From positions 128,001 through 192,000 of the forward strand of contig CAWHDR010000001.1 in NCBI GenBank assembly GCA_963828165.1: a stretch of 64,000 nt of DNA, in the 5' to 3' direction. This DNA is from an uncultured Chloroflexia bacterium. GTDB lineage: Bacteria > Chloroflexota > Limnocylindria > Limnocylindrales > CSP1-4. The translations under genes were made by a program, and so were the position numbers. This document shows positions 1-64,000 of the stretch, piece after piece (the stretch's first letter is position 1; each line of letters begins with the position of its first letter). The notes below the pieces were generated by a model. That model was not told where the DNA came from. It worked only from the letters and a program-made list of their open reading frames with translations, and searched no databases.

Positions 1-818
1 CGCGGCGCCATGTCCGGGAGCCCATGGCCATCGGAAAGCGCGGCGTGGAGGCCGGCGGTCAGCGTCCCGAGGTCGGCCGCGACTTCGGTCGCGTACTCGA
101 CGCTCACCGCCCCCGGAGCTACGAGCCAGGCGGTGAGGGTATCGGCCAGCCATTCGAAGGCGTCGGCGCCGTCATGCACGTACTCCTGGGCCATCGCGAC
201 CGTCGAGGTCCCGTCGCGAACCGACACGATCTCGGCGAAACCGGCGAGCCGCGGGACGGCCGAGAAGGCGGCCTCCTCGGACAGGAACGCGGTCATCTCG
301 AGATCCGGGTTCAGCCCGGGCCGGAGCCGGCGGTACGCCTTGAGGATCAGGTGCTCGGCGAGGACCACGGAGGTGTTCGACTGGTCGGCGCCGAGATCGC
401 GTTCCGTGCCCGCGGCGATCTCCTCTGCTCCGCCCGGCATGAGGTCGGGGAGCGCGGGGGCGGGGCGGCAGACAAGGACGGCCGTGGGTGGCGCGTCCGC
501 GTCGGGATCCGTCGGGAGGGCCGCGACCATCCGTCCCTCCCCCATGGCGACACCGAGTGCCCGCCACGCACCGTCTCCTGGCATGGCCTCACGCAGCGGC
601 GACCCCGTGAACGCGAACGAGTACGACTGCCGAGCGCCGTCGTCGAGCGTCAACGCCACGACGGCGAGCACGTGCGGCGCCGCTTCATCGAGGATGAACG
701 CCTCGTCGAGGACCGCGGCGGTGACCGCGCGACCCTTCGCGCCAAACCAGCGAGCCGTCGCGATCGTCTCACGGTCGAGACGCCCGATCGCGGCCTCGAC
801 GTCCCCGCGCGTGCTCAG
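1..818 (-). CDS. mak: Maltokinase (Mak/Pep2 family), 3' end outside window
   Basis: Manual minus-strand translation: ARWFGAKGR, ADQSNTSVV and LKAYRRLRPGLNPDLEMTAFL motifs. Probable CTG start overlaps the upstream stop. Confidence 0.8.
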   Translation of the reverse strand, partial: MSTRGDVEAAIGRLDRETIATARWFGAKGRAVTAAVLDEAFILDEAAPHVLAVVALTLDDGARQSYSFAFTGSPLREAMPGDGAWRALGVAMGEGRMVAALPTDPDADAPPTAVLVCRPAPALPDLMPGGAEEIAAGTERDLGADQSNTSVVLAEHLILKAYRRLRPGLNPDLEMTAFLSEEAAFSAVPRLAGFAEIVSVRDGTSTVAMAQEYVHDGADAFEWLADTLTAWLVAPGAVSVEYATEVAADLGTLTAGLHAALSDGHGLPDMAP

Positions 819-2131
819 ACGGCTGCCGCCGTGACAGCCACGCGTTCGATGAGGTCGGCGGCACGCTTGGTGCCGGACGTGGACTTGATGCGCTTCGACA
901 TCGCCTTCAGGCGCTTCGCCAGGGGTTTGTCGGCGACGAGCTCGTCGATCGCGTCGGTCAGCTCCTCGTCGCGAAAGCCGTAGGTCGAGAGGCGGCGGCC
1001 CAAGCCGGTCTCCTCGACGCGCTGGGCGTTGTCGACCTGGTCCCAGAAGAGCGGCAGCACGATCATCGGCTTGCCGTGGTGGAACGCCTCGGTGACGGTG
1101 TTGTTCCCGCCATGGGTGATCACGAGGTCGACCTGGGGCAGGATGGCCGGCTGGGGCAGGAACGCCTCGCCCACCTGATTGTCGTGGAGCGAGATCTGGT
1201 CGGCGAGTGGGCCCTTCGAGACGATGACCCGGTTCTCGGTGGTCGCCAGCAGGTCCACCAGGCGCTGCATGAGGGCGACGTCCGCGGAGCCGAGCGACCC
1301 CAGGGAGAGGTAGATCAACGCCCCGTCCCGCTCGGCCAGCTGCGTCGGAAGCTTCCACTTCGCCTCGGCGGCGCGGATCGTCGAGTCGAGCCGGTGCCAC
1401 GTCGGTCCGAGTGGGACCTCGCGTTCGTAATCGGCCTCGGCCGGGTACGAGTACAGGTTGAGGAACGGGGACTCGGCGATGAACTCGGGACCGAGCGTTC
1501 CGTACGTGAGGCCGGTCTCTCCGTTCGCGCGGCAGAAGGCGTCGAAGTCCATCCACATGTCGGCGTGCGTCCGGCGGACCTCGCGCAGGAATTCTGGCCA
1601 GCCGGTCTGGTCCGCCACCGCGTACCCGCTCGAGAATGGGGCGATCGCTGGGTCCTTCATCTCCATCGGATTGCACGACACGATCCGAACCCACGGCCGG
1701 CCGCTGGCCGCGATGGCCGGGAAGGCCACGACGTTGTCCTCGACGATCGCATCCGGAGCGAGCTCATCGAAGATCTCCGTCAGCCGCGGGTTCACGTGCT
1801 TGGCGCCATCGATCAGGGCCTGCCAGGTCGGCGCGATGAACTCGCCGAGCTGCTCGATGGTGCTCTTGCGAAAGACCGGCGCCGTGTCCCGGATGAAGTC
1901 GATCCAGAACTGGCCCGGGACCTCGACCTTTGCGTCGGCGGGCGGCGGGGGACCTAGCCGCATCAGGCGCTCCTCGAAGCCCTTCGCCTCGAGCGTGCCC
2001 GCGAACGACTCCTCCAGCACGAACACGACTCGGTGGCCGCGTTGCCGCAGGACGTTCCCGATCCCGACGCAGTTGTTGGTCGGGCCGAAGGCCCCCTCTG
2101 GAAAGAAGATGATCGTGCGCGGCTCGGTCAC
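815..2131 (-). CDS. GT1 family (MGT/UDP-glycosyltransferase-like) glycosyltransferase
   Basis: YLSLGSLG, FLPQPAILPQVDLVITHGGNNT and PLFWDQVDNA UGT signature. Confidence 0.9.
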   Translation of the reverse strand: MTEPRTIIFFPEGAFGPTNNCVGIGNVLRQRGHRVVFVLEESFAGTLEAKGFEERLMRLGPPPPADAKVEVPGQFWIDFIRDTAPVFRKSTIEQLGEFIAPTWQALIDGAKHVNPRLTEIFDELAPDAIVEDNVVAFPAIAASGRPWVRIVSCNPMEMKDPAIAPFSSGYAVADQTGWPEFLREVRRTHADMWMDFDAFCRANGETGLTYGTLGPEFIAESPFLNLYSYPAEADYEREVPLGPTWHRLDSTIRAAEAKWKLPTQLAERDGALIYLSLGSLGSADVALMQRLVDLLATTENRVIVSKGPLADQISLHDNQVGEAFLPQPAILPQVDLVITHGGNNTVTEAFHHGKPMIVLPLFWDQVDNAQRVEETGLGRRLSTYGFRDEELTDAIDELVADKPLAKRLKAMSKRIKSTSGTKRAADLIERVAVTAAAV

Positions 2132-2217
2132 AGAAGCCTCCGTGAAGGGATGTCGCCCAGATGATGGCGATCCGCCTGGCCACTCGCTGACCGCCGTCGC
2201 AGCACGGAACGGCCGAG

Positions 2218-2253
2218 CCTATGCATCCACCTATGCATCCATCTAGGCATCCC
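2218..2253. repeat. 12-bp tandem repeat x3 (CCTATGCATCCA)
   Basis: cctatgcatcca cctatgcatcca tctaggcatccc read directly. Confidence 0.7.
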
Positions 2254-3406
2254 AGCGGACCGGAAGATACTTCGGCTTCCTGAACACCACGCCGGTGGGC
2301 GGCGTCGCCCCGTCGGCAAGGTGCATCCCGCGCCAACCGTCGAGCGCGGCGTCCAGGGCCGCCTGAGTTTCCAGCCGCGCGAGGTGACTCCCGATACAGG
2401 CGTGCGGCCCCTGGGCGAACGCGACGTGCGATCGCGCGTTGGGCCTGGCGAGGTCGAACCGGTCGGGGTCCGGGAACGTGGCCGGGTCGCGGTTGGCGGC
2501 CGTCAGGGACACGATCACGAGGTCGCCCTTCCGGATGGCGGCGCCGGCGAGCTCCGTGTCGACGGTCGCGTAGCGATCGACCCGCCCGGCGGCCGGCTCC
2601 AGGCGCAACGATTCCTCGATGGCACTCGCGCCGAGCGATCGGTCCGCCCGCACGGCCGCCATGCCGTCGGGGTTCGTCAGCAGGTGCCAGAAGACCGACG
2701 TGGTCATGCCCTCGCTCGTCTCGATCCCACCGAACATCATCACCGCGGCGTTCGAGACGACCTCGGGATCGGTGAGCGTCCGTGCGGCTTCCGCCAGCAC
2801 GCCGCGATCCTGCTCGATGGTCTCCGAGACGTGACCGGCGAGGGCGCTCACGGCGGAGCGCGCGTCCGGGCCGATCTCGCCACCGACCGAGACGCGGTCG
2901 ACAGCGGCGACGATCTCGTCATACCACCCGAGAACGGTCCCGGGCGCGACGTCGAGTAGGTCGAGCGCGTCGGCCACGACGTTCACCGCCAGGGGCCCGG
3001 CGAGATCTCGCCGGATCTCGGCCGCACCGGCCGGCGCGAGGGTGGCGACGAGCCGCCGTGCCTCCTGTGCGACACGCCGGGCGAGTCGCTCGCGCAGCTC
3101 GGTCGCACGCAGGGCCTCGGCGAACGGGTCGCGGTGCCGCCGGTGCGTCTCCCCGTCGAGCGAGAGCATGCTCGGGCCAACGACCTGCGCCGTCGAGAAA
3201 CGCGGGTCGTCCACGGTGAAGGTCCCGGCGTCCCGCATGACCTCGACGCAGAGGTCGCGCCGGGTCACCAGCCAGCCGTCGAGGACCGGCACCCACGAGA
3301 CGGGCTCGCGCTCCCGCAGGGCTGCCAGGGGCCCATGCGGATCGGCGTCGAGATCATCGAGCGTGACCGCTGCGCCGAGCGGATAACGGGCGAGATTCGA
3401 GGTCAC
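2243..3406 (-). CDS. Cytochrome P450
   Basis: FGGIETS I-helix, EESLR, FAQGPHACIG heme motif. GTG start inferred. Confidence 0.93.
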   Translation of the reverse strand: MTSNLARYPLGAAVTLDDLDADPHGPLAALREREPVSWVPVLDGWLVTRRDLCVEVMRDAGTFTVDDPRFSTAQVVGPSMLSLDGETHRRHRDPFAEALRATELRERLARRVAQEARRLVATLAPAGAAEIRRDLAGPLAVNVVADALDLLDVAPGTVLGWYDEIVAAVDRVSVGGEIGPDARSAVSALAGHVSETIEQDRGVLAEAARTLTDPEVVSNAAVMMFGGIETSEGMTTSVFWHLLTNPDGMAAVRADRSLGASAIEESLRLEPAAGRVDRYATVDTELAGAAIRKGDLVIVSLTAANRDPATFPDPDRFDLARPNARSHVAFAQGPHACIGSHLARLETQAALDAALDGWRGMHLADGATPPTGVVFRKPKYLPVRWDA

Positions 3407-3416
3407 GCGCCCGAGT

Positions 3417-4181
3417 CTAGGCGGGAACAGCCAGCGCGACCACGAGCACGGCAAGCGCCCCCACGGAAACGACGAGGTCGCGCCAATGCCAGCCGCTTGG
3501 CCGGTAGAACGTCCGCGGCCCCGAGCCGAACGCCCGCGCATCCATGGCCAGCGCCATCCGATCGCCATGGCGGATCGCCAGCACGAGCACCCCGACGAGC
3601 AGCCCTGGATGCCATCCGCCGCGCAAGCCGCGCACCCGGCGTGCCTGCCGCAGCGTCGCAAGGTCCTCGCCGAAGCGCGGGATCGCGCCGTAGGCCGCCA
3701 ACGCCCCATACGCGAAGCGCGGCGAGACCCTCGCTTGCTGCACGAGCGAATCCACGAGCCGGGTCGGTTCCGTCGTCAGCGAGAACACCGCACCGACCGA
3801 CGCGATGGCGATGACCCGGCAGGCCAGTCCCACACCTGCGACCGCCGCCTCGGTCGCGATTCGGATCGGACCGATGCGCACCAGCTCGGCGGCTGCCGGA
3901 TCGCCGTTGGTCGCGGCGAACACGGTGTTCGAGATCCCGATCAGGACCGCCGCGACCCATAGCGGCGCCGTCGCTCTCGCCAGCATCGGCACCGGGATGC
4001 GGCCGAGCCACAGTCCGCCGACCATGGCGACCAGGGCGAGAAGCAGCGGCGGCAGGATCCGGGTCGTCAACGCAAGGCCGACCAGCCACGCCAGCGCGAT
4101 GGCGAGCTTGACCACCGGGTTAACCAGTCCGAGCGGGCTCGCGAGACGCGGCTCGTCGAGCTCGAGTCGGTCGAAGGTCAC
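3417..4181 (-). CDS. ykoC: ECF transporter transmembrane T component
   Basis: NPVVKL start, TM helices, ARRVRG and AMDARAF motifs. Confidence 0.85.
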   Translation of the reverse strand: MTFDRLELDEPRLASPLGLVNPVVKLAIALAWLVGLALTTRILPPLLLALVAMVGGLWLGRIPVPMLARATAPLWVAAVLIGISNTVFAATNGDPAAAELVRIGPIRIATEAAVAGVGLACRVIAIASVGAVFSLTTEPTRLVDSLVQQARVSPRFAYGALAAYGAIPRFGEDLATLRQARRVRGLRGGWHPGLLVGVLVLAIRHGDRMALAMDARAFGSGPRTFYRPSGWHWRDLVVSVGALAVLVVALAVPA

Positions 4182-5680
4182 GACGCCCGCTGGTCGGACA
4201 CGATCCAGCCCCCGTCAAGCTCGATGGACCGCGTCGTGGCATCCGCCACGAAACGCTGGTCGTGCGTCGCGGCGATGAGCGTGGCGCCGGCCGACAGCCG
4301 CTCGTCGAGGATCTCCAGCAGGCCCTCGTAGCCGAAACGGTCCTGCCCGAAGGTCGGCTCGTCGAGCACGAGCACGGCCGGTTCGCGCACCAGCGCGGTG
4401 GCCAGCGACAGCCGCCGCTGCTCGCCGCCCGACAGCCGGTACGGGCTGCGCCGACCGAATCGATCGAGCGGGAGTCCCATCCGCCCCATCAGGATCCTGG
4501 CGGCGGGCCGCTGGGCGAACCGGAGGCCAAGGAGCACCTCGTCCTCCACGGTCTGCGCGAGGAACTGGCGCTCCGGGTCCTGGAAGACGTAGGCGGCCCG
4601 CCGGGCCAGTTCCGCGGGCGCCAGGCGGGCGGGATCGTCGCCGAGGAGCCGGACGGCACCCATGTCCGGCCGAAGCAGGCCCACGAGGAGACGAGCGAGC
4701 GTGGACTTCCCGCTGCCATTGGGTCCGACGAGGGCCACCCGCTCTCCGGCCTCGATGCGCAGGTGCACGTCGCGGATCACCGGTTCGCGTCGATCGAACC
4801 CGAAACGAAGGTTGGACGCCGCGATGATCGTCGGCCCTTCGCCACCCGGCTCGGGGCTTGACGTGAGGGCGAGTCCACGCCTCCCGCCCCCGCGGATCCG
4901 CCGTTCGACGGCCGCTGGCAGCCAGATCCCGGCATCGCGGAGCCGGGCGGCCGAGCGGCGCTCGACCTCCTGCGGCGTCCCGAAGTCGATCGGCCGACCC
5001 TCGCCGTCGAGCGCCAGGATGCGATCGGCCATGGACCACGCGGCCTCGACCAGGTGCTCGATCAGGACGATGGTCGTCGATCGCTCGGCGCGCAGGCTCG
5101 CGAGACGCTCCATGAAGGCCGCGGCCCCTGCCGGATCCAGGTTGGACGTCGGCTCGTCCAGCACGAGGACGCCGGGGCGGGGGGCCAGCGCGCCGGCCAG
5201 GGCCAGGCGTTGCTGCTGACCGCCGGACAGGCGCCGCGAGCGTTGCCGTTCCAGCCCGTCAAGTCCCAGCTCATCCAGCACCTCGGGCACTCGCGAGCGC
5301 ATCGCATGTCGCGGCCAGGCTCGGTTCTCGAGGCCGAAGGCGACGTCGTCCTCGACTCGCTCCATCACGAGCTGGCTGTCGGGGTCCTGCCAGACCATGC
5401 CGATCCGTGCTGCGACCGCGGCCGGCGCGAGGCTACCGATCTCGCGATCGTCGAGGGCGAGATGACCGCCCACCGCTGCCGGGATGTCGCGCGGGATGAG
5501 GCCTCCGATGGCAAGCGCGAGCGTGCTCTTGCCGGACCCGGACGGCCCTACGACCAGCATCGTGTTGCCCGCGGGCAGCTCGAACGAGACGCCGTCCAGG
5601 GCGAGGCGATCGGAGCCCCGATGGCCGATCGAGAGGTTGCGTGCCTCGAGCGACCCAGGCGGACGGTCGGGGGTCGTCAG
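4178..5680 (-). CDS. ykoD: ECF transporter duplicated ATPase
   Basis: Two Walker A (GPSGSGKST, GPNGSGKST), two LSGG and LDEPT motifs. Confidence 0.9.
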   Translation of the reverse strand: MTTPDRPPGSLEARNLSIGHRGSDRLALDGVSFELPAGNTMLVVGPSGSGKSTLALAIGGLIPRDIPAAVGGHLALDDREIGSLAPAAVAARIGMVWQDPDSQLVMERVEDDVAFGLENRAWPRHAMRSRVPEVLDELGLDGLERQRSRRLSGGQQQRLALAGALAPRPGVLVLDEPTSNLDPAGAAAFMERLASLRAERSTTIVLIEHLVEAAWSMADRILALDGEGRPIDFGTPQEVERRSAARLRDAGIWLPAAVERRIRGGGRRGLALTSSPEPGGEGPTIIAASNLRFGFDRREPVIRDVHLRIEAGERVALVGPNGSGKSTLARLLVGLLRPDMGAVRLLGDDPARLAPAELARRAAYVFQDPERQFLAQTVEDEVLLGLRFAQRPAARILMGRMGLPLDRFGRRSPYRLSGGEQRRLSLATALVREPAVLVLDEPTFGQDRFGYEGLLEILDERLSAGATLIAATHDQRFVADATTRSIELDGGWIVSDQRAS

Positions 5681-6273
5681 TCGGGGAATCCTTCGAACAC
5701 GCCGGCGCGCTTGAGCGAACGGTGCAGGGCGACCGATCCACCTGCCACGATGACGACGGCGGAGACGGCCATGAAGGCGAAGCGGATGACCTGGACGGTC
5801 GGGTCGACCGTGGCGTAGTAGAGCACCCAGTCGTGGATCCAGGCGGCGGCAGCACTGGCCACAGCCGCGATGGCCAGGACCGGGAACGTCCAGATCCGGT
5901 ACAGCGTGAACGCGAAGATCAGCTCCGCCGCGGCGCCCTGGACGAAGCCGGACAGAAGCGTATCCACGCCCCACAGGCTGCCGAGGAATGCCGAGACACC
6001 GGCCGCGACCATCTCGGCGAAGAGGGCTGCGCCCGGCTTGCGGATGACCAACGGAGCGAATACGGCGGGCATCAGCCAGACCGCGTAGCCGAGATCACGC
6101 AGCGGCAGAGCCAGGGTGGACAGGAAGGCCAGCGGGCCGTACCAGACCAGGCTCCATGCCCAGAACACCACACCGAATGCGACGCCGATGATGGCGGCGA
6201 TGACGATGTCGCGGGTGCGCCAGCGCGTGTCGGGCGCGGATGTCGGCCCCGCCGCGTCGTAGGTAGCTGTCAT
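5677..6273 (-). CDS. ykoE: ECF S component, thiamine/HMP precursor (YkoE type)
   Basis: WRTRDIVIAAIIGVAFG and IRKPGAALFAE motifs; directly downstream of TPP riboswitch. Confidence 0.88.
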   Translation of the reverse strand: MTATYDAAGPTSAPDTRWRTRDIVIAAIIGVAFGVVFWAWSLVWYGPLAFLSTLALPLRDLGYAVWLMPAVFAPLVIRKPGAALFAEMVAAGVSAFLGSLWGVDTLLSGFVQGAAAELIFAFTLYRIWTFPVLAIAAVASAAAAWIHDWVLYYATVDPTVQVIRFAFMAVSAVVIVAGGSVALHRSLKRAGVFEGFPD

Positions 6274-6354
6274 GTCGTCTTCCGAACCTCCGAGTCCAAT
6301 CAATGCGATACGCCGCCTCCGCTCGGGGGACGGCGTCATCGGATGACGTTCGGC

Positions 6355-6445
6355 CTGCTTCCTTCGCCGGTATGAGCCGGATCAGGTTCAGCGGGTAAGT
6401 GGCGGATGCCACACTCTCAGCGCTCGGACGCGCTCCCCGGAGGCG
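6355..6445 (-). ncRNA. TPP riboswitch
   Basis: Minus strand GGGGAGC...CTGAGA...ACCCGCTGAACCTGATCCGGCTCATACCGGCGAAGGAAG. Confidence 0.93.
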
Positions 6446-6512
6446 GTGTTCGGTTGTGCGGAGAGCCTAGCACGGGGCGATCTCGGTGGGTTCGGCTCGA
6501 TATCATCGGCGC

Positions 6513-7353
6513 ATGGGCGTCGCCGATGGCTGGGTCGAGATCGGGGATCGTGTATTCGTGCGCCGGTACGAGTTCTACGACCAGAACATCGGCGTGATCC
6601 TGGGCGATGCCGAGACCCTGGTCATCGACACGCGTGCCACGTACGGGCAGGCGCGCGAGATCCTCGACGACCTGCGCTCCCTCACGAAGGATCCCGTGAC
6701 GGTCGTCATCGACACCCACGGGCATTGGGACCACACCTTCGGGAATGCCGTCTTCCGGCCCGCGACGATCTGGGGCCACGAGGGTTGCGTCACGTTCATG
6801 GAGCGGACCGGCGAGGCGCGCAAGCCGGCGATCGGCACGAACACCCCGGAGCTTGCGGGCTTCCTCGACGAGATCGTCATCGACCCGCCCGACCGGACGT
6901 TCGCCTCGAACGCGACGGTCCGAAGTCGGCGGCCGGGTCGTCGAGATGCGGTATCTCGGCCGTGGCCATACCGACCACGACATCGTGGTGTCCGTGCCCG
7001 GCACCGATGTGCTCTTCGCGGGCGACTTGCTGGAGAACGGGGCGGTGCCGTGGTACGGCGACGGATACCCCATCGAGTGGGCGACGACCGCCCAGCAGCT
7101 CGCCCAGCTCATCGACCCGGAGCGAGGCGTGGTCGTCCCGGGGCACGGCGACCATGCGGGTCGGGCCTTCGCCGACACCCAGACGGCGTCGATCGCGGAG
7201 GTGCCCGCGCTGGCGGCGCGGGTGCACGCCGGCGAGATCACCATCGACGATGCCGTCGCAGCCCATCCCTTCCCGGAGCACCCCGCGGAGGACGCGCGCC
7301 GGCCGCTGGTGCGGGCGGTGGCGCAGCTCCGCGGCGAACTGGCCCAGCCTTGA
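6513..7353 (+). CDS. MBL-fold metallo-hydrolase, frameshift near 6920
   Basis: THGHWDHTFGN in one frame; GRGHTDHD, FAGDL and VVPGHG in the next frame. Confidence 0.8.
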
Positions 7354-8558
7354 GCGAGGTGCTCTGGAACGTCCGCCTGCTCGACCTCGAAGCGGGAGCG
7401 GCGACCGAGCGGCGGGCCATCAGGATCGACGACGGACTCGTGACCTCCATCGACGACGCCGACGGCTCGCCGCCGGAGGGCGCCCGCGATCTCGCCGGCG
7501 CGACGCTCCTGCCGGGCCTGATCGACGCCCACTGTCACGTGCTGTCCGACACGGACCGGAGCCCGGGCTTCGGGCCGCGGCCGATGCTCCACGGTGAGGC
7601 CCCACGCCCCGCGGCACTCGGCCACTACATCCTCGCCGCGTCGGCCGCCCGGATCGTCCAGTCCGGCTTCACGACCGTCCGCGATGTCGGCAGCTTCGAC
7701 GACGAGGCGAGCGCCCTGAAGATCGCGGTGGACCTGGGTGTCGTGCCGGGCCCGCGCATCCTGACCTGTGGGCGGATCGTCTCGGCCACGGCGCCCGGCG
7801 GCGTGATCTTCGGCACGATGTACCGGGAGGCCGACGGGCCCTGGGAGATGCGCAAGGCCGTGCGCGAGCAGATCCGGCGCGGCGCCGACTTCATCAAGTT
7901 CATGGCCACGGGTGCACGATCGGTCGTCGCGGAGGATCCGGAACCGGCCCAGATGACGCTGGAGGAGATGACCGCGATCGTCGACGAGGCGCATCGAATG
8001 GGCCGGCGGGTAGCCGCGCACGCGGAGGGCCTCGCCGGCACGCGCTGGGCGATCGAGGCCGGCGCCGACACGATCGAGCATGGCCTGTCCTTGCATCGGG
8101 ATCCATCGCTCCTCGATGCGATGGCGGCGCGAGGCGCGGTCCTCGTCCCCACGCTGACCACGTTCCACGACCTCGCCGAGCGCTTCGCGTCCGACTTCGC
8201 GCCCGCGCTCGTCGAGCAGGCGAAACGGCAGCTGGAGGAGGCGCTCAAGACGGTAGCTTCGGCCCGGAGCGCGGGCGTGACCCTCGCGCTCGGCTACGAC
8301 AGCGGTCCGCCCGGGGCATCGGCCAACGAGCTGGTCCGGCTGTCCGAAGCCGGCCTGCCCCCGATCGACGCGCTCCGCGCCGCCACGATCGGCGGGGCCG
8401 CGGCCCTGGGGCGGCCCGAGCTCGGGCACGTGGCCGTCGGGGGGCCGGCGGACCTCGTCGTTGTCGACGGCGCCCCGGAGGTCGACCTTACGCTGCTGAC
8501 CCGACCGGACTCGATCGTGATGGTCCGCAAGGCCGGCGTACCGGTCGCACTCGGCTAG
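7350..8558 (+). CDS. Metal-dependent amidohydrolase (Xaa-Pro dipeptidase-like)
   Basis: PGLIDAHCH, GFTTVRDVG, GADFIK, AAHAEG, TIEHG. TTG start overlaps upstream stop. Confidence 0.88.
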   Translation: MSEVLWNVRLLDLEAGAATERRAIRIDDGLVTSIDDADGSPPEGARDLAGATLLPGLIDAHCHVLSDTDRSPGFGPRPMLHGEAPRPAALGHYILAASAARIVQSGFTTVRDVGSFDDEASALKIAVDLGVVPGPRILTCGRIVSATAPGGVIFGTMYREADGPWEMRKAVREQIRRGADFIKFMATGARSVVAEDPEPAQMTLEEMTAIVDEAHRMGRRVAAHAEGLAGTRWAIEAGADTIEHGLSLHRDPSLLDAMAARGAVLVPTLTTFHDLAERFASDFAPALVEQAKRQLEEALKTVASARSAGVTLALGYDSGPPGASANELVRLSEAGLPPIDALRAATIGGAAALGRPELGHVAVGGPADLVVVDGAPEVDLTLLTRPDSIVMVRKAGVPVALG

Positions 8559-8562
8559 TCGA

Positions 8563-9579
8563 TCAGCCGCCGACGCGCACGATCCAACGGCCGCGGGCCT
8601 CCCCGGCCAGGATCCCGTCGAGCGCCCCGTCCAGGGTGTCGAGCGTCACCTCGGTCACGTGCTCGCCGAGCGATCGCGGCCGCAGATCCGTCGCGAGCCG
8701 ATCCCAGATGGCGCGGCGTCGATCGATCGCGAGCTGGGCCGAGTCCATGCCGAGCAACGCGACGCCTCGGAGGATGAACGGGAACACGGTGGTATCGAGC
8801 TTGGGGCCGGATGCGTTGCCGCTTGCCGCGACGGCGGCACCGGTCCGCAGGGTCCGCAGCACGTACGGAAGCGTGGCCGCGCCGACCGCGTCGACGGCCC
8901 CGGCCCACCGTTCCGACTCGAGCGGCTTCCCAGCGGCGGTCACCTCATCGCGCGTCAGGATCCCGGCCGCACCGAGGCCCCGCAGGCGGTCGGCTTCATC
9001 GGGTTTGCCGGTCGCAGCCCAGACCTCATACCCAAGGTCGGCCAGGATCGCGAGGGCCGTCCCACCGACCCCGCCGCTGGCCCCGGTCACGAGCACTGGC
9101 CCATCGCCAGGCTGCAGGCCGCGTTCCTGGAGTGCCACCACCGACATCGCCGCGGTGAAACCTGCCGTGCCGATCGCCATGGCGTCGCGCTCGGTGAGGC
9201 CGCCGATCAGGGGTACGACCCAGCCGGCCGGCACGCGCTGGTACTCGCTGTAGCCACCGTGCCGGGCCACGCCCAGGTCATAGCCATGAGCCACGACCGA
9301 CGAGCCCACCGTGATCCCCGGTTCTTTCGACGCGACGACCTTCCCGGCCAGGTCGATGCCGGGGATGATCGGGTTGATCCGCGCGACCTTGCCGTCCGCC
9401 CGCGTCGCCAGGCCATCCTTGTAGTTGACGCTCGACCAGCCGACCTGGATCTCGACCTCGCCCGGTGGCAGATCCGCGGCGGCAAACTCGCGTACGCCGC
9501 GGTTGACGCTCACGGTGCCGTCGGTCGGATCGACCTTCTCCGCCACGTAGGCGCGGAACATCGTCGGGATGTCGGTCAC
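8563..9579 (-). CDS. acuI: Acrylyl-CoA reductase-like MDR oxidoreductase (YhdH/AcuI)
   Basis: SSVNYKDGLA, AIGTAGFTAA, VTGASGGVG, FPFILRGVALLGMDS. Confidence 0.88.
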   Translation of the reverse strand: MTDIPTMFRAYVAEKVDPTDGTVSVNRGVREFAAADLPPGEVEIQVGWSSVNYKDGLATRADGKVARINPIIPGIDLAGKVVASKEPGITVGSSVVAHGYDLGVARHGGYSEYQRVPAGWVVPLIGGLTERDAMAIGTAGFTAAMSVVALQERGLQPGDGPVLVTGASGGVGGTALAILADLGYEVWAATGKPDEADRLRGLGAAGILTRDEVTAAGKPLESERWAGAVDAVGAATLPYVLRTLRTGAAVAASGNASGPKLDTTVFPFILRGVALLGMDSAQLAIDRRRAIWDRLATDLRPRSLGEHVTEVTLDTLDGALDGILAGEARGRWIVRVGG

Positions 9580-9619
9580 CCCCGAAGGGTAGCGCGACCG
9601 GATCGGGGCTCGCCGTGCG

Positions 9620-10129
9620 CTAGCGCCGCTTGAACAGCTCCTGGTAGCGCTGTCGGAACATGTCGATCTGCGCCTGCGTATCGTGCCATTCGGCGGTATC
9701 GGGCGGGATCTCGATCATCCGGCGTTCCGCGGCGCGCCACTCCGCGAGGACCTCGCCCGCCGTGTAGACGGTCGGCGGTCGCTCGGTCGGACCGGCGACT
9801 GGCTCGAGCATGGCGAGGAATCGACCGTTCTCGATCGGCGTGATCCCGAACTTCACGCGGATGCTCGTGCCATCAAGCCGCCGCATCGTGGCCTCACCGC
9901 CGAGATCGGGTGAACCCTGGCTCTCCCATTGCTCGCGGAAGGCGGCTTGCGCTGCGGGATCCGTGGGCTCGGGTGACAGGGCGCCCGGCGGTAGTGCGCG
10001 CAGCTGCTCGAGCGTCAGGCCCAGCAGTTCGAGGGCAGCCGGACTCGCATCAGCGGTGGTGCCATCCGCATTGATGACCATGGTGGCCACTGACGATCCG
10101 ATTCCTCGTGCAGGCTCAAGCCCGGCCAT
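9620..10129 (-). CDS. PAS-domain protein with C-terminal WRxAER helical module
   Basis: INADG..DASPAALELLG and RRLDGTSIRV PAS motifs; start uncertain. Confidence 0.7.
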   Translation of the reverse strand: MAGLEPARGIGSSVATMVINADGTTADASPAALELLGLTLEQLRALPPGALSPEPTDPAAQAAFREQWESQGSPDLGGEATMRRLDGTSIRVKFGITPIENGRFLAMLEPVAGPTERPPTVYTAGEVLAEWRAAERRMIEIPPDTAEWHDTQAQIDMFRQRYQELFKRR

Positions 10130-10231
10130 TTCGGCGCGGTTCGTTCCAGGGTCTTCCGAGTGCCGGCTGAGTATGGCCGGGCAAACGACCGCTGCCAAGG
10201 GGTCGAAACCGGTCAGAAACGATCACGACGG

Positions 10232-11101
10232 TCAGGCAGGCGTGGGCGTCGCTGTCGGGGTCGGCGTCGGTGTCGGGGTCGGCGTGGGAACCGGCGTGGG
10301 TACGGGAGTCGGGCGTGGCGTCGGCGTGGGCGTCGGGCGCGGCGTCGGCGTGGGCGTCGGGCGCGGCGTCGGCGTGGGGGCCGGCGTGTTCTGCTCCCGC
10401 CACAGGAACTGTCGCAGCGTGAGGCCGCTCGCCCGGATCTTCGCAGCGCGTGTGCGGCCGACGTAGCGGTAATGCCACGGTTCGTACGTGTAGCAGGTGA
10501 CCGCGGTCTTGCCCTTGGGGTACGACATGATGAAGCCGTACTTGTGGGCATTGGCCTTCAGCCATGCACCCGCTTTGGTCGTGGCCCAGTCCGTGTAGTT
10601 CCAGGGCGCGCCACCACCGTAACTCCGGAGGTCGACGGTCGTACCGAGCTGGTGCTCGCTATGGCCGGCCCGGGCGCTCTCCTTGAGGGCGACGGCGTAG
10701 CCGTGAACGCGGACCCAGTAATCGAACGTCGACTTCTGGGTCGCATAGCTGCGATACGCCGACTGCACGGAGAACCGCGCACCAGCACGCCGCGCAGCCT
10801 CGGCCATCAGCTTGAGATCGGCGACGACGTGGCGTCGCACGAGGAAGCCGGAGTTGAGGCTCGCGTTGGAGGTCGAGCGAAGGTCGGTCGGCTTGTAGTT
10901 GCTCGACAGACGGTAGGTCTGGTCCAGGAGCGACTTGGCCCAGTCGCCGTAGAGCCGGTGTTTCGTCAGGGTGTCGGCGACCCGGCACGACGGCAACGCG
11001 GGCGCGGCCGAGACCGACACGGTGGCGGCAAACCCGGTCACCAGGACCGCGACGAGCAGCAGGGCGACGAGCCGGGGGCGTCGATCGTGGGCGGATGTCA
11101 T
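10232..11101 (-). CDS. Secreted M15B D-Ala-D-Ala carboxypeptidase with Pro/Thr tail
   Basis: SAYRSY, SARAGHSEHQLGTTVD, YEPWHYRYVG; signal peptide; (PT)n C-terminus. Confidence 0.9.
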   Translation of the reverse strand: MTSAHDRRPRLVALLLVAVLVTGFAATVSVSAAPALPSCRVADTLTKHRLYGDWAKSLLDQTYRLSSNYKPTDLRSTSNASLNSGFLVRRHVVADLKLMAEAARRAGARFSVQSAYRSYATQKSTFDYWVRVHGYAVALKESARAGHSEHQLGTTVDLRSYGGGAPWNYTDWATTKAGAWLKANAHKYGFIMSYPKGKTAVTCYTYEPWHYRYVGRTRAAKIRASGLTLRQFLWREQNTPAPTPTPRPTPTPTPRPTPTPTPRPTPVPTPVPTPTPTPTPTPTATPTPA

Positions 11102-11225
11102 GCCCCCACGATGTCAGCGCGCACCACCCCCGTCCACTCCCCCGAACGTACCGGCGGCCACCGGTCCCGAGGCGCCTGTCAGGTGGTCCCGAAGGGCCGA
11201 TGCGGTATCATCTCGGCCGCTCCAC

Positions 11226-11300
11226 TGGCGAGTGGCCAAGCGGTAAGGCGCCTGACTCTGGATCAGGAGATCGAAGGTTCGAATCCTTCCTCGCCAGCCA
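11226..11300 (+). tRNA. tRNA-Gln (anticodon CTG), encoded CCA
   Basis: TGGCGAG acceptor, CCTGA-CTCTGGA-TCAGG anticodon arm, GGTTCGAATCC T-arm, CCA end. Confidence 0.97.
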
Positions 11301-11519
11301 CACCACGTGCCTCAAGGCACGGGCCTGATGGGCTATCAAGAACGGCTCCGGCCCAGGTGTGAGGGGCGCGCGACTCGTGTTCCGCTCGGCCAGCGACCGC
11401 CGTCCCCCGCCACCAGCAGGCCGCGTGCAACGGCCTTCGCGCACGTATCTCGGACGATCCGCCTGGGACGATCAGTGAACCGCCGCTATGCTCAAGTTGA
11501 TGCTGCCGATGGTCCACCC

Positions 11520-12329
11520 ATGACCGACCCTCTCGTCCTGGAGGCCGCGGACGCCCGGCTGACCGTGAGCGCCATGGACGGCGGTCGGATGACATCGCTC
11601 GTGGTTCGGGGGTACGAGCTTCTCGTCACCACGGGCGACGGGCCGATCATGTGGGGCGCCTACCCGCTCGCGCCGTTCGCCGGGCGGATCCGCGACGGAC
11701 GGTTTCGGTTTGACGACATTGAGGTGGAGCTTCCGATCAATCTTCCACCCCACGCGATCCACGGCACCGTCTTCGAACGAGCCTGGCGCGTGGAAGGCCC
11801 CGACACGATATCGACGGACCTCGGCCCCGACTGGCCTTTCCGAGGGCGGGTCGTGCAACAGTTCCGCCTCGACGCCCACGGGCTCAACGTCGCACTCCGA
11901 CTCGAGGCCGAGGAGCGGATGCCCGCCACGATCGGCTGGCATCCATGGTTCGTGCGTCGGCTACTGGGAACCGATGCCGACGTCGAACTACGGTTCGAGG
12001 CGGAACGGATGTACGAGCGCGACCTATCCGGCCTACCGACCGGGCGCCTGGTCATGCCTAAACCGGGGCCATGGGATGACTGCTTCGTCGGCCTGCGCGC
12101 GGCTCCGCGGCTCACCTGGCCGGGCCACCTCGCTCTCGAGCTGCGATCGACGTCCGACCACTGGGTCGCGTACACGGAACTCGGCCACGCCCTGTGCGTG
12201 GAGCCCCAAACCGGACCTCCCGATGACGTCAACCTCGGAACGAGCGGCATGGTGGAGCGCGGCGACACCCTTGAGGTTGAGATGAGCTGGTTGTGGTGGT
12301 CTGCCGGGGAGCCGGCTCCGTCACGATAG
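11520..12329 (+). CDS. Aldose 1-epimerase family
   Basis: PFAGRIRDG, HAIHG, GWHPWF, CVEPQT. Confidence 0.88.
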   Translation: MTDPLVLEAADARLTVSAMDGGRMTSLVVRGYELLVTTGDGPIMWGAYPLAPFAGRIRDGRFRFDDIEVELPINLPPHAIHGTVFERAWRVEGPDTISTDLGPDWPFRGRVVQQFRLDAHGLNVALRLEAEERMPATIGWHPWFVRRLLGTDADVELRFEAERMYERDLSGLPTGRLVMPKPGPWDDCFVGLRAAPRLTWPGHLALELRSTSDHWVAYTELGHALCVEPQTGPPDDVNLGTSGMVERGDTLEVEMSWLWWSAGEPAPSR

Positions 12330-12348
12330 GAACACGTCCCAGTCGGAC

Positions 12349-13832
12349 TCACATCCGGTGGAAGGCCGGTGCCAGCGACGGGTAGAGGCCCCGATAGATG
12401 TCGAGGGCGTCCGCGTACTGCGCCGCGTCCGGTCCCGGCTCGGCGATCGGGGTGGCCCTGACCAGTGCTGCGCCGGCTGCCTCGACGGAGCCAAACCAGC
12501 CAGCCCCGACCGCCGCGAGCAACCCCGCGCCGTACGCCGCCCCCTCGGTCGTGTGGACGGTGGCGATCTCGGCCCCCAGGACATCGGCGAGGATCTGGCG
12601 CCAGAGCGGGCTCGCCGTTCCCCCACCGGATGCGCGCACCTGCGACGGCGCCGGCATCCCCGTCGCCAGCACCTGGTCGAGGCCGTCGCGCAGCCCGAAC
12701 GCCACGCCCTCCAGCACCGACCGGGTGAGATGCCGGCGGTCGTGGCCCACGGTCAGCCCGACGAACGCGCCACGCGCGAGCGGGTCGGCATGGGGGCTCC
12801 GCTCGCCGGTCAGGTGCGGGAGGAACAGCAACCCGTCACTCCCCGCCGGAACCTCCGAGGCCGGCCCGACCAGCTCCCCGAAGTCCACGCCCGGCGCCAG
12901 CGCATCGCGAAACCAGCGCAGGCTGCCGGCGGCTGACAACATCACCGTCATCAGGTGCCACCGATCCGGCACCCCGTGGCAGAACGCCTGGACCTGGCCG
13001 CGTGGATCGCGCAGCGGGGACTCGGTCGTGGCGAAGATGACACCCGACGTCCCGAGCGAGAGGGCGACGACGCCCGGAGTGACCGCTCCGACCCCGACCG
13101 CGTTCGCCGCCTGGTCGCCGCGCCCGCCACGACCGGCGTCCCCTCTCGCAGTCCGGTCACCGCGGCCGCCTCGGCCGTCACCGACCCGGTCACCGCGGGA
13201 CCCTCGAACGTCGGCGGGAGCCACACCGGATCGATCCCGACTGCCGCCACCACCTCCGCCGACCAGTCGCGGGCGGCGAGATCGAACAGGATCGTGCCGG
13301 CGCCGTCGGCCTTGTCGAGCGCGTACTCCCCGGTGAGCCGATGCCGCACGAAGTCCTTCGGCAACAGGACATGGGCGATCCGCTCCCAGACCGCAGGCTC
13401 GTGGTCGCGGACCCAGACGAGCTTCGGCGCCGTGAATCCGGTCAGCGCGTCGTTCCCAGTGATCTCGATCAGCCGCGCCGCGCCGACCGCCTCACGGATC
13501 GCGTCGCATTCGGCGGCCGTCCGTTGGTCGTTCCACAGGATCGCCGGCCGCAGCACCTCCCCCGCCCCATCGAGGAGCACCGCCCCGTGCATCTGGCCCG
13601 TCAACCCAACGGCCGCGATGTCCGCCCCGCCGACGCCGGTCGAGGCGAGAACGGACCGAACCGCCGCGATCGTCCCGTCCCACCACAGCCGCGGGTCCTG
13701 CTCGCTCCAGAGCGGCCGCGGGCTGTCGAAACCGTACTCGGCATGGCCGATCCCGACGACGGCGCCCGCCTCGTCGAGGATGACGGCCTTCGTCGCCGTC
13801 GTCGAAACGTCGATCCCTAGGACGTTGCCCAT
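12349..13832 (-). CDS. xylB: Xylulokinase, frameshift near 13123
   Basis: GIDVSTTATKA, GLTGQMHG, ILWNDQR; C-half DQAANAVGVG and LTGERSP in another frame. Confidence 0.88.
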
Positions 13833-13840
13833 CGCCGGGC

Positions 13841-15178
13841 TCAGCGGTCCGCGGCCCAGATCCGCTGGTTGACGAGGTTCTCCAGCCGCTCCTGACCACC
13901 CGAGACGCGACGAGGGTCGATGCTGCCGTTCGCGACTCGCGCCTCGAGCGCCGCGAGGTCGAGCGACCCGTCCATGATCGCGGCGCCGAGCGGCCCGTCC
14001 CAGCCCGCGTACCGCTGGTCACGGAGCTCGGCCAGTTCGCCACGCTCGACCAGGTCGGCCGCGACCAGCAGCGCCTGCGCAAGCGTGTCGAGCGCGCCGA
14101 TATGCGCGTGGAACAGGTCGGTGCGGTCCGTGCTCTGCCGGCGCAGCTTCGCGTCGAAGTTGAAGCCGCCCAGCCCCAGGCCACCCGACCGCAGGATCTC
14201 GAACATCGGCAGGACGAGATCCTCGACCGAGTTCGGGAACTGGTCGGTGTCCCAGCCGTTCTGCGGGTCGCCGCGGTTGGCGTCGACGCTGCCCAGCATC
14301 CCGTTGGCGACGGCGTACGCGATCTCGTGATGGAAGCTGTGGCCGGCGAGGGTCGCGTGGTTCGCCTCGATGTTCGTCTTGTACTCGTCGTCGAGGCCAT
14401 TGCGCGCCAGGAAGCCGTGCACCGTTGCCACGTCGTAGTCGTACTGGTGCTTGGTCGGCTCCATCGGCTTCGGTTCGATGAGCAGCTGGCCCTCGAACCC
14501 GATCCGGTGCTTGTGCTCGGCCACCAGGTGCAGGAAGCGCGCGAGCTGGGCGCCCTCGCGCCGGAGGTCCGTGTTGAGCAGAGTGTCGTAGCCCTCGCGA
14601 CCGCCCCACAGCACGTAGTTCTGGCCACCCAGTCGCTGGGTCACCTCGAGCATGTGCTTCACCTGGGCGGCGGCGTAGGCAAACACCTCCGGATCCGGGT
14701 TCGTGGCGGCGCCCGCCTGGTAGCGCGGATGCGTGAAGAGGTTCGCCGTGCCCCACAGGAGCCGCACGCCCGTGCGCTCCTGGTAGCCGGCCGCGTCGTC
14801 CACGAGCGCGTCGAGATTCGACCGGAAGTCCCCGAAGCCGGACCCTTCCGGCGCGACGTCGCGGTCGTGGAAGCAGTAGTACGGCACGCCGAGCTTGGTG
14901 AAGAACTCGAACGCCACCGCCATCCGGTTCCGGGCCGCATCCATCTCGTCGCCCGTGCCGTCGAGCCACGGCCGATCGAGCGTGCCGGTGCCGAACATGT
15001 CCGCGCCGGGCCAGGCCAACGAGTGCCAGAAACACACGCTGGGCCGGAGGTGGTCCTCCATCCGCTTCCCAAGGACGAGCCGGTCCGGCTGATAGACCTT
15101 GAAGGAGAGTGGGTCCGTCGAATCCAGGCCCCTGAAGGGGATCTGCCCGGCGACATCAGGGAAGAAGTCAGCAGCCAA
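13841..15178 (-). CDS. xylA: Xylose isomerase
   Basis: [33 protein letters not shown]. Confidence 0.97.
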
Positions 15179-15222
15179 TTTGTCAGCTCCTCATACGGGG
15201 CGTCCAGGCCCTGCCCATCGGG

Positions 15223-16758
15223 TCAGGATGTCGCGGCGTCGTCGCCGAGTGCCGCGGGTTCGAATCGCAGCATCGACCAGGAGACCGGGGGCAACGTGAC
15301 CGTGAGCAAGCCATCGACCGCGGTGGCCGGCGATACGCGCCGAGGCGCGACGCGCGCGGGTTCGTTAGTCGTGTTCCGCGCGTGGGGATCGTCGTCAGCC
15401 AGGACGACATGCTCGATGATGCGCATGCCGCCAAAGCCCTCCGAGGCCAGGTCCAGCGAGACCAGGTCCGTGGCGGAGCGGTTCACCATGAATGCCGAGA
15501 CACCACCGGAGGCCGCGTCGTACGTGGCGATCCCGTCCACAGCGGGCACGGGCCCGTGCGCGGCCGTGTCCACCATCGGCACGTCGAGCACCAGCGGCAC
15601 CACCGTTCCGATAGCGTGGCGGGCGGTCAGCGAGAACGGGAAGAAGGTGGTCTGGCGCCATGCCGCTCCGCCTGCCTCGGCTCGGATGGGCGAGATCGCG
15701 TTCACGAGCTGCGCGAGGCAGGCACACGTCACGCGGTCGGCGTGACGCAGGAGGGAGATGAGCACGCCACCCACGACGACGGCATCGGCGACCGAATAGT
15801 CGTCTTCGGACAGGCTCGGTGCCACCGGCCAGTCGCCGCGGGGTGGCCGCGCCTCGAAACGACGCAGGTACCAGACGTTCCACTCGTCGACCGACACCTG
15901 GATGCGCTTGGCGCTGCCGAGCGCGGCACCGACGCCATCCGCCGCCTCGACGACGGTGTCGATGTACCGGTCCAAGACGACGCCAGAGGCCAGGAAGCTG
16001 GCAAGATCACCCGCCTCGTCCTCCTCGAAATAGGCATGCAAGGAGATGTAGTCGACGAGGTCGTACGTGTGCTCGAGGACCGTCCGCTCCCACTCGATGA
16101 AGGTCGGCATCCAGCCGCCCGAGCTGCCGCAGGCCACCAGCTCGAGCCCCGGGTCAAGCATGCGCATCGCGCGCGCGGTTTCGGCCGCGACGCGCCCGTA
16201 CTCGCTCGCCGTCTTGTGCCCGATCTGCCACGGCCCATCCATCTCGTTGCCCAAACACCACATGCGGACGTCGTACGGCGCGCCGCTCCCGTTGGCGATG
16301 CGCTCGTCCGACCGCCTCGTGCCGCCGGGGAAATTCACGTACTCGAGGAGCCCGAGTGCCTCGTCCACGCCGCGCGTCCCGAGGTTGACCGCCAGCATCG
16401 GCTCCACGCCCGCCCGGGCGGCCCAGCGGGCGAACTCGTCCACACCGAACTCGTTGGTCTCCGTCGTGTGCCAGGCGAGATTCAGCCGGCGCGGTCGCGC
16501 TCCACGGGGCCCGATCCCGTCCTCCCAGCGATAGCCGGACACGAAGTTGCCGCCGGGATAGCGGACGACCGTGACGCCGAGCTCGCGGACGAGGTCAAGC
16601 ACGTCCTCGCGGAGCCCGTCGGCGTCGGCGCAGGGGTGGCCGGGCTCATAGATGCCGGTGTAGACGCACCGGCCCATGTGCTCGACGAAGGCGCCGAAGA
16701 GGCGGCGATGCACCTCGCCGATCGGTTCGCCGATCAGGATCTTGGCGCTGGCCTTCAC
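15223..16758 (-). CDS. abfA: Alpha-L-arabinofuranosidase GH51
   Basis: FVEHMGRCVYTG, RYPGGNF, WCLGNEMDG, DEWNVW. Confidence 0.95.
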   Translation of the reverse strand: MKASAKILIGEPIGEVHRRLFGAFVEHMGRCVYTGIYEPGHPCADADGLREDVLDLVRELGVTVVRYPGGNFVSGYRWEDGIGPRGARPRRLNLAWHTTETNEFGVDEFARWAARAGVEPMLAVNLGTRGVDEALGLLEYVNFPGGTRRSDERIANGSGAPYDVRMWCLGNEMDGPWQIGHKTASEYGRVAAETARAMRMLDPGLELVACGSSGGWMPTFIEWERTVLEHTYDLVDYISLHAYFEEDEAGDLASFLASGVVLDRYIDTVVEAADGVGAALGSAKRIQVSVDEWNVWYLRRFEARPPRGDWPVAPSLSEDDYSVADAVVVGGVLISLLRHADRVTCACLAQLVNAISPIRAEAGGAAWRQTTFFPFSLTARHAIGTVVPLVLDVPMVDTAAHGPVPAVDGIATYDAASGGVSAFMVNRSATDLVSLDLASEGFGGMRIIEHVVLADDDPHARNTTNEPARVAPRRVSPATAVDGLLTVTLPPVSWSMLRFEPAALGDDAATS

Positions 16759-16783
16759 GACGCGCCCCCGATCCTGTCCCAGT

Positions 16784-17677
16784 TCATTGCGCGCCCGTGC
16801 CCATCGACGCAGTGCCCTCCATGAAGTGCCGTCGCAACACCACGAACAGGAGGATGACGGGCAACGTCGCAAGCGCCGTCCCGGCCAACACGAGGTCGTA
16901 GGACACCTTGTACTGGTTCACCAGGGATGCCAGGCCCACGGCCAGCGGCATGTTCTCCGGCTTGCGGAACACGATCAACGGCCAGAGCAAGTTGTTCCAG
17001 TACTCCAGCGCGAACAGGATGAACATCGTCGCCAGGGCGGGCCTGACGTTGGGCAGCACGACCGACCAGAACATCCGGTATTCGCCTGCCCCATCGACGC
17101 GCGCCGCGTCGAGCATCTGGGTGGGCAGGCCGAGCATGTACTGGCGCATGAAGAAAAGCCCGATGGGATGTGCGGCCAACGGGACGACAGCGCCGAAGTA
17201 CGTCTCGACCAGACGCAGGTTCACGATCAGCAGGAAGAGCGGCACGATCAAGAGCTGGAAAGGCAGCATCTGGGAGGCGAGCACCCCAACGAAGATCACC
17301 GAGCGCCCTCGGAAGCGGAACCTCGCCAGCGCATAGCCGCCCATCGCGCACAGGGATACGGTCAAAGTGGCATACCCGAGCGACTGCACCACCGAGTTGA
17401 AGAACCAATGGACATACGGCGTCTGGTCGAGCAGGCGGGCGTAGTTGTCGAGCGACAGGTCCGTCGGCAACAGCGAGATGTTCGCGCCGAAGATATCGCT
17501 CTGCGGCCTCATCGAGCTCAGGAACATCCAGTACATGGGCACGACGAAGATCACCGCCAGGAGAACGAACAAGATGAGGAGCCCGAGACTCGGGCGACGT
17601 CGGCTGGGCAGCCTTCCTCGCGCTCGCGTTCCCATCAGCCTGACCAGATCGATCGGCGTGCGTCCGGGGGTGCTCAC
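16784..17677 (-). CDS. Carbohydrate ABC permease
   Basis: DAARVDGA EAA loop, WNNLLWP. Confidence 0.92.
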   Translation of the reverse strand: MSTPGRTPIDLVRLMGTRARGRLPSRRRPSLGLLILFVLLAVIFVVPMYWMFLSSMRPQSDIFGANISLLPTDLSLDNYARLLDQTPYVHWFFNSVVQSLGYATLTVSLCAMGGYALARFRFRGRSVIFVGVLASQMLPFQLLIVPLFLLIVNLRLVETYFGAVVPLAAHPIGLFFMRQYMLGLPTQMLDAARVDGAGEYRMFWSVVLPNVRPALATMFILFALEYWNNLLWPLIVFRKPENMPLAVGLASLVNQYKVSYDLVLAGTALATLPVILLFVVLRRHFMEGTASMGTGAQ

Positions 17678-18566
17678 CGCTCTGCCCGCCATCCCCCGAA
17701 GAATCGGAATTGAATGAGCGCGACCACCAGGACGACCACGGACAGGAGGACGCCCATCGCGGCGGCTGCACCGAAGTCGAAGGACGTGAATGCCGTCTTG
17801 TAGATCAGGAGGGCGATGGTCATGCCGCCGCCCCCGGGCGAGTTACCGGCGTTCCACAGCACGAATGGCTCGACGAACACCTGGAACCCGCCGATGATCG
17901 ACAGCACGACGACGAACAGGATCGTCGGCTGGATCATCGGCAGCGTGATGCTGCGGAAGATCCGCCAGCTGCCGGCGCCGTCGAGCGCCGCGGCCTCGGT
18001 GATCTCTCGCGGGATGTTCACCAGGCCCGAGCTGAAGTACAGGATGTTGACCCCCGTCCAGCGCCAGGCGGCCATGATGATCAGTGACGGGACAGCCAGG
18101 TCGGCGGCCTCGAGCCACGGCGGAGTCGGGAGACCCACCGATCCCAGTGCGGTGTTCAGGAGACCGTCCTTGGCGAGCACGATGCGGAAGATGATCGCCA
18201 CCGTCACCAGCGAGGTCAGTGCCGGCAGGAACAGTGAGACGCGGAAGACGGTCTGCTTGACGACTCGACCGCTGTCGAGCAATGCGGCGAGGATCAAGGG
18301 CAACGGGATCAGGATCGCGAGCGTCCCGAGCGTGTAGAGCACCGTGTTCAGAAGGCATTTCCCAGCCGGGGATCTTTGATCACGGTGGCGTATTGCGAGA
18401 TCCCGACCCACCCGGTCATGTCCGTGCCTTCCCACTGTTGGAGGCTCATGATCACCGCGTGGACGGAGGGCCAGACGCGGAACACGATGAACACGAGCAG
18501 GAACGGCGCGAGGAAGACATAGGGCGCCAGCCGCCGGTCCAGGAGCACGGAACGCGCTCGGGTCAT
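17674..18566 (-). CDS. Carbohydrate ABC permease, frameshift near 18350
   Basis: PYVFLAP N-part plus EAAALDGA C-part in different frames. Confidence 0.85.
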
Positions 18567-18584
18567 CGACTGTCCTCGAATGAC

Positions 18585-18615
18585 ACCGGCGCCGCGCAGG
18601 GTGCGCGGCGCCGGT
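18585..18615. terminator. GC-rich stem-loop between binding protein and permease
   Basis: ACCGGCGCCGCGCA-GGG-TGCGCGGCGCCGGT perfect 14-bp stem. Confidence 0.65.
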
Positions 18616-18647
18616 CGGTTTCGCTACTGATGGCTATCCGCACCCAT

Positions 18648-20020
18648 TCAGGGCGCCGCTTCGATCGCCTCTTGCATCTTTGCGAGCGCCTCAGCCGGCG
18701 CGACACCGTTGACGACGACATCGTAGACGAGCGTCTGCGCGATGTAGGAGTTGATGTCCGCGAACTTCGGCCCCATCGTCAAGCCAGCCACGTTCACCGA
18801 GCTCGCTCTTGATGACCTCGAAGGTCACCTGGTCGCTGAAGCAGGGGTCCGGCTTCTGGAGCGACGGGTCGTCATAGACGTCAGGTCGATACGGATCGAA
18901 CCCTAGATCGACCCAGCCTGACACTTGTCCTTCCTTCGTCAGCTTGGCAAAGGTCACGAAGTCCTTGGCCAGCTGCTGCGTTGTCGGCCGGGGTCTGGTC
19001 GGTGACGGCCGTCCCCGTGCCACCGCCCATGGAGGTGGTGACGGTCTGCCCGTCGAACGTGGGCATGGGCTTGATGAGCATCGAGCCGCACAGGCCGTCC
19101 ATGTTGTCCGGGAACCGGGTCATGTACCACTGCGGCATCACGAACGCGGCGATCTTGCCGGCCTGCATCGCCGCGTAGAACTCCGGCGCATGGAGGAAGC
19201 CACCCGGTGACGCCATCGCGATCTTGTCGGTGTTGACCATGTCAGCGGCGAGCTGCAGCGCCTTCTCGTTGCCGGGCGAGGTGATCGTCAGGTTGCCGCT
19301 CGCGTCATAGAACCCGCCGCCCGCCATGAGCATCGGGCCGATCATCGTGTGGACGTCGGTGGTCTCGATCGTGGAGAAGAACGCGCCATTCGGGTCGGCG
19401 GTCGGATTCTGCTTCGCCATGAAGGTCTTCCCGGCGGCCTGGAAGTCAGCCCAGGTCTTGATCGAGTCGGCGTCGATCCCGGCCTTGGTCAGCAGCGCGC
19501 CGTTATAGAACGCGAGGTACGCACCGAGGTGGTAGTCGATGCCGTACTGCTTGCCGCCGAACTGGTAGGGAGCTAGCCGAGATGCGATGAGATCCGGTAC
19601 GTACGGCTGTGTCTCGGCGGTCAGATCCAGCAGATGGACCGTGCCCTTGAGGAAGTTGCTGAACTTGCCGATCTCGATGTCGACGATCTTCGGACCGCCA
19701 CTGCCGTTGACGAACGCGGCGGCCAGGTTGTCATGCATCTGGGCGTACTCGATCACCGAGGGATCGAGAGCCACCGGACGGTCCGGATTCGCCGCATTCC
19801 ATTCCTCGGCTCGCTTCTGGAACCAGGTGGCATGGCGATCGACGAACGTCCAGAAGGTGAAACGAGTGGCCTCTGCCGGCGGCGACGCTGCCGGAGCGGC
19901 GCTGCCCGTGGCGGGTGGGGCGGACGCGGATGCCTGCCCGGTCGGCGGTGCTGCGGTGCCGCAGGCCGCCGCGACAAGCGCGATGACCACGAGCAGACCC
20001 AAGTGTCGTAGCTGACCCAT
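18648..20020 (-). CDS. Sugar ABC substrate-binding lipoprotein (AraN-like), frameshifts near 18978 and 18800
   Basis: Lipobox VAAAC, FWTF, MGGGTGTAVT; C-terminus continues in shifted frames. Confidence 0.85.
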
Positions 20021-20129
20021 ATGCCCTCCTAAGTTGGCGAGGCTATGCCGCGTCCATTTCCTCACTCGGGACGCTGAAGCGCCGACACGATGCTCGCCGA
20101 CGGTAAACCTAGCACATGCTACGTGTGCA

Positions 20130-20143
20130 CGCAAGCGTGTGCA
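20130..20143. promoter_or_regulatory. Putative LacI-family operator
   Basis: CGCAAGCGTGTGCA upstream of ABC operon; similar sites at 20385 and 25728. Confidence 0.5.
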
Positions 20144-20291
20144 TACAAAACGCGTGCCTCTGGGAACGGCCTCCTTGCTGGCTGCGTTCTCGGTGCCGTC
20201 ACGAGCACGAAGCCCTTCGTTGCCGCCCGTCGTGACCTTCCTCGCCGCTCATGGTCCGCGGCCGCAGCACGGCGGCGATGGGAGACGGATC

Positions 20292-20328
20292 GAAAAGGGG
20301 GCGCCGGATGATGCCGGGCGCCCCTTTC
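20292..20328 (-). terminator. Rho-independent terminator
   Basis: Minus strand GGGGCGCC..GGCGCCCC followed by T run, downstream of the large esterase. Confidence 0.55.
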
Positions 20329-20597
20329 GATGGATCGTGGTCCACCGCCCTGGTTCCGGGTGGAATCCCACGGACACCGCTCGCTGCAAGCGTGGGCACG
20401 TCCGGGACGGGCGTGACGCGTCGACCGGAGGGAGGAGCCTGCGGTGGCCCTCGGAGGAGTCGAGGTGCCACCGCAGGATGTGTGGATCGATCGGGTTTAC
20501 CGGCCGCCGGGCTTTCGCCGCGACGGCCGCATGACTTCGTGGGTTCGGCGAGCTCTCACGATGGATCGTGTATCGCAAGCCGACCCGGACATTGCGT

Positions 20598-23500
20598 CTA
20601 CTGGATCTTCACTCGGCCGCTGATCGTGTTCCCGGACGCGTGCACGGGGCCCGTGTCCGGCGGCGGCAGGGAACCGGAGTTCCCCGTGATCGTGACCGGC
20701 CCGGTCACGTGATTGCCGTTGAACTCGACGCCGGCGGTGTTGTTCTGGATCTTGGTGGGGCCCGTCACCGAGTTGCCGGCACAGGGGCCGGTCGCCGCGT
20801 GACCGCCGAACAGCACGAGTCCGCTGCCTCCGGTGAGCGTGAGTGGACCGGTCACGGTCGCGCCGCAGAAGCGAAGCACACCTGCACCGGTGGAATCGAC
20901 CGGGCCGCTGATGCTGCCGCCTGCGACGTCAAGCACGCCACCGGGCTTGACGGTCACCGGTGCGGCTACGCTGGCGCCGGAGCCGATGCGGACCACTTCG
21001 CCGGCCGAGACGACGAGCGGGACGGACCGGTTCCCAGTGATGGTGGATGTGTACGTGACGCTGAGCGTGCCTGGCGCGAACGGGCCAAAGCTGTAGTTGG
21101 CCGCGGCGAGGCTGCCGATCGAGCAATCGATCGGGTATGTCCCGCCGGTGCTGAACTGCGTCGCGGGAGTCGTGCACGAGGCGTTGCCCGTGACACCAGA
21201 AGTAGCAAGGGTCTCGCCGGCCACGAAGCCTGAAAGGTTCGCGGTCAGTGGTGGGTTCGCACTCCCGAATCGACGGGTCTGGTCGTTCCCGGTCACGGTC
21301 AGCGCGGCCTTGCCGATGCTGAAGGTCTGCGGCACGTCGGGGGCCAGGTTCCAGTTGGCGTCGCCGGTCTGCAGCGCGGCGATGGTGCATGAACCGGCAC
21401 CGGTGATGTGGACGGTCGTCCCGGCTACGGTGCAGTCACCGTCCGCGCCGAACGAGACGTCGAGACCGGAGGATGCGGTGGCGCTGACCGCGAAGTCGGC
21501 GTCGCCGTAGGTCTTGTCCGCGAGGGCATCGAAGCTGATCGTCTGGTCGGCCTTGGCGACCTGCAACGTCCGGACGACGTCGGCCGCGGCATTGAAGCTG
21601 CCGTTGCCAGCCTGCGAGGCGGTGATGGTGCAGGCGCCGGCGCCACTGATGTGGACGTTGGCCGGTGAGGTCGCCGAGTCGAGGCTGCACGGGCCCGATG
21701 TCACGCTCAGGCTGACCGGCAGGCTCGACGACGCCGTGGCGCTGATTCCGAAATCGGGGTCGCCGAACGTCGCGTTCGAGATCGCGCCGAAGGTGATGTG
21801 CTGATCGGTCTTGGGGGCTGTGTACACGAAGGTCTGCGGCGGCTTCCACAGATAGTCGCGCATGAACTTCGTCAACAACTGGTCCCAGGCATTGAAGTCG
21901 TGGCCAGCCGCGACAGACTCATACTGGAAGTGCAGGTTCGGGGACGCTGCCAGGTTGTTCAAGGTCGTTGCACTCGGCGGTGCCACCGTCGTATCCCATC
22001 GGCCGAAGCCGACGAGGATGTAGGCCTGGTTGAGGTTCGCCGTACTCGTGTTGATACTCGGGGTCCAACTGAAGACGCCGTAGTAGCCGAAACGCAACGG
22101 GTTGTTGTTGATGATGTTCACGGTCGTCGACCCGCCCGCCGACAGACCCGCGAACGCGCGATCCATCCGGTCTGTCGAGACGTTGTAGTTGTTCTGGACG
22201 AACGGGATGATCGTGCTCTCGAGGATGGTGTAGGGAGAGCCTCCCAGGTAGTTCTGGTCCGTGGTGACGATGACCGCGGGCTCCGTGAGGCCGTCCTCAA
22301 TCAGATTGTCCATGAGCACCGGGGCGTCGCCGATGTTCAACCAGTCGGAGGCATCCTGCCCTGAGCCGTGCTGGAGGTAGATCGTCTTGTACGGCTGCGC
22401 CCGATCCGGGTCATAGCCTGGCGGGGTGTAGATGCCCAGATATCGCTGCCGGGAGCCTTGGGCGGTCGCACCGGCGGCATGGGCGATGGTGAGCGGAGCG
22501 CTCACGGTCACGCCAGTGCCGGAGCCGCGGGTGGTGGTGCCGATAGCATGGCCGGCATTCAGTCCAGCGGAGAACGTGATGCCCGTGCCCGGCTGACTCT
22601 GGTCGCGCACTGCGGCCGCGGTCGCGTGAGCGAGCGTGAGCGGGGCGGTCACGGTGACGCCCGTGCCGCCGGGACCCTGGGTGCCGACGATCGCGATGGT
22701 CGCCGTCTCGAGGTTGGCGCCGGTGTCGATGGTCAGCGTGTCGCCGACGACCAGGCCGGTGACGCTCCCGACCTTGATGTTGGTCGCGCCGGCCGCCGCC
22801 GCGGCGGCCAGCGTCGTCGCCCGGCCTGCCGTGCCGACGGTCGTGATCGTCCGCGACTCGAGGTTCGCAGCGGTGTCGATGAGGATCTGCTGCCCGACGA
22901 CGAAGCCCGCGACCGACGGGACCTTCACATTCGTGTCGCCGCTGTTTGCGGCCGAGAACAGGGTGGTCACGCCGCCGGCGGCCGTGCCGACCGCGCTGAT
23001 CGAGCCGGTCTCCTGGTTGGCTGCGGTGTCAACGCTCAGGTTGCCGCCCACGGCCAGGCCGGCCACGCTCGCGAGGAACAGCTTGGTGTCACCGACCGCG
23101 CTCGGCGCGACGAGGGTGGTCGCCGCACTGCTGGTTGTCATGAACGGGACGTAGCCCCAAGACCCACCGCCGGCGCTTCCCGTGCCGGTCGGGGCATACG
23201 GCCTGACGTTCTCGATAACGCGCGCCGCAAGGGGCGCGAAGTTCTGCTTCTCGTCGTACGGGACGTTCACCTTGTTGAAGGCGCGCCGGGCGGTCCCGGT
23301 CAGGCCGTCGGGAGCGTAGATCGGCGGATTGGCGGGATCGGTCACCCACAGGTTGGTGTTGTTGTTGACGTAGAACCAGTACTGGTTGGCGCCGGCCGCC
23401 AACGGCACATCGGTGACCCAATAGCCGTCGCCGACGTTGGTCATCTGGACGTCATATCCGCCACCGCCGCGCATCAGACCGGGCCGATACTGGGACGGCT

Positions 23501-23750
23501 GGTAGATCGTCGGACTGGTGGGATTCTCCCAGTCCCGCAACAGGATGTCGGCCACGAACCGGACGCTGGTGGCGGTCGGGTTGTGGTAGACGAAGTGTCC
23601 GGTGTAGCCGGTCGGCGAAGCCGGATCCTGGATGATCGTCGGCCCTGGGGTCAGATCCACGTCCTCGGCCAGCGCCGCCGCGGGCGAGAGACCCAGAACC
23701 ATGGCTGACGCCAGTACCAAAGCCGAGATTTTTCGTGCGATTTTCACCAT
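20598..23750 (-). CDS. Large secreted CE1-like (feruloyl/acetylxylan) esterase with nested beta modules, Ig-like/MBG repeats and beta-helix tail
   Basis: Signal peptide, YTPPGYD, AFAGLSAGG nucleophile elbow, GHDFNAW, MBG-like KAALTVTGNDQTRRFG. Confidence 0.78.
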   Translation of the reverse strand: MVKIARKISALVLASAMVLGLSPAAALAEDVDLTPGPTIIQDPASPTGYTGHFVYHNPTATSVRFVADILLRDWENPTSPTIYQPSQYRPGLMRGGGGYDVQMTNVGDGYWVTDVPLAAGANQYWFYVNNNTNLWVTDPANPPIYAPDGLTGTARRAFNKVNVPYDEKQNFAPLAARVIENVRPYAPTGTGSAGGGSWGYVPFMTTSSAATTLVAPSAVGDTKLFLASVAGLAVGGNLSVDTAANQETGSISAVGTAAGGVTTLFSAANSGDTNVKVPSVAGFVVGQQILIDTAANLESRTITTVGTAGRATTLAAAAAAGATNIKVGSVTGLVVGDTLTIDTGANLETATIAIVGTQGPGGTGVTVTAPLTLAHATAAAVRDQSQPGTGITFSAGLNAGHAIGTTTRGSGTGVTVSAPLTIAHAAGATAQGSRQRYLGIYTPPGYDPDRAQPYKTIYLQHGSGQDASDWLNIGDAPVLMDNLIEDGLTEPAVIVTTDQNYLGGSPYTILESTIIPFVQNNYNVSTDRMDRAFAGLSAGGSTTVNIINNNPLRFGYYGVFSWTPSINTSTANLNQAYILVGFGRWDTTVAPPSATTLNNLAASPNLHFQYESVAAGHDFNAWDQLLTKFMRDYLWKPPQTFVYTAPKTDQHITFGAISNATFGDPDFGISATASSSLPVSLSVTSGPCSLDSATSPANVHISGAGACTITASQAGNGSFNAAADVVRTLQVAKADQTISFDALADKTYGDADFAVSATASSGLDVSFGADGDCTVAGTTVHITGAGSCTIAALQTGDANWNLAPDVPQTFSIGKAALTVTGNDQTRRFGSANPPLTANLSGFVAGETLATSGVTGNASCTTPATQFSTGGTYPIDCSIGSLAAANYSFGPFAPGTLSVTYTSTITGNRSVPLVVSAGEVVRIGSGASVAAPVTVKPGGVLDVAGGSISGPVDSTGAGVLRFCGATVTGPLTLTGGSGLVLFGGHAATGPCAGNSVTGPTKIQNNTAGVEFNGNHVTGPVTITGNSGSLPPPDTGPVHASGNTISGRVKIQ
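23263..23710. repeat. 448-bp exact direct repeat, copy 1
   Basis: Identical by eye to 25044-25491. Confidence 0.92.
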
Positions 23751-23980
23751 TCTCCAATCTTTGGCTCGGAGACCACGCGATCTCGAAGGAGCGGGATTCC
23801 GCTAGATGCGGCAGACGCTGTCCGTGAACGCCCACGAGTGCACGAGGAGGGCGCAGGCCTGCACGGTGTCCGAGCGAGCGAGGAGGTTGCTCGGCTGGTG
23901 ACTCTGAGAGACCGGTCGTCGTCCCCTTCGGCACGCCACCCGCACTGCCCGTGCCGCTAGGTGCCAGGGACCCGGTGATC

Positions 23981-24015
23981 GGGGTTGCTGGCAGAACCCC
24001 TCGGCCAGCAACCCC
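23981..24015. terminator. Stem-loop downstream of short esterase
   Basis: GGGGTTGCTGG...CCAGCAACCCC. Confidence 0.55.
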
Positions 24016-24052
24016 TTCGACTCCTGACGGATAGAGCTGATCAGACTCCCAT

Positions 24053-25534
24053 CTACAACCAGAACCCGACGTTGAAGATGATCTTCTCCGCCTTCGTGCG
24101 AAGGCCTGCTGCCTGCTCTGCAGTCAGCTTCCCTTCGCTCTCCAGCGAATCGACCTGAACGACAAGCCCGTTCAGCACGTCGATCATCTCGCTCCTCTGA
24201 TCCTTGAGGAACAACTTGTACGCCTGGTCGAGCTTGACCGTGAGGGCGTTACGGACCCCCTTGTTCAGGCTCGTGCTTGCAACGTCACTCTTGAGGATCT
24301 CGATCTTGTCGTTGATGAACACTTCCGGGTGCCACAGATAGTCCCTGGCGAACGTCGTGAACAACTGGTTCCAGGAATTGAAGTCGTGGGCACCGGCAAC
24401 GACCACGTTCTTGGCGAACGCGTTGGTCCGCGCGGCTACTTGCGTGGCGTTCGGCAGCCCGAAGTCCCATCGTCCCCCGCCCCACACGATGTAGGGCACG
24501 CCCAGGTTCGCCGCGTTGTTGTTGACGCTCACGCCGCCGCTCCACGGGCCGTAGTACCCGAACTTCGTGGCGTCGAAGTTGATGAGGTTGGACGTGACGA
24601 TCCCGCCCGCCGAGAGACCGGCAAACGCCCGATCCGTCGGATGCGTCGAGACGTTGTAGTTGCTTTCCACGAACGGCAGGACGATGTTGCGTAGGTTGGG
24701 ATACCCCTGATTGGCGGCACCGAGGTAGTTGGTGTTCGTCGTAACGACGATCGCTGGCTGGGTGAGGCCGTCCTGGAGCAGGTTGTCCATGATGACCGGT
24801 ACGCTGCCGATGTTCATCCAGTCGGACTGATCCTGGCCGCCGCCATGCTGCATCCAGATGGTCTTGTACGGCTCGGCGCGCTCGGCGTCATAGCCGGGCG
24901 GCAGGTACACGCCCAGCGTCCGTGTGGCGGTACCGATCTGGATCGGCACGTAGCTCCACGTACCCTTCGGCGAGTCGGGCCTTGGGTTCTCGATCACACG
25001 CGCCGCCAGCGGGCCGTAGTTCTGCTTCTCCGCGTCGTACGGCACGTTCACCTTGTTGAAGGCGCGCCGGGCGGTCCCGGTCAGGCCGTCGGGAGCGTAG
25101 ATCGGCGGATTGGCGGGATCGGTCACCCACAGGTTGGTGTTGTTGTTGACGTAGAACCAGTACTGGTTGGCGCCGGCCGCCAACGGCACATCGGTGACCC
25201 AATAGCCGTCGCCGACGTTGGTCATCTGGACGTCATATCCGCCACCGCCGCGCATCAGACCGGGCCGATACTGGGACGGCTGGTAGATCGTCGGACTGGT
25301 GGGATTCTCCCAGTCCCGCAACAGGATGTCGGCCACGAACCGGACGCTGGTGGCGGTCGGGTTGTGGTAGACGAAGTGTCCGGTGTAGCCGGTCGGCGAA
25401 GCCGGATCCTGGATGATCGTCGGCCCTGGGGTCAGATCCACGTCCTCGGCCAGCGCCGCCGCGGGCGAGAGACCCAGAACCATGGCTGACGAGAGTACCA
25501 AAGCCGAGATTCGTTTGAGGTTTTTCAAACCCAT
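24053..25534 (-). CDS. Secreted CE1-like esterase with C-terminal helical (FIMAH-like) domain
   Basis: Signal peptide, YLPPGYD, AFAGLSAGG, AHDFNSW; RBS AGGAGG. Confidence 0.8.
   Translation of the reverse strand: MGLKNLKRISALVLSSAMVLGLSPAAALAEDVDLTPGPTIIQDPASPTGYTGHFVYHNPTATSVRFVADILLRDWENPTSPTIYQPSQYRPGLMRGGGGYDVQMTNVGDGYWVTDVPLAAGANQYWFYVNNNTNLWVTDPANPPIYAPDGLTGTARRAFNKVNVPYDAEKQNYGPLAARVIENPRPDSPKGTWSYVPIQIGTATRTLGVYLPPGYDAERAEPYKTIWMQHGGGQDQSDWMNIGSVPVIMDNLLQDGLTQPAIVVTTNTNYLGAANQGYPNLRNIVLPFVESNYNVSTHPTDRAFAGLSAGGIVTSNLINFDATKFGYYGPWSGGVSVNNNAANLGVPYIVWGGGRWDFGLPNATQVAARTNAFAKNVVVAGAHDFNSWNQLFTTFARDYLWHPEVFINDKIEILKSDVASTSLNKGVRNALTVKLDQAYKLFLKDQRSEMIDVLNGLVVQVDSLESEGKLTAEQAAGLRTKAEKIIFNVGFWL
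25044..25491. repeat. 448-bp exact direct repeat, copy 2
   Basis: Identical by eye to 23263-23710. Confidence 0.92.
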
Positions 25535-25796
25535 CCTCCTTCTGAACAACGCGCTATCTGAGCATTCCCGGTACTCGCCGACGTCGAGTCCCGCGGGACA
25601 ACCGCGACCTTCGCTTGTACAGTTGGGCGTCGTGAACCACGCCATCTCAAGGAGAGAAGGGATCTATCGGATGCCGTCCGAACGAAGTGAACGGGGACTC
25701 CTGTGGTGACGGGAGCTGTGCAACGCGTGCAAGCGTATGCGGTCAGTGGTATGCTGTCAGTCGAATGCTGATGCTGTCAAGCCCCAACGTCTAGCT

Positions 25797-26912
25797 GTGG
25801 CCACCACGCCGACTCCCGGACCGCCGCCGCAGGCCACCATGCGGGACATCGCCCGTGCGGCCAGGGTCTCCCAGAGCACCGTGTCGCGGGTCTTGAACGC
25901 GGCCTCCTCGTCGATCCCGATCAGCGAGGAGACACGCGAACGAGTCCTTGCCTCGGCGCGTCGCCTTGGGTACAGCCCCAACCCGCTCGCCAGGGGCCTG
26001 CGAGGAGCTCCCACCATGCTCCTCGGTGTCATCGTTCGTGACATCACCGACCCGTTCTTCGCCGGTCCCATCGAGGCCGTCTCGATCGAAGCCGCGCGCC
26101 GTGGCTACAACGTTGTCCTGGGGCACGCCCACGGTCGAGCCGATGAGGCGATGGTGCTCCGATCGGCGCTGGAGACGCGACACGTCGACGCGATCCTCGT
26201 GCTCGGTGACATGACCGATCAGCCGCGCTTGATCGACGATCTCCAGAATTGCCGGGTCCCCGTCGTGGCACTCTGGCAAGGCACTGCGCTCCACGGATTG
26301 CCCATGGTCAACGTGGATAACGCCACGGGAGTCTCCCTCGCGCTTGACCACCTTCTCGCGCTTGGTCACCAGCGCATCGCCTTCGTGAGCGGTCGTCCGC
26401 TTGGAGACATCGAAGAGCGCCGCACCGCGTTCGAGAGCCGGATGCATGCCGCAGGGCTCGAGATCGCCGATGGGTTCGTGCAGCATGTCTCCAACGACCC
26501 AGCCGGTGGCGAGCAAGCGCTCGTGGCACTCTTGAGCCTCGCGTCCCGACCGACGGCGGTCGTCTGCTCGACCGATCATCTCGCGATCGGGGTCCTTCAC
26601 GGCGCCGCGGGACTGGGACTCGGTGTGCCTTCGGACCTTTCGGTCACGGGATTTGACGATCTCCCGATCTCAACTTTCACCGTACCTGCGCTGACGACGG
26701 TCCGAATGCCGATTTGCGAGATGTCCGCCCTTGCCGTTCAGATCGCCTTCGACCCAAGATCTGCTGAGCCGACCGTCGAGGTACTGCGACCAGAGTTCGT
26801 GATCCGAGAGTCGACCGGGCCGGCTCCAGACGTGGACGACCGGTCCAGTCCTCGCCGAGCGGGATCCGGCACCGGGCGCAGGAAGAGAGCCACACCGAGA
26901 TCCCCCGCGTGA
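25797..26912 (+). CDS. LacI family transcriptional regulator
   Basis: [41 protein letters not shown]. Confidence 0.95.
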
Positions 26913-28414
26913 AGCCTCTGGCGGGACTCGAGGTGTGGTTCGTCACGGGCAGTCAGGACCTGTATGGCGATGACGCGCTGCGGCAGGTCGCCGATCACGC
27001 CATGCGGATCGCAGAAGCCCTCGATGCCGCCCTTGCGATCCCCCTACGTGTCTGCTTCAAGCCCGTCGTGACGTCACCCGAGAACATTCGGGCGGTTTGC
27101 CAGCAGGCGAACGCGTCCGATTCCTGCGTCGGGGTGATCGCCTGGATGCACACGTTCTCGCCAGCCCGAATGTGGATCGGGGGGCTTCAGGACCTGCAGA
27201 AGCCCCTCCTACATCTCCACACGCAGTTCAACCGTGATCTTCCCTGGGCGGAGATCGACATGGACTTCATGAACCTCAATCAGTCGGCCCACGGCGACCG
27301 CGAGTTCGGATACCTGCAGACCCGACTTCGCCGCTCGCGCAAGTCGGTCGTCGGGCATTGGCAGGATCCATACGTGGCAGACCGCGTCGGGGCATGGGCC
27401 CGAGCTGCCGCGGGTTGGAATGAGGCCCGGCGCCTTCGGGTGGCGCGCTTCGGCGACAACATGCGGCACGTTGCGGTCACCGAGGGTGACAAGGTCGAGG
27501 CCCAGATCCGCCTCGGCGTCGCGGTCAACGGCTATGGCACGAGTGATCTTGTCGAGGCGGTCCGAGACGTCCCGCCGGAGGCCGTTGAGCGGCTGCTGGA
27601 AGCGTACGACGACGAGTATGTCGTGGCCCCGGAGCTCGGGCCATCGGGTGCGCGACGAGCGGAACTGAGGGAGGCGGCGCGGATCGAGGCTGGCCTCCGG
27701 GCGTTTCTCGAAGCTGGGGGGTTCGGTGCCTTCACGGACACGTTCGAGGATCTCGAGGGGCTCGTGCAGCTGCCCGGCATCGGCGTCCAGCGACTGATGG
27801 CCGAAGGCTACGGGTTCGGTGCCGAGGGGGACTGGAAGACGGCGGTGATGGTCCGCCTCGCGAAGGTGATGGCGACCGGACTGCCCGGCGGAACGTCCTT
27901 CATGGAGGACTATACCTACGACTTCGATGTCGACGGGCCCAAGGTGCTCGGTGCGCACATGCTTGAAGTCTGCCCGTCGATCGCAGCTTCGCAGCCCACC
28001 TGCGAGATCCACCCGCTCTCCATCGGCGGTCGCTCCGACCCCGTGCGACTGGTGTTCACTGCTGCGCCCGGACCGGCCGTCGTCGCATCGCTGATGGATC
28101 TTGGCGATCGGTTCCGCATCGTGGCCAACGAGATCGACCTGGTGGACCCGAAAGCGCTCCTACCGCGGTTGCCCGTAGCGCGAGCTGTCTGGAAACCCCG
28201 GCCGGACTTCAGGACCGCAGCCGAGGCCTGGCTGCTCGCTGGCGGTTCACACCACACCGTGCTCACACAGCCGCTCACTCGAGAGCACTTCGAGGACTTC
28301 GCAGAGATGGGTGGGCTCGAATTCCTCTCGATCGACGCCGACACACGCATGACGACGTTCAAGAACGAGCTTCGTTGGAACCAGACGTACTACCGCCTTG
28401 CCGGCAGCCTGTAG
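26909..28414 (+). CDS. araA: L-arabinose isomerase
   Basis: [31 protein letters not shown]. Confidence 0.97.
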
Positions 28415-28563
28415 TCAACTGGGGGACACGGAATACTTCACCGCTGGCGCGCAGGGATGTCTCCTCCTTCCTGCGCCGCCTGCGGCTCTGCAGTGCCCGA
28501 TCACGCAGTTTCGGCGGCTGCGACCTCTCGCGTGGAGGTGACAGTCACTGACCCCCGAGCGCG

Positions 28564-30144
28564 TTAGCGCAAGGCCTGGACAGCGGCTCGCTCGATCGCG
28601 AGCCCGGCTCGATGACGGACGAAGAACGCGTCGAATCCGGCAACGTCGCGCGGGTCCGGGGCGACCGGCGCCCCGATGCTCCCGGCGATCAGCTCGTCAA
28701 GGAAGTCGGGCAGCGACAGGTCCGGATCGTCGCGGAGAAGGTACGCCGCCAGGAGGGCCATGCCCCATGCGCCGCCTTCGCTGGCCGTCGCCGGGATGCT
28801 CACGGGCACGTTGAGCGCGGCCGCCATCATCCGTTGGCCCGTGTCCGCGCCCTTGAAGAAGCCGCCATGGCCGCGGATCTGGTCGATGGCAACACCCTCG
28901 TCCCGGGTGAGGATGTCCAGTCCGGTCCGGAGCGCGCACAGCGATGCGAAATACTGGGCGCGCATGAAATTCTCGAGCGTCAGCCGGGCATCCTGGTTGC
29001 GGGCGAACAGCGGCCGGCCCTCCGTGAAGCCCGTCATGTGCTCGCCTGACACGTAGTTGATCGCGAGCAGGCCGCCAGCATCGGGCTCGGCCGCGGCCGC
29101 CAGCGGTAGAATCCGCTCATAGAGTTCGTCGGAGGTCAGCTCGGCGCCGAGCGATCTGCCGACCTGGCCGAACAACGCGACCCAGGCGTCCAGGTCGGAT
29201 GACCCGTTGTTGGCGTGGGCCATTGCGGCCGGCGAACCGTCCGGCGTGACCACGATGTCGATCTCTTCATGGAGGCGCGAGAGGCTCGACTCCAGCACGA
29301 TGACCGCGAAGTTCGATGTGCCGGCGGATACGTTGCCCGACCTGGGGCGAACCGCGTTGGTCGCGACCATGCCGGTGCCGGCGTCTCCCTCCGGCGGGCA
29401 CATCGGGCTGCCCGCCTCGAGCATGCCTGACGGGTCCAGCAGGCGCGCCCCGTCCGTGGTCAGCCTCCCGGCAGGAGCGCCCGCGGGGAGGACGTCGGGC
29501 AAGACGTCACGCAGGGTCCGGCCGAAGCCGCGCGGTGCGACGAGCGCGTCGAACGCAGCCATTCGTGGGCCGTCCCAATCGCGGGTGACCGGGTCGATCG
29601 GGAACATGCCCGAGGCCTCGTTGAGGCCCACGACATGCTCGCCGGTCAGCTTCCAGTGGACGTAGGCGGCGAGCGTCTTGAGGTGGGCGAGCTGCCCCAC
29701 GTGCGGCTGCCCATCGAGGATGGACTGGTACAGGTGGGCGATGGTCCAGCGCTGGGGCACCACGAAGTCCAACAGGGGTGTCAGCTCCGCGCACGCGGCG
29801 CCGGTGATGCTGTTGCGCCAGGTCCGAAACGGGACCAGCAGCTCGCCCTCGCGGTCCAGCGCGATGTAGCCATGCATCATCCCGCTGACGCCCAGTGCGG
29901 CCACCGTACACAGGTCCACCCGGTATCGTGCCCGGACGTCGTCGACCAGCGATGCGTAGCACGCGGCCAGGCCCGACCAGACATCGGCAAGATCGTAGGT
30001 CCAGACGCCGTTCCGCAGCTTGTTCTCCCAGGCATGAGACCCGCCGGCGAGCGGGGTGCCGTCGGGGGCCAGCAGGGCGGCCTTGATACGCGTCGACCCG
30101 AACTCGATTCCCAGGATGGCGCCACCCGACGCGATCAACTCCAT
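28564..30144 (-). CDS. araB: FGGY kinase, L-ribulokinase type
   Basis: [35 protein letters not shown]; adjacent to araD and araA. Confidence 0.85.
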
Positions 30145-30289
30145 GCTGATTCCCCTGTGCCGCTCGTTTGCGGCCAAGCGTAGCCGGTCCCGGAACGTGC
30201 CGATGTCCGCCCAGAGTTTCGAGTGCCTCGGGTCGGCGGACTGCCGAACGGGGACCACGACGTGCTTTCTCCTGCGTCAGGAGGGCGCG

Positions 30290-30937
30290 TCAGTGCTGGC
30301 CGTAGACCTTCGTGTAGCGGTCGTGGAGCCGTGCGACGGCGTCGGGCGGGATCTCGTCCGGTGTGCCGAGCTGGAGCGCCATGAACACCGTCGCCGCGAT
30401 ATCCTCCGTCATCACAGCGGCCTTGACCGCCGCCGATGCCGTTGGCCCGACCGTGAACACGCCGTGGTTCTTGAGCAGGATCGCCGGTGATCGACCGATC
30501 CCCTCCACCACCAACTTCCCGATTCCCTCGTCGCCGATCAGCGCGAAGCCCGCACATGGGATCTCGCCACCGAACTCGTCAGCGTGGGCCGTGAGGTAGA
30601 CCGGGATCGGGCGTCCGACGGCCGCGAAGGCCGTGGCGTAGCGTGAGTGGGTATGGACGATCCCGTTGATGTCCGGCCGGTGACGGTAGATGTAGAGGTG
30701 GCTAAGCGTGTCCGAGCTGGGTGACAAGCCGCCTTCGATGACGTTCCCGTCGGGATCGACGATGACCATCGACGCCGCCGTGAGGTCCGGGTAGCGAACA
30801 CCAGACGGCTTGATCGCAACCAGCCCGGTCCCCGGGTCCCGTGCGGACACATTGCCCCCGGTCCAGCGGACAAGGTCGTTCGCTGGGAGTTCCGCGTGGA
30901 GCTCAGCCAACTGCTCCCGGAGCGCCTCGATGAGCAT
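30290..30937 (-). CDS. araD: L-ribulose-5-phosphate 4-epimerase
   Basis: WTGGNVS, IKPSGV, PSSD, VHTHS, KNHG. Confidence 0.92.
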   Translation of the reverse strand: MLIEALREQLAELHAELPANDLVRWTGGNVSARDPGTGLVAIKPSGVRYPDLTAASMVIVDPDGNVIEGGLSPSSDTLSHLYIYRHRPDINGIVHTHSRYATAFAAVGRPIPVYLTAHADEFGGEIPCAGFALIGDEGIGKLVVEGIGRSPAILLKNHGVFTVGPTASAAVKAAVMTEDIAATVFMALQLGTPDEIPPDAVARLHDRYTKVYGQH

Positions 30938-31751
30938 CAGCCCGCGCCCGCCTGTGCGCTGGCGCGGAGCTCCGGCGCGCTGCTCAGCGGTGTGCCGTCG
31001 GTCGAAGGCGGCATCATGGGGCATGCGCCGAAGCCGAAACCTGGCCCAACGACGCCCGCATGGTCGACCCCGGAATGAACGGGCGCCCTGGGCGAACGTC
31101 TCGCGGAAGACGCTGAGGTAATCATCGGCATCCTGTAGGGCCCAAGGGGCCGTTCTGGTCGCAGCTATCGAGCGGGTGGTGCTCGTCCATCAGCCTGCAT
31201 GTCACAGACCCGCCGTCGTTCGCACGCTGGGTGCTGCCGGGGGCGTCCCTGAGGGCACGACCGGATTCCGTCAAGAAATCCCCTCCGATCCCGTCTTGGC
31301 CACATGCGTCCTTCCTCGGCTGCATGCCCGACCGCTATCGCGACAGTACCATCCGGCCACGCGTTCCAACCAAGTGCGATGGTACTGACGGAGGTGACAC
31401 GTCGTGGAGTAGCTTGCTCAGAATGTGCGCCCTGCATGAGACCCGCGGTCGATCCCGTGGACCTCGTTGACCGCCAACGTGTCTACTGCCCCGATGGGTC
31501 GCCACGCCCTGGCCGCGACGCGGAGCAAGGCTTCCAGCCCAGCCCACCCGGAGCCAGGGCTAGCGCCGTGCTACAGGATTCTGGAGGGATCCCAGGGCTG
31601 CAACATGGTTGACGCGGGCCCAGAGGGTTAACGGAACCGCGGAGGTCACGGTGAGGACCGAATGCCACCCAAAATGGACGCGACCCGGTCGATCCGACGC
31701 TCTCGGACGACTGAAATTCTACGAGCGGTCATACAATTGGGGGAGCGCCGT

Positions 31752-31820
31752 GAGTTCGCTTGATCCCTATGCGAATTCGGAAGTGCGCATGACTCTTCTG
31801 GGAGTGTTCGCCTGACACTC
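31752..31820 (+). repeat. Array of GTGCGCCTGACTCT-like motifs upstream of att copy 2
   Basis: Motif cores at 31761, 31790, 31813. Confidence 0.6.
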
Positions 31821-31889
31821 CCGGATTCAGACGGCGCGAGGCGTCGGGCTGAGTTCGAAGATCGGCTGGCGAATTCAGATTCACGTCGT

Positions 31890-31938
31890 CTGACTCTGGA
31901 TCAGGAGATCGAAGGTTCGAATCCTTCCTCGCCAGCCA
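31890..31938 (+). repeat. attR-like copy of tRNA-Gln 3' half (49 bp)
   Basis: Identical to 11252-11300. Confidence 0.95.
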
Positions 31939-32030
31939 ACACCACGACCTGTTGGGGTGTAGAGGAAAACGACCACAACGTCTTGTGGAGGAGCCGTTTT
32001 CCCCGGGCGTGGAGCAGGATCGGCGGTTCC

Positions 32031-32132
32031 TGAGAATCAGGCGCACTCGTTTTGAGCGCGAAACGGTCGTTTGTGCGCCTGACTCTTCCCCTCTTGTGCG
32101 CCTGACCCTTCCCGATAAATGACCTGACTCCG
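32031..32132. repeat. GTGCGCCTGA motif array, one inverted plus three direct
   Basis: Inverted copy 32031-32046; direct cores at 32080, 32103, 32125. Confidence 0.65.
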
Positions 32133-32429
32133 AGTTGAGATCGACGTTTCCAGGCTCCGTAACGGAGGCCTTTCGTCTCGTCCGCCAAGCCGGATCCGGG
32201 CTGTGGCGTCCACCTCGATGATCGCGGCTTCTTTACGTATCTGGCGAGGTCGGTTGGGTACCAGCAGAACCCCTCAGATCTCACTCCGCATCCTCTGGGC
32301 ACCGCGGTCTCGGCCGAGGCATCGACTCACACAACGTTGACTTCCGCAGCGTCGAGGTCGGACGGGCATGCCCGGGCGGCGCAGCGAACCGCTGGTCGCG
32401 AATAAGGTCGCCTCGGAAGTGGCCTCGAC

Positions 32430-32621
32430 CGCGTTGAGCTTGTCGCGCGTGGCGCTCCACCCGGCGAGTTCGCGTAGCCCAGCCTCGGAGGGAGGGCCCG
32501 GGTCTGCGGAGTAGGTGACGAGCGTCAATCCTGGATCGGCCGGCAGTTCCATCAGCTCGTAGCCCAGAGTCAGGTCACCGACGAGCGGATGGTGGAGGTG
32601 TTTCGTTCCCGAGCGGTGGTT
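32430..32621 (-). pseudogene. C-terminal fragment of MmyB-like (XRE) regulator
   Basis: HRSGTKHLHHPLVGDLTLGYELMELPADPGLTLVTYSA. Confidence 0.7.
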
Positions 32622-32900
32622 CGGGAGCGCGAGCGCGAGTCCCATCGCGTATGCGTCCGGAGTCAGACGGGCCGAAATAAACTCGGGGCCAACGACAACG
32701 ATGCGTTCGTAGAATGCGTTTAGCAGCTCCGCGCGGCCGTCGGAGGTGGCCATTGCCCACGTCTCGGGCAGTGCTCGCAACTTCGCGATCACCTTGTCGG
32801 CCGAAGCCACCGCATGAGTCGGCGCACGTTCCTCGGCAATGGCGAGCTCGGTCCGCAGGGTGGCCATCCTTGCCAAGTAGGTCCGGATCGTCGAGCTGAC
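32622..32900 (-). pseudogene. Possible C-terminal fragment of large serine recombinase
   Basis: Coiled coil then LPETWAMATSDGRAELLNAFYERIVV, resembling LSR C-termini; no catalytic N-terminus. Confidence 0.45.
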
Positions 32901-33380
32901 CAGCGGCCGGCTCCCGCCCTGAGGACAGGCCCTCCCCGTGCACGTCGCCAATCGCTAGTGACGGGTCGCGTACCCGAGCAGAACCGGCGAGGAGCCGCTC
33001 GCCGGTGACCCCAAGTATCGTCTGCGTCCTTCGTCGGCGATCACGTCGAGCACCGCCAGCCCGATGGCGGCGGACACCGGGTTCCCACCGGACGTGTCTT
33101 GTTACTGGGGCTGGCCTCCGCGATCACGGAGCCAGGCAGAGATCAACGCGGGCCAGCGTCGCCTCCGGCGGGCCGTGTCGAGACGTTGGGTATTCGATCG
33201 GCGAGACATCGGGCGAGCTCCTGCGAGGCCGCGCCAGTCCGCGGTCCGATCTCAATCGGTCGCGCCGGGAGGGGGATCGACGCGAAAGAAATGACGAATG
33301 AAGACAGGCCAACAGGCGAGGCACTCGGCCAGTTTGCATTGCCCGAGTACCATCGGGCCAGGGTCGGCCCAGGTCGATCG

Positions 33381-33647
33381 ATGTCACAGATCGAGACCCC
33401 GATGCAGAAACTGGTCGCCGAGATCATGGCGGCATGGCGCCGCGCCGAGCGGCTGACGGCTACGCTTCCCGCCGACAGCCTCGAGCACGAGGCCGCGCAA
33501 CGGGCCTGCAGCCGTCTCCGGGACGCGTACCAGGATCTGACGCACTCGGGCGTCGCGGCCGCTCTCACGGCGGCGGAGGCCAGGATGCTCCTTCGGGACG
33601 CAGCTAGCGACGTCGACGTCGCCCCGGACGCAGACACGGAGCCCTAG
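33381..33647 (+). CDS. Small hypothetical protein, stand-alone WRxAER module
   Basis: 15/40 ungapped identity to C-terminus of the PAS protein at 9620; start could be 33291. Confidence 0.65.
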   Translation: MSQIETPMQKLVAEIMAAWRRAERLTATLPADSLEHEAAQRACSRLRDAYQDLTHSGVAAALTAAEARMLLRDAASDVDVAPDADTEP

Positions 33648-33677
33648 ACAGGTGGGTGCGGATCACGCCCGCCGCCG

Positions 33678-33899
33678 TTTGCCGCCACCGGGACGTTCTC
33701 CTACCACTGCACGATCCACACCTACATGGTGGGCAAGGTTGTGGTCCTCGTCGCCGGGGTGACCGCTCCGCCAACGGACACGGACTTTGTGTAGGGGACG
33801 GCAAGCGCGCAGTCGAGCGGCGGCCTGTCGGTAACGCTGCTCCTCGTGGGCCTGAGCGGAGGGATCCTCGCGCTCCGCCGCGTCCGGAAAGACGCGTGA
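33678..33899 (+). pseudogene. Cupredoxin (plastocyanin-like) C-terminal remnant with membrane anchor
   Basis: Manual translation GTFSYHCTIHTYMVGKVVV..PPTDT, in-frame TAG at 33792, TM helix, RRVRK. Confidence 0.7.
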
Positions 33900-34034
33900 G
33901 CTGCCGAGATCAAGCTATCCCGATCAATCAGCGAGGCTCCGATCTGTCGATAGGGTGCAAGGTTCGGGGTGGAAACGCCGAGGTTCAAGAGTGGGCCCGA
34001 GGACCATGCTCACCTCCATCAGTTGGGGGAATCG

Positions 34035-34265
34035 ATGCTTTCATTCATGCGCTCGGTCGGCTTGACGTCCGACATGTTCTACGTCGCCTCGCTGGGCTCG
34101 ATTCTCGCGTCGCTCGCGCTCTGGTTCATGCCTCGCCGAGGAGACGACTCGGACAAGGGCAGGCCGGAACGCCTCGCGATCTTCGTGGGTCTGTGGCCGC
34201 CGACATTGTTCCTCATGGGCCATGCGCTCCGAGACGAGGAAACACGTGAGCCACGATCACAGTGA
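34035..34265 (+). CDS. Small two-TM hypothetical membrane protein
   Basis: SLGSILASLALW..ERLAIFVGLWPPTLFLMG; RBS GGGGGA. Confidence 0.7.
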   Translation: MLSFMRSVGLTSDMFYVASLGSILASLALWFMPRRGDDSDKGRPERLAIFVGLWPPTLFLMGHALRDEETREPRSQ

Positions 34266-34425
34266 GGGCATCGAGCGCCGCGCATAGGTCCGCGAAACCC
34301 AGACTCAGTGTCGTGCTCCGGAGCACCGCCACCATTATTCGCGCAGCTGGCGCAGAGGTCAGGGCGTTGAGTCAACGCGGGATGCGGCTCCCGAGGCGCG
34401 CTGCGGCCCGCATGAGCACCCGGCG

Positions 34426-35076
34426 GTGAATATCCAGCCATCGCCCACGCAGGCTACGAGAACGGATCGGCGCCGCACACCTGCTCCCGGGCCGGGCGCC
34501 CCGTCCGGACCGTCGGACGACGCCCTGATCGCCGGGCTGGCCGCGGGCCGCCTTGAGGCCTTGGACGCCCTTTACGAGCGCTACGGATCCACAGCGTACG
34601 GATTAGCGCGCCGCATCACAGCGGATGATGGCCTGGCAGCAGATGCGCTCCAGGCGGCATTCCTTGGGGTCTGGCGCGCCGCGGCTAGCCTCGCACCGGA
34701 CCGCCGGACGGCCCGAGGGTGGCTGCTCACGGTGGTCCACGATCACGCGATCGAGGCAGTTCGGCGGCGCCGGGCCGCGGGCGACCCCGCGGACAAGCTC
34801 GAGGGCGTGCGGGCGCTCGAACGACTGGTGAGCCTCGAGACCTGGGACGAGGTCCGGGTGCAACCCGGCGGAGCGACGGTGGTTGCCGCGCTCGCGCACC
34901 TGCCGAGCGACCAGCGTCGATCGCTGGAGATGGCCTACTTCGACGGCCTGTCGGAGTCCGAGATCGCCACCCGTACGGGGGTGCCCGTGCGCACCGTGCG
35001 GAGCCGGCTCCGCCTGGCCCTCATGGGGCTGCGCGGCGAGCTCGAGCGGGGCTGCACGACTACGGCCAGTCGCTGA
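34426..35076 (+). CDS. ECF sigma factor (SigK-like)
   Basis: ALDALYERY, WLLTVVH, LEMAYFDGLSESEIA..TVRSRLRLAL. Confidence 0.85.
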   Translation: MNIQPSPTQATRTDRRRTPAPGPGAPSGPSDDALIAGLAAGRLEALDALYERYGSTAYGLARRITADDGLAADALQAAFLGVWRAAASLAPDRRTARGWLLTVVHDHAIEAVRRRRAAGDPADKLEGVRALERLVSLETWDEVRVQPGGATVVAALAHLPSDQRRSLEMAYFDGLSESEIATRTGVPVRTVRSRLRLALMGLRGELERGCTTTASR

Positions 35077-35275
35077 CGCCGACGAAGGGAGATCACCGAA
35101 CCCGGCGTCGCGGGTCCACGCTGTCGAGCTGGGACGACCGGCCAACGACGGCAGAACTGTCGGGCCGACCCGAATGGTCAGATTGTGATCGCGACCCTCG
35201 ATCGGCACGACGTAGGTTGCTAACCCGCGCCCAACACCTGTCGGGCGCGCCAGTCAAAACGGCCGCTGCTAGCAA

Positions 35276-35342
35276 TGGCGCCTGACTCTTTACAGGATCA
35301 CGATGTGCGTCTAACTAGTGCCGGGATGTGCGCTTGACTCAT
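35276..35342 (+). repeat. Array of GTGCGCCTGACTCT-like motifs upstream of att copy 3
   Basis: Motif cores at 35283, 35312, 35335. Confidence 0.6.
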
Positions 35343-35413
35343 TCCAAGAAATCGGACAGAGATCGCTGTCCTGCACGCTCACGTGACCGCTCGCGAGCCC
35401 TGAATCCGGCGTT

Positions 35414-35461
35414 TGACTCTGGATCAGGAGATCGAAGGTTCGAATCCTTCCTCGCCAGCCA
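35414..35461 (+). repeat. attR-like copy of tRNA-Gln 3' half (48 bp)
   Basis: Identical to 11253-11300. Confidence 0.95.
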
Positions 35462-35530
35462 TCCCCTCCTCACTGATAGTGGGTCGGACGATCACTCCGC
35501 GGTTTATGCTCGCGTCGGATCCGTCCGACG

Positions 35531-36706
35531 TTGAAGAGGATCGCAGTGCCCGATCAGCCGGAGCCCGCGTGTCTCGTCCTCGCCGACATCAGCGGGTACA
35601 CGAGGTACCTCGCGGGCGTCGAACTCGACCACGCCCAGGACATCCTGGCCGACCTGACTGACGCCGTCGTTCGAGCGCTCCGACCGACTTTCCGCCTCGC
35701 CAAGCTCGAGGGCGACGCGGCCTTTGCCTACGTGGTCACCGACGTGATCGACGGGTCGGTCCTCCAGGACACCATCGAGAACTGCTATAGCGCCTTCCGT
35801 AGGCGACTTCGCGACATCGGCCAAGCGTCACAGTGCGACTGCAACGCGTGCACCTACCTTCCGCGACTCGACCTGAAGTTCGTGGTCCATCACGGGCTGA
35901 TCGCCCGGCAACGGATGGCCGGTCGCGAAGAGCTGGTCGGCCGCGACGTGATCGTCGTCCATCGACTGCTCAAGAACGACGTCCAGGCCGCCTTGGGTAT
36001 CCGCGCCTACGCTCTCTATACGAACGACTGCGTCCGGAAGATGGGACTCGCCGATCCCGCCGCCGCCGGGCTGATCGAGCACCGCGAGACCTACGAGGTC
36101 GTCGGGGAGGTTTCCGGCTGGGTCCGCGACCTCGAGGCCGTCTGGCAGGAGGCCGAGGTTGGTTCGGCATTGATCGTCGGGGCTGCGCAGGCGGCCTGGA
36201 CGACGTCGTTCACATTCGACGGCCCGCCGGCCATCGTCTGGGAATGGATCACCTCTCCCGCCCGCCGACTGCAGTGGCAGATCGGCGTCGTCGCCGTCAA
36301 CGAGGAGTTCAAGGGCGGCCGCCGCGGGGTCGGGACGACGAACCACTGCGTTCACGGCCGCGACGCGATCGTTGAGGAAATCCTCGCCTGGCATCCGCCC
36401 GAGGTCCTCACGACCCGGTTCCAGATGCCGATGCCAGGCGTCCCGAAGTTGACCCGGAGCGAACTGTTCGAGGCGACGCCCGATGGAGCCAAGACGCTCT
36501 TCACCGTCCACGTCCAACGACCATCCTCGGCGAAGGATCGCGCCAAACTCGAGGAGTTGGCGCCATTCCTGGTGCATGCGTATGGCGATGGCCTCGCGAC
36601 GTTGGCGCCCATGATCAAGGCTGATGTCGAGGCGCGGTCCGCATCGGCGACACCAGAACCTGACCTACCCGTTTCGGCTGGACGGAACCTCACCGCAAGG
36701 GCGTAA
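35531..36706 (+). CDS. DUF2652 (cyclase-like) plus SRPBCC/START domain protein
   Basis: ADISGYT, KLEGDA, LKFVVHHG, VHRLLKN; PPAIVWEWITSP. Confidence 0.8.
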   Translation: MKRIAVPDQPEPACLVLADISGYTRYLAGVELDHAQDILADLTDAVVRALRPTFRLAKLEGDAAFAYVVTDVIDGSVLQDTIENCYSAFRRRLRDIGQASQCDCNACTYLPRLDLKFVVHHGLIARQRMAGREELVGRDVIVVHRLLKNDVQAALGIRAYALYTNDCVRKMGLADPAAAGLIEHRETYEVVGEVSGWVRDLEAVWQEAEVGSALIVGAAQAAWTTSFTFDGPPAIVWEWITSPARRLQWQIGVVAVNEEFKGGRRGVGTTNHCVHGRDAIVEEILAWHPPEVLTTRFQMPMPGVPKLTRSELFEATPDGAKTLFTVHVQRPSSAKDRAKLEELAPFLVHAYGDGLATLAPMIKADVEARSASATPEPDLPVSAGRNLTARA

Positions 36707-36722
36707 GGCCATCGAAGCCGGC

Positions 36723-36990
36723 TCAGGCGGTCGCCCGTATCGATTCGAGACGATCCGTGAGGTAGATGCGCTCGGATTCGCTAGCGGTGAGGGTCCGCTG
36801 CGCGGGCGTACGACTGGCTCGCCTCGTCACAGCGTCCGAGTCTGCGCAACAGGTCGGCGCGTGCGGCGTGGTAAAGGTGGTACTCGGGGAGGTCGAGGCC
36901 GTCGAGGATGTCGAGGCCGGCTGCCGGTCCGCGCACCTCACTTCGGGCGATAGCCCGGTTCATCGCCACCACCGGCGTCGGAGTCATCGC
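36723..36990 (-). pseudogene. C-terminal remnant of DUF6596/TPR-extended ECF sigma factor
   Basis: TPVVAMNRAIA..GPAAGL..YHLYHAARADLLRRLGR. Confidence 0.7.
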
Positions 36991-37162
36991 CAGCAGTGGG
37001 TGGTAGGGGTTTGGCGAGATGGACCCTCTGGGTGTCGTTCTCGGTGGGTCCGTGGGCCATCGAATGCCCGCGGGAGCGGGCCGGTGGAGTCCTGGGAACA
37101 GGAACGACTGCCCGTCCCATCAGCCATCGCGCTCGTGATGTCGCCACTTGCCGTTGGGTACC

Positions 37163-37465
37163 TCACCCGGGACGATCCAACTCTGCGAGACGGTCTGGCG
37201 GCGAGCCCGGGCGATAACGCCAGGCTACGAGCAGTGTCGCAGCGCCTGTCAGCGCGGCCACCGTATTGGGCACGACGAGCACGACGTTCTGGAGCGCGAG
37301 GCCGTACGCCACCCAAAGTCCAAACCCGACTTCAAGAACCGCGAGGTAGCCGAGTGACACGTCGGCCGCGGAGCGGCGGACGACGATGCGCCGGATCTGC
37401 AGAGCTGGAGACACGGCCATCAGGATGCCCCAGAGGGCGGCAGCGGTTGCCAGAAGATCGACCAT
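37163..37465 (-). CDS. SemiSWEET / PQ-loop sugar transporter
   Basis: PALQIRR..RSAADVS..LWVAYG..PN, three TM. Confidence 0.8.
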   Translation of the reverse strand: MVDLLATAAALWGILMAVSPALQIRRIVVRRSAADVSLGYLAVLEVGFGLWVAYGLALQNVVLVVPNTVAALTGAATLLVAWRYRPGSPPDRLAELDRPG

Positions 37466-37696
37466 AACGAGCCCCAAACGCAGGGCGCTCGACAGATCGA
37501 CCGCGTTCGCTGGCTTGGCCAGGAGGAGCGCACGCGCGGCACCGTGATGGTACCTCGTCGACTCTATCCGGCAGGTTCAACCTCTTTTGCCCGCCGGAAT
37601 CGAACGAATCCGAGTCCACCCACGCTCAGATCCCAGAAGGGTCCCAGAAGGAGCGAGATGCCTTCTCGAGGACCCGCTCGATGTCGAGCTGGGATG

Positions 37697-38134
37697 TCAC
37701 CGGCTCGAGCTCTCCGTTTCGATCTGTTCGAGGGCACCCAGGATCGTGGCGATCACCTGGACCGTCGATGCCGCCGGCAGGTCGATCCGGATCGTCGCGG
37801 CCTCGGTGAGCATCGAGTTGTACGCGCCCGCCGAGCCGGTATGTCCGCGGATGTCCGTCCGAACCAGCACGATCCATTTCTTCAGGCCGAACGCGTAGCC
37901 GACTTCCCAGCTCGTGCCGGAATCGGGGTCCGGACCATCCATGATCGCCACCAGCCCATCGGCCCAGTCGATCCCACCGACATCGGTGGCGAAGATGCCC
38001 GCCGCGTCCCTGCCGGGCTCCTGTTCCTGCGGCAGGAACACCTCGTGGCCGGCTGCCCGCAGGGCGGCGGTGACTTCGGCGTTCCAGGTGCGCTCGGACG
38101 TCGTGAACAGCGGACCGGCGAAATAGACCTTCAT
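37697..38134 (-). CDS. Nucleoside 2-deoxyribosyltransferase family
   Basis: VYFAGPLF, VFLPQE, DSGTSWEVGYA, YNSML. Confidence 0.9.
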   Translation of the reverse strand: MKVYFAGPLFTTSERTWNAEVTAALRAAGHEVFLPQEQEPGRDAAGIFATDVGGIDWADGLVAIMDGPDPDSGTSWEVGYAFGLKKWIVLVRTDIRGHTGSAGAYNSMLTEAATIRIDLPAASTVQVIATILGALEQIETESSSR

Positions 38135-38226
38135 CGCCGCCAGTATCGCGGAGCGCGACCGGTGCGCGCCCCGTGGTGCCCGCCCCCGTTTACCCGGGCC
38201 TTGCGCCACGGCGTCACCATGGAGCG

Positions 38227-39072
38227 ATGGGTGCCATCAGACGAAAGAGCTTCGACGACCCGGATGGGCTCCGGGAGTTTCCGCTCCTGACGGTTTCGCT
38301 CGCGAGAATCGGGTCGCACACGATCGGTCGCGGGGTGGTCCAGCCCGGCTGGCACTGGTCGGAGCACCTGGGGCCGGTGATGCGGGCGGAGTCGTGCCCG
38401 GTGCATCACGTCCAGGTGCTGCTCGCCGGTGGTTTCGCGGCGCGAATGGAGGATGGCGAAGAGGTGGTGTTCCAGCCTGGCGACGTGATGGACATCCCGC
38501 CCGGGCACGATGCCTGGGTGGTCGGCGACGAGCCAGCGGTGCTGATCGATTTCGCCGGCAACATCGACGCCCTCGGCCTGCCACGCGAGCATGAGCGCAT
38601 GGTGACGACCCTGCTCATGACCGACATCGTCGACTCGACCCGGACCGCGCGCCGCCTCGGCGACGCCCCCTGGAAGCAGCTCCTGTCCGATCACAACCGG
38701 CTCGTTCGAGCGCAGCTGCTCCGCTTCGGCGGCTCGGAGGTGAACACCACCGGCGACGGCTTCCTCGCCACATTCCGAAGCGCCGTCGCCGGGCTCCGAT
38801 GCGCCGACGCCATCCACGCCGCGCTGCGAGATACCGATATCGAGGTGCGCATTGGCGTCCACACCGGCGAGGTTGAACCGATGGGCGACGACATCGGCGG
38901 CGTCGCGGTGCACGCAGCCGCTCGGATCATGGCGCTCGCCGGCGCATCGGAGGTCTTCGCCTCCGCGATCACGGTCGGTCTCGCCGAAGGGAGCGGCCTC
39001 GCCTTCGAGAGCCGGGGTGCGAAGGAGGTCAAGGGACTTGATCGGCCGATCGAGGTGTACCGGCTGACATGA
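38227..39072 (+). CDS. Cupin plus class III adenylate/guanylate cyclase
   Basis: PGWHWSEH..CPVHH..IPPGHDAWVVG; TDIVDST, TGDG, RIGVHTGE, AVHAAAR. Confidence 0.88.
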   Translation: MGAIRRKSFDDPDGLREFPLLTVSLARIGSHTIGRGVVQPGWHWSEHLGPVMRAESCPVHHVQVLLAGGFAARMEDGEEVVFQPGDVMDIPPGHDAWVVGDEPAVLIDFAGNIDALGLPREHERMVTTLLMTDIVDSTRTARRLGDAPWKQLLSDHNRLVRAQLLRFGGSEVNTTGDGFLATFRSAVAGLRCADAIHAALRDTDIEVRIGVHTGEVEPMGDDIGGVAVHAAARIMALAGASEVFASAITVGLAEGSGLAFESRGAKEVKGLDRPIEVYRLT

Positions 39073-39165
39073 CTCCGGAATCACGGAGGGTTGGCGCGGC
39101 CCGAACGGTGGCCCGCGGACGGCACCGACTGAAGGGCGCCGAACGCGAGCACGAGCCGTTCTCCG

Positions 39166-40248
39166 TCAGCGCGGCGGCGCGGCGTGCAGACGTACGGTGA
39201 CGCTGAGCCCGCCAGCGGCCCGGGGGGAGAGGGTGAGAGTGCCGTCGTGTGCCTGCGCGATGCTTTGGACGATCGCCAGGCCGAGGCCGACACCGGCGTG
39301 GTCGGTAAGGATTCGTTCGGTGCCGCGCTGGAACGGCTCGACGAGCGTGGAAACCGTCTGAGGGGTGAGCTTCTCGCCGGTGTTCTCGACCGTGAGCTCC
39401 ACGGTCTCGGAGTCACCGCTGGTCGTGACCCACACCGTGCCCTGTTCAGTCAGGTTGTGGACGATCGCGTTGTGCAGGAGGTTCGTCGTCGTCTGCAGCA
39501 GGAGCGCGTGCGAGCCGACGGTGGGGGTGATGTCGCCGGAGGTCTCGATGGTGACGCCGCGACTTTCTGCGAGCGGAAGAAGCGTTTCAGCGGCTTCTTC
39601 GGCGATGAGGGACAGGTCGACCCGATCTCGGGTGAAAGACCGTTGGTTGGCGCGGCTGAGCAGGAGCAGTGCCTCAGTGAGATCGATCGCTCGGGCGTTG
39701 ACGACGTGGAGGCGTTCGACGAGCGCACCCGTGTCGCGGCTCGGGTCGTTGCGGGCCACGTCCAGAAGCGTCTGCGTGATCGCCAGCGGCGTGCGCAGTT
39801 CGTGGGAGGCATTGGCGGCGAATCTCTGCTGTTCGGCGACGTGCGCTTCGAGCCTCGCGAGCATGGCGTCGAAGGCGTCGGCCAGTTCGCGGAACTCGTC
39901 CTTGCGGCCTGCCAACTGGATCCGGTGGGATAGCGATCCGGTCGCGGCCTTGCGTGTGGCGTCGGTGATACGAGTCAGGGGGGCGAGCATTCGGCCGGCG
40001 AGGATCCACCCTCCCACGAGACCCAGCACCAGCAGGAATGCCAACACCGCGGCCGCCCTGGGGGCGAATGCGCGGAGGAGGTCGGAGCGGTTGGGAACGA
40101 ACTCGAGTGCGGTGATCTCGCGGTCGGGTACGTACCGCAGGAGGAACACCCACACCGCGGCGAGCAACAAGGTGCCTACGAGGATGAGGAACCCGGCGTA
40201 GCTGAGGGTGAGTTTGAGGCGGACACTCAGACCAGGGTCTCTATCCAC
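39166..40248 (-). CDS. vanS: VanS-like sensor histidine kinase
   Basis: DRDPGLSVRLKLTLSYAGFL N-terminus as recalled for actinomycete VanS; ASHELRTP, GVGLGL. Confidence 0.85.
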   Translation of the reverse strand: MDRDPGLSVRLKLTLSYAGFLILVGTLLLAAVWVFLLRYVPDREITALEFVPNRSDLLRAFAPRAAAVLAFLLVLGLVGGWILAGRMLAPLTRITDATRKAATGSLSHRIQLAGRKDEFRELADAFDAMLARLEAHVAEQQRFAANASHELRTPLAITQTLLDVARNDPSRDTGALVERLHVVNARAIDLTEALLLLSRANQRSFTRDRVDLSLIAEEAAETLLPLAESRGVTIETSGDITPTVGSHALLLQTTTNLLHNAIVHNLTEQGTVWVTTSGDSETVELTVENTGEKLTPQTVSTLVEPFQRGTERILTDHAGVGLGLAIVQSIAQAHDGTLTLSPRAAGGLSVTVRLHAAPPR

Positions 40249-40936
40249 GCTCCCCTGCCTCACGCCCCGTGTCTGATCGAGCGTCGATGCGGTAGCCGAC
40301 GCCGGGCACGGTGGCGATCAGCCAGGGTTGGCCGAGTCGTTTCCGCAGGGCCGAGACCGTGATGCGCACGGCGTTCGTGAACGGGTTGGCGTTCGCATCC
40401 CATGCCCGCTCCAGCAAGTCTTCGGCGCTGACGACACCACCTTCGGCAGCGACCAGGACTTCGAGCACGGCGAACTGCTTCCTGGTCAGCGCCACGTAGC
40501 GGCCGTCGCGGTAGACCTCGCGTCGGAACGGGTCCACGCGCAGGCCTGCGATCGTTCGCACGGGTGGCCGGTTGTGCGCTCGCCTGCGGTCGAGGGCTCT
40601 GAGACGGAGCACGAGCTCTCGGAGCTCGAACGGTTTGGTGAGGTAGTCGTCGGCGCCGAGCTCGAACCCGGAGGCCTTGTCATCGAGCCGGTCGGCAGCC
40701 GTCAGCATCAGGATCGGCATCCCGCTGCCGGAGGCGACGATTCTCTCGGCGATCTCGTCGCCGGTAAGTCCGGGGATGTCTCGGTCGAGGACGGCGATGT
40801 CGTAGGCGTTGACGCTCAGCATCTCCAGCGCGGCGTCGCCGTCATCCGCGATGTCGCCCGCGATCGCTTCGAGGCGCAGGCCATCGCGGATGGCTTCTGC
40901 GAGATAGGGCTCGTCCTCAACGATCAGCACACGCAT
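40241..40936 (-). CDS. vanR: VanR-like response regulator
   Basis: MRVLIVEDEPYLAEAIRDGLRLEAIA..NPFTNAVRITVSALRKRLG, as recalled for Streptomyces VanR. Confidence 0.88.
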   Translation of the reverse strand: MRVLIVEDEPYLAEAIRDGLRLEAIAGDIADDGDAALEMLSVNAYDIAVLDRDIPGLTGDEIAERIVASGSGMPILMLTAADRLDDKASGFELGADDYLTKPFELRELVLRLRALDRRRAHNRPPVRTIAGLRVDPFRREVYRDGRYVALTRKQFAVLEVLVAAEGGVVSAEDLLERAWDANANPFTNAVRITVSALRKRLGQPWLIATVPGVGYRIDARSDTGREAGERG

Positions 40937-41024
40937 GCTCCACGGACGCTAACGGGCCGGCATATCGCTGGCATATGGAAACGCACGTACGCGGTGGCAA
41001 CACCACGCTGCCTTCACTGGCGGC

Positions 41025-41735
41025 ATGCGTCGAACCACAGAAGGACGAACATCGACCCGCAGGACGGTCACGCCCAAGGTCGTCGGCCTGGCCGTCGTCA
41101 CCGCTGCGATCATCGGAAGCCTCGTCTATCAGACAGCGTCGTCATCGTCCTCCTTCAGCGAAGCACACGCGCCGGGCGGTCACCGTGCTGTGCCGCTGTC
41201 ACCATCGTCATCGGCGCCCTCGTTCACCAAGGGCCCTCGTGGCGACCACGGTCTTGCGACGACCGAGGATGACGGTGCCGTCACCGAGGAGGACGGTGCC
41301 CTGCCCGACCGCGTGACGGTGTTGGATGACGAGTATCCCGGCCTGAGCAACCTCGACCCCGATCTGCTCGTGGCCCTGCGCGAAGCGGCGAGGGATGCCG
41401 CCGACGACGGCATCGAGCTCTACGTGAATAGCGGCTGGCGCTCCCCCGAGTACCAGGATCAGCTGCTTCGAGAGGCGGTCGTCGAGTACGGCTCTCAAAA
41501 GGAAGCCGCCCGATGGGTCGCCACCGCGGACACCTCCGCGCACGTGTCCGGGGACGCGGTGGACATCGGATCCATCGATGCCACGGCCTGGCTGTCCGAG
41601 CATGGCGCCCATTACGGTCTCTGCCAGATCTACCGCAACGAATCCTGGCATTTCGAACTGCGTCCCAAGGCGATCGATCGTGGGTGCCCTCCCACCTTTG
41701 CCGACCCCGCGCACGTTCCGAGTGTCCGGAAATGA
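41025..41735 (+). CDS. vanY: VanY-like D,D-carboxypeptidase (M15)
   Basis: NSGWRS, SAHVSGDAVD, NESWHFE; divergent from vanRS. Confidence 0.82.
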   Translation: MRRTTEGRTSTRRTVTPKVVGLAVVTAAIIGSLVYQTASSSSSFSEAHAPGGHRAVPLSPSSSAPSFTKGPRGDHGLATTEDDGAVTEEDGALPDRVTVLDDEYPGLSNLDPDLLVALREAARDAADDGIELYVNSGWRSPEYQDQLLREAVVEYGSQKEAARWVATADTSAHVSGDAVDIGSIDATAWLSEHGAHYGLCQIYRNESWHFELRPKAIDRGCPPTFADPAHVPSVRK

Positions 41736-41908
41736 CACGGCGCTTCGGCCGTGCGCGCACGCGCACCCCGATCACGCTGGCGATGACCACCTGACCGCGG
41801 ACGGCCACCGACGCGTCGCCGATGGCGCTCGACGACTCCGTCAAGTCGGCGGTACGGTCCCGCACACCCAGTCTTGGATCGGGCGTTGGCGACATCGGAA
41901 GGAGGGAG

Positions 41909-42224
41909 ATGGCGGGTCGGGTCAAGGCGGCGCTGGGCAGTCTAGCCTTCCTGGTCGTGGCCCCCGGCGTGGTCGCCGGCCTGATCCCCTGGCTTCTGCC
42001 GATTCGTCCGGAACCCGATGTACGTGGCGGTCACCGCCCTGATCTTCGGCCAGGCCGTACTCTTCGCTGGCTGGGGCGTGGCCCTCTACGGGGTCGTCAT
42101 CGCGGCGGCTTTCCACACCTTCGTGCGTGTCTATGAGGAGCCGCCCCTGCGCGGGGCCCATGGCGAGCGATACGACGCGTATTGCGCCGTCACTCCCCGC
42201 TGGATCCCCCGGTTCAGGCGCTAG
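41909..42224 (+). pseudogene. Isoprenylcysteine carboxyl methyltransferase family, internally deleted
   Basis: N-terminal FLVVAPGVVAGLIPW joined out of frame to RNPMYV..YEEP..YDAYC..PRWIPR. Confidence 0.7.
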
Positions 42225-42266
42225 GCCGTCAGCGGAAATCCCGACCACAAGGAAGGAGCACGAAGC

Positions 42267-42920
42267 ATGTCGCTCGCCCGCGTCCAGTTCTTCTCGGTCT
42301 CGCTCGACGGTTTCGGCACCGGCGACGTTCAGAGTCTCGACGCACCGTTCGGCCATGCCGGCGAGCGGCTTCATGAATGGATGTTCGTCACCAGATGGTG
42401 GCACGAGCGGGTCGGCGAGCCCGGCGGCAGCGGCGGCATCGACGACGCCTTCCTGCGACTGCACGATCAGCGGATCGGCGCCGAGATCATGGGTGCCGGG
42501 AAGTTCGGCCCGCCTGGGTGGCACGAGGACCCGGAGTGGAAGGGGTGGTGGGGTCCCAACCCGCCGTTCCACACACCGACGTTCGTCCTCACGCACCACC
42601 CCCGTCCCTCGGTCGAGATGGAGGGTGGTACGACGTTCCACTTCATCGACGCGTCGCCTGCCGAGGCGCTCGAGGCGGCTCGCGAAGCCGCCCGGGGCCA
42701 GGACATACGACTGGGCGGAGGCGTCACGATGATCCGCGACTTCCTGGCTGCCGGGCTGGTCGACCACCTGCACATCGCGGTGGTCCCGATCCTGCTCGGC
42801 CGAGGCGAACGCTTATGGGATGGACTTGAGGGGCTCGACAAGGACTACGAGATCGAGGCCACCTCCTCTCCCAACGGCGTGACGCATGTGACGTTCACCC
42901 GGGCGGTGTCTGAACCGTAG
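42267..42920 (+). CDS. Dihydrofolate reductase family (RibD C-terminal) protein
   Basis: SVSLDGF, IMGAGKF, GGGVT, GLVDHLHIAVVPILLGRG. Confidence 0.9.
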   Translation: MSLARVQFFSVSLDGFGTGDVQSLDAPFGHAGERLHEWMFVTRWWHERVGEPGGSGGIDDAFLRLHDQRIGAEIMGAGKFGPPGWHEDPEWKGWWGPNPPFHTPTFVLTHHPRPSVEMEGGTTFHFIDASPAEALEAAREAARGQDIRLGGGVTMIRDFLAAGLVDHLHIAVVPILLGRGERLWDGLEGLDKDYEIEATSSPNGVTHVTFTRAVSEP

Positions 42921-43233
42921 CGGGGTCAGGCAGACTGGCCGCTCAGTGCCCCGATCAGTTGGCGTGCCTGCTCGCCATCCTTGCGGTTCGGGGTGCTGGT
43001 GGTCCGCGACGATCCCGCAGTACACGTCGTGGATCGCCTGGCTCATCCTGGCGACGTCGGCCAACGCGATCCCGTCCTCGCGGAGAGCTGCCATCGCCCC
43101 ATCGGCAGTCCGTGCACGCGGCCAGGTTGAATCAGCACGGGCGTCGCTTCCCGCTCTCCATCTTCGAGATGCTCACGACGACCAGGCGTTCGCGCGTCGC
43201 AGGGTTCTTCGTGGAATCGACCCGGCGTACGCC

Positions 43234-44457
43234 TCAGCGGACAAGGTACGTCGTGTGCCGGCCGAAGCCCTTGATGTCGACCTCGCGCGCCTCGACGTCC
43301 ACGAGGTCGCCCAGCAGCTCCCGGGTGGCGGCTGAGATCTGGATCCGGCCCGATAGACCGGACGACTCCATGCGCGATGCCAGGTTGACCGCGTCGCCCC
43401 AGATGTCGAAGAGGAGTCGGCGTTGGCCGATGACCCCTCCGACGACGGGTCCGCTGGCGACACCGATCCGGATCTGGAGGTCGGCGTCGAGCCGTTGCCG
43501 AACGTCGGCCATACTCGCGATCATCGCTCGAGCCAGCGCGAGGGCTGCCGCTGCATGATCGTGTCGCGGAACGGGGGCACCAGCGACCGCCATATAGCCA
43601 TCGCCGATCGTCCGGATCTTCTCGAGCCCAGACGCCTCGGTCAGCTGGTCGAATGCCGAGAAGATCCCATCGAGCACCGCCACCACCCGATCCGGCGAAG
43701 TCCGCTGGGCCCAAGGCGTGAAGCCCACGATGTCCGCGAACAGGATCGTGGTGTCGAGGTAGGCGTCGGCGATCCGCCGTTCGCCGTGCCGCAGGCGGAA
43801 TGCGATGGCGGCAGGGATCGCGTTCGTCAGCAGCTCGTCAACCCGGGCCTCCGCCGCGAGCCGTCGAATGTCCGTGTAGCGCAGGAGCAGGAAGGTGATG
43901 GCCAGCGGCAGCACGGTGTTCTGTACCTGCCCGAACACGGTGAGCGCATATGGCGACGGCCCGGCCCAGGCGCGCGCCAACGGATCCAGGACGACCATCA
44001 AGGCGACCAACGCAAGGTAGACCACGAACCACCTCGCGGCCCGTCGAGGCCCCAGGGCCAGGATCGCGTAGCCCGGCACGAGGAACGCCCAGACGAGGCC
44101 GGTGCTCGGGCCCGTGATGCCGCCACCCAGGAAGTTCGCCGCCGGCACGAAGACGACCCCGGCAAGGACGAGGGCGACGACAAATCGCTCGAAGACGCCG
44201 GTCTTGGCGAGCACGACCAGGTTCACCAGGCTGAACGCCGATAGGGAGATCCCGATGACCCAGGCGATCTGCGCGTCTGGAACTTGGAGTGGGAGGGTCA
44301 GCGGCGCGATGATCGTCAGCAACCCGGCGGCAACGCCGACCCGCTTGCGGCGCCGGAGATCGTCCTCATCGCCCGGTTCATCCGCGATCGACAGCAGCCG
44401 AAGAACGCTGTTCGAGAGGCGGCGTCGCCACGACCGGTCGATCGCTGGTTCCGTCAT
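43234..44457 (-). CDS. Membrane-bound class III adenylate cyclase
   Basis: About 6 TM; FADIVGFT, TIGDGYM, FDIWGDAVNLASRMES. Confidence 0.92.
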   Translation of the reverse strand: MTEPAIDRSWRRRLSNSVLRLLSIADEPGDEDDLRRRKRVGVAAGLLTIIAPLTLPLQVPDAQIAWVIGISLSAFSLVNLVVLAKTGVFERFVVALVLAGVVFVPAANFLGGGITGPSTGLVWAFLVPGYAILALGPRRAARWFVVYLALVALMVVLDPLARAWAGPSPYALTVFGQVQNTVLPLAITFLLLRYTDIRRLAAEARVDELLTNAIPAAIAFRLRHGERRIADAYLDTTILFADIVGFTPWAQRTSPDRVVAVLDGIFSAFDQLTEASGLEKIRTIGDGYMAVAGAPVPRHDHAAAALALARAMIASMADVRQRLDADLQIRIGVASGPVVGGVIGQRRLLFDIWGDAVNLASRMESSGLSGRIQISAATRELLGDLVDVEAREVDIKGFGRHTTYLVR

Positions 44458-44731
44458 GGAGCGATCGTAGCCCTGCAGCCCCTCTGGCCTGGTACTCGAC
44501 CGGCAGGCTCTCGAAGAGCTGGTCCGAGGCGTCGATCCACGGACAGGCAGGGGCTGCCGTCGCAAGACCACTGATAGGAAACGACCCGACCGGCGCCTTT
44601 CGCGTGACGGGCCCATCTCGGATGATCGGTTCAGCGGGCCGGTCCGCCTGACATTGACTCGATCGTGAGCGGGAATTGGATGCGTGGAGCCCGAGCCGTT
44701 CGGTGGCATCGCAAGGGAGGAGGGACGAGGG

Positions 44732-45919
44732 GTGCAGAAGGGTGGTGCAGACGACAACCCGAGCCTCTCTGCCCCGCTGCGCATCGGGGTCCTTTCGCCG
44801 CCCATGCTGCCGATCCCGCCTGCCCGGTACGCGGGCACGGAGCGAATCGTTGCCGCCCTTGTCGATGGCCTGCATCGACGTGGGCATCGCGTCACCCTGT
44901 TCGCGCCGGGCGACTCGCAGGTGGATTGCGAACTCGTGCCGACCATCCCGGATAGCCTCTGGTCACGCGGCTACCGAGGCGACCTGAGTCCGTACCTCAA
45001 CATCACATTCGCGAAGGCCTGGTCCAGGGCGGCCGAGTTCGACATCCTCCATTCCCACCTGGACGCGGTGGGTCTGCCATTCGCTCGCTGGTGTCCGACG
45101 CCTGTCGTGTCGACCCTCCATGGCCGGCTGGACGCCGCCGGCCACGCAGCCCTGCTCGACGAGTTCGATGACGTCCCGCTGGTCGCCATCAGCGATAGTC
45201 AGCGTCGCTGGTCCCCACACGCCAACTGGGTGGCGACCATCCCGCACGGCCTGGACCTATCCGGTGTGCCCTTCCGATCAACCGGCGGTCGCTATCTAGC
45301 CTTTGTCGGCCGCATCGCGCCAGAAAAGGGCGTCGCGGATGCGGTCGCGCTCGCGAGGGCGACCGGAATGCCGCTGAAGATGGCCGCCAAGGTCTACGAC
45401 CAACGAGAGCACGAGCTGTTCGCCGAGGTCATCGCTCCAGCGATCGACGAGGGTGTCGTCGAGTTCCTCGGAGAGGTCGGCTCTGCCCAGCGCGACGAGC
45501 TATACGCCGGTGCGCTGGCCACGCTGATGCTTGGGGCGTGGCCGGAACCGTTCGGCCTGGTCGCGATCGAATCGATGGCGACGGGGACACCGGTCATCGC
45601 GCGCCGCGCCGGCGCCCTGCCGGAGATCGTCGAACATGGCCGTTCCGGCTTCCTGATTGACGACCTCCAAGAGGCGGTTCTGGCGGTCGAACGGGCGAAG
45701 GGCGTCGACCGCCGACAGGTGCGCCAACGGGCACTGGGACGATTCTCAGTGGCGAACATGATCGACCGATACGAGCGGGTGTACACGGCGTTGCTCGGGA
45801 GCGGCGTACGCACGCCAGCTGAAACGGGGCCGATCCCGGTCATGGCCGATCGCCGAAGCTCGCGCAACCGCGAAAAGGAAGCGCTCTTGGAAACGGCCTC
45901 TCGCCTCGAGGCCAGCTGA
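44732..45919 (+). CDS. GT4 glycosyltransferase
   Basis: PPARYAGTE, GRIAPEKG, WPEPFGLVAIESMATGTPV. Confidence 0.92.
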   Translation: MQKGGADDNPSLSAPLRIGVLSPPMLPIPPARYAGTERIVAALVDGLHRRGHRVTLFAPGDSQVDCELVPTIPDSLWSRGYRGDLSPYLNITFAKAWSRAAEFDILHSHLDAVGLPFARWCPTPVVSTLHGRLDAAGHAALLDEFDDVPLVAISDSQRRWSPHANWVATIPHGLDLSGVPFRSTGGRYLAFVGRIAPEKGVADAVALARATGMPLKMAAKVYDQREHELFAEVIAPAIDEGVVEFLGEVGSAQRDELYAGALATLMLGAWPEPFGLVAIESMATGTPVIARRAGALPEIVEHGRSGFLIDDLQEAVLAVERAKGVDRRQVRQRALGRFSVANMIDRYERVYTALLGSGVRTPAETGPIPVMADRRSSRNREKEALLETASRLEAS

Positions 45920-45963
45920 GGCGGTCGGTCCCCAGATCACGTCGGCGACAAGGGAGGACACGT

Positions 45964-48084
45964 GTGCCAATGCCGTTGAGCCCGGCTCCGGTAAAAGGTC
46001 GCGCGGTCGACGCGCTCCCGCCGTACGTGTCGAATGGCCTCGTGGGAATGCGCTGCCCCGGTGTCCCGAACCTTCGAGGGACCACCATCGTGGGCGGGTT
46101 CGCGGGCCTCGACCCGGGCGACGGCGTCGAGGGGTTCGCGCGCGCGCCGTATGCGGTGGCCACGGACGTCCAGCTCAACGGTGTGTGGGCATCGATGGCG
46201 CCCGAGTGGATCCGAACCCTCGAGCAGCGCTATGACTTCGCGTCGGGCGAACTCCATACGACCTGGCAATTCGTCGTCGAGGGAACGACGGCGACGGTGG
46301 AGACGTTGGTCTTCTGCCCCCGTTCGATCCCGACCATCGTTGCCTGTGAGGTCGTCGTTCGGCTCGACCGTCCCGCGGACCTCGCGATCGTCGGAGGCCT
46401 GGATCCCTCGGACGTGCCCGGCTTTGCGGATGCCCGAGCGCAGCCGCAGGACCAGGGCCCCAATGAAGGCGTCGACGGACGACTGCGCTGGCATTCGGCC
46501 GGCGACATCGCGACGCTGGGCATCGCCTACTCGACCTCGCTGGAAGGAGACGCGGGTGCGGAGCGAAAGACCAAAGCGAGCGACGAACGGGGTTGGTTCT
46601 CCACTGCTTACGAAATGCGAGCGCGTACTGGCCGGCGATACGCCCTCCACCTGCTCACGGCGCTCGTCCCGGATCTGTCTCATGCCCGGCCGGACGAGCA
46701 AGCTGGTCGGATGGCCGCCATCGGAGCCGAGCAGGGTTTCGATCGCCTTCGCCGCGAGAATCGCGACATCTGGACGGAGGCCTGGCGGGGCCGCATCGAG
46801 ATCGACGGCGCCGACCGTCGCTGGCAGGCCATCACGGACGCCAGCCTGTTCTATCTGTTGAGCTCGGTCCACGCATCGTCGCTTGCGAGCACGTCTCTGT
46901 TCGGTCTGGCGTATTGGCCGAACTACCACTACTACCACGGTCATGTGATGTGGGACATCGAGACCTTCACGGTCCCGCCATTGCTCCTGCTCGATCCGGG
47001 TGCGGCACACGCCTTGCTCGACTACCGGTTCCGGCATCTGCGGGCGGCGCAGGACCATGCGGCGATGCACGGATGGCGAGGAGCGATGTATCCATGGGAG
47101 GCTTGCCCGCTGCATGGAGAAGAGGCGACCCCGGGGGCTCGCCCATACACCGAAGATCACATCAGCGCCGACATCGCGCTCGCCTTCGCCGGCTACGTAC
47201 ATGCGACCGGAGACATCGACTACGCGCGACGGATCGCGTGGCCCGTCCTTCGATCGGTGGCCGACTGGATCGCGTCGCGAGCCGTCCCTTCTCGGCGCGG
47301 CTTCGAGATCCGCGACACCGTGGGCCCTCGCGAGCATTACGAGCGAGTCGACAACGATGCCTTCACGAACATGGCCGCCGCTCAGGCGCTGCGGGAAGCG
47401 ACGGCGTGTGCCCGGTTGATCCACGAGGACGCGCCGCGGGCCTGGCAGGCGATCGCGGACGGCCTCGTCCTCCCACGCAGCGGGCGACGCGGGGCGATCA
47501 TCAATCATGATGGATCCCGCCTCGACGAGGCTCAGGGCGGTGTGCCGGAAGGTGCCGCGGGGCTGTTCCCGGTGGGCTATCGCATGACAGAAGCGGCCGA
47601 GACAGCAACCTATCGCTACGCCGCCGTCGAGCAGGCCCCGCAGTACGTCGGTTCCCCGATGCTTAGCGCGCTGTTGCCCGTCTACGCAGCTCGGGCCGGA
47701 GAACCGGACCTGGCCAGTCGTCTGCTCGAAGCCGGCTACGGCGACTTCATCAACGAGCCGTTTCTCGAGCCCGATGAATACCCGAGATCGCGTACCGATC
47801 GGCCGAGAGCATCTCCGATGTTCGCCAACCTCAGCGCCTACCTGACGGGGTTGATGTACGGCTTCACCGGTCTGCAACTCGGCCACGATGAGCCCGAGTC
47901 GTGGTCGCGGCATCCCGTCCGCCTGCCTTCGGGCTGGCGCGCCATCCGTATCGGGCGTCTGTGGATCCGCGGGCGACCCTGGGCACTCGAGGCGCGCACC
48001 CGGGACGGCTCGTGCAGGTTGACTCCGATCGACGCCGAACGAGTGGACGCCCCACCGGGCGTGCCGGGACGGTCCGGCCCGTAG
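45964..48084 (+). CDS. GH65 family glycoside hydrolase/phosphorylase
   Basis: YVSNG, YHGHVMWDIE, GAMYPWE, HISADIA, GPREH, DAFTN. Confidence 0.82.
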   Translation: MPMPLSPAPVKGRAVDALPPYVSNGLVGMRCPGVPNLRGTTIVGGFAGLDPGDGVEGFARAPYAVATDVQLNGVWASMAPEWIRTLEQRYDFASGELHTTWQFVVEGTTATVETLVFCPRSIPTIVACEVVVRLDRPADLAIVGGLDPSDVPGFADARAQPQDQGPNEGVDGRLRWHSAGDIATLGIAYSTSLEGDAGAERKTKASDERGWFSTAYEMRARTGRRYALHLLTALVPDLSHARPDEQAGRMAAIGAEQGFDRLRRENRDIWTEAWRGRIEIDGADRRWQAITDASLFYLLSSVHASSLASTSLFGLAYWPNYHYYHGHVMWDIETFTVPPLLLLDPGAAHALLDYRFRHLRAAQDHAAMHGWRGAMYPWEACPLHGEEATPGARPYTEDHISADIALAFAGYVHATGDIDYARRIAWPVLRSVADWIASRAVPSRRGFEIRDTVGPREHYERVDNDAFTNMAAAQALREATACARLIHEDAPRAWQAIADGLVLPRSGRRGAIINHDGSRLDEAQGGVPEGAAGLFPVGYRMTEAAETATYRYAAVEQAPQYVGSPMLSALLPVYAARAGEPDLASRLLEAGYGDFINEPFLEPDEYPRSRTDRPRASPMFANLSAYLTGLMYGFTGLQLGHDEPESWSRHPVRLPSGWRAIRIGRLWIRGRPWALEARTRDGSCRLTPIDAERVDAPPGVPGRSGP

Positions 48085-48357
48085 CCTCGGCGTGCGGCGC
48101 TGCCAGACGAAGGGGCCCGGCGTTCCGTCGAGGAGTGCCGCCGAACCCAGGTCGACGGCCGTCGCTCACGGCCCCCAGTGGGCGGGACGGCCGGCGCCGG
48201 TCGAGAGGTTACGGAGACCCACGCTGCGCCGTCAGTGCGACCGGCGGCGGCGGTATTTCAGCCCGATGACACCCGCCGCCGATGCTCGGCATCCCCGGCC
48301 GGCAGGCTGCCGTCGAATGATGCGCGGCTCACCCGTGATCGCGAAGGAGCGCCCGAT

Positions 48358-48714
48358 TCATGACGGGGCATCTCCTCGGCGCGGGATGGGCGTCTCGATC
48401 GCGGGGGGCAGGACCGGACCGCCTTCCACGCCACCCGATTGGATCAGCTCGGCCAGCCGATGCTTCGTGTAGTCGGCCTCGAGCTTCTGCGACTCGGCCG
48501 TGACGACGGCTTCCAGGTCGTCGTCGCAGGGCCGCTGCTCCCGTCGCCACTCCTCGATGTACTCCTCGTAGGAGCTCTTGCCGGCACGCGCGGCGGCCTT
48601 GTCGATGGCCACCTGGAAGCGAGGGTGGAGCACCAGCGTGCTCTGCCGTCGGCCGTCGCGGGCGAGGACCTGCGCGGGGATGTCGCGCCACCAGATGATC
48701 GTCAACGTGCCCAT
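48358..48714 (-). CDS. 'Virulence factor' family (PF13769-like) protein
   Basis: IIWWRDIPAQV..RFQVAIDKAA..YIEEWRR. Confidence 0.8.
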   Translation of the reverse strand: MGTLTIIWWRDIPAQVLARDGRRQSTLVLHPRFQVAIDKAAARAGKSSYEEYIEEWRREQRPCDDDLEAVVTAESQKLEADYTKHRLAELIQSGGVEGGPVLPPAIETPIPRRGDAPS

Positions 48715-48718
48715 CGGG

Positions 48719-49384
48719 TCAGGCGCCTCCACGGATCGCGTTCTGGATGGTCGGGGCGAGATCCCCGTAGCCGGTCATCCGGCGCTCGAAGGCCAATCCC
48801 AGCGTCTCGGCCGCGGCCTCCGCTTTCGCGGTCAGCTCCTGATCGTCGGTCTGGGCGAGATAGACGAGCCGGCGATAGCTCCCGAAATAGTCGGACATGA
48901 GCTCCGGATGACGATCGAGGCCGAGTCCGACCATGACGATCGTCTCGAATTGTCGGGCGAGGAAGTCGGTCAGGTAGAAGGTGCCGAGCTCCTCGTCCTG
49001 CATCGCGGCGTAGGTGGCCGAACCCGCGTAGAACTCATAGCAGTGTGCGCCCGCGATTCGCTCCACGCCCTCGCGCTCGAGCACCTCGTCGAGCGCCCCA
49101 CCGGTGCCGCAATCCGCGTAGGCAACGAAGATCTTCACATCCGGACCGAATTCGTCCCGCGTCTTGACGATGCGCTTCGCGACCGCGTCCGCGATCAGGC
49201 TCGGACGCATGTGGAGACGGGCGTCGACGCAGTGGACCTTGACGCCGGGCAGGCCCTTCGTCAGGACGAGCAACTCGCGCGCGAGCGCCCCGCAACCGAT
49301 GACGACGACACGCGGCGCGACCGGCGATGTGGCCTCCTGGCCGAGCGGCGCTCTGCCGACTGTCATCGTCACGTCTTTGCTCAT
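48719..49384 (-). CDS. DUF1638 protein
   Basis: IGCGALARE, ARLH, YADCGTGG, HCYEFY, FYLTDFL. Confidence 0.85.
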   Translation of the reverse strand: MSKDVTMTVGRAPLGQEATSPVAPRVVVIGCGALARELLVLTKGLPGVKVHCVDARLHMRPSLIADAVAKRIVKTRDEFGPDVKIFVAYADCGTGGALDEVLEREGVERIAGAHCYEFYAGSATYAAMQDEELGTFYLTDFLARQFETIVMVGLGLDRHPELMSDYFGSYRRLVYLAQTDDQELTAKAEAAAETLGLAFERRMTGYGDLAPTIQNAIRGGA

Positions 49385-49391
49385 CCGCGGC

Positions 49392-49880
49392 CTACTGTCC
49401 GCCGTTCGGGCGCGCGCCCCGCGTGTAAACGAGCACCGTGCGCTCGTACGTGATCACCGTCTCGTCGCGTTGATTGAATCCGCGGGTCCGGACCCGGACC
49501 AGGCCCTGCCCCGGCCTGGATCGCGAGGGCCGAGCCTCGAGCACCTCGGACTCGGCGTAGATCGTGTCGCCGGCGAACACGGGCGCCGTCAGCTTCACAT
49601 CGTCCCAGCCGAGGTTCGCCACGGCGTTCTGACTGACATCGGGGACGGACAGGCCCGTCACGATCGCGAGGGTGAGCGTGCTGACCACGAGTGGGCGCCC
49701 GAATTCGGTCCGCGATGCGTAGTCCGCATTGAAGTGGATATCGTGCGTGTTGTTGGTGAGCAGGGTGAACCAGGTGTTGTCGGTCTCGCTGATCGTCCGT
49801 CCGTGGGCGTGGCGGTACACGTCGCCGACGGTGAAGTCCTCGAAGTAGCGACCCTCCCATCCGCGCGTCGGTTCACCCAT
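49392..49880 (-). CDS. MaoC family (R)-acyl-CoA hydratase
   Basis: GRYFEDF, GRTISETDN, IHFNADYA, PVFAGDT. Confidence 0.9.
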   Translation of the reverse strand: MGEPTRGWEGRYFEDFTVGDVYRHAHGRTISETDNTWFTLLTNNTHDIHFNADYASRTEFGRPLVVSTLTLAIVTGLSVPDVSQNAVANLGWDDVKLTAPVFAGDTIYAESEVLEARPSRSRPGQGLVRVRTRGFNQRDETVITYERTVLVYTRGARPNGGQ

Positions 49881-51198
49881 GCCCTGCTCCTCCGTGGCGC
49901 GCGGCGAAGGCGAGCGACGCCTCGGGCGTTTCCGACTCGTCGATGACGTTCAGCAGGCGAGCGCGTTCCGGGTCGAAACGGCCGAGGGCCGTGGCTCGCC
50001 GAAGCACCACCCGCGCATGCCGATCCGTCGCGCGGTCGCTCATCACGCCGGCGATCATCGTGGCGCCCTGGTCCGCCGCGACCGCGGTGCCATATGCCTC
50101 CAGCTTGGCAGCCTCGTGTTCGAGGACCTCGTCCGAACCCATGTCGTCGGCGAGCAGGACGGCGAACAGCTGGGCGGGGTGACCGACCCACTTGCCGAGC
50201 ATCCCAAGCTCGCGCGCGCGGACCGCATCGTCGTAGACCAACCGCATCCGGTCGAGCCAGCGCGTCCGATTCGAGGTTTCGTCGAGCGTCGCATCGGTGA
50301 CCGGGTAGTCGAGGGTCATGCCGTCGATGGCCGGCACGCCGATCGCGCCGGCGACCGCCACGATCTCGGCACGCGCCCAGTCCGCGAGGAGATGGTCGTT
50401 GCGGATCGAGGGGAGCCCCAGGTCGGCGCTGTAGTCGGCCACGCCGAAGATCAGGCTCGAAAGGCGCGGCGCGGCGACGCTGGCGATCGCACCGAGTTGC
50501 GTCGCGCTCCAGCCCGATTCGATGAGCAGGCCGACCCGGATCGAACCGAACGGCAGGTCCAATGCCGCCTCGGCACGGGTGAGGAGATCGTCAAGGAGCT
50601 CGACCTCCTCGGGATGCTCGACCTTGGGAAAGACGATCCCGTCGAGCGGGAAGGCGCCCGATGGCGCCAGCTCGCGGATCCGCCACAGCAGGGTGTAGAG
50701 GTCGCGAACGGTGGTCTCGAGGTTGAACCCGGGCGGGCGGTAGAAGCGCAGCGTCGGCAAGCCGTCCGCGTCGCCCCAGTCGGCCTCCGTCAGCGTCATC
50801 GCGGCGACCGACATGGCACGGGCGGCCATCTCGTCACCGGGCGCGATCGCGTCCTCGCCATCGAGCATCACCAATGGCGCCCGGCTCGATCGCGCGAGCC
50901 GCCCCTCGACCATGGTCGTCGGCAGCTCGAGGCGCTCGGCGAGGTCCGCCCCCGTCAGACTCAGCCGGTCGAGCATCCTCGAAACGGGCGCCGTCCCGCT
51001 TTCGACCGCCTTGCGCGCCATCGAAGCGTCGGCCGCCGGTGTCGTGAGGTGCGCCTGCTGACGCCAGTATCGAAGCGGCAGATCCGCCTTTCGCGAGGCG
51101 AGCCGCCCACGCAGCGCGATCCGGTCTCGATCGCCACCGGCGATCGCCTCCCCGAGATCTGGGCGCGCCGACGAGACGTTCGTGCCCTGGCCGGTCAC
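49873..51198 (-). CDS. HpcH/CitE (citryl/malyl/citramalyl-CoA lyase) family
   Basis: LDGEDA, FPKVEH, LIES, FGVADYSADLG, GKWVGHPAQ. Confidence 0.82.
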   Translation of the reverse strand: MTGQGTNVSSARPDLGEAIAGGDRDRIALRGRLASRKADLPLRYWRQQAHLTTPAADASMARKAVESGTAPVSRMLDRLSLTGADLAERLELPTTMVEGRLARSSRAPLVMLDGEDAIAPGDEMAARAMSVAAMTLTEADWGDADGLPTLRFYRPPGFNLETTVRDLYTLLWRIRELAPSGAFPLDGIVFPKVEHPEEVELLDDLLTRAEAALDLPFGSIRVGLLIESGWSATQLGAIASVAAPRLSSLIFGVADYSADLGLPSIRNDHLLADWARAEIVAVAGAIGVPAIDGMTLDYPVTDATLDETSNRTRWLDRMRLVYDDAVRARELGMLGKWVGHPAQLFAVLLADDMGSDEVLEHEAAKLEAYGTAVAADQGATMIAGVMSDRATDRHARVVLRRATALGRFDPERARLLNVIDESETPEASLAFAARHGGAGHG

Positions 51199-52658
51199 GC
51201 GAACAACTCCTGCAGCAGCTCCAGGGCGGTCCGCTCGATGATGCCCGCCACCTCCGTCGAGAAGGGCGCGGGTTGCCCGTAACCCCGATGCGAGACCGCC
51301 GGCTCGTAGCCGCCATGCGGGTATTCGTCCGGGGTGGCCACGTAGCCGAGGCTGCCCTGGCTGTAACCCGCGAAGATGGTGACCGGGGCGGGCGACGCCG
51401 CGCGGACCGCGGTGCCGATCGCACCAAAGATCTCACCCGGGGCGCCCACGACCGCGCAGTCGCCGATCCTTGCCGCCCAGATCTCGCCATCGACCGCTGT
51501 CGCTCGGCCGCCTTCGGCCTCCTGCGCGAGCGTCGTCTCGAGCCACGAGATGTGGTAGCGGATCGGGTTCATCGTGACCCGCGTCTCGCCGGCTTCGCCA
51601 CGGGCAACCAGGTCGGCCTTCCGTTCGGCGAGCTCGCGCTCGAGGTCGGCGACGCTCGGGGGGTCGAGCAGCGGCAGCGAGACGATCCGGCGCGACGTCC
51701 GCAGCGGCTGCGCGGGCGGATCGTCAGCAACCCGTCGCCGGTACAGGGAGATCGGCGTCACCGAGCCCCAGTCGGACCGGTCGAATTCGACGGGCCACGG
51801 GTCCGCATCCGCGATGGCATGGGCGGCTTCGAGCGCGAGCCGTTCGCCGAAGATGTCGGCCGCGACCTGCGCCCCGTCGTCGTCGCGAAAGGCCTCGAGA
51901 GGCAGGGCATCGCCAGCCGCGCCCTGGAGGAAGACCGTCACGGCGCCCGGTCGCATTCCAACGCTCGCGACGGACGACCGAAGTCCACCCACGAAGTCCG
52001 GGCCCGCGCCCGGGTAGTCCGGACCGATGACCACCGGATGGCAGGCGAACGAGACGAGGGTCGCGATCCCATCCGCGTGGAGTGGGGGCCCGTCCCGCCC
52101 GTCGACGCGGATCGCGACGACGGAATCGTCGCGGACGCCCTCGGGGTTCCAGCCAAGGATGGTCCGCCCGTCCGGCGTCCGCTCCCGGCGATTGACCGCG
52201 AGGCCCTTGGCCTGTCCGACGCCACCGCTCACCCGCGCCGGTGCGAGCCGGCCGACCGCCTCAAGGGCCACCGACGCATATCGATCGGGGACGGAGTCCC
52301 AGTAGTGCAGTTCGGTCTCGGTCCAGCCGTCGAACTCGCCGCCGAGCTTGATCGTCGCGCCGGGCCATGGGGCGGCATGCGTATGGCTCGAATTCAGCAG
52401 CACGGCCGCCGGGTCGCACCCGATGACCTCCGCGACACGCGCGCGGATGCGATCCGCCATCGGCGTCGTCAGCCCGACGACGTCGGCCGCGATGATCGCC
52501 ACGGTCGTCCCGTCCCCCTCGTCGCGGAAGACGCAGGCGCTGGCCATCAGCGGCTCGTAGGCGGACCGCGCGGCGAGGGGCCGGCGGATATAGCCGAGGA
52601 GGTCCACCGGGAAGGGCGGCGTGATGTCGACCTCCGCCGCCCCGGCCATGAGGGTCAA
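51195..52658 (-). CDS. Neutral/alkaline ceramidase-like amidohydrolase
   Basis: VDITPP, SHTHAAP, VNRR, FACHP, LQGAAGD, PGE, GY..GGYE. Confidence 0.8.
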   Translation of the reverse strand: MTLMAGAAEVDITPPFPVDLLGYIRRPLAARSAYEPLMASACVFRDEGDGTTVAIIAADVVGLTTPMADRIRARVAEVIGCDPAAVLLNSSHTHAAPWPGATIKLGGEFDGWTETELHYWDSVPDRYASVALEAVGRLAPARVSGGVGQAKGLAVNRRERTPDGRTILGWNPEGVRDDSVVAIRVDGRDGPPLHADGIATLVSFACHPVVIGPDYPGAGPDFVGGLRSSVASVGMRPGAVTVFLQGAAGDALPLEAFRDDDGAQVAADIFGERLALEAAHAIADADPWPVEFDRSDWGSVTPISLYRRRVADDPPAQPLRTSRRIVSLPLLDPPSVADLERELAERKADLVARGEAGETRVTMNPIRYHISWLETTLAQEAEGGRATAVDGEIWAARIGDCAVVGAPGEIFGAIGTAVRAASPAPVTIFAGYSQGSLGYVATPDEYPHGGYEPAVSHRGYGQPAPFSTEVAGIIERTALELLQELFA

Positions 52659-53380
52659 GACGCCACCTCGGCCCACGGGGCGGGATCCTCGATCGTTCGC
52701 TTGAGCGTGCCCAGGAAGCCGGCCGCCGCGACCCCATCGACGGCCCGATGGTCGGACGAGAGCGTGGCCGTCATCACCCTGCGGGCGACGATCTGTCCGT
52801 CGCGGGCGACAGGTCGCTCGACGGTCTTCGCAGTGGCCAGGATCGCGACCTGCGGCGGGGTGATGATCGCCGTGAACGCCGTCACGTCGTACATCCCGAG
52901 GTTGGACAGCGTGAACGTGCCCTCGCTGACCTCGGCCGCCCGCAGCTTGCCGGCCCGGGTCCGCGTGGCCAGGTCGCCAAGGGCCGCGGCGAGATCCGCG
53001 ATGTCGCGATCGCGGCAATCGAGGAGCGCCGGGGCGATGAGGCCGTCGTCGAGCGCGATGGCCACGCCGATATTGATGGCGTCCCACCGTTCCAGCCGAT
53101 CCCCGGCCCAGGCCGCGTTGAACGCCGGATGCTCCGCCAGGGTCAGCGCGACGGCCCGAAGAAGGAACGCCGTGACCGTGACCCGGGCCTCGCGCGCGCG
53201 TGCGCTGTTGGCCGCCGCGACGACGTCAAGGAGCGCGTCCATCTCGATCTCGGTCGACAGGTAGAAGTGCGGGATCTGCTGCTTGCTCTCGGTCATCCGC
53301 CGCGCGATGGCGCGGCGCATCGCGCTCGGCGCGACCGGCTGCCGACCCGGCGTGACGGGAGGATCGGCTTCGGCCGTCAC
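52655..53380 (-). CDS. 2-oxoacid dehydrogenase E2 acyltransferase, catalytic domain only
   Basis: MRRAIARRM..IPHFY, GTFTLSNLG, DHRAVDG. Confidence 0.9.
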   Translation of the reverse strand: MTAEADPPVTPGRQPVAPSAMRRAIARRMTESKQQIPHFYLSTEIEMDALLDVVAAANSARAREARVTVTAFLLRAVALTLAEHPAFNAAWAGDRLERWDAINIGVAIALDDGLIAPALLDCRDRDIADLAAALGDLATRTRAGKLRAAEVSEGTFTLSNLGMYDVTAFTAIITPPQVAILATAKTVERPVARDGQIVARRVMTATLSSDHRAVDGVAAAGFLGTLKRTIEDPAPWAEVAS

Positions 53381-53626
53381 CTACTCGCCGTCCTCGAGCC
53401 ATGCGATCGCCTCACCGACCGGAACCTCGTCGCCGGCATCGTGGACGATCTCGGCGAGGACCCCGGACGCGGTCGCCTCCATCTCGACGGTGGACTTGTC
53501 CGTCTCGATCTCGGCGATGACATCCCCGCGGGCGATCGTGTCGCCGACGCGCTTGAGCCAGCTGCCTACTTTGCCTGATTCCATGTCGTAGCCGAGCTTC
53601 GGCATCTCGACGGCGATCCGCCCCAT
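53381..53626 (-). CDS. Stand-alone lipoyl domain protein
   Basis: MPKLG..W.K.VGD..IETDKSTVE. Confidence 0.9.
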   Translation of the reverse strand: MGRIAVEMPKLGYDMESGKVGSWLKRVGDTIARGDVIAEIETDKSTVEMEATASGVLAEIVHDAGDEVPVGEAIAWLEDGE

Positions 53627-53680
53627 CGGGTCTCCTCTACACGTGTCAGACCGCCATCCCCGGCTGCGGCGCCGGTGCGG

Positions 53681-53694
53681 TGCAAGCGTTTCCA
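53681..53694. promoter_or_regulatory. Putative LacI-family operator in divergent promoter
   Basis: TGCAAGCGTTTCCA; related sites at 54120, 54132 and 57895. Confidence 0.55.
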
Positions 53695-53761
53695 GCCGCT
53701 ATCATACCGGCACCAACGACCGGGCTTACAAGGGCCCGACGACGCACCCGGGAGGCGGTCC

Positions 53762-54055
53762 GTGGAGTTCCTGGTCAACATCGAGATAGGGTGGCCGGCC
53801 GACGGAGATCCCGAGGAGCTGGCGAGGCTCACCGCGGCGGAACGCGTGCGTGGTGCAGAACTCGGGGCGGCCGGCACGATCCGGCGCATGTGGCGGGTCC
53901 CTGGCCGGCGTGCCAACTGGGGCATATGGGAAGCGGAAGATGCGACCGCGCTCCACGCCGCCATCGGTTCCTTGCCGTTCTTCCCGTACCTGGACGTCAA
54001 GGTCATCCCGCTGGCCGCTCACCCCAACGACCCGGAACGCGCCGGCGGCAAGTAG
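53762..54055 (+). CDS. catC: Muconolactone delta-isomerase family
   Basis: EFLV..MWRVPGRRANWGIW..LH..SLPFFPYL..PLAAHP. Confidence 0.85.
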   Translation: MEFLVNIEIGWPADGDPEELARLTAAERVRGAELGAAGTIRRMWRVPGRRANWGIWEAEDATALHAAIGSLPFFPYLDVKVIPLAAHPNDPERAGGK

Positions 54056-54158
54056 CGCCCGGTCAAACCTGACGGGGCGGCGACCGAGGCAGTGGCGACC
54101 GTATCGACGCTTCGCTCGGTGGTATCGTTTCGGCAATCGTTTCCGATGGGAGGTTGTC

Positions 54159-55292
54159 GTGTCGGTCGTGACGCGGGTCCGTGCATTCCCGGTCCAGTAC
54201 ATCGAGCCCAACAACGACGGGAAGCTCCGGTCGTTGACGTTGGTTGCGGTCGATACGGACGACGGAGCGACAGGCTGGGGTGAGGCGATCTCCGGGACGG
54301 TCGAGACGAGTCTGGCGGTCGCCTTCCTCGCGGAACGTCGCCTGGCACCGATGGTCCATGGCAAAAACCCGCGCAACGTGCGACAGATCTGGCAGGACAT
54401 CCGCGATGCGACCTTTTGGGACGGCAACGGCGGCGTGCTCACGTTCGCACACTCAGCCATCGATATGGCCCTGTGGGATCTCGCTGGCATCGTCCAGGAT
54501 CGTCCGCTGTACGAGCTCCTCGGCGGACGCCGCACGGATCGGATCCGAGCGTGCGCAAGCACCATCTTCGCCACCGGCGATCTCGATCGGATCCGCTCCG
54601 AGTACGGCGGATTCGCTGCAGAGGGCTACACCGCCGTGAAAGGCGGCTGGGGCCACGACCTCTCTATCGCCTTCGGACGCGATGCCACTCGCGACCTCGC
54701 CGTCGCCCACGCGGTCCGGGATGCGGTGGGGCCTGACGTGGACGTCATCTGCGACGTCGTGGCGCTGGCCGGGTGGACTGCCGAGCATGGGATCGACGTC
54801 GCGCGGCGGCTGGCCGATGAGGTCGGGCTCTACTGGCTCGAGGACCCGTTCCTCGAGGAGGACCTGGTGGCCTACAGGGCCCTCAAGGATGCCCTGCCCG
54901 ACCAGCGCATCTGCACCGGCGAGAAGGGCTGGATCGAGCCGCACTACCGGCGCCTGGTGGCCAGCGGGATCGACGTCGTGATGCTCGATCCTGGACGAGC
55001 CGAGGGCGTGACCGGGACCTGGAACGTGATCGAGATGGCCCGCCAGGCCGGCAGGTCGTGGAATGCGCACTCGTGGAGCTCCGCCGTCAACACAGCGGCC
55101 TGCCTGCAGATGGCCGCGGCTTCCAGCAACGTCCTGGTCCTGGAGCTCAAGCCCGTCCCATCACCGATGCAGGACGACATCGTGCGCACGCCGATCCGCC
55201 AGGAGGCCGGCTACCTGGCCGTAAGCGATCGACCGGGCCTCGGCGTCGAGGTCGACGAAGCCGCCGTTCGGAGCTTCGTCGTCACTGCCTGA
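54159..55292 (+). CDS. Mandelate racemase/enolase superfamily enzyme
   Basis: GWGE, SAIDMALWDL, LYELLGG, WLEDP, TGE, PGLGVE. Confidence 0.9.
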   Translation: MSVVTRVRAFPVQYIEPNNDGKLRSLTLVAVDTDDGATGWGEAISGTVETSLAVAFLAERRLAPMVHGKNPRNVRQIWQDIRDATFWDGNGGVLTFAHSAIDMALWDLAGIVQDRPLYELLGGRRTDRIRACASTIFATGDLDRIRSEYGGFAAEGYTAVKGGWGHDLSIAFGRDATRDLAVAHAVRDAVGPDVDVICDVVALAGWTAEHGIDVARRLADEVGLYWLEDPFLEEDLVAYRALKDALPDQRICTGEKGWIEPHYRRLVASGIDVVMLDPGRAEGVTGTWNVIEMARQAGRSWNAHSWSSAVNTAACLQMAAASSNVLVLELKPVPSPMQDDIVRTPIRQEAGYLAVSDRPGLGVEVDEAAVRSFVVTA

Positions 55293-55340
55293 CCCTGCGT
55301 CGAACCAGGAACCAGATCGAGTAGTCAGAGGAGTGCGTAC

Positions 55341-55724
55341 ATGACCAAGCAATTCGTGGGCTACGGCGTGGATGCCGTGTCACTCGCCCCGGTATCACCG
55401 GGCATCGAGGTCGACGGGTGGTTATTCGTCAGTGGCCAGGTTGCGCTCGACCCGGCGGCCGGCAAGCTGCAGCTCGGGACGATCCAGGAGGAGACGCACC
55501 TCGTCCTCCAGAACATCGGCAAGATCCTGGAGCAGGGCGGCTGTGGCTTCGAGGACGTCGTGCGGACCACCATCCACATCGGCACGCTCGACGACTTCGC
55601 CGGCATGAACGAGGTCTACCGCGAGTACTTCACGGGCGTCCTACCGACTCGAACCACGGTCCAGTCAGGGTTGTTCGGCGGCTGCAAGGTCGAGATCGAC
55701 GCGATTGCCCGTATCCCTCGCTGA
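55341..55724 (+). CDS. RidA/YjgF family
   Basis: FVSGQV, MNEVY, PTRTTV, VEIDAIA. Confidence 0.9.
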   Translation: MTKQFVGYGVDAVSLAPVSPGIEVDGWLFVSGQVALDPAAGKLQLGTIQEETHLVLQNIGKILEQGGCGFEDVVRTTIHIGTLDDFAGMNEVYREYFTGVLPTRTTVQSGLFGGCKVEIDAIARIPR

Positions 55725-55742
55725 CGCCCGACCAGAGATCGA

Positions 55743-56651
55743 TCAGGCCTCGCCGGTCAGCGCGCGTCGCGGATTCTGGTCGAGGACCTGGTCGATCTCA
55801 TCGTCGCCCATGCCGGCATCGCGTAGGCGTGGGACGACCTTGGTCAGGATGAACCCGTAGCCTGCACCGCCGTGGGCGGCCAGCTGCGACACCGCACAGA
55901 TGTCCTGCGACAGAAGGACGCTGTCAAGGTAGCCCGCATCGACCAGCTCGAGGATGCCCTTGATACGGTCCTCCAGCAGTCGTCCCTCGTTGCGGATCGT
56001 GTCGAACTGCACGAACGCGCCGCGTGCTGCCACGGCCAGCCGATAGCCGGGCGTGGCGACCGTATCGCAGTGGCCGATGATTACCCGCCGTGGGTCGACG
56101 CCGGCCGATTCCAGCACATCGAGCTGCTTGGTCCCGACCGGCCAGACGACCGCATGAGTGGTGATGGTCAGCCCCGTCGCGAGGTGGGCGTACGCCGCCG
56201 CCCGGAAGGACCGTTCCTCAGCGGCTGACATGTACTCGCGGTCGCACCCGATCTCGCCGATGATGCCCGGCCGGACCCCGTCCTGGCCATCCCTGATCTG
56301 GCGGACCATGTCCTCGCCGATCTCGAGATGGTCGTAGCGGTCGAAATACGCCCGGTCCAGGTACGGATCACGGTAGTGACCGACCCCCATGATGATGTGC
56401 AAGCCCGATCTTTCGGCCAGGGCCTTCAGGCGCCGTGGCTGCGGCCGGAGTTCGGCGGTGCTGCACTCCACGATCGTCCTGCCGCCCAAGTCGGCGAAGG
56501 TCGTGATCTCTGACAGGGCCAGTTCGTCGTCGTCCAGAACCCCGTCGCGCCGGAGCTCGCGGAAGAAGCTCGAGAGCAAGTGCTCGTGCATGAGGGTCGT
56601 TCCAAGGACCGCCGCGTCGACAGGCCCGGCCACGGTCATTACATCCGTCAC
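55743..56651 (-). CDS. Phosphotriesterase-homology (PTE/Php) hydrolase
   Basis: TLMHEH, IGEIG, TTH, IGHCD, LLSQD. Confidence 0.9.
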   Translation of the reverse strand: MTDVMTVAGPVDAAVLGTTLMHEHLLSSFFRELRRDGVLDDDELALSEITTFADLGGRTIVECSTAELRPQPRRLKALAERSGLHIIMGVGHYRDPYLDRAYFDRYDHLEIGEDMVRQIRDGQDGVRPGIIGEIGCDREYMSAAEERSFRAAAYAHLATGLTITTHAVVWPVGTKQLDVLESAGVDPRRVIIGHCDTVATPGYRLAVAARGAFVQFDTIRNEGRLLEDRIKGILELVDAGYLDSVLLSQDICAVSQLAAHGGAGYGFILTKVVPRLRDAGMGDDEIDQVLDQNPRRALTGEA

Positions 56652-57586
56652 GTCGGCATCGCTCCTGTATCTGATCCTCCGAGCATGCGGCGGGGGTTAA
56701 GCACCAGCAGCTGGTCGAGTTCGTCGTCGCCGAAGCCGCGAGCACGGAGTCGTGCGGCGAAGTCCAGCAGCACGTGGGCATAGCCACTGCCGCCGAACTG
56801 CACGAGCGCTGGACGCTTGCACACATCGGACGAGATGAGGACCCGGTCCAAGAGGCCCCGATCGGCCAGCCGTGCGACCTGCTCGACTCGCCAGGCGTCC
56901 GAATCCTTGTCCTCCTGGCCGATGGTATCGAAGGCGAGCCAGGCACCTCGAGCGAGGATTTCGTCGTGGTAGACCGTCGATCGACATGTGTCGGCGTGAC
57001 CGATGACCACCCGGCTCGAATCGGCTCCGGCCGCCTCGAGGATGTCGAGTTGGGCGAGTCCCACGGTCGTGAACAGGGCGTGCGTCGCAATGGCGGCCCC
57101 CGTCGCGCGCTGCGCCCGGGCAGCGGCCTGGAAAACTCGGTGCTCGACCGGGTCGATGTCGCGATGACCGGTCGCGATCTCGCCGATAATCCCGGCCCGA
57201 ATCCGGCTGGGCCCGAGGCCGTCCACCAAGGCTTCGACGAAGTAGCGCTCAAGGGCGTCGTCGGACGCTTTGTCCACCCACGGCGGACGGAACTTGCGCC
57301 AGTAGATCCCGACCCCGGCGACGATAAAGACCCCGGACGCCAGAGAGACCCGCCGCAGGCCCTCAAGATCCGGGTGCAACCCAAGCGTCGTCTGTTCGAC
57401 GATGGTGCGCCCGCCGGCGGCCCGGAACATACCGAGTTCCGCCGTGGCGATGTCCTCGTCCAAGAGCACCCCGGCCGCGTTCATCGACACCTCGTACATG
57501 TCGATCAGGACGTGCTCGTGCACGAGCGTGGTGCCCATCGCGGCACTGGCGATGGGACCGGTGACCGTTTGGACCACTGACGTCAC
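56648..57586 (-). CDS. Phosphotriesterase-homology (PTE/Php) hydrolase
   Basis: TLVHEH, IGEI, ATH, IGHAD, LISSD. Confidence 0.9.
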   Translation of the reverse strand: MTSVVQTVTGPIASAAMGTTLVHEHVLIDMYEVSMNAAGVLLDEDIATAELGMFRAAGGRTIVEQTTLGLHPDLEGLRRVSLASGVFIVAGVGIYWRKFRPPWVDKASDDALERYFVEALVDGLGPSRIRAGIIGEIATGHRDIDPVEHRVFQAAARAQRATGAAIATHALFTTVGLAQLDILEAAGADSSRVVIGHADTCRSTVYHDEILARGAWLAFDTIGQEDKDSDAWRVEQVARLADRGLLDRVLISSDVCKRPALVQFGGSGYAHVLLDFAARLRARGFGDDELDQLLVLNPRRMLGGSDTGAMPT

Positions 57587-57775
57587 GTCGTCTCGTCCCG
57601 GGCGCTCACCGGCAAGGCGACACGACGTGCTGTGGTCGCGCTCGGCCGGTAGCCATGTGGACATCGCTCCGCGATCGTGCCGTATCGGCGGGTGACGTGG
57701 TCAAGGCATGGACGTCGCGGCGATGATATTGCGCGCAAACCCCACCGTGAAGCCTTGCGTCGGGGTGAGGACGAC

Positions 57776-57860
57776 CATGGACGAGCGGAATCAGGAAGCA
57801 GACGTCGTGATCGTCGGGGACGGGATCATGGGGATGAGCGAAACGCTGAGCCATTCTCGA
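57776..57860 (+). pseudogene. N-terminal remnant of FAD-dependent oxidoreductase
   Basis: MDERNQEADVVIVGDGIMGMS, degenerate GxGxxG; RBS GAGG. Confidence 0.45.
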
Positions 57861-57949
57861 GATGGACTCCGCACCTACGGGTGTGCTAGCGTCCTGCAAA
57901 CGCTACCGGGATGCATTACGGGAACCCGGATGCGCTCTGAGGAGGTGGC

Positions 57950-59017
57950 ATGCGTCAACGACACGCTCGACCGATCCGCGGGCTCGCACTAGTCGCGGTG
58001 CTCAGCCTGGCGGCCTGCTCGACCGGCGGAGGGTCTACCACAGCTCCATCTGCCTCCACAGGCGCGACGACCGCGCCGGCATCGGGAACTCCATCTGGCC
58101 CGGTAGCGGCGGAATTCAAGCTGCGCGGTGCGAACGCCGTCGGCGGGGACACGTCATTCGGCAAGGCGTACGAGATGTTCGCCACCTGCCTGAACGAGCG
58201 GACGAACGGGTTGATCGAGCTCGAGATCTTCCACGACGCCCAGCTCGGATCTGACGCCGAGGCCCTTGAGCTCGCGCAGAACGGCGCGCTCGACTTCACG
58301 GAGACCACCATCTACAGCAATATCATCCCCCTGGGAACGGTCTTCGACCTGCCCTTCGTCTTCCAGGACGAGGATCACTGGCGTGAAGTCACGACAGGTG
58401 CTCCGGGCCAGGCGGTCATCGACGCCGGCGCCGGCAGCGGCATCAAGATCCTGAGCTACCACCTGGGTGGCTGGCGCGATACCTACGGCAACGTCAAGAT
58501 CGAGAGCGTCGACGACCTCAAGGGCCTCAAGCTGCGGACGCTGCAGTCGCCGGCCTACGTGGAACTCTTCCAGGCGCTCGGCGCCACCCCGGTGCCACTC
58601 GCCTTTGGCGAGGTCTATCTGGCGCTCCAGCAGGGCACCCTCGATGGGGCCGAGACGGCCCTTCCTTCGATGTACGACGCCAAGCATCACGAGGTGTCCA
58701 AGTTCGTCGCCCAAACCCATCACGGCCTGAGCAGCGTCGTCTGGGTCATCGCCGAGGCAACGTGGGACAAGCTCCCGGCCGACGCCCAGACGGTCGTCGT
58801 GGAATGCGACCGCGAGGCGACGGACTTCCAAGTCGAGACCCAACTTGCTGACGCTGAGCGGATCGACCGTGACCTCCAAGAAGTCGAGGGCATGGAGTTC
58901 ACCCAGCCCGATCTCGCCCCATTCCGCACGGTCGCGCAGGACCAGGTCTATCCGAAGCTGATCACGGCCGACGACCAGAAGGCCTTGCTGCAGCAGGTCA
59001 TCGACCTCGGGACCTAA
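57950..59017 (+). CDS. dctP: TRAP substrate-binding lipoprotein
   Basis: Lipobox LAAC, QLGSD, DLKGLKLR, GEVYLALQQGTLDG. Confidence 0.92.
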   Translation: MRQRHARPIRGLALVAVLSLAACSTGGGSTTAPSASTGATTAPASGTPSGPVAAEFKLRGANAVGGDTSFGKAYEMFATCLNERTNGLIELEIFHDAQLGSDAEALELAQNGALDFTETTIYSNIIPLGTVFDLPFVFQDEDHWREVTTGAPGQAVIDAGAGSGIKILSYHLGGWRDTYGNVKIESVDDLKGLKLRTLQSPAYVELFQALGATPVPLAFGEVYLALQQGTLDGAETALPSMYDAKHHEVSKFVAQTHHGLSSVVWVIAEATWDKLPADAQTVVVECDREATDFQVETQLADAERIDRDLQEVEGMEFTQPDLAPFRTVAQDQVYPKLITADDQKALLQQVIDLGT

Positions 59018-59059
59018 TTCGGGACACATCGAGCGCGGGGCATATGTCCCGCGCTCGGT

Positions 59060-60208
59060 GTGGCCGTCGCCATGCTCGGTCGCTACGTCCTTGCTGCCCT
59101 CCTGGCCCAATCCGGGTTCCATCTCTTCACCGCGCTGCTGCCGTTCCAGATGGCGCAGCTGGGCGCCGCCGACCTGGCCATCGGGGTCGTCGTCGGGCTC
59201 GGCGGGTTGACCCAGGTCCCGGCCGCTCTGGGCATGGGACGGCTGACCAGCCGCGTCGGCGTCGAGATAGTGCTTCGCATCGCGCTCTTGTGCTATGCGA
59301 TTGGTTCGGTGTTGATCTTCATCGGAGTTAGTCGCGTCGATGTCCTGGTCCCCGCAACGGGTCTTGGGCGATCTCTCCACGGGGTCGGATACGGGCTGCT
59401 CATCCCCGCTTCGCTGACGCTGGTGGCGTCGCTCGCCATTGGTCCGGCGCGCTCGAAGTCACTGGGAGCCACCGCCAGCGCGATGCATGTCGCGTTCATC
59501 GTCTTTCCGCCCATGGCGCTCTTGCTCCACCAGGTCGGAGGTATCGTGCTCGTCGTCTCCGTGGCGCTGGTCCTGCTCGGCCTCTCGTTCGTCGGCTTCC
59601 GTGACGGGGGGCGCGACGGACGAGCGGCCGCGCCCGTCAGCAACGCCATCGCACCCCTGTCGCTCGGATTGCTGGTCCACGTGGGCATCGGCCTGCACCT
59701 GGCCATGCAAGGCGTGCTGTTCACGCGATTGCCGATCTATGCGGACCCACAGATCGCCTCGCTCTTCTTCGTGGCGATCGGCATCGGCGTCGTGTCGGCA
59801 CGACTGCTACTGAGCCGTGTCCCCGCCGCGGATTCGACGGTGGTGCTCGTCGTTTCGACGATCCTGTGCGTCGTCGGCCTCGTCGTGCTGGCCGTAACGC
59901 GTGACGCCGTGGTTGTGCCGTTGACGGGGCTCTTGATGGGCGCAGCCTCGGGCCTGATGATGCAGCTGTTGACCGAGTGGCTGACCGGTGGCCCGGCCTA
60001 TCACCATGCCGTCCATCTGTCGCGCTTCTCGGCAGCCATGGCCATCGGGTTGGGGGTCGGATCCATCGCCTCCTCGTCCTTTCCGGTCGCCGATCCCATC
60101 CGAGGCCCCATCCCAGCTCTAGCCGCCACCGCGATGGTCGCCGCCTGTTGCGCGGCGGTCGGAAAGCGCCATCTCGATACCGCGAACCAACGTCCACGAG
60201 CCACGTAG
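59060..60208 (+). CDS. MFS transporter
   Basis: About 12 hydrophobic segments, GRLTSRVG motif A, GRSLHGVG. Confidence 0.75.
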   Translation: MAVAMLGRYVLAALLAQSGFHLFTALLPFQMAQLGAADLAIGVVVGLGGLTQVPAALGMGRLTSRVGVEIVLRIALLCYAIGSVLIFIGVSRVDVLVPATGLGRSLHGVGYGLLIPASLTLVASLAIGPARSKSLGATASAMHVAFIVFPPMALLLHQVGGIVLVVSVALVLLGLSFVGFRDGGRDGRAAAPVSNAIAPLSLGLLVHVGIGLHLAMQGVLFTRLPIYADPQIASLFFVAIGIGVVSARLLLSRVPAADSTVVLVVSTILCVVGLVVLAVTRDAVVVPLTGLLMGAASGLMMQLLTEWLTGGPAYHHAVHLSRFSAAMAIGLGVGSIASSSFPVADPIRGPIPALAATAMVAACCAAVGKRHLDTANQRPRAT

Positions 60209-60216
60209 GAGCGCAG

Positions 60217-60762
60217 ATGCGATCACCGACCGATCCCCAGAAGCCGGCCAACGAACTCCCGCTGCCGGCCCTCGGACGCGCCGCGAGCGCCGTTTCCGGC
60301 ATCTTCCTGGCCGCCGTCGTCATCCTCGTGCTCATCGGGGTCATCGCCCGGTACGTCGTGAGCATCTCGCTCCCATGGGCCGAAGAGGTAGCCCGCATGA
60401 TGCTGGTGTGGCTGACCTTCGGCGGGGCGGCGGCGGCCACCTTCCGGATGACCCATATCCGGGTTGACACGATCTACGGGCGCTTCCCTGAGGGACGGGC
60501 CCGAGTCATCCTCGAGATCACGGCGATCGTGCTGACCATCGCGGCACTCGTGGTCCTGATGTGGGCCTCCCGCGGACTCCTGTTCGGTCCGTCAGCGGGA
60601 GCCATCAACCCGGGATCTGGAATCGAAGCACGCTGGACACGGATCGCCCTGCCCATCGCCTCGGTCGTGATGATCGCGTTCCTGATCGCGCAGCTGCGGT
60701 ACGTGATCAAGCACCGGCGCATGCCGACCCCGCCCTCCGAAGGCCCGCGGGACGAGGTCTAG
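60217..60762 (+). CDS. dctQ: TRAP small permease
   Basis: ARYV..WAEEVAR..HIRVD. Confidence 0.9.
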   Translation: MRSPTDPQKPANELPLPALGRAASAVSGIFLAAVVILVLIGVIARYVVSISLPWAEEVARMMLVWLTFGGAAAATFRMTHIRVDTIYGRFPEGRARVILEITAIVLTIAALVVLMWASRGLLFGPSAGAINPGSGIEARWTRIALPIASVVMIAFLIAQLRYVIKHRRMPTPPSEGPRDEV

Positions 60763-60765
60763 GCG

Positions 60766-62055
60766 ATGGAAACGCTCGTGCTCATGATGGTCGTCTTCCT
60801 CGCCCTACTGTTCCTGGGTGTCCCTGTCGCCTTCAGCTTCATCCTGGCCGCCGCTGGGTACGTGTACATCTTCGGTTCGAACGTCCCGGATACGATCATC
60901 GCCGCTCGTGGGATCACGCTCGTCAGCGAGTCCTACACGCTGCTGGCCGTGCCTCTCTTCCTGCTGGCCGCGCGCCTGCTGAATGATGCCGGGATGACCG
61001 ATCGGCTCGTCGCCTTCGCGATCGCGGCGATCGGGCACATCCGCGGCGGCGTCGGTCACGCGGTCGTTCTGGCCAATATGGTGATGGCCGGCATGTCCGG
61101 CTCGGCCACGGCCGATGCGGCAGGCATCGGTCAGGCGATGATCCCCGTTCTGCGCAAAGCCGGCTACTCCGCACCGTCGGCGGCGGCCCTGAGCGCGTCG
61201 GCTGCCACGATCGGGCCGATCATCCCGCCCAGTGTGGCGATGGTCCTTTACGCTGCTCTGGCGAGCGTGTCCCTCGGGCAGCTGCTGCTGGCAGGCTTGG
61301 TGCCGGGCATCCTCATGGGCATCTTCCTGATGGTGAGCCTACTGCTGTCCGCCGAGGCCCGCGCGATGGAGCGCTCGAAGTTCAGCCTGCGGCGCCTCGC
61401 CGTCACTGCGCGGGATGCGTTCCTCTCGCTGCTGATGCCGGCGATCATTCTGGGGGGCATGTTCCTGGGCGTGTACACGCCGACCGAGGGGGCAGCGGTT
61501 GCCGTGGCCTATGCGGTCTTCATCGGCGGCGTCGTCTACCGCTCGCTCACCATGAGCAAGCTTTGGGAGGCACTCAAGGGATCGGGGACCACCACTGGCG
61601 CAGTCCTGTTCGTCGTGATGGGAGCCAACTCGGTCGGCTGGATCCTGACCGCGGAGGGCGCCGGTGAGGCGCTACTGCCACTGTTCACCCCGATCCGGGA
61701 CAACCCAGCCGTCGCCCTGCTGATCATCGCTGCGATGACCCTGATCCTGGGAACCGCCATGGAGGAGGTCACGATGCTCGTGCTGATGACCCCCATCCTC
61801 GCTCCGGTCGTCGCAGACATCGGTATCGATCCGATCCACTTCGGCATCGTATTCGTCCTCTCGACCATGATCGGGCTGATCACGCCGCCGGTCGGTATAT
61901 CGATGTTCATCACCTGTCACATAGCCGGCGTCACGAGTGGGGAGTTCACAAGAGCCGTGATTCGCCCATTCACCGCGCTCGTCCTCGTGGTCGTGGTGAT
62001 CTCCATCTTCCCGGACCTCGTCCTGTGGCTCCCGAACACGGTCTTCGGGCGATGA
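60766..62055 (+). CDS. dctM: TRAP large permease
   Basis: LAVPLF, SGSATAD, IIPPS, TPTE, ITPPVG. Confidence 0.95.
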   Translation: METLVLMMVVFLALLFLGVPVAFSFILAAAGYVYIFGSNVPDTIIAARGITLVSESYTLLAVPLFLLAARLLNDAGMTDRLVAFAIAAIGHIRGGVGHAVVLANMVMAGMSGSATADAAGIGQAMIPVLRKAGYSAPSAAALSASAATIGPIIPPSVAMVLYAALASVSLGQLLLAGLVPGILMGIFLMVSLLLSAEARAMERSKFSLRRLAVTARDAFLSLLMPAIILGGMFLGVYTPTEGAAVAVAYAVFIGGVVYRSLTMSKLWEALKGSGTTTGAVLFVVMGANSVGWILTAEGAGEALLPLFTPIRDNPAVALLIIAAMTLILGTAMEEVTMLVLMTPILAPVVADIGIDPIHFGIVFVLSTMIGLITPPVGISMFITCHIAGVTSGEFTRAVIRPFTALVLVVVVISIFPDLVLWLPNTVFGR

Positions 62056-63041
62056 GTGTGAAGGGCCGCGTACTACTGGCGTCCACGTTCTTGCCCGGGA
62101 TCCAGCGACAGTTGCAGGAGGACATGCCCGACTGGGAGGTCTCGGCTGTCGACCTCGGGACCCGGGACCGACCGCTCGCTGACATCGGGCATCTGGCCGA
62201 TATCATCGCCTCCGCTGATGCGATCATGCCCCTGCGCGGAGTGCTGGATGCCCGGGTTATCGAGCTGGCCGACTCGTGCCGGATCATCCAGCAATTCGGC
62301 GCGGGTGTGGACACGGTCGACATGGCCGCCGCCCGCGCCAGGCGCATCCCGGTCTGCAACGTGCCCTCGAAGAACGGCGGAAATGCCGACTCCGTTGCGG
62401 AGATGGCCCTCTTCCACTTGATCGGCGCCGGGCGCAGCTTCCCCCATCTCCAGGAGCTGGTGGCCCGGGAGGACTTCGCTGCGCCGTTCGGGGTCTCGCT
62501 CTTCGGCAAGACCGTGTGCATCGTCGGATACGGCAACATCGGGACCCGGCTCGGGCGGCTGCTTCGCCCGTTCGGCGGTCGCGTTATCGGCATCCGCCGA
62601 GGCGCTCCCGCTGTACCGAAAGGCGGCCGTGGATCCGAGGTGTGGCCACCGAGTCGCCTGAACGAAGCCCTCGGCCTGGCCGACTTCGTGGTCGTGACGA
62701 TCCCGCTCAGTCCCTCGACGGAAGGCATCATCGGTCCTGCGCAGTTCGATGCGATGAAGCATGGTGCGCGAATCGTCAACGTGTCACGCGGCGGGACCAT
62801 CGAGCGGGCGGCCATGCTCGCTGCGATGGGCTCCGGAAGGGTGGCGGCGGCCGGGCTGGATGTTTTCTGGGAGGAGCCCGTCAAGGCCGACGACCCAATC
62901 CTTGGATTCGACGTGGTCGCCACGCCTCACTGCGGTGGACTCACCGATCACATGCGCGAAGGGACGAGCCGGGTGGCCGCCGCCAATATGATCCGCGCAG
63001 TATCGGGGGGCCGGGCTCGGTACCGAGTGGACGGGGTGTAA
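62052..63041 (+). CDS. D-isomer-specific 2-hydroxyacid dehydrogenase
   Basis: GAGVD, GYGNIG, NVSRG, LDVFWEEP, TPHCGG. Confidence 0.92.
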   Translation: MSVKGRVLLASTFLPGIQRQLQEDMPDWEVSAVDLGTRDRPLADIGHLADIIASADAIMPLRGVLDARVIELADSCRIIQQFGAGVDTVDMAAARARRIPVCNVPSKNGGNADSVAEMALFHLIGAGRSFPHLQELVAREDFAAPFGVSLFGKTVCIVGYGNIGTRLGRLLRPFGGRVIGIRRGAPAVPKGGRGSEVWPPSRLNEALGLADFVVVTIPLSPSTEGIIGPAQFDAMKHGARIVNVSRGGTIERAAMLAAMGSGRVAAAGLDVFWEEPVKADDPILGFDVVATPHCGGLTDHMREGTSRVAAANMIRAVSGGRARYRVDGV

Positions 63042-63044
63042 GGC

Positions 63045-64000
63045 CTAGAACTGCACGTGCAACGGTCGAAATGACCGAACCACATAGCCGGTGTAGCGGG
63101 GCTCGGGCTGGGCGAGGTCCAGGTGCATGTCGGGCAGCTCTCGTAGGAGCAGGCTGACGGCCTCGTACGCCTCCATCCGGGCGATCGGAGCCCCCGCGCA
63201 CTGGCGCGGTCCGACGTTGAAAGCGAGGTGCGAATAGTAGCCCTTGCGGCCCAGATCGAACGTGTCGGGCGCCTCGTATCGTCCAGGATCGCGATTCGCC
63301 GCGCCGTTCACGGGGTGGACACGATCACCGGCCCTGATGGTCACGCCGCCAAGGACGACGTCCTGGGTGGCGACGCGCGCGCGCCAGTGGACGATGGTCC
63401 GCATCCGCAAGGTCTCCTCGACGAGACGCACGAGCGGTTCGCCGCCGTTGATGACCGAGGCACGCACATCAGCATCCGTGAGCACGGCGTACATGCTGCT
63501 GCAGATGAGGTTGGCCGAGGTATCCGAGCCAGCCTCGAACAGCGGCTTGAGGTTGGCCAACACGTCGATCGCATCCCAGTCCGTGAAGAGGGTCTCGCCG
63601 GCGTCCCACAGGACGCTCGTGAGATCGCCTGTGCGCCGATGGCGTCGCTCCTCGATGATCGGCAAGATCAACGGGTCGAGGCGACTGGAGGCGTTGGCGG
63701 CAGCCTCGATGACCTCGGCATCCTCACCGTACGAGTGGCGCCAGCGCAGGACGATCTCCGTCCATTCCTTGCAGGCCCGGAGCTGCGTTGCATCATCGCT
63801 CGGCAGGCCGATGAGCTCGGCCACCACGGCGATCGGGACGATCGCGGCGAAGTCCTGCCAGAGTTCAGCGTGGCCGTTGTCCCGGAAGGCGTCGATCGTG
63901 CGCAGGATGATGCGTTGGACGAGCGGCTCGCGAATGCCCTCGATGGCCGCTGGCTTCCAGAGCTCGGACAGCTCCTTATGCAGGACCCGATGGGGCTCGC
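63045..64000 (-). CDS. Cytochrome P450, 5' end outside window
   Basis: EAGSDTS, EETLR, AANRDP, FNVGPRQCAG; frame open to window edge. Confidence 0.9.
   Translation of the reverse strand, partial: EPHRVLHKELSELWKPAAIEGIREPLVQRIILRTIDAFRDNGHAELWQDFAAIVPIAVVAELIGLPSDDATQLRACKEWTEIVLRWRHSYGEDAEVIEAAANASSRLDPLILPIIEERRHRRTGDLTSVLWDAGETLFTDWDAIDVLANLKPLFEAGSDTSANLICSSMYAVLTDADVRASVINGGEPLVRLVEETLRMRTIVHWRARVATQDVVLGGVTIRAGDRVHPVNGAANRDPGRYEAPDTFDLGRKGYYSHLAFNVGPRQCAGAPIARMEAYEAVSLLLRELPDMHLDLAQPEPRYTGYVVRSFRPLHVQF

Follow-up and report, generated by a model that had tools for sequence, protein, structure and literature searches.

The DHp (HisKA) domain of histidine kinases is an alpha-hairpin placed directly after a sensor domain; in a kinase, two copies associate into a four-helix bundle, helix 1 carries a conserved phospho-acceptor His, and an ATPase domain comes next. 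LOV photoreceptors carry the flavin-adduct cysteine in a conserved LOV motif, and two short LOV proteins, RsLOV and PpSB1-LOV, consist of one PAS core and then only helices, and they lack an enzymatic or DNA-binding effector. The Limnocylindria, Chloroflexota that are abundant in soil and freshwater, have to our knowledge seen almost no experimental genetics. Effector-less short LOV proteins have helical extensions and are thought to pass their signal on via partner proteins (PMC4335406). RsiG is a small antiparallel helical pair that binds c-di-GMP via Glu/Ser/Arg/Gln/Asp motifs and then holds a sigma factor; free and duplicated (fused) forms exist, and single-motif forms dimerise (PMC8325347).

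The window, by which we mean the whole 64,000-nucleotide stretch of an uncultured Chloroflexia bacterium analysed here, encodes a hairpin, WRxAER, both fused to a sensor and standing alone, as a sequence-only reading had first noted:

9620 to 10081, minus strand: PAS protein with a C-terminal WRxAER hairpin, 153 aa (Pfam PAS_9, E 4.5e-6; homologues)
9635 to 9775, minus strand: WRxAER module, sensor-fused copy, 47 residues (profile match)
33402 to 33647, plus strand: free WRxAER protein, 81 aa, with homologues of about 74 aa (homologues, AF2)
33399 to 33539, plus strand: WRxAER module, free copy (profile match)

The PAS reading frame, described as 9620-10198 on the minus strand (192 aa), is indeed open up to 10198, and its homologues place the likely true start at M40 (window position 10081). 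The protein, which also matches TIGR00229, ends 4 residues past the module, and its AF2 model (mean pLDDT 79) comprises a PAS core and helices 147-163 and 169-189 in the numbering of the open reading frame. Foldseek aligned this model to RsLOV (4hj3, 4hj6; E 2e-6) over 154-164 columns including the C-terminal helices, with an rmsd of 10.8-11.7 A, so the likeness is one of topology only. Like RsLOV and PpSB1-LOV, the protein has one PAS core followed only by helices and no enzymatic or DNA-binding effector, but its hairpin also exists free and on non-PAS partners. Moreover, the 153-aa protein contains no cysteine at all, which makes LOV photochemistry impossible. With DHp it shares a hairpin directly after the sensor domain; unlike a kinase, it ends after that hairpin and gives no HisKA or HATPase_c match in Pfam, and no column of its module is conserved as His among the 150 best representatives described below.

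The small reading frame exists as described (33381-33647, plus strand), with a likely true start, again from homologues, at M8 (33402). Its product is predicted by AF2 to form helices 7-28, 34-55 and 64-79, that is, the hairpin (pLDDT about 90) and a conserved third helix (pLDDT about 60; pTM of the model only 0.52). Comparison with relatives gave a pN of 0.08-0.12 and a pS of 0.5-0.64, indicating that the gene is under purifying selection. Contigs from two RNA libraries span the free gene only, a weak signal.

A gapless alignment of the PAS tail with the small protein had been claimed, and a count on the translations gives the same 15 identities in 40 positions; in a single BLASTP comparison the two proteins matched with E 6e-7 (16/47 identities, no gaps). 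The resemblance goes beyond chance or generic coiled-coil similarity: the same columns are invariant in the homologues of each protein (378 matches for the small protein, 201 for the PAS protein). The module regions of both families align without gaps, and common to both is one conserved 47-residue two-helix module. A 47-column profile of this module, run against a six-frame translation of the genome (43,860 open segments), recovered the PAS-fused copy (E 2.2e-25), the free copy (4.9e-23) and a third copy (7e-8); another profile search gave the first two at 1.4e-26 and 9.5e-24. Among 1.84 billion proteins the profile search found 1036 representatives of 50%-identity clusters at E<=1e-3, 90 of them at E<=1e-10. 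In the 150 best of these 1036, which are at most 50% identical to each other, W13 is conserved in 99%, R14 in 97%, A16 in 95%, E17 in 98% and R18 in 99% in helix 1, and R41 and Y44 in 97% each in helix 2. Similarly, W154, R155, A156, A157, E158, R159, R182 and Y185 of the PAS-fused copy are invariant in 17 homologues. The signatures are [VI]-L-x-x-W-R-x-A-E-R for helix 1, P-[GD]-[ST]-P-E for the loop and [LF]-R-x-x-Y-x-x-L for helix 2. The segment would be a self-contained 47-residue alpha-helical hairpin domain, two helices being predicted.

The suspicion that no recognised family was involved was borne out, the module being without a match in Pfam, NCBIfam or PDB sequences. The small protein hit no Pfam family at E<=1 (best NCBIfam match, E 0.13), and when the 150 best representatives were compared with Pfam (E<=1e-3), 133 matched no family, 13 matched only through an upstream PAS domain, and 4 gave unrelated or weak matches. 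The module also went unmatched when the window's proteins were searched against NCBIfam, PHROGs and PADLOC, the hairpin has no relative among PDB sequences, and a literature search found no paper with the WRxAER motif. It resembles the domains of unknown function in Pfam and NCBIfam in being small and conserved, but no library model matches it. WRxAER is a real, previously unnamed domain family of soil Chloroflexota. Its supposed lineage specificity is supported as well: of the 26 genome records with the free protein, 25 bear Chloroflexia, Chloroflexota or Limnocylindrales in their titles; the module appears restricted to one lineage, having been seen so far only in Limnocylindria-type Chloroflexota.

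At least three architectures exist: free (~75 aa), PAS plus module (~153 aa), and a fusion of ~140 aa in which a second, acidic hairpin, c9, lies upstream of the module. Among the 150 best representatives, 29 have a PAS region and 11 a c9 region, 74 are <=115 aa with an N-terminal module, 17 are <=115 aa with a leader of >25 residues, and 19 are other proteins of >115 aa. The c9 fusion is the commonest architecture; in a family sample of 60 genomes, 16 of the 20 module-positive ones have a module match 40-110 nt downstream of a c9 match on the same strand. Module and c9 occur together in 18 of the 60, each without the other in 2, and neither in 38, a co-occurrence made to look stronger by the fusion protein and by the common descent of the genomes. 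The c9 hairpin is unrelated to WRxAER (hhalign probability 0.2%, no detectable kinship between the profiles), and fusion and neighbourhood link the two. A 70-aa protein, c4, is found in cassettes with the c9 fusion, and free module genes adjoin c4 in 7 of 26 loci and c9 in 5. These two small proteins, and not a sigma factor, are the only recurrent partners found. Three sister-family genomes (97-99% complete) carry PAS plus module, and profile searches found neither c9 nor c4 in them; c9 is thus not an obligatory partner.

The free copy had been placed on an island, and it does lie on a 3.5-kb islet bounded by exact repeats of the 48-nt 3' end of a tRNA-Gln gene:

11226 to 11300, plus strand: tRNA-Gln (CTG), the integration site (ARAGORN)
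11301 to 31890, no strand assigned: 20.6-kb inserted segment with pentose/arabinan utilisation genes (Pfam matches)
31891 to 31938, plus strand: exact repeat of the 3' 48 nt of the tRNA-Gln, right end of the insert and left end of the islet
32274 to 32951, minus strand: gene debris, last third of an MmyB-type ligand-binding domain (PF17765 positions 113-168 of 168)
35414 to 35461, plus strand: second exact repeat of the same 48 nt, right end of the islet

The insert has Pfam matches to aldose epimerase, FGGY kinases, xylose-isomerase-like proteins, arabinofuranosidase, ABC permeases, esterases, AraA and an AraD-like aldolase; in this genome it lies between the PAS gene and the islet. It is absent between tRNA-Gln and the small gene in four related loci (L040, L041, L042 and L044), of which the first two have a matching partial repeat 3' of the sigma gene described below. 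Of 22 open segments in 31000-33420, none matched an integrase family. Serial integration at a tRNA-Gln gene is clearly recorded in the window, and it split two genes that are neighbours in related genomes.

The explanation we favour, at a probability of about 0.5, is that WRxAER is a bundle-forming hairpin for protein-protein interaction, including the proposed Arg-Arg surface and the output role in the PAS protein. It would be a portable module with three uses: alone with a third helix, behind a single PAS domain and, most often, behind c9. The hairpin would complete a helical bundle with another hairpin, which might come in cis, as in the c9 fusion, from another module copy in a homo- or heterodimer, or in trans. 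Once formed, the bundle would expose to a common partner an invariant Arg-Arg surface that faces outwards. The PAS protein, a short sensor without an enzymatic effector, would use the hairpin for output and dimerisation. Bundle formation, the exposed arginine face and any partner we infer from the family, its conservation, its architectures and gene neighbours, and the helix-loop-helix that AF2 predicts in both the free and the PAS-fused context. The hydrophobic columns (6, 9/10, 13, 16, 20 and 23 in the first helix; 33, 37, 40, 44 and 47 in the second) follow a spacing of 3-4, and this would place R14 and R18 on the outside of helix 1, residue spacing being the sole basis of the core and surface assignments.

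An alternative that we regard as unlikely is a small-gene cassette composed of c4 and a hairpin protein (c9, c9-WRxAER or free WRxAER), comparable to toxin-antitoxin pairs or to other two-gene units of a selfish or regulatory kind. In it, the WRxAER hairpin would mimic c9 or neutralise it, with the PAS-fused copy as a version under sensor control. Type II toxin-antitoxin pairs are likewise two small, adjacent, co-oriented genes of patchy, multi-copy distribution. Here c9 comes directly after c4 at 13 loci, spread over 11 of the 18 genomes of the family sample that have c4, and again in the present genome (C1:1695547-1695995); c4 is followed by the c9 fusion in two genomes (G381 and G431), and at one locus (L060) a free module gene begins 9 nt downstream of c4. 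Both c4 (18/60 genomes, up to 6 copies) and the module (20/60, up to 5) are patchy and multi-copy, and the c4, c9 and WRxAER proteins are all small and without any family. Against the cassette, however, there is no match to toxin or antitoxin families in PADLOC, Pfam or NCBIfam, plasmids, phages and IMG/VR contigs yielded no copy of the module, the free and PAS-fused genes of the window have no adjoining c4 or c9, and the sister-family genomes have the PAS fusion with neither c4 nor c9 found.

A broader reading, which we hold to be more doubtful still, is that WRxAER, c9 and c4 constitute a small-protein exchange network of Limnocylindria, forming alternative four-helix bundles in cis or in trans, with the PAS-fused hairpin and island-acquired free hairpins competing for the same partners. 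If true, this would be a signalling logic made purely of swappable helical hairpins, without a kinase, nucleotide or DNA-binding domain.

It is quite improbable that the Trp/Arg/Glu/Arg/Arg/Tyr set binds a ligand or nucleic acid, such as a nucleotide second messenger, in place of a protein. All architectures keep three arginines, an aromatic pair and one glutamate nearly unchanged, a conservation that exceeds the needs of a hairpin fold and so favours a binding site. RsiG, a coiled-coil anti-sigma with a nucleotide-binding helical pair, would be a precedent; it too is small and helical, with conserved Glu and Arg on paired antiparallel helices (PMC8325347). Nucleotide-cyclase-type genes also lie nearby, at 35531-36706 (DUF2652) and 38173-39072 (Guanylate_cyc), but they lie beyond the islet and are not conserved as neighbours. 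Neither window protein and 0 of 150 representatives have the motif E(X)3S(X)2R(X)3Q(X)3D of RsiG, and no similarity to a solved ligand-binding protein was found. The sigma factor of this locus is ECF-type, not WhiG-type as in the RsiG system, and its adjacency is not conserved.

The sequence-only reading had proposed that the free and PAS-fused copies titrate, or switch partners on, this ECF sigma factor, which we consider very improbable:

33969 to 34265, plus strand: 98-aa open reading frame with two hydrophobic stretches and no family, travelling with the sigma gene in close relatives
34426 to 35076, plus strand: ECF sigma factor (Sigma70_r2 and r4_2 matches)

The sigma factor is ECF-type by Pfam (its best NCBIfam match, a SigK subfamily, reaches 120 bits, below the cut-off of 226), and, as claimed, no anti-sigma gene follows it, which fits the proposal; the absence is due to the end of the islet 338 nt downstream, at the repeat at 35414-35461. 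The free gene lies 780 nt upstream of the sigma gene, and both the window and 6 of 26 loci show the order small gene, 98-aa frame, sigma. Two loci, L041 and L042, have the PAS gene 2-4 kb upstream of the small gene, indicating that PAS gene, small gene and sigma were once close together. Yet these 6 loci are the closest ones, and their small proteins are 94-100% identical to that of the window, so the shared order is simply inherited. Within 7 kb in the other 20 loci, neither the sigma gene nor the 98-aa frame turned up, nor does any sigma cluster recur in these loci, and the module is common in genomes and architectures without a nearby sigma; the claimed link, and with it titration, is thus not supported. 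The two window proteins have no anti-sigma domain match and lack the HxxxCxxC motif of zinc anti-sigma domains, the 150 representatives gave no anti-sigma Pfam match, and the STAS (anti-anti-sigma) and HATPase_c (RsbW-type kinase) proteins of partner-switching modules were not found among the open reading frames of 8563-39072 scanned against Pfam.

That the similarity reflects only generic coiled-coil or hairpin composition, without any domain family, is scarcely credible. The loop with its flanking residues (AER-x-L-x-x-L-P-P-x-S-P-E) does have a second match, to a hairpin within primary sigma factors of about 405-414 aa in another Chloroflexota family (E 5e-5 to 8e-4 over 19-22 positions), and one TPR protein among the top 150 is a false positive; but seven positions across both helices are 95-99% conserved in 150 representatives, a model of only 47 positions yields 90 matches at E<=1e-10, and the free and PAS-fused families align gaplessly.

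The putative interaction hairpin WRxAER represents a sizeable family of about a thousand 50%-identity clusters that is named in no library. The gain is a precise signature, three architectures, and two further unnamed families, c4 and c9, linked to it by fusion and gene order, so that what was a vague "hypothetical protein" becomes a set of pairwise interactions open to testing. For short PAS sensors without an effector domain, the hairpin is also a candidate mechanism of output.

The WRxAER module, a two-helix hairpin of 47 residues with W-R-x-A-E-R in helix 1 and a conserved arginine and tyrosine in helix 2, is found twice in the high-GC DNA of the window, once behind a PAS domain (PAS-WR) and once as a small protein of its own (free WR). 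Database matches assign this DNA to Limnocylindria-type Chloroflexota.

9620-10198 (-): PAS-WR protein, module at the C-terminus; PAS_9 at E 4.5e-6, TIGR00229 at E 2.2e-6
33381-33647 (+): free WR protein; no Pfam family at E<=1, best NCBIfam E 0.13

Both stretches that the sequence-only reading had aligned are present, without gaps and with 15 of 40 residues identical, and BLASTP extends this to 16 gapless identities in 47 (E 6e-7, a single comparison). Judging from homologues, the PAS ORF probably starts at M40, giving 153 aa, and the small ORF at M8, giving 81 aa, with relatives mostly of 73-81 aa. The free WR protein has 378 homologues at E<=0.01 (410 candidates), which are 72-100% identical among the 120 matches listed, and PAS-WR has 201 at E<=1e-3 (1231 candidates). 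The invariant columns are identical in these two sets, and 34 sequences from both families together align without gaps over 47 columns. A module profile made from 11 instances, taken from window and genome DNA only, was searched against ~15 billion proteins clustered at 50% identity, each cluster entering through a single representative. It matched 1036 of these representatives at E<=1e-3; 90 of them reach E<=1e-10, and E<=1e-30 is reached by none. A profile search from both segments had been proposed as a check on the module; the 11-instance profile yields many further homologues and no known Pfam family. On this evidence from sequence, the module is a true domain, and the similarity between its copies is not due to chance. 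One protein among the best 150 representatives, of the TPR/caspase type, is a false positive that matches in short repeats.

Conserved positions of the module in the best 150 representatives
Position 9: V/I, 94%
Position 10: L, 90%
Position 13: W, 99%
Position 14: R, 97%
Position 16: A, 95%
Position 17: E, 98%
Position 18: R, 99%
Positions 26-29: G/D, S/T, P, E (loop)
Position 40: L/F, 98%
Position 41: R, 97%
Position 44: Y, 97%

Comparison of the small gene with five database loci (L046, L047, L051, L052 and L057) gave pN of 0.08-0.12 and pS of 0.51-0.64, and the median pN/pS over 329 pairs is 0.36; these substitution ratios indicate that purifying selection acts on the gene. Metatranscriptome contigs of 226-232 nt, from two libraries of two studies, lie wholly inside the small gene, only a weak hint of transcription because such libraries can contain DNA; the absence of contigs elsewhere is uninformative. 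A promoter and terminator scan of 33000-35600 found none that scored above shuffled sequences.

The module was suspected to be unnamed, and the database searches bear this out. Neither the free WR protein nor divergent members have a Pfam family, and the same is true of 133 of the best 150 representatives; in 13 of the 150 the upstream PAS domain is the sole match, and the remaining four are an LGT fragment, a receiver fragment, a sub-threshold Med21 match and the TPR false positive. Searches of NCBIfam, PHROGs and PADLOC with the module proteins of the window gave no family for the module. Among PDB sequences the WR profile reached a best E of 0.1 and matched no natural protein, and Foldseek with the free WR model found nothing in the PDB at E<=1e-3. 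In the ESM Atlas, the free WR protein has no usable match (0.78), and a fusion of the module to c9, an unrelated acidic hairpin, matches only Chloroflexota clusters without a name, 138-139 aa long. The WRxAER motif (in four spellings), and Limnocylindria combined with "PAS domain", were both absent from the literature searches, the former in full text. The WRxAER module is a new domain family, and c9 and c4, a 70-aa protein of the same cassettes, are two linked, unnamed small-protein families.

Architectures of the best 150 representatives (approximate classes, since metagenome proteins are often fragmentary or annotated with a start too far upstream)
PAS region and module: 29
c9 region and module: 11
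At most 115 aa, module start within the first 25 residues: 74
At most 115 aa, longer leader: 17
Other, more than 115 aa: 19

A third copy of the module is present elsewhere in the genome, at C1:1695253-1695393 in whole-genome coordinates (E 7e-8 to 2e-16 by profile used), where it forms the C-terminus of a ~144-aa protein whose N-terminal half is the c9 hairpin. A candidate fourth copy at C1:890589-890777 is doubtful (E 0.013-0.02) and was left uncounted.

Among 120 other genomes sampled across the class, four have the free WR protein (including two of the five of the same genus), eight have PAS-WR and 11 have c4, these 11 all belonging to the window's own family. This sparse occurrence indicates that the WR module is accessory and patchy. 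By title, the 26 public records with a free WR protein are 17 uncultured Chloroflexia, five Candidatus Limnocylindrales, three Chloroflexota and one Candidatus Saccharimonadales metagenome bin. The free WR protein of this last bin (L050) shares 69-71% identity with those of Chloroflexota, which may reflect mis-binning or gene transfer. Plasmid, phage and IMG/VR collections hold no match to the module. Weak matches outside the class, from a phylum-wide profile search in which 23 first-look candidates were scored per genome and the short profile overlooked known carriers, were sigma-70 hairpins, an ECF sigma, an SDR and similar proteins. The negatives of that search, and two unpublished genomes among its weak matches (G173 and G227), underlie no claim.

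The c9-WR fusion of the window's genome lies outside the window in a cassette at C1:1694986-1695998 (locus L004:1228-2270), with the c4 gene and a free c9 gene downstream of it. The cassette starts 22 nt past a tRNA-Pro gene, and a genome search with the tRNA-Pro 3' end found no repeat that would mark it as an island. The C-terminal end of c4 (70 aa) bears a conserved W-Y-V-x-R-x-G, and the free c9 hairpin (C1:1695786-1695995) has ~79 aa. With net charges of -4 to -17, c9 proteins are strongly acidic, and hhalign of the c9 and WR profiles gives a probability of 0.2%, so that the two are not detectably related. Neither c4 nor c9 matches family libraries or natural PDB proteins, the c9 profile retrieving from PDB sequences only designed coiled coils. 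Next to the free WR gene, c4 is found in seven of the 26 public loci (L052-L056, L060 and L061) and c9 in five (L052-L056); at L060 the free WR gene follows c4 by 9 nt.

Occurrence in 60 other genomes (49 genera) of the same family; for the WR module, 116 of up to 223 first-look candidates were scored per genome
WR module: 20/60 genomes, 1-5 copies
c4: 18/60 genomes, 1-6 copies
c9: 20/60 genomes

Within this sample 18 genomes have both WR and c9, two WR alone, two c9 alone and 38 neither, a co-occurrence that is inflated by the fusion protein and by the relatedness of the sampled genomes. Of the 20 WR-positive genomes, 16 have a c9 match with a WR match 40-110 nt downstream of it on the same strand, and the c9-WR fusion is therefore the commonest form. 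A c4 gene with c9 directly downstream of it was seen at 13 loci, in 11 of the 18 c4-positive genomes. Each of c4 and c9 is a family of its own, patchy and with at most six copies per related genome. Three sister-family genomes that are 97-99% complete carry PAS-WR, and profile searches found neither c9 nor c4 in them, which argues against an obligatory link of the module to either.

The free WR gene of the window lies in a small islet at a tRNA-Gln gene.

11226-11300: tRNA-Gln
31891-31938: exact repeat of the last 48 nt of tRNA-Gln
35414-35461: exact repeat of the last 48 nt of tRNA-Gln

The three exact direct copies of these 48 nt imply two tandem insertions, of 20.6 kb and 3.5 kb. The free copy had been placed on an island, and the exact tRNA-Gln 3' repeats at both ends of the islet confirm this. 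The larger segment, from the tRNA to the first repeat, carries pentose and arabinan utilisation genes; the smaller, between the two repeats, contains the free WR gene and an ECF sigma gene, together with MmyB-type regulator debris and a 98-aa ORF whose product has two hydrophobic segments. An integrase was sought in 22 open segments of 31000-33420 and not found. Within the sugar-utilisation segment, an FGGY sugar-kinase gene at 12349-13832 (-) is split into overlapping ORFs (FGGY_N 12951-13832, FGGY_C 12349-13224), which suggests a frameshift or assembly error. Just beyond the islet are two nucleotide-cyclase-type genes, at 35531-36706 (a DUF2652-SRPBCC fusion) and 38173-39072 (Guanylate_cyc), and L041 and L045 also have a cyclase homologue near the sigma gene.

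In four loci (L040, L041, L042 and L044) the small gene is preceded, at a distance of 0.9-1.4 kb, by an intact tRNA-Gln; the first two also have a partial tRNA repeat after their sigma gene. The gene order in L041 and L042 is ADH, PAS-WR, VanY, tRNA-Gln, MmyB debris, free WR, 98-aa ORF, sigma, indicating that the 24 kb between the two module genes of the window are due to the later 20.6-kb insertion. L041 has a further tRNA-Gln repeat 3.6 kb past the sigma gene, and the cargo at this same tRNA-Gln differs among related genomes. In the window, the VanY-type peptidase (C-terminus at 10232-10400, -) has a long Pro-Thr tail of TPTP/RPTP units after its D-Ala-D-Ala carboxypeptidase domain.

A functional link between the free module and the ECF sigma had also been proposed, as a partner-switching or titration system. 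The sigma gene and the 98-aa ORF adjoin the small gene only in six loci, whose small proteins are 94-100% identical, and neither is found within 7 kb in the other 20 of the 26. The gene order on which sigma titration was founded is inherited among close kin, and this explanation is not supported. The 20 loci have no recurrent gene clusters apart from c4 and c9, and the PAS-WR gene lies within 7 kb of the small gene in only two of the 26.

The AF2 model of the free WR protein has three predicted helices (residues 7-28, 34-55 and 64-79), with a mean pLDDT of 73.9 (~90 in the hairpin, ~60 in the third helix) and a pTM of 0.52. That of PAS-WR (mean pLDDT 79) has a PAS core with two predicted helices after it, 147-163 and 169-189, and matches many PAS and LOV structures, including RsLOV (4hj3, 4hj6) over 154-164 columns that take in the C-terminal helices, at an rmsd of 10.8-11.7 A. 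A complex prediction for residues 40-192 of the PAS protein with residues 8-88 of the free protein, run without controls, returned no answer (score 0.00) and speaks neither for nor against an interaction. Hydrophobic columns are 6, 9/10, 13, 16, 20 and 23 in helix 1 and 33, 37, 40, 44 and 47 in helix 2, a spacing that would place W13, A16 and Y44 in the core, E17 and R41 at its flanks and R14 and R18 outside. A hairpin between regions 1.2 and 2 was also seen in primary sigma-70-type proteins (~402-416 aa) of another Chloroflexota family (L011-L016, L018-L021 and L029); its turn, AAERKLATLPPDSPEA, resembles the module loop over 19-22 positions, a likeness that is probably a convergent helix-capping turn.

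Short LOV proteins, DHp hairpins and RsiG offer analogies to the module only, and none is a relative. DHp hairpins are a known analogue, and the module has neither the DHp-defining histidine nor the ATPase. The literature describes helical extensions in short LOV proteins (PMC4335406) and dimerisation of RsiG proteins (PMC8325347). The LOV-defining cysteine was not found, and the RsiG motif is present in none of the best 150 representatives.

The WRxAER module is a portable hairpin domain that recurs C-terminal to a sensor, C-terminal to another hairpin and as a protein of its own. As far as the alignment columns tell, its polar residues are conserved beyond the needs of a hairpin fold. In the most economical mechanism, the module would be an interaction element: together with a second hairpin it would make up a complete helical bundle, whose Arg14/Arg18 face may be shown to a common partner.

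Follow-up and report, generated by a model that had tools for sequence, protein, structure and literature searches.

The motif repeated on both sides of these tRNA-Gln attachment (att) sites probably provides extra docking sites, copied from the tRNA, for a Xer-like integrase that is no longer present in the genome. The window, that is, the whole stretch of 64,000 nucleotides analysed, comes from an uncultured Chloroflexia bacterium and contains two orphaned islands, island 2, complete and of type II, and island 1, with a right arm only. The evidence comes from the positions of the sites, from the integrase class that accompanies them in related genomes and from their likeness to the tRNA target.

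Two orphaned islands behind a tRNA-Gln gene

The 3' part of the tRNA-Gln(CTG) gene, from the anticodon stem to the CCA end, was found three times by repeat search (11252-11300, 31890-31938 and 35414-35461), and these repeats are the boundaries of two islands stacked behind the gene (Table 1). The anticodon stem-loop of the intact gene consists of GCGCCTGA, CTCTGGA and TCAGGAGAT in succession. A direct repeat running from the anticodon stem-loop to the 3' end, with an intact tRNA at one end, is the configuration of a tRNA-targeting island. The element-borne pseudo-tRNA aligns with positions 1-71 of the Rfam tRNA model at 32.6 bits (gathering score 29) and receives no ARAGORN call.

According to Pfam, island 1 carries epimerase, split FGGY kinase, XylA-like, arabinofuranosidase and ABC permease genes, together with two esterase, LacI, AraA, AraB-like and AraD-like genes; AraA is present in only 3 of 10 other genomes of the same genus. 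A motif search at its left end, directly downstream of the tRNA, found no arm sites. Island 2, which also holds ORFs without a Pfam family match, has both arms and cargo only, and resembles a cis-mobilizable element in being devoid of integrase, replication and transfer genes. It is 93-96% identical to island 1 of a related genome (G081). Right ends homologous to that of island 1 occur at loci L037 (95%), L046 (87%), L041 and L182, and those homologous to that of island 2 at L171, L172, L173, L181 and L029 (83-91% identical).

Pfam detected no recombinase domain in the 22 ORFs of the island region, and tblastn with three integrases gave no match below E 0.05 that could represent an integrase remnant in the islands. 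The type I integrase described below is also absent from the whole assembly (88% complete), which has only three Xer-like PF00589 matches, all located elsewhere. As the window has no recombinase, its copies of the arm sites are orphaned ends. The host Xer proteins were considered as the enzyme of the islands, an idea that nothing supports.

Table 1. Coordinates of the tRNA target, att copies, arm sites and cargo in the window
Feature	Position	Strand	Basis or remark
Intact tRNA-Gln(CTG)	11226-11300	+	ARAGORN; attL-side copy of the target
Island 1, 20.6 kb	11301-31889	.	Xylose/arabinose-use cargo; Pfam
Right-end (P-arm) array, island 1	31754-31819	+	Direct starts 31754 (degenerate), 31783, 31806
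Element-borne pseudo-tRNA	31867-31935	+	Degenerate 5' half, then exact 3' half; Rfam tRNA model
att copy 2	31890-31938	+	Identity block from anticodon stem to CCA end; repeat search
Type II left end (P' arm), island 2	31939-32226	+	Conserved; alignment of 9 type II left ends
Inverted site, island 2 left end	32033-32046	minus
Direct sites, island 2 left end	32073-32086, 32096-32109, 32118-32131 (weak)	+
Island 2 cargo	32227-35267	.	Pfam
MmyB-like regulator fragment, island 2	32274-32951	minus	Pfam
ECF sigma factor, island 2	34426-35076		Pfam
Right-end (P-arm) array, island 2	35276-35341	+	Starts 35276, 35305 (degenerate), 35328
att copy 3	35414-35461	+	Distal boundary of the array; repeat search

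Positions and frequency of the motif sites

An earlier, sequence-only reading of this DNA had reported GTGCGCCTGACTCT-like sites at equal spacing before both att copies, and both its coordinates and the spacings of 29/23 and 29/23 are confirmed; positions given here are the starts of 14-mers, to which 7 is added to obtain the core coordinates of that reading. Relative to CTCTGG, the sites lie at -136/-107/-84 in the right end of island 1 and at -137/-108/-85 in that of island 2, the distance from the last upstream site to CTCTGG being about 84-88 bp for copy 2 and about 85-89 bp for copy 3. The two right ends are in register, with only 1-2 gaps in their alignment, and the spacers have diverged. 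It had also placed an inverted copy and direct copies after att copy 2, and these were recovered at 32033 (minus strand), 32073, 32096 and 32118 (weak); the stretch that separates the inverted site from the first direct one contains a further conserved block.

Whether the motif merely occurs at background frequency, which the same reading had named as grounds for rejection, depends on the threshold. At up to three mismatches the window is indeed at background (12 sites against 10.2 expected; 31 of 100 shuffles reach 12), whereas stricter thresholds reveal clear enrichment. Across both strands of the 3.31 Mb assembly, there are 23 matches with at most two mismatches, 8 of which correspond to the tRNA and the att flanks, and all 4 matches with at most one mismatch are located in att flanks. 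The looser 10-mer C[GA]CCTGA[CT]TC, with one mismatch allowed, has a genome-wide rate of 0.11 per kb per strand, and same-strand clusters of three such 10-mers within 80 bp occur only twice in the genome (32076-32121 and C1:356992).

Sampling of 200 genomes of the bacterial family, with 76 distinct att copies from related genomes as the geometry sample, bears out the proposal that a family of tRNA-Gln-targeting elements shares this geometry, which is kept within 1-2 bp in many genomes. Among the 76 att copies, upstream sites recur at about -135, -106 and -83. Matches to the looser 10-mer cluster at -135/-136 (12 matches), -106 to -108 (11) and -83 to -85 (24), and the interval from -137 to -83 contains 54 matches in all, where the genome background rate predicts about 0.5. 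At least one upstream site is present in 28 of 37 element-borne fragments and at least two in 18, while the remaining 9 have none.

Downstream of the core, two arrangements were distinguished. Type I att copies have sites at about +146, +170 and +200, and type II copies have an inverted site at +146 followed by direct sites at +188 and +211; island 2 of the window is of the latter type. The 69 att copies with downstream DNA available comprise 17 of type I, 9 of type II, 8 with a partial set and 35 devoid of downstream sites. Type II left ends are 73-88% identical across genera, with unrelated cargo, and several type II islands (L171, L269, L270, L271 and L272) have both arms and cargo only, like island 2. 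This conserved-end, integrase-less class is represented in at least eight genomes. Genome G150 harbours three type II islands together with a single integrase of matching flavour (see below). In contigs of public sequencing runs, no att-to-att joint was found, the best holders being short contigs in which the shared fraction of the sampled words is 0.17 or less. A degenerate two-site scan of all species genomes was abandoned because the pattern was too loose, yielding at least 120 loci, mostly in unrelated phyla; among the matches listed, only two were relatives, both already known (G081 and G075).

The integrase of type I elements

The reading had called for the co-occurring recombinase class, and a single one was identified, a simple Xer-like tyrosine integrase with sites at the 5' end of 18 of the 19 genes examined. 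These type I integrases are 317-361 aa long, and the downstream sites fall inside their first ~35 codons, so that a ribosome-binding site and start codon are followed by the sites and then by the core-binding domain. A tRNA-Gln core is located 136-166 bp upstream in 15 of the 17 genes for which 239 bp or more of upstream sequence were available, and in one further gene the core is cut by an insertion. Neither sites nor a tRNA-Gln core were found in the seven genes of a paralogous recombinase group.

With Pfam, five intact relatives showed a SAM-like core-binding domain and PF00589 only, with no arm-binding domain, and the closest solved relatives by sequence match are XerA and XerD. The relatives' integrases thus have the make-up of simple (Xer-related) tyrosine recombinases. 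Residues R166, K192, H255, R258, H281 and Y290, which are catalytic, are invariant in the alignment of the five relatives' integrases, none of which is from the window. In an AlphaFold2 model built on five sequences (mean pLDDT 67.7), the first helix starts at residue 31, and residues 1-29, with pLDDT values of 31-35, are modelled as disordered. The family departs from the lambda type in both the missing N-terminal arm-binding domain and an arm sequence that is not distinct from the core. Apart from the integrase, type I elements carry unrelated cargo, with no conserved second gene among 24 ORFs analysed with Pfam.

A search of all species genomes with an integrase profile left 80 loci, of which only 4 show at least 48% identity, the remainder being generic Xer-like genes (27-42%). 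ARAGORN, run on 60 of the 80 loci, revealed a tRNA directly upstream in five, which were then tested for tRNA-like words. One of these five distant relatives beside other tRNAs (30-35% identity), L206 at tRNA-Lys(TTT), repeats a word of its tRNA downstream, a 10-mer of a length reached in 2 of 500 shuffles; the remaining four have no repeated tRNA word downstream.

Likeness of the sites to the tRNA

Sequence comparison confirmed that the motif copies the tRNA's own half-site at the crossover edge, which is the 5' anticodon-stem half-site. The consensus of 158 sites is G-K-G-C-R-CCTGA-Y-TC-T, compared with GG-CGCCTGACTC-T in the tRNA, and the arm consensus and the tRNA 5' core half-site have 13 bases in common. 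A second tRNA-Gln allele of the family, GCACCTGACTC, resembles the GGGCA flavour, one of the 5' flank variants of the sites (GGGCA, GGTCA, GTGCG/TAGCG and GTTCG). In a tree calculated without the N-terminal 45 residues, these flavours map onto integrase clades unmixed (15 of 15 rows), an agreement expected from linkage alone, given that each integrase gene contains or adjoins its sites. The GTGCG clade includes the gene at G150:C55:9564-10517. In 7 of 9 islands, the left arm has the same flavour as the right. The flavour does not track the host tRNA allele, CGCC sites being found beside CACC tRNAs and vice versa, and sites of the GGGCA, GTTCA and GGTCA flavours do not match the local tRNA at the base before CCTGA and in the flank, meaning that the copy is inexact.

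When read as codons, the sites encode xPDS in four flavours and GHLT in the GGTCA flavour. Since the latter uses another frame, and since the same DNA motif is also present in non-coding right ends, xPDS N-terminal repeats as a peptide feature were rejected as the primary cause; judged from these sequences, selection on the sites acts at the DNA level. Prophages inserted at the same tRNA-Gln have integrases of 375-396 aa, with about 70 extra N-terminal residues, and arm repeats (of the GGTGGCGGTA and GTGGCTGT types) unrelated to the tRNA, which indicates that mimicry goes with the type of recombinase.

Proposed mechanism and alternatives

We consider it likely that the motif sites are integrase-binding accessory sites of the att regions. 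Small islands would use the anticodon loop of tRNA-Gln(CTG) as their insertion site and accumulate behind the gene as a tandem stack, and those of the window may themselves have been mobile. The cognate enzyme, intact only in relatives, combines core-binding and catalytic domains with no arm-binding domain, and the sites are copies of the tRNA 5' core half-site (GCGCCTGA plus the first loop bases). Extra integrase subunits could occupy the arm sites via their core-reading domains, with three subunits at -135, -106 and -83 in one arm and three or four between +146 and +230 in the other, and the intasome would be built without a dedicated arm-binding domain. The chances that the same integrase domains read both core and arms appear about even. 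The degenerate element-side core half-site is consistent with compensation by the arm sites. Given that type I downstream sites lie in the first ~35 integrase codons, their occupancy should also throttle the integrase's own expression.

A wider and distinctly more tentative proposal is that the tRNA-Gln locus of this family serves as a gene-capture platform. Type II modules, which have the full conserved arm set and a tRNA half as recombination site, would be inserted, stacked and excised in trans by sister type I integrases of matching flavour, with arms, target and element core read by one DNA-binding surface. For supply of the integrase by another element, the combination seen in G150 is circumstantial evidence.

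It is rather unlikely that the sites bind a separate protein instead of the integrase, be it a directionality factor of the excisionase kind or a protein of the host that bends DNA and so shapes the att region. Many att systems do use such factors. The conserved block in the type II left end, as opposed to the motif, could be the site of a second protein, and in one element (G199) an 86-aa ORF without a family match follows the integrase. However, the 24 ORFs of type I elements analysed with Pfam include no conserved second gene, and a host factor leaves unexplained the four element-specific flavours that follow the integrase clades. It would also leave unexplained why the sites resemble the core half-site, a sequence that the integrase has to read anyway.

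Less probable still is a role of the sites as operators only, through which the integrase or read-through from the tRNA promoter would control integrase expression without any part in recombination. The overlap of type I downstream sites with the start of the integrase gene would fit, and negative autoregulation through an attL site is documented for KplE1 IntS (PMC2951348), but the fixed three-site array is also found at the far non-coding island end, kilobases from any integrase gene, and the motif is present in type II islands, which have no integrase gene to regulate. Finally, it is very improbable that the sites are inert scars, left by repeated partial tRNA duplications during successive integrations, or chance low-complexity repeats, even though att copies carry a degenerate tRNA 5' half (old tRNA-derived sequence thus persists at element ends) and the motif is at background in the window at three mismatches, since positions are fixed within 1-2 bp across genera while spacers diverge, ends are conserved next to unrelated cargo, sites stop after CTCT with no continuation into tRNA sequence, and about 54 matches stand against about 0.5 expected.

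Implications

If binding of the integrase to the tRNA-like sites is confirmed, the family would represent a second route to a regulated intasome, in which the core half-site is multiplied in the arms and read by a two-domain enzyme, in contrast to the route to mobility via an arm-binding domain, as argued in PMC8138268. It would offer a compact, sequence-defined system, requiring only one protein of about 320 aa, a tRNA target of 75 nt and arms of about 400 bp, for the study of the control of direction by accessory subunits without a second DNA-binding domain. It would also explain the shuffling of sugar-use, regulator, transporter and rhodopsin genes among poorly studied soil Chloroflexi/Chloroflexia. 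For annotation, the fixed offsets provide a simple delimiter of islands, even after loss of the integrase.

Comparison with known systems

The literature covered yielded no account of the family and none of arm arrays resembling the core at tRNA-Gln, which is weak evidence of absence from print since most subscription journals are outside that coverage. The family resembles lambda-type attP in its tRNA-derived core, strand exchange placed in the anticodon loop, short-repeat arrays at fixed distances on both sides and integrase gene beside the att site. However, its integrase lacks the arm-binding domain, and the repeats on its flanks are copies of the core half-site, whereas in lambda-type systems arm and core sites differ in sequence; the classical lambda-type pattern is displayed by the prophages at the same tRNA-Gln.

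As with KplE1 IntS and other tRNA-integrase pairs of like orientation (PMC2951348), the tRNA is followed immediately by an integrase gene pointing the same way, and attL sites overlap the signals for its expression, from which negative autoregulation is predicted. The tRNA-Gln family differs in that these sites fall within the first ~35 codons and not on the promoter. The study of KplE1 describes overlap of attL with the integrase gene region as common and predicts negative autoregulation for 61.5% of tRNA-associated integrase genes (PMC2951348). The ssrA islands of Dehalococcoides (PMC2764846), whose repeat has 11 occurrences in strain VS, and streptococcal cis-mobilizable elements likewise have many direct repeats of the target 3' end downstream of the target, conserved flanks and cargo islands mostly without their own integrase. 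The present family differs from the Dehalococcoides islands in targeting tRNA-Gln and not ssrA, and its integrase-less class has a conserved end architecture of its own, marked by inversion of the first downstream site and present in at least eight genomes.

With Brujita-like simple recombinases, the family shares an integrase of core-binding and catalytic domains only, carried by an integrative element, and its nearest solved relatives are XerA/XerD. It pairs this simple integrase with elaborate arm arrays, whereas the att sites of Brujita, to our knowledge, have no arms. The Brujita integrase is a simple integrase mediating phage integration (PMC8138268). In the same large survey, simple recombinases were counted in 27 phages and 12 conjugative elements, compared with 410 and 211, respectively, with an arm-binding domain, the gain of which was argued to be key to mobility (PMC8138268).

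Core-like accessory repeats are known from other systems, namely, Flp, with the third repeat of FRT, and IntI1, with DR1/DR2 of attI1. The sequence-only reading had described an att architecture that it did not recognise; the arrangement is indeed unusual, but it has a precedent in the core-motif accessory sites of simple tyrosine recombinases such as TnpI/IRS of Tn4430 (PMC2847244). TnpI is a two-domain tyrosine recombinase acting on inverted core motifs with adjacent direct copies of its binding motif, where extra subunits on the accessory copies set the architecture and direction of the reaction (PMC2847244). In both cases the accessory sites share the core motif, which in the tRNA-Gln family is known from sequence likeness and co-occurrence. 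The reaction of TnpI is cointegrate resolution, and both of its accessory sites are on the same side (PMC2847244), whereas the tRNA-Gln elements have a tRNA gene as integration target, and their two arms carry three sites and three to four sites, respectively, at distances of 80-230 bp from the core. The closest counterpart of the family's sites is thus TnpI with DR1-DR2, and not the arms of lambda.

att copies and islands in the window

The window (70% G+C) belongs to an assembly of 3.31 Mb in 6 contigs, 88% complete. ARAGORN finds in it a single tRNA, tRNA-Gln(CTG). The 3' part of this gene, beginning with the 5' strand of the anticodon stem and ending in CCA, occurs twice more, and the three copies form the boundaries of two islands. 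Identity between the copies begins at, or slightly left of, the anticodon loop, the pattern expected if strand exchange were to occur within the loop, which is flanked by the inverted stem arms CCTGA and TCAGG. In most fragments, the half-site on the element side of the loop is degenerate (e.g., GGCGTTTGA or CTACAGA), and it is preceded by a tRNA 5' half that has decayed; in the window, 31867-31935 is still scored as a full tRNA by Rfam. In 11 att fragments, a further word resembling CCTGA(A/T)TC lies within this decayed half, about 19-20 bp before CTCTGG; it may represent an element-side core site that has been displaced. The ORF immediately upstream of the tRNA contains a G+C-rich repeat (10221-10390) whose period is 6/12/18 nt.

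Features of the window, flanks of att copies and related loci (offsets counted from CTCTGG; G, genome; C, contig; L, fetched att or integrase locus)
Feature	Location	Detail
tRNA-Gln(CTG)	window 11226-11300	
att copy 2	window 31890-31938	
att copy 3	window 35414-35461	
Island 1	window 11301-31889	sugar-use genes
Island 2	window 31939-35413	MmyB-like regulator fragment, ORFs without family match, ECF sigma factor
FGGY kinase N-terminal domain	window 12951-13832	minus strand
FGGY kinase C-terminal domain	window 12349-13224	minus strand
Extra CCTGA(A/T)TC-like word, copy 3	window, region 35397-35411	
Upstream 10-mer pile-up	-135/-136	12 matches
Upstream 10-mer pile-up	-106 to -108	11 matches
Upstream 10-mer pile-up	-83 to -85	24 matches
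Type I layout	direct sites +145 to +148, +169 to +172, +196 to +212, often +218 to +229	17/69 copies
Type II layout	inverted site +145 to +149; direct sites +187 to +191, +210 to +214, sometimes +234 and +257	9/69 copies, including window copy 2
Paralogous recombinase	G150:C55:11543-12463	
Paralogous recombinase	G186:C94:15251-16156	
Paralogous recombinase	G055:C40:37685-38629	
Paralogous recombinase	G035:C116:40370-41314	
Paralogous recombinase	G170:C6:377849-378757	
Elements with different arm repeats	L305/L307 (IMG/VR record, G209), L306, L183/L185 (G023), L040 (G143)	including a ~37 kb prophage

No recombinase domain was found in the 22 ORFs scanned in the island region. The family integrase carried by type I elements is absent from the window and from the assembly, in which the three PF00589 matches are all Xer-like genes outside the islands. 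Island 2, a full type II element, is 93-96% identical, save three indels, to the tRNA-adjacent island of a genome of the same genus (G081). Island 1 retains the right arm only, of a GTTCG-related kind; genome G054 has such a right end, about 20 kb downstream of a truncated family integrase. The AraA of island 1 is present in 3 of 10 other same-genus genomes, a patchiness expected for accessory DNA. Two overlapping ORFs (12349-13832, minus strand) together make up one FGGY sugar kinase, a split that suggests a frameshift or a sequencing error. Two adjacent esterase-domain genes (20598-25645, minus strand) share a 300-nt stretch with 99% identity (23244-23543 and 25025-25324), segments outside it being 73-81% identical, which hints at recent gene conversion.

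tRNA-like sites around the att copies

All the flanking sites placed by the sequence-only reading are present, as is the conserved spacing that it described before both copies: 29 and 23 bp in each. Counted to CTCTGG, the distance from the last site is 88 or 89 bp. The two right ends (upstream arms) align in register, and their spacers differ. That the motif might be at background frequency holds for the window at the loosest threshold (12 matches to the 14-mer found vs 10.2 expected, up to three mismatches) and fails at stricter ones, where concentration is strong: 8 of the 23 genome-wide matches with up to two mismatches are the tRNA and att flanks, and all four with up to one mismatch are att flanks. 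A looser 10-mer that all variants share (C[GA]CCTGA[CT]TC, up to one mismatch) occurs in the window's genome (G000) at 0.11 per kb per strand. Besides the cluster at 32076-32121, this genome has a single further place with three loose matches on one strand within 80 bp, outside the window (G000:C1:356992-357073).

The survey covered 201 genomes, namely, 200 others of the same family and the window's own. The tRNA-Gln sequence was found in 127 of them (counting the unpublished G082 and G194), many with 2-8 copies of its 3' part. Arrays were fetched from about 20 genomes, and 76 distinct att copies, 39 full tRNAs and 37 element-borne fragments, were compared. Sites recur at fixed offsets across these copies, which bears out the proposed family of tRNA-Gln-targeting elements sharing one att geometry; the architecture is real and conserved. 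Upstream, between -137 and -83, 54 matches were counted vs about 0.5 expected, with at least one site in 28 of the 37 fragments, at least two in 18 and none in 9. Downstream, scoring of the 69 copies with DNA available revealed two layouts, types I and II, the remaining regions being partial (8/69) or without sites (35/69).

Between genera, conservation of island 2 and its type II relatives is confined to the ends (73-91%; right end, about 190 bp; left end, 230-350 bp), which enclose unrelated cargo: heliorhodopsin, ABC transporters, two-component systems and sugar genes. No recombinase was found in any type II island examined. In the type II island of L269 (G087:C2), a heliorhodopsin is the first cargo gene (16308-17063). 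At L042 (G199:C1, ~730512) and L048 (G054:C16, ~82771), the distal att copy is a complete tRNA-Gln rather than a fragment; the upstream sites of L042 are displaced by 12 bp.

The type I integrase family

The co-occurring recombinase class, whose identification had been advised, is a two-domain tyrosine integrase family, of which an intact gene begins at the type I downstream sites. The reading frame opens ahead of the first site, at an ATG or GTG with a ribosome-binding site, then runs through the sites (about codons 3-35) and on into the core-binding domain. Five type I proteins (317-361 aa) possess the conserved catalytic residues and, according to Pfam, a SAM-like core-binding domain and PF00589 only; XerA and XerD are the nearest solved relatives. 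An AlphaFold2 model (5-sequence alignment, mean pLDDT 67.7) shows disorder over residues 1-29, ahead of a first helix that begins at residue 31.

A profile search detected the family in 18 of the 201 genomes, counting G082. Among 34 listed matches, 26 were examined, the other eight being N-terminally truncated, without a locus or from G082. In the main group, 18 of 19 genes carry sites at the 5' end. Upstream sequence of 239 bp or more is available for 17, of which 15 have a tRNA-Gln core 136-166 bp upstream; of the remaining two, one has a core interrupted by an inserted transposase gene, and the other lacks both core and sites. At L278 (G187:C81), a transposase-like gene lies within the type I att core, and the tRNA copy is reduced to its last 14 bases. 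The seven genes of a paralogous recombinase group have neither sites nor tRNA core. In five genomes, the tRNA-side integrase is accompanied, at a distance of about 60 bp to 5 kb and in opposite orientation, by a paralogous tyrosine recombinase (profile score 280-300 bits) that is likewise devoid of tRNA core and arm sites; some copies of this paralogue have an internal stop, and the G199 element lacks it. Type I cargo beyond the integrase consists of ordinary genes, with no phage, replication or transfer genes in Pfam scans of 24 ORFs.

Resemblance of the sites to the tRNA

The motif was said to match the tRNA's own sequence at the crossover edge, and the consensus of 158 sites, G-K-G-C-R-CCTGA-Y-TC-T, does match the 5' stem arm and first loop bases, where the tRNA has GG-CGCCTGACTC-T; the tRNA 3' half-site has CCTGA in common, on the other strand. 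The five bases before CCTGA define the flavours GGGCA, GGTCA, GTGCG/TAGCG, GTTCG and GTTCA. A second tRNA-Gln allele in the bacterial family, GCACCTGACTC, resembles the GGGCA flavour, and flavour does not track the host allele. In the integrase frame, the sites read xPDS in four flavours and GHLT in the GGTCA flavour, and the motif is also present in non-coding right ends; by this pattern, the sites appear to be selected as DNA.

In a tree of integrase proteins minus their first 45 residues, flavours map to clades without mixing (15/15 rows having sites), and among nine islands with an att copy at each end, seven have one flavour on both arms. Such agreement fits an element whose own enzyme recognises its sites; it is also what linkage by itself would produce.

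Prophages are also found at tRNA-Gln. Their integrases (375-396 aa) have about 70 residues before the core-binding domain, which we read from the sequence pattern, with no Pfam match, as a putative arm-binding domain, and their arm repeats, of the GGTGGCGGTA and GTGGCTGT types, share nothing with the tRNA. Mimicry thus follows the two-domain integrase family rather than the target. Arm repeats quite different from the tRNA-like sites (GGTGGCGGTA, GTGGCTGT, GGTGGCTGCC, GTACCAC) occur on both ends of the tRNA-Gln elements listed for this in the table, one of them a ~37 kb prophage. At other tRNAs, tRNA-like repeats were seen for one of five distant integrase relatives. At L206 (Dehalococcoidia MAG), an integrase 34% identical to the family lies behind a tRNA-Lys(TTT) whose anticodon stem likewise is CCTGA; the tRNA-Lys 10-mer GAGCACCTGA is repeated 67 bp downstream, directly before the integrase start.

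Proposed mechanism and comparison with known systems

We propose that the arrays probably serve as accessory binding sites for the element integrase. The further prediction that the enzyme reads them through the same domains as the core has, in our estimation, an even chance of being right. The sites within its first codons suggest, by analogy, that the integrase may limit itself; self-limitation has been shown for IntS, whose promoter overlaps attL (PMC2951348). In contigs of public runs, no joint between att copies was found, which speaks neither for nor against excision. What is new is the combination of core-like arm arrays with an integrase devoid of an arm-binding domain, the embedding of sites within the integrase reading frame, and a distinct class of cargo-only islands without integrase. 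If the same domains do read core and arrays, the system would not be of the lambda type, and would represent a counterpart, used for integration, of TnpI with DR1-DR2 (PMC2847244).
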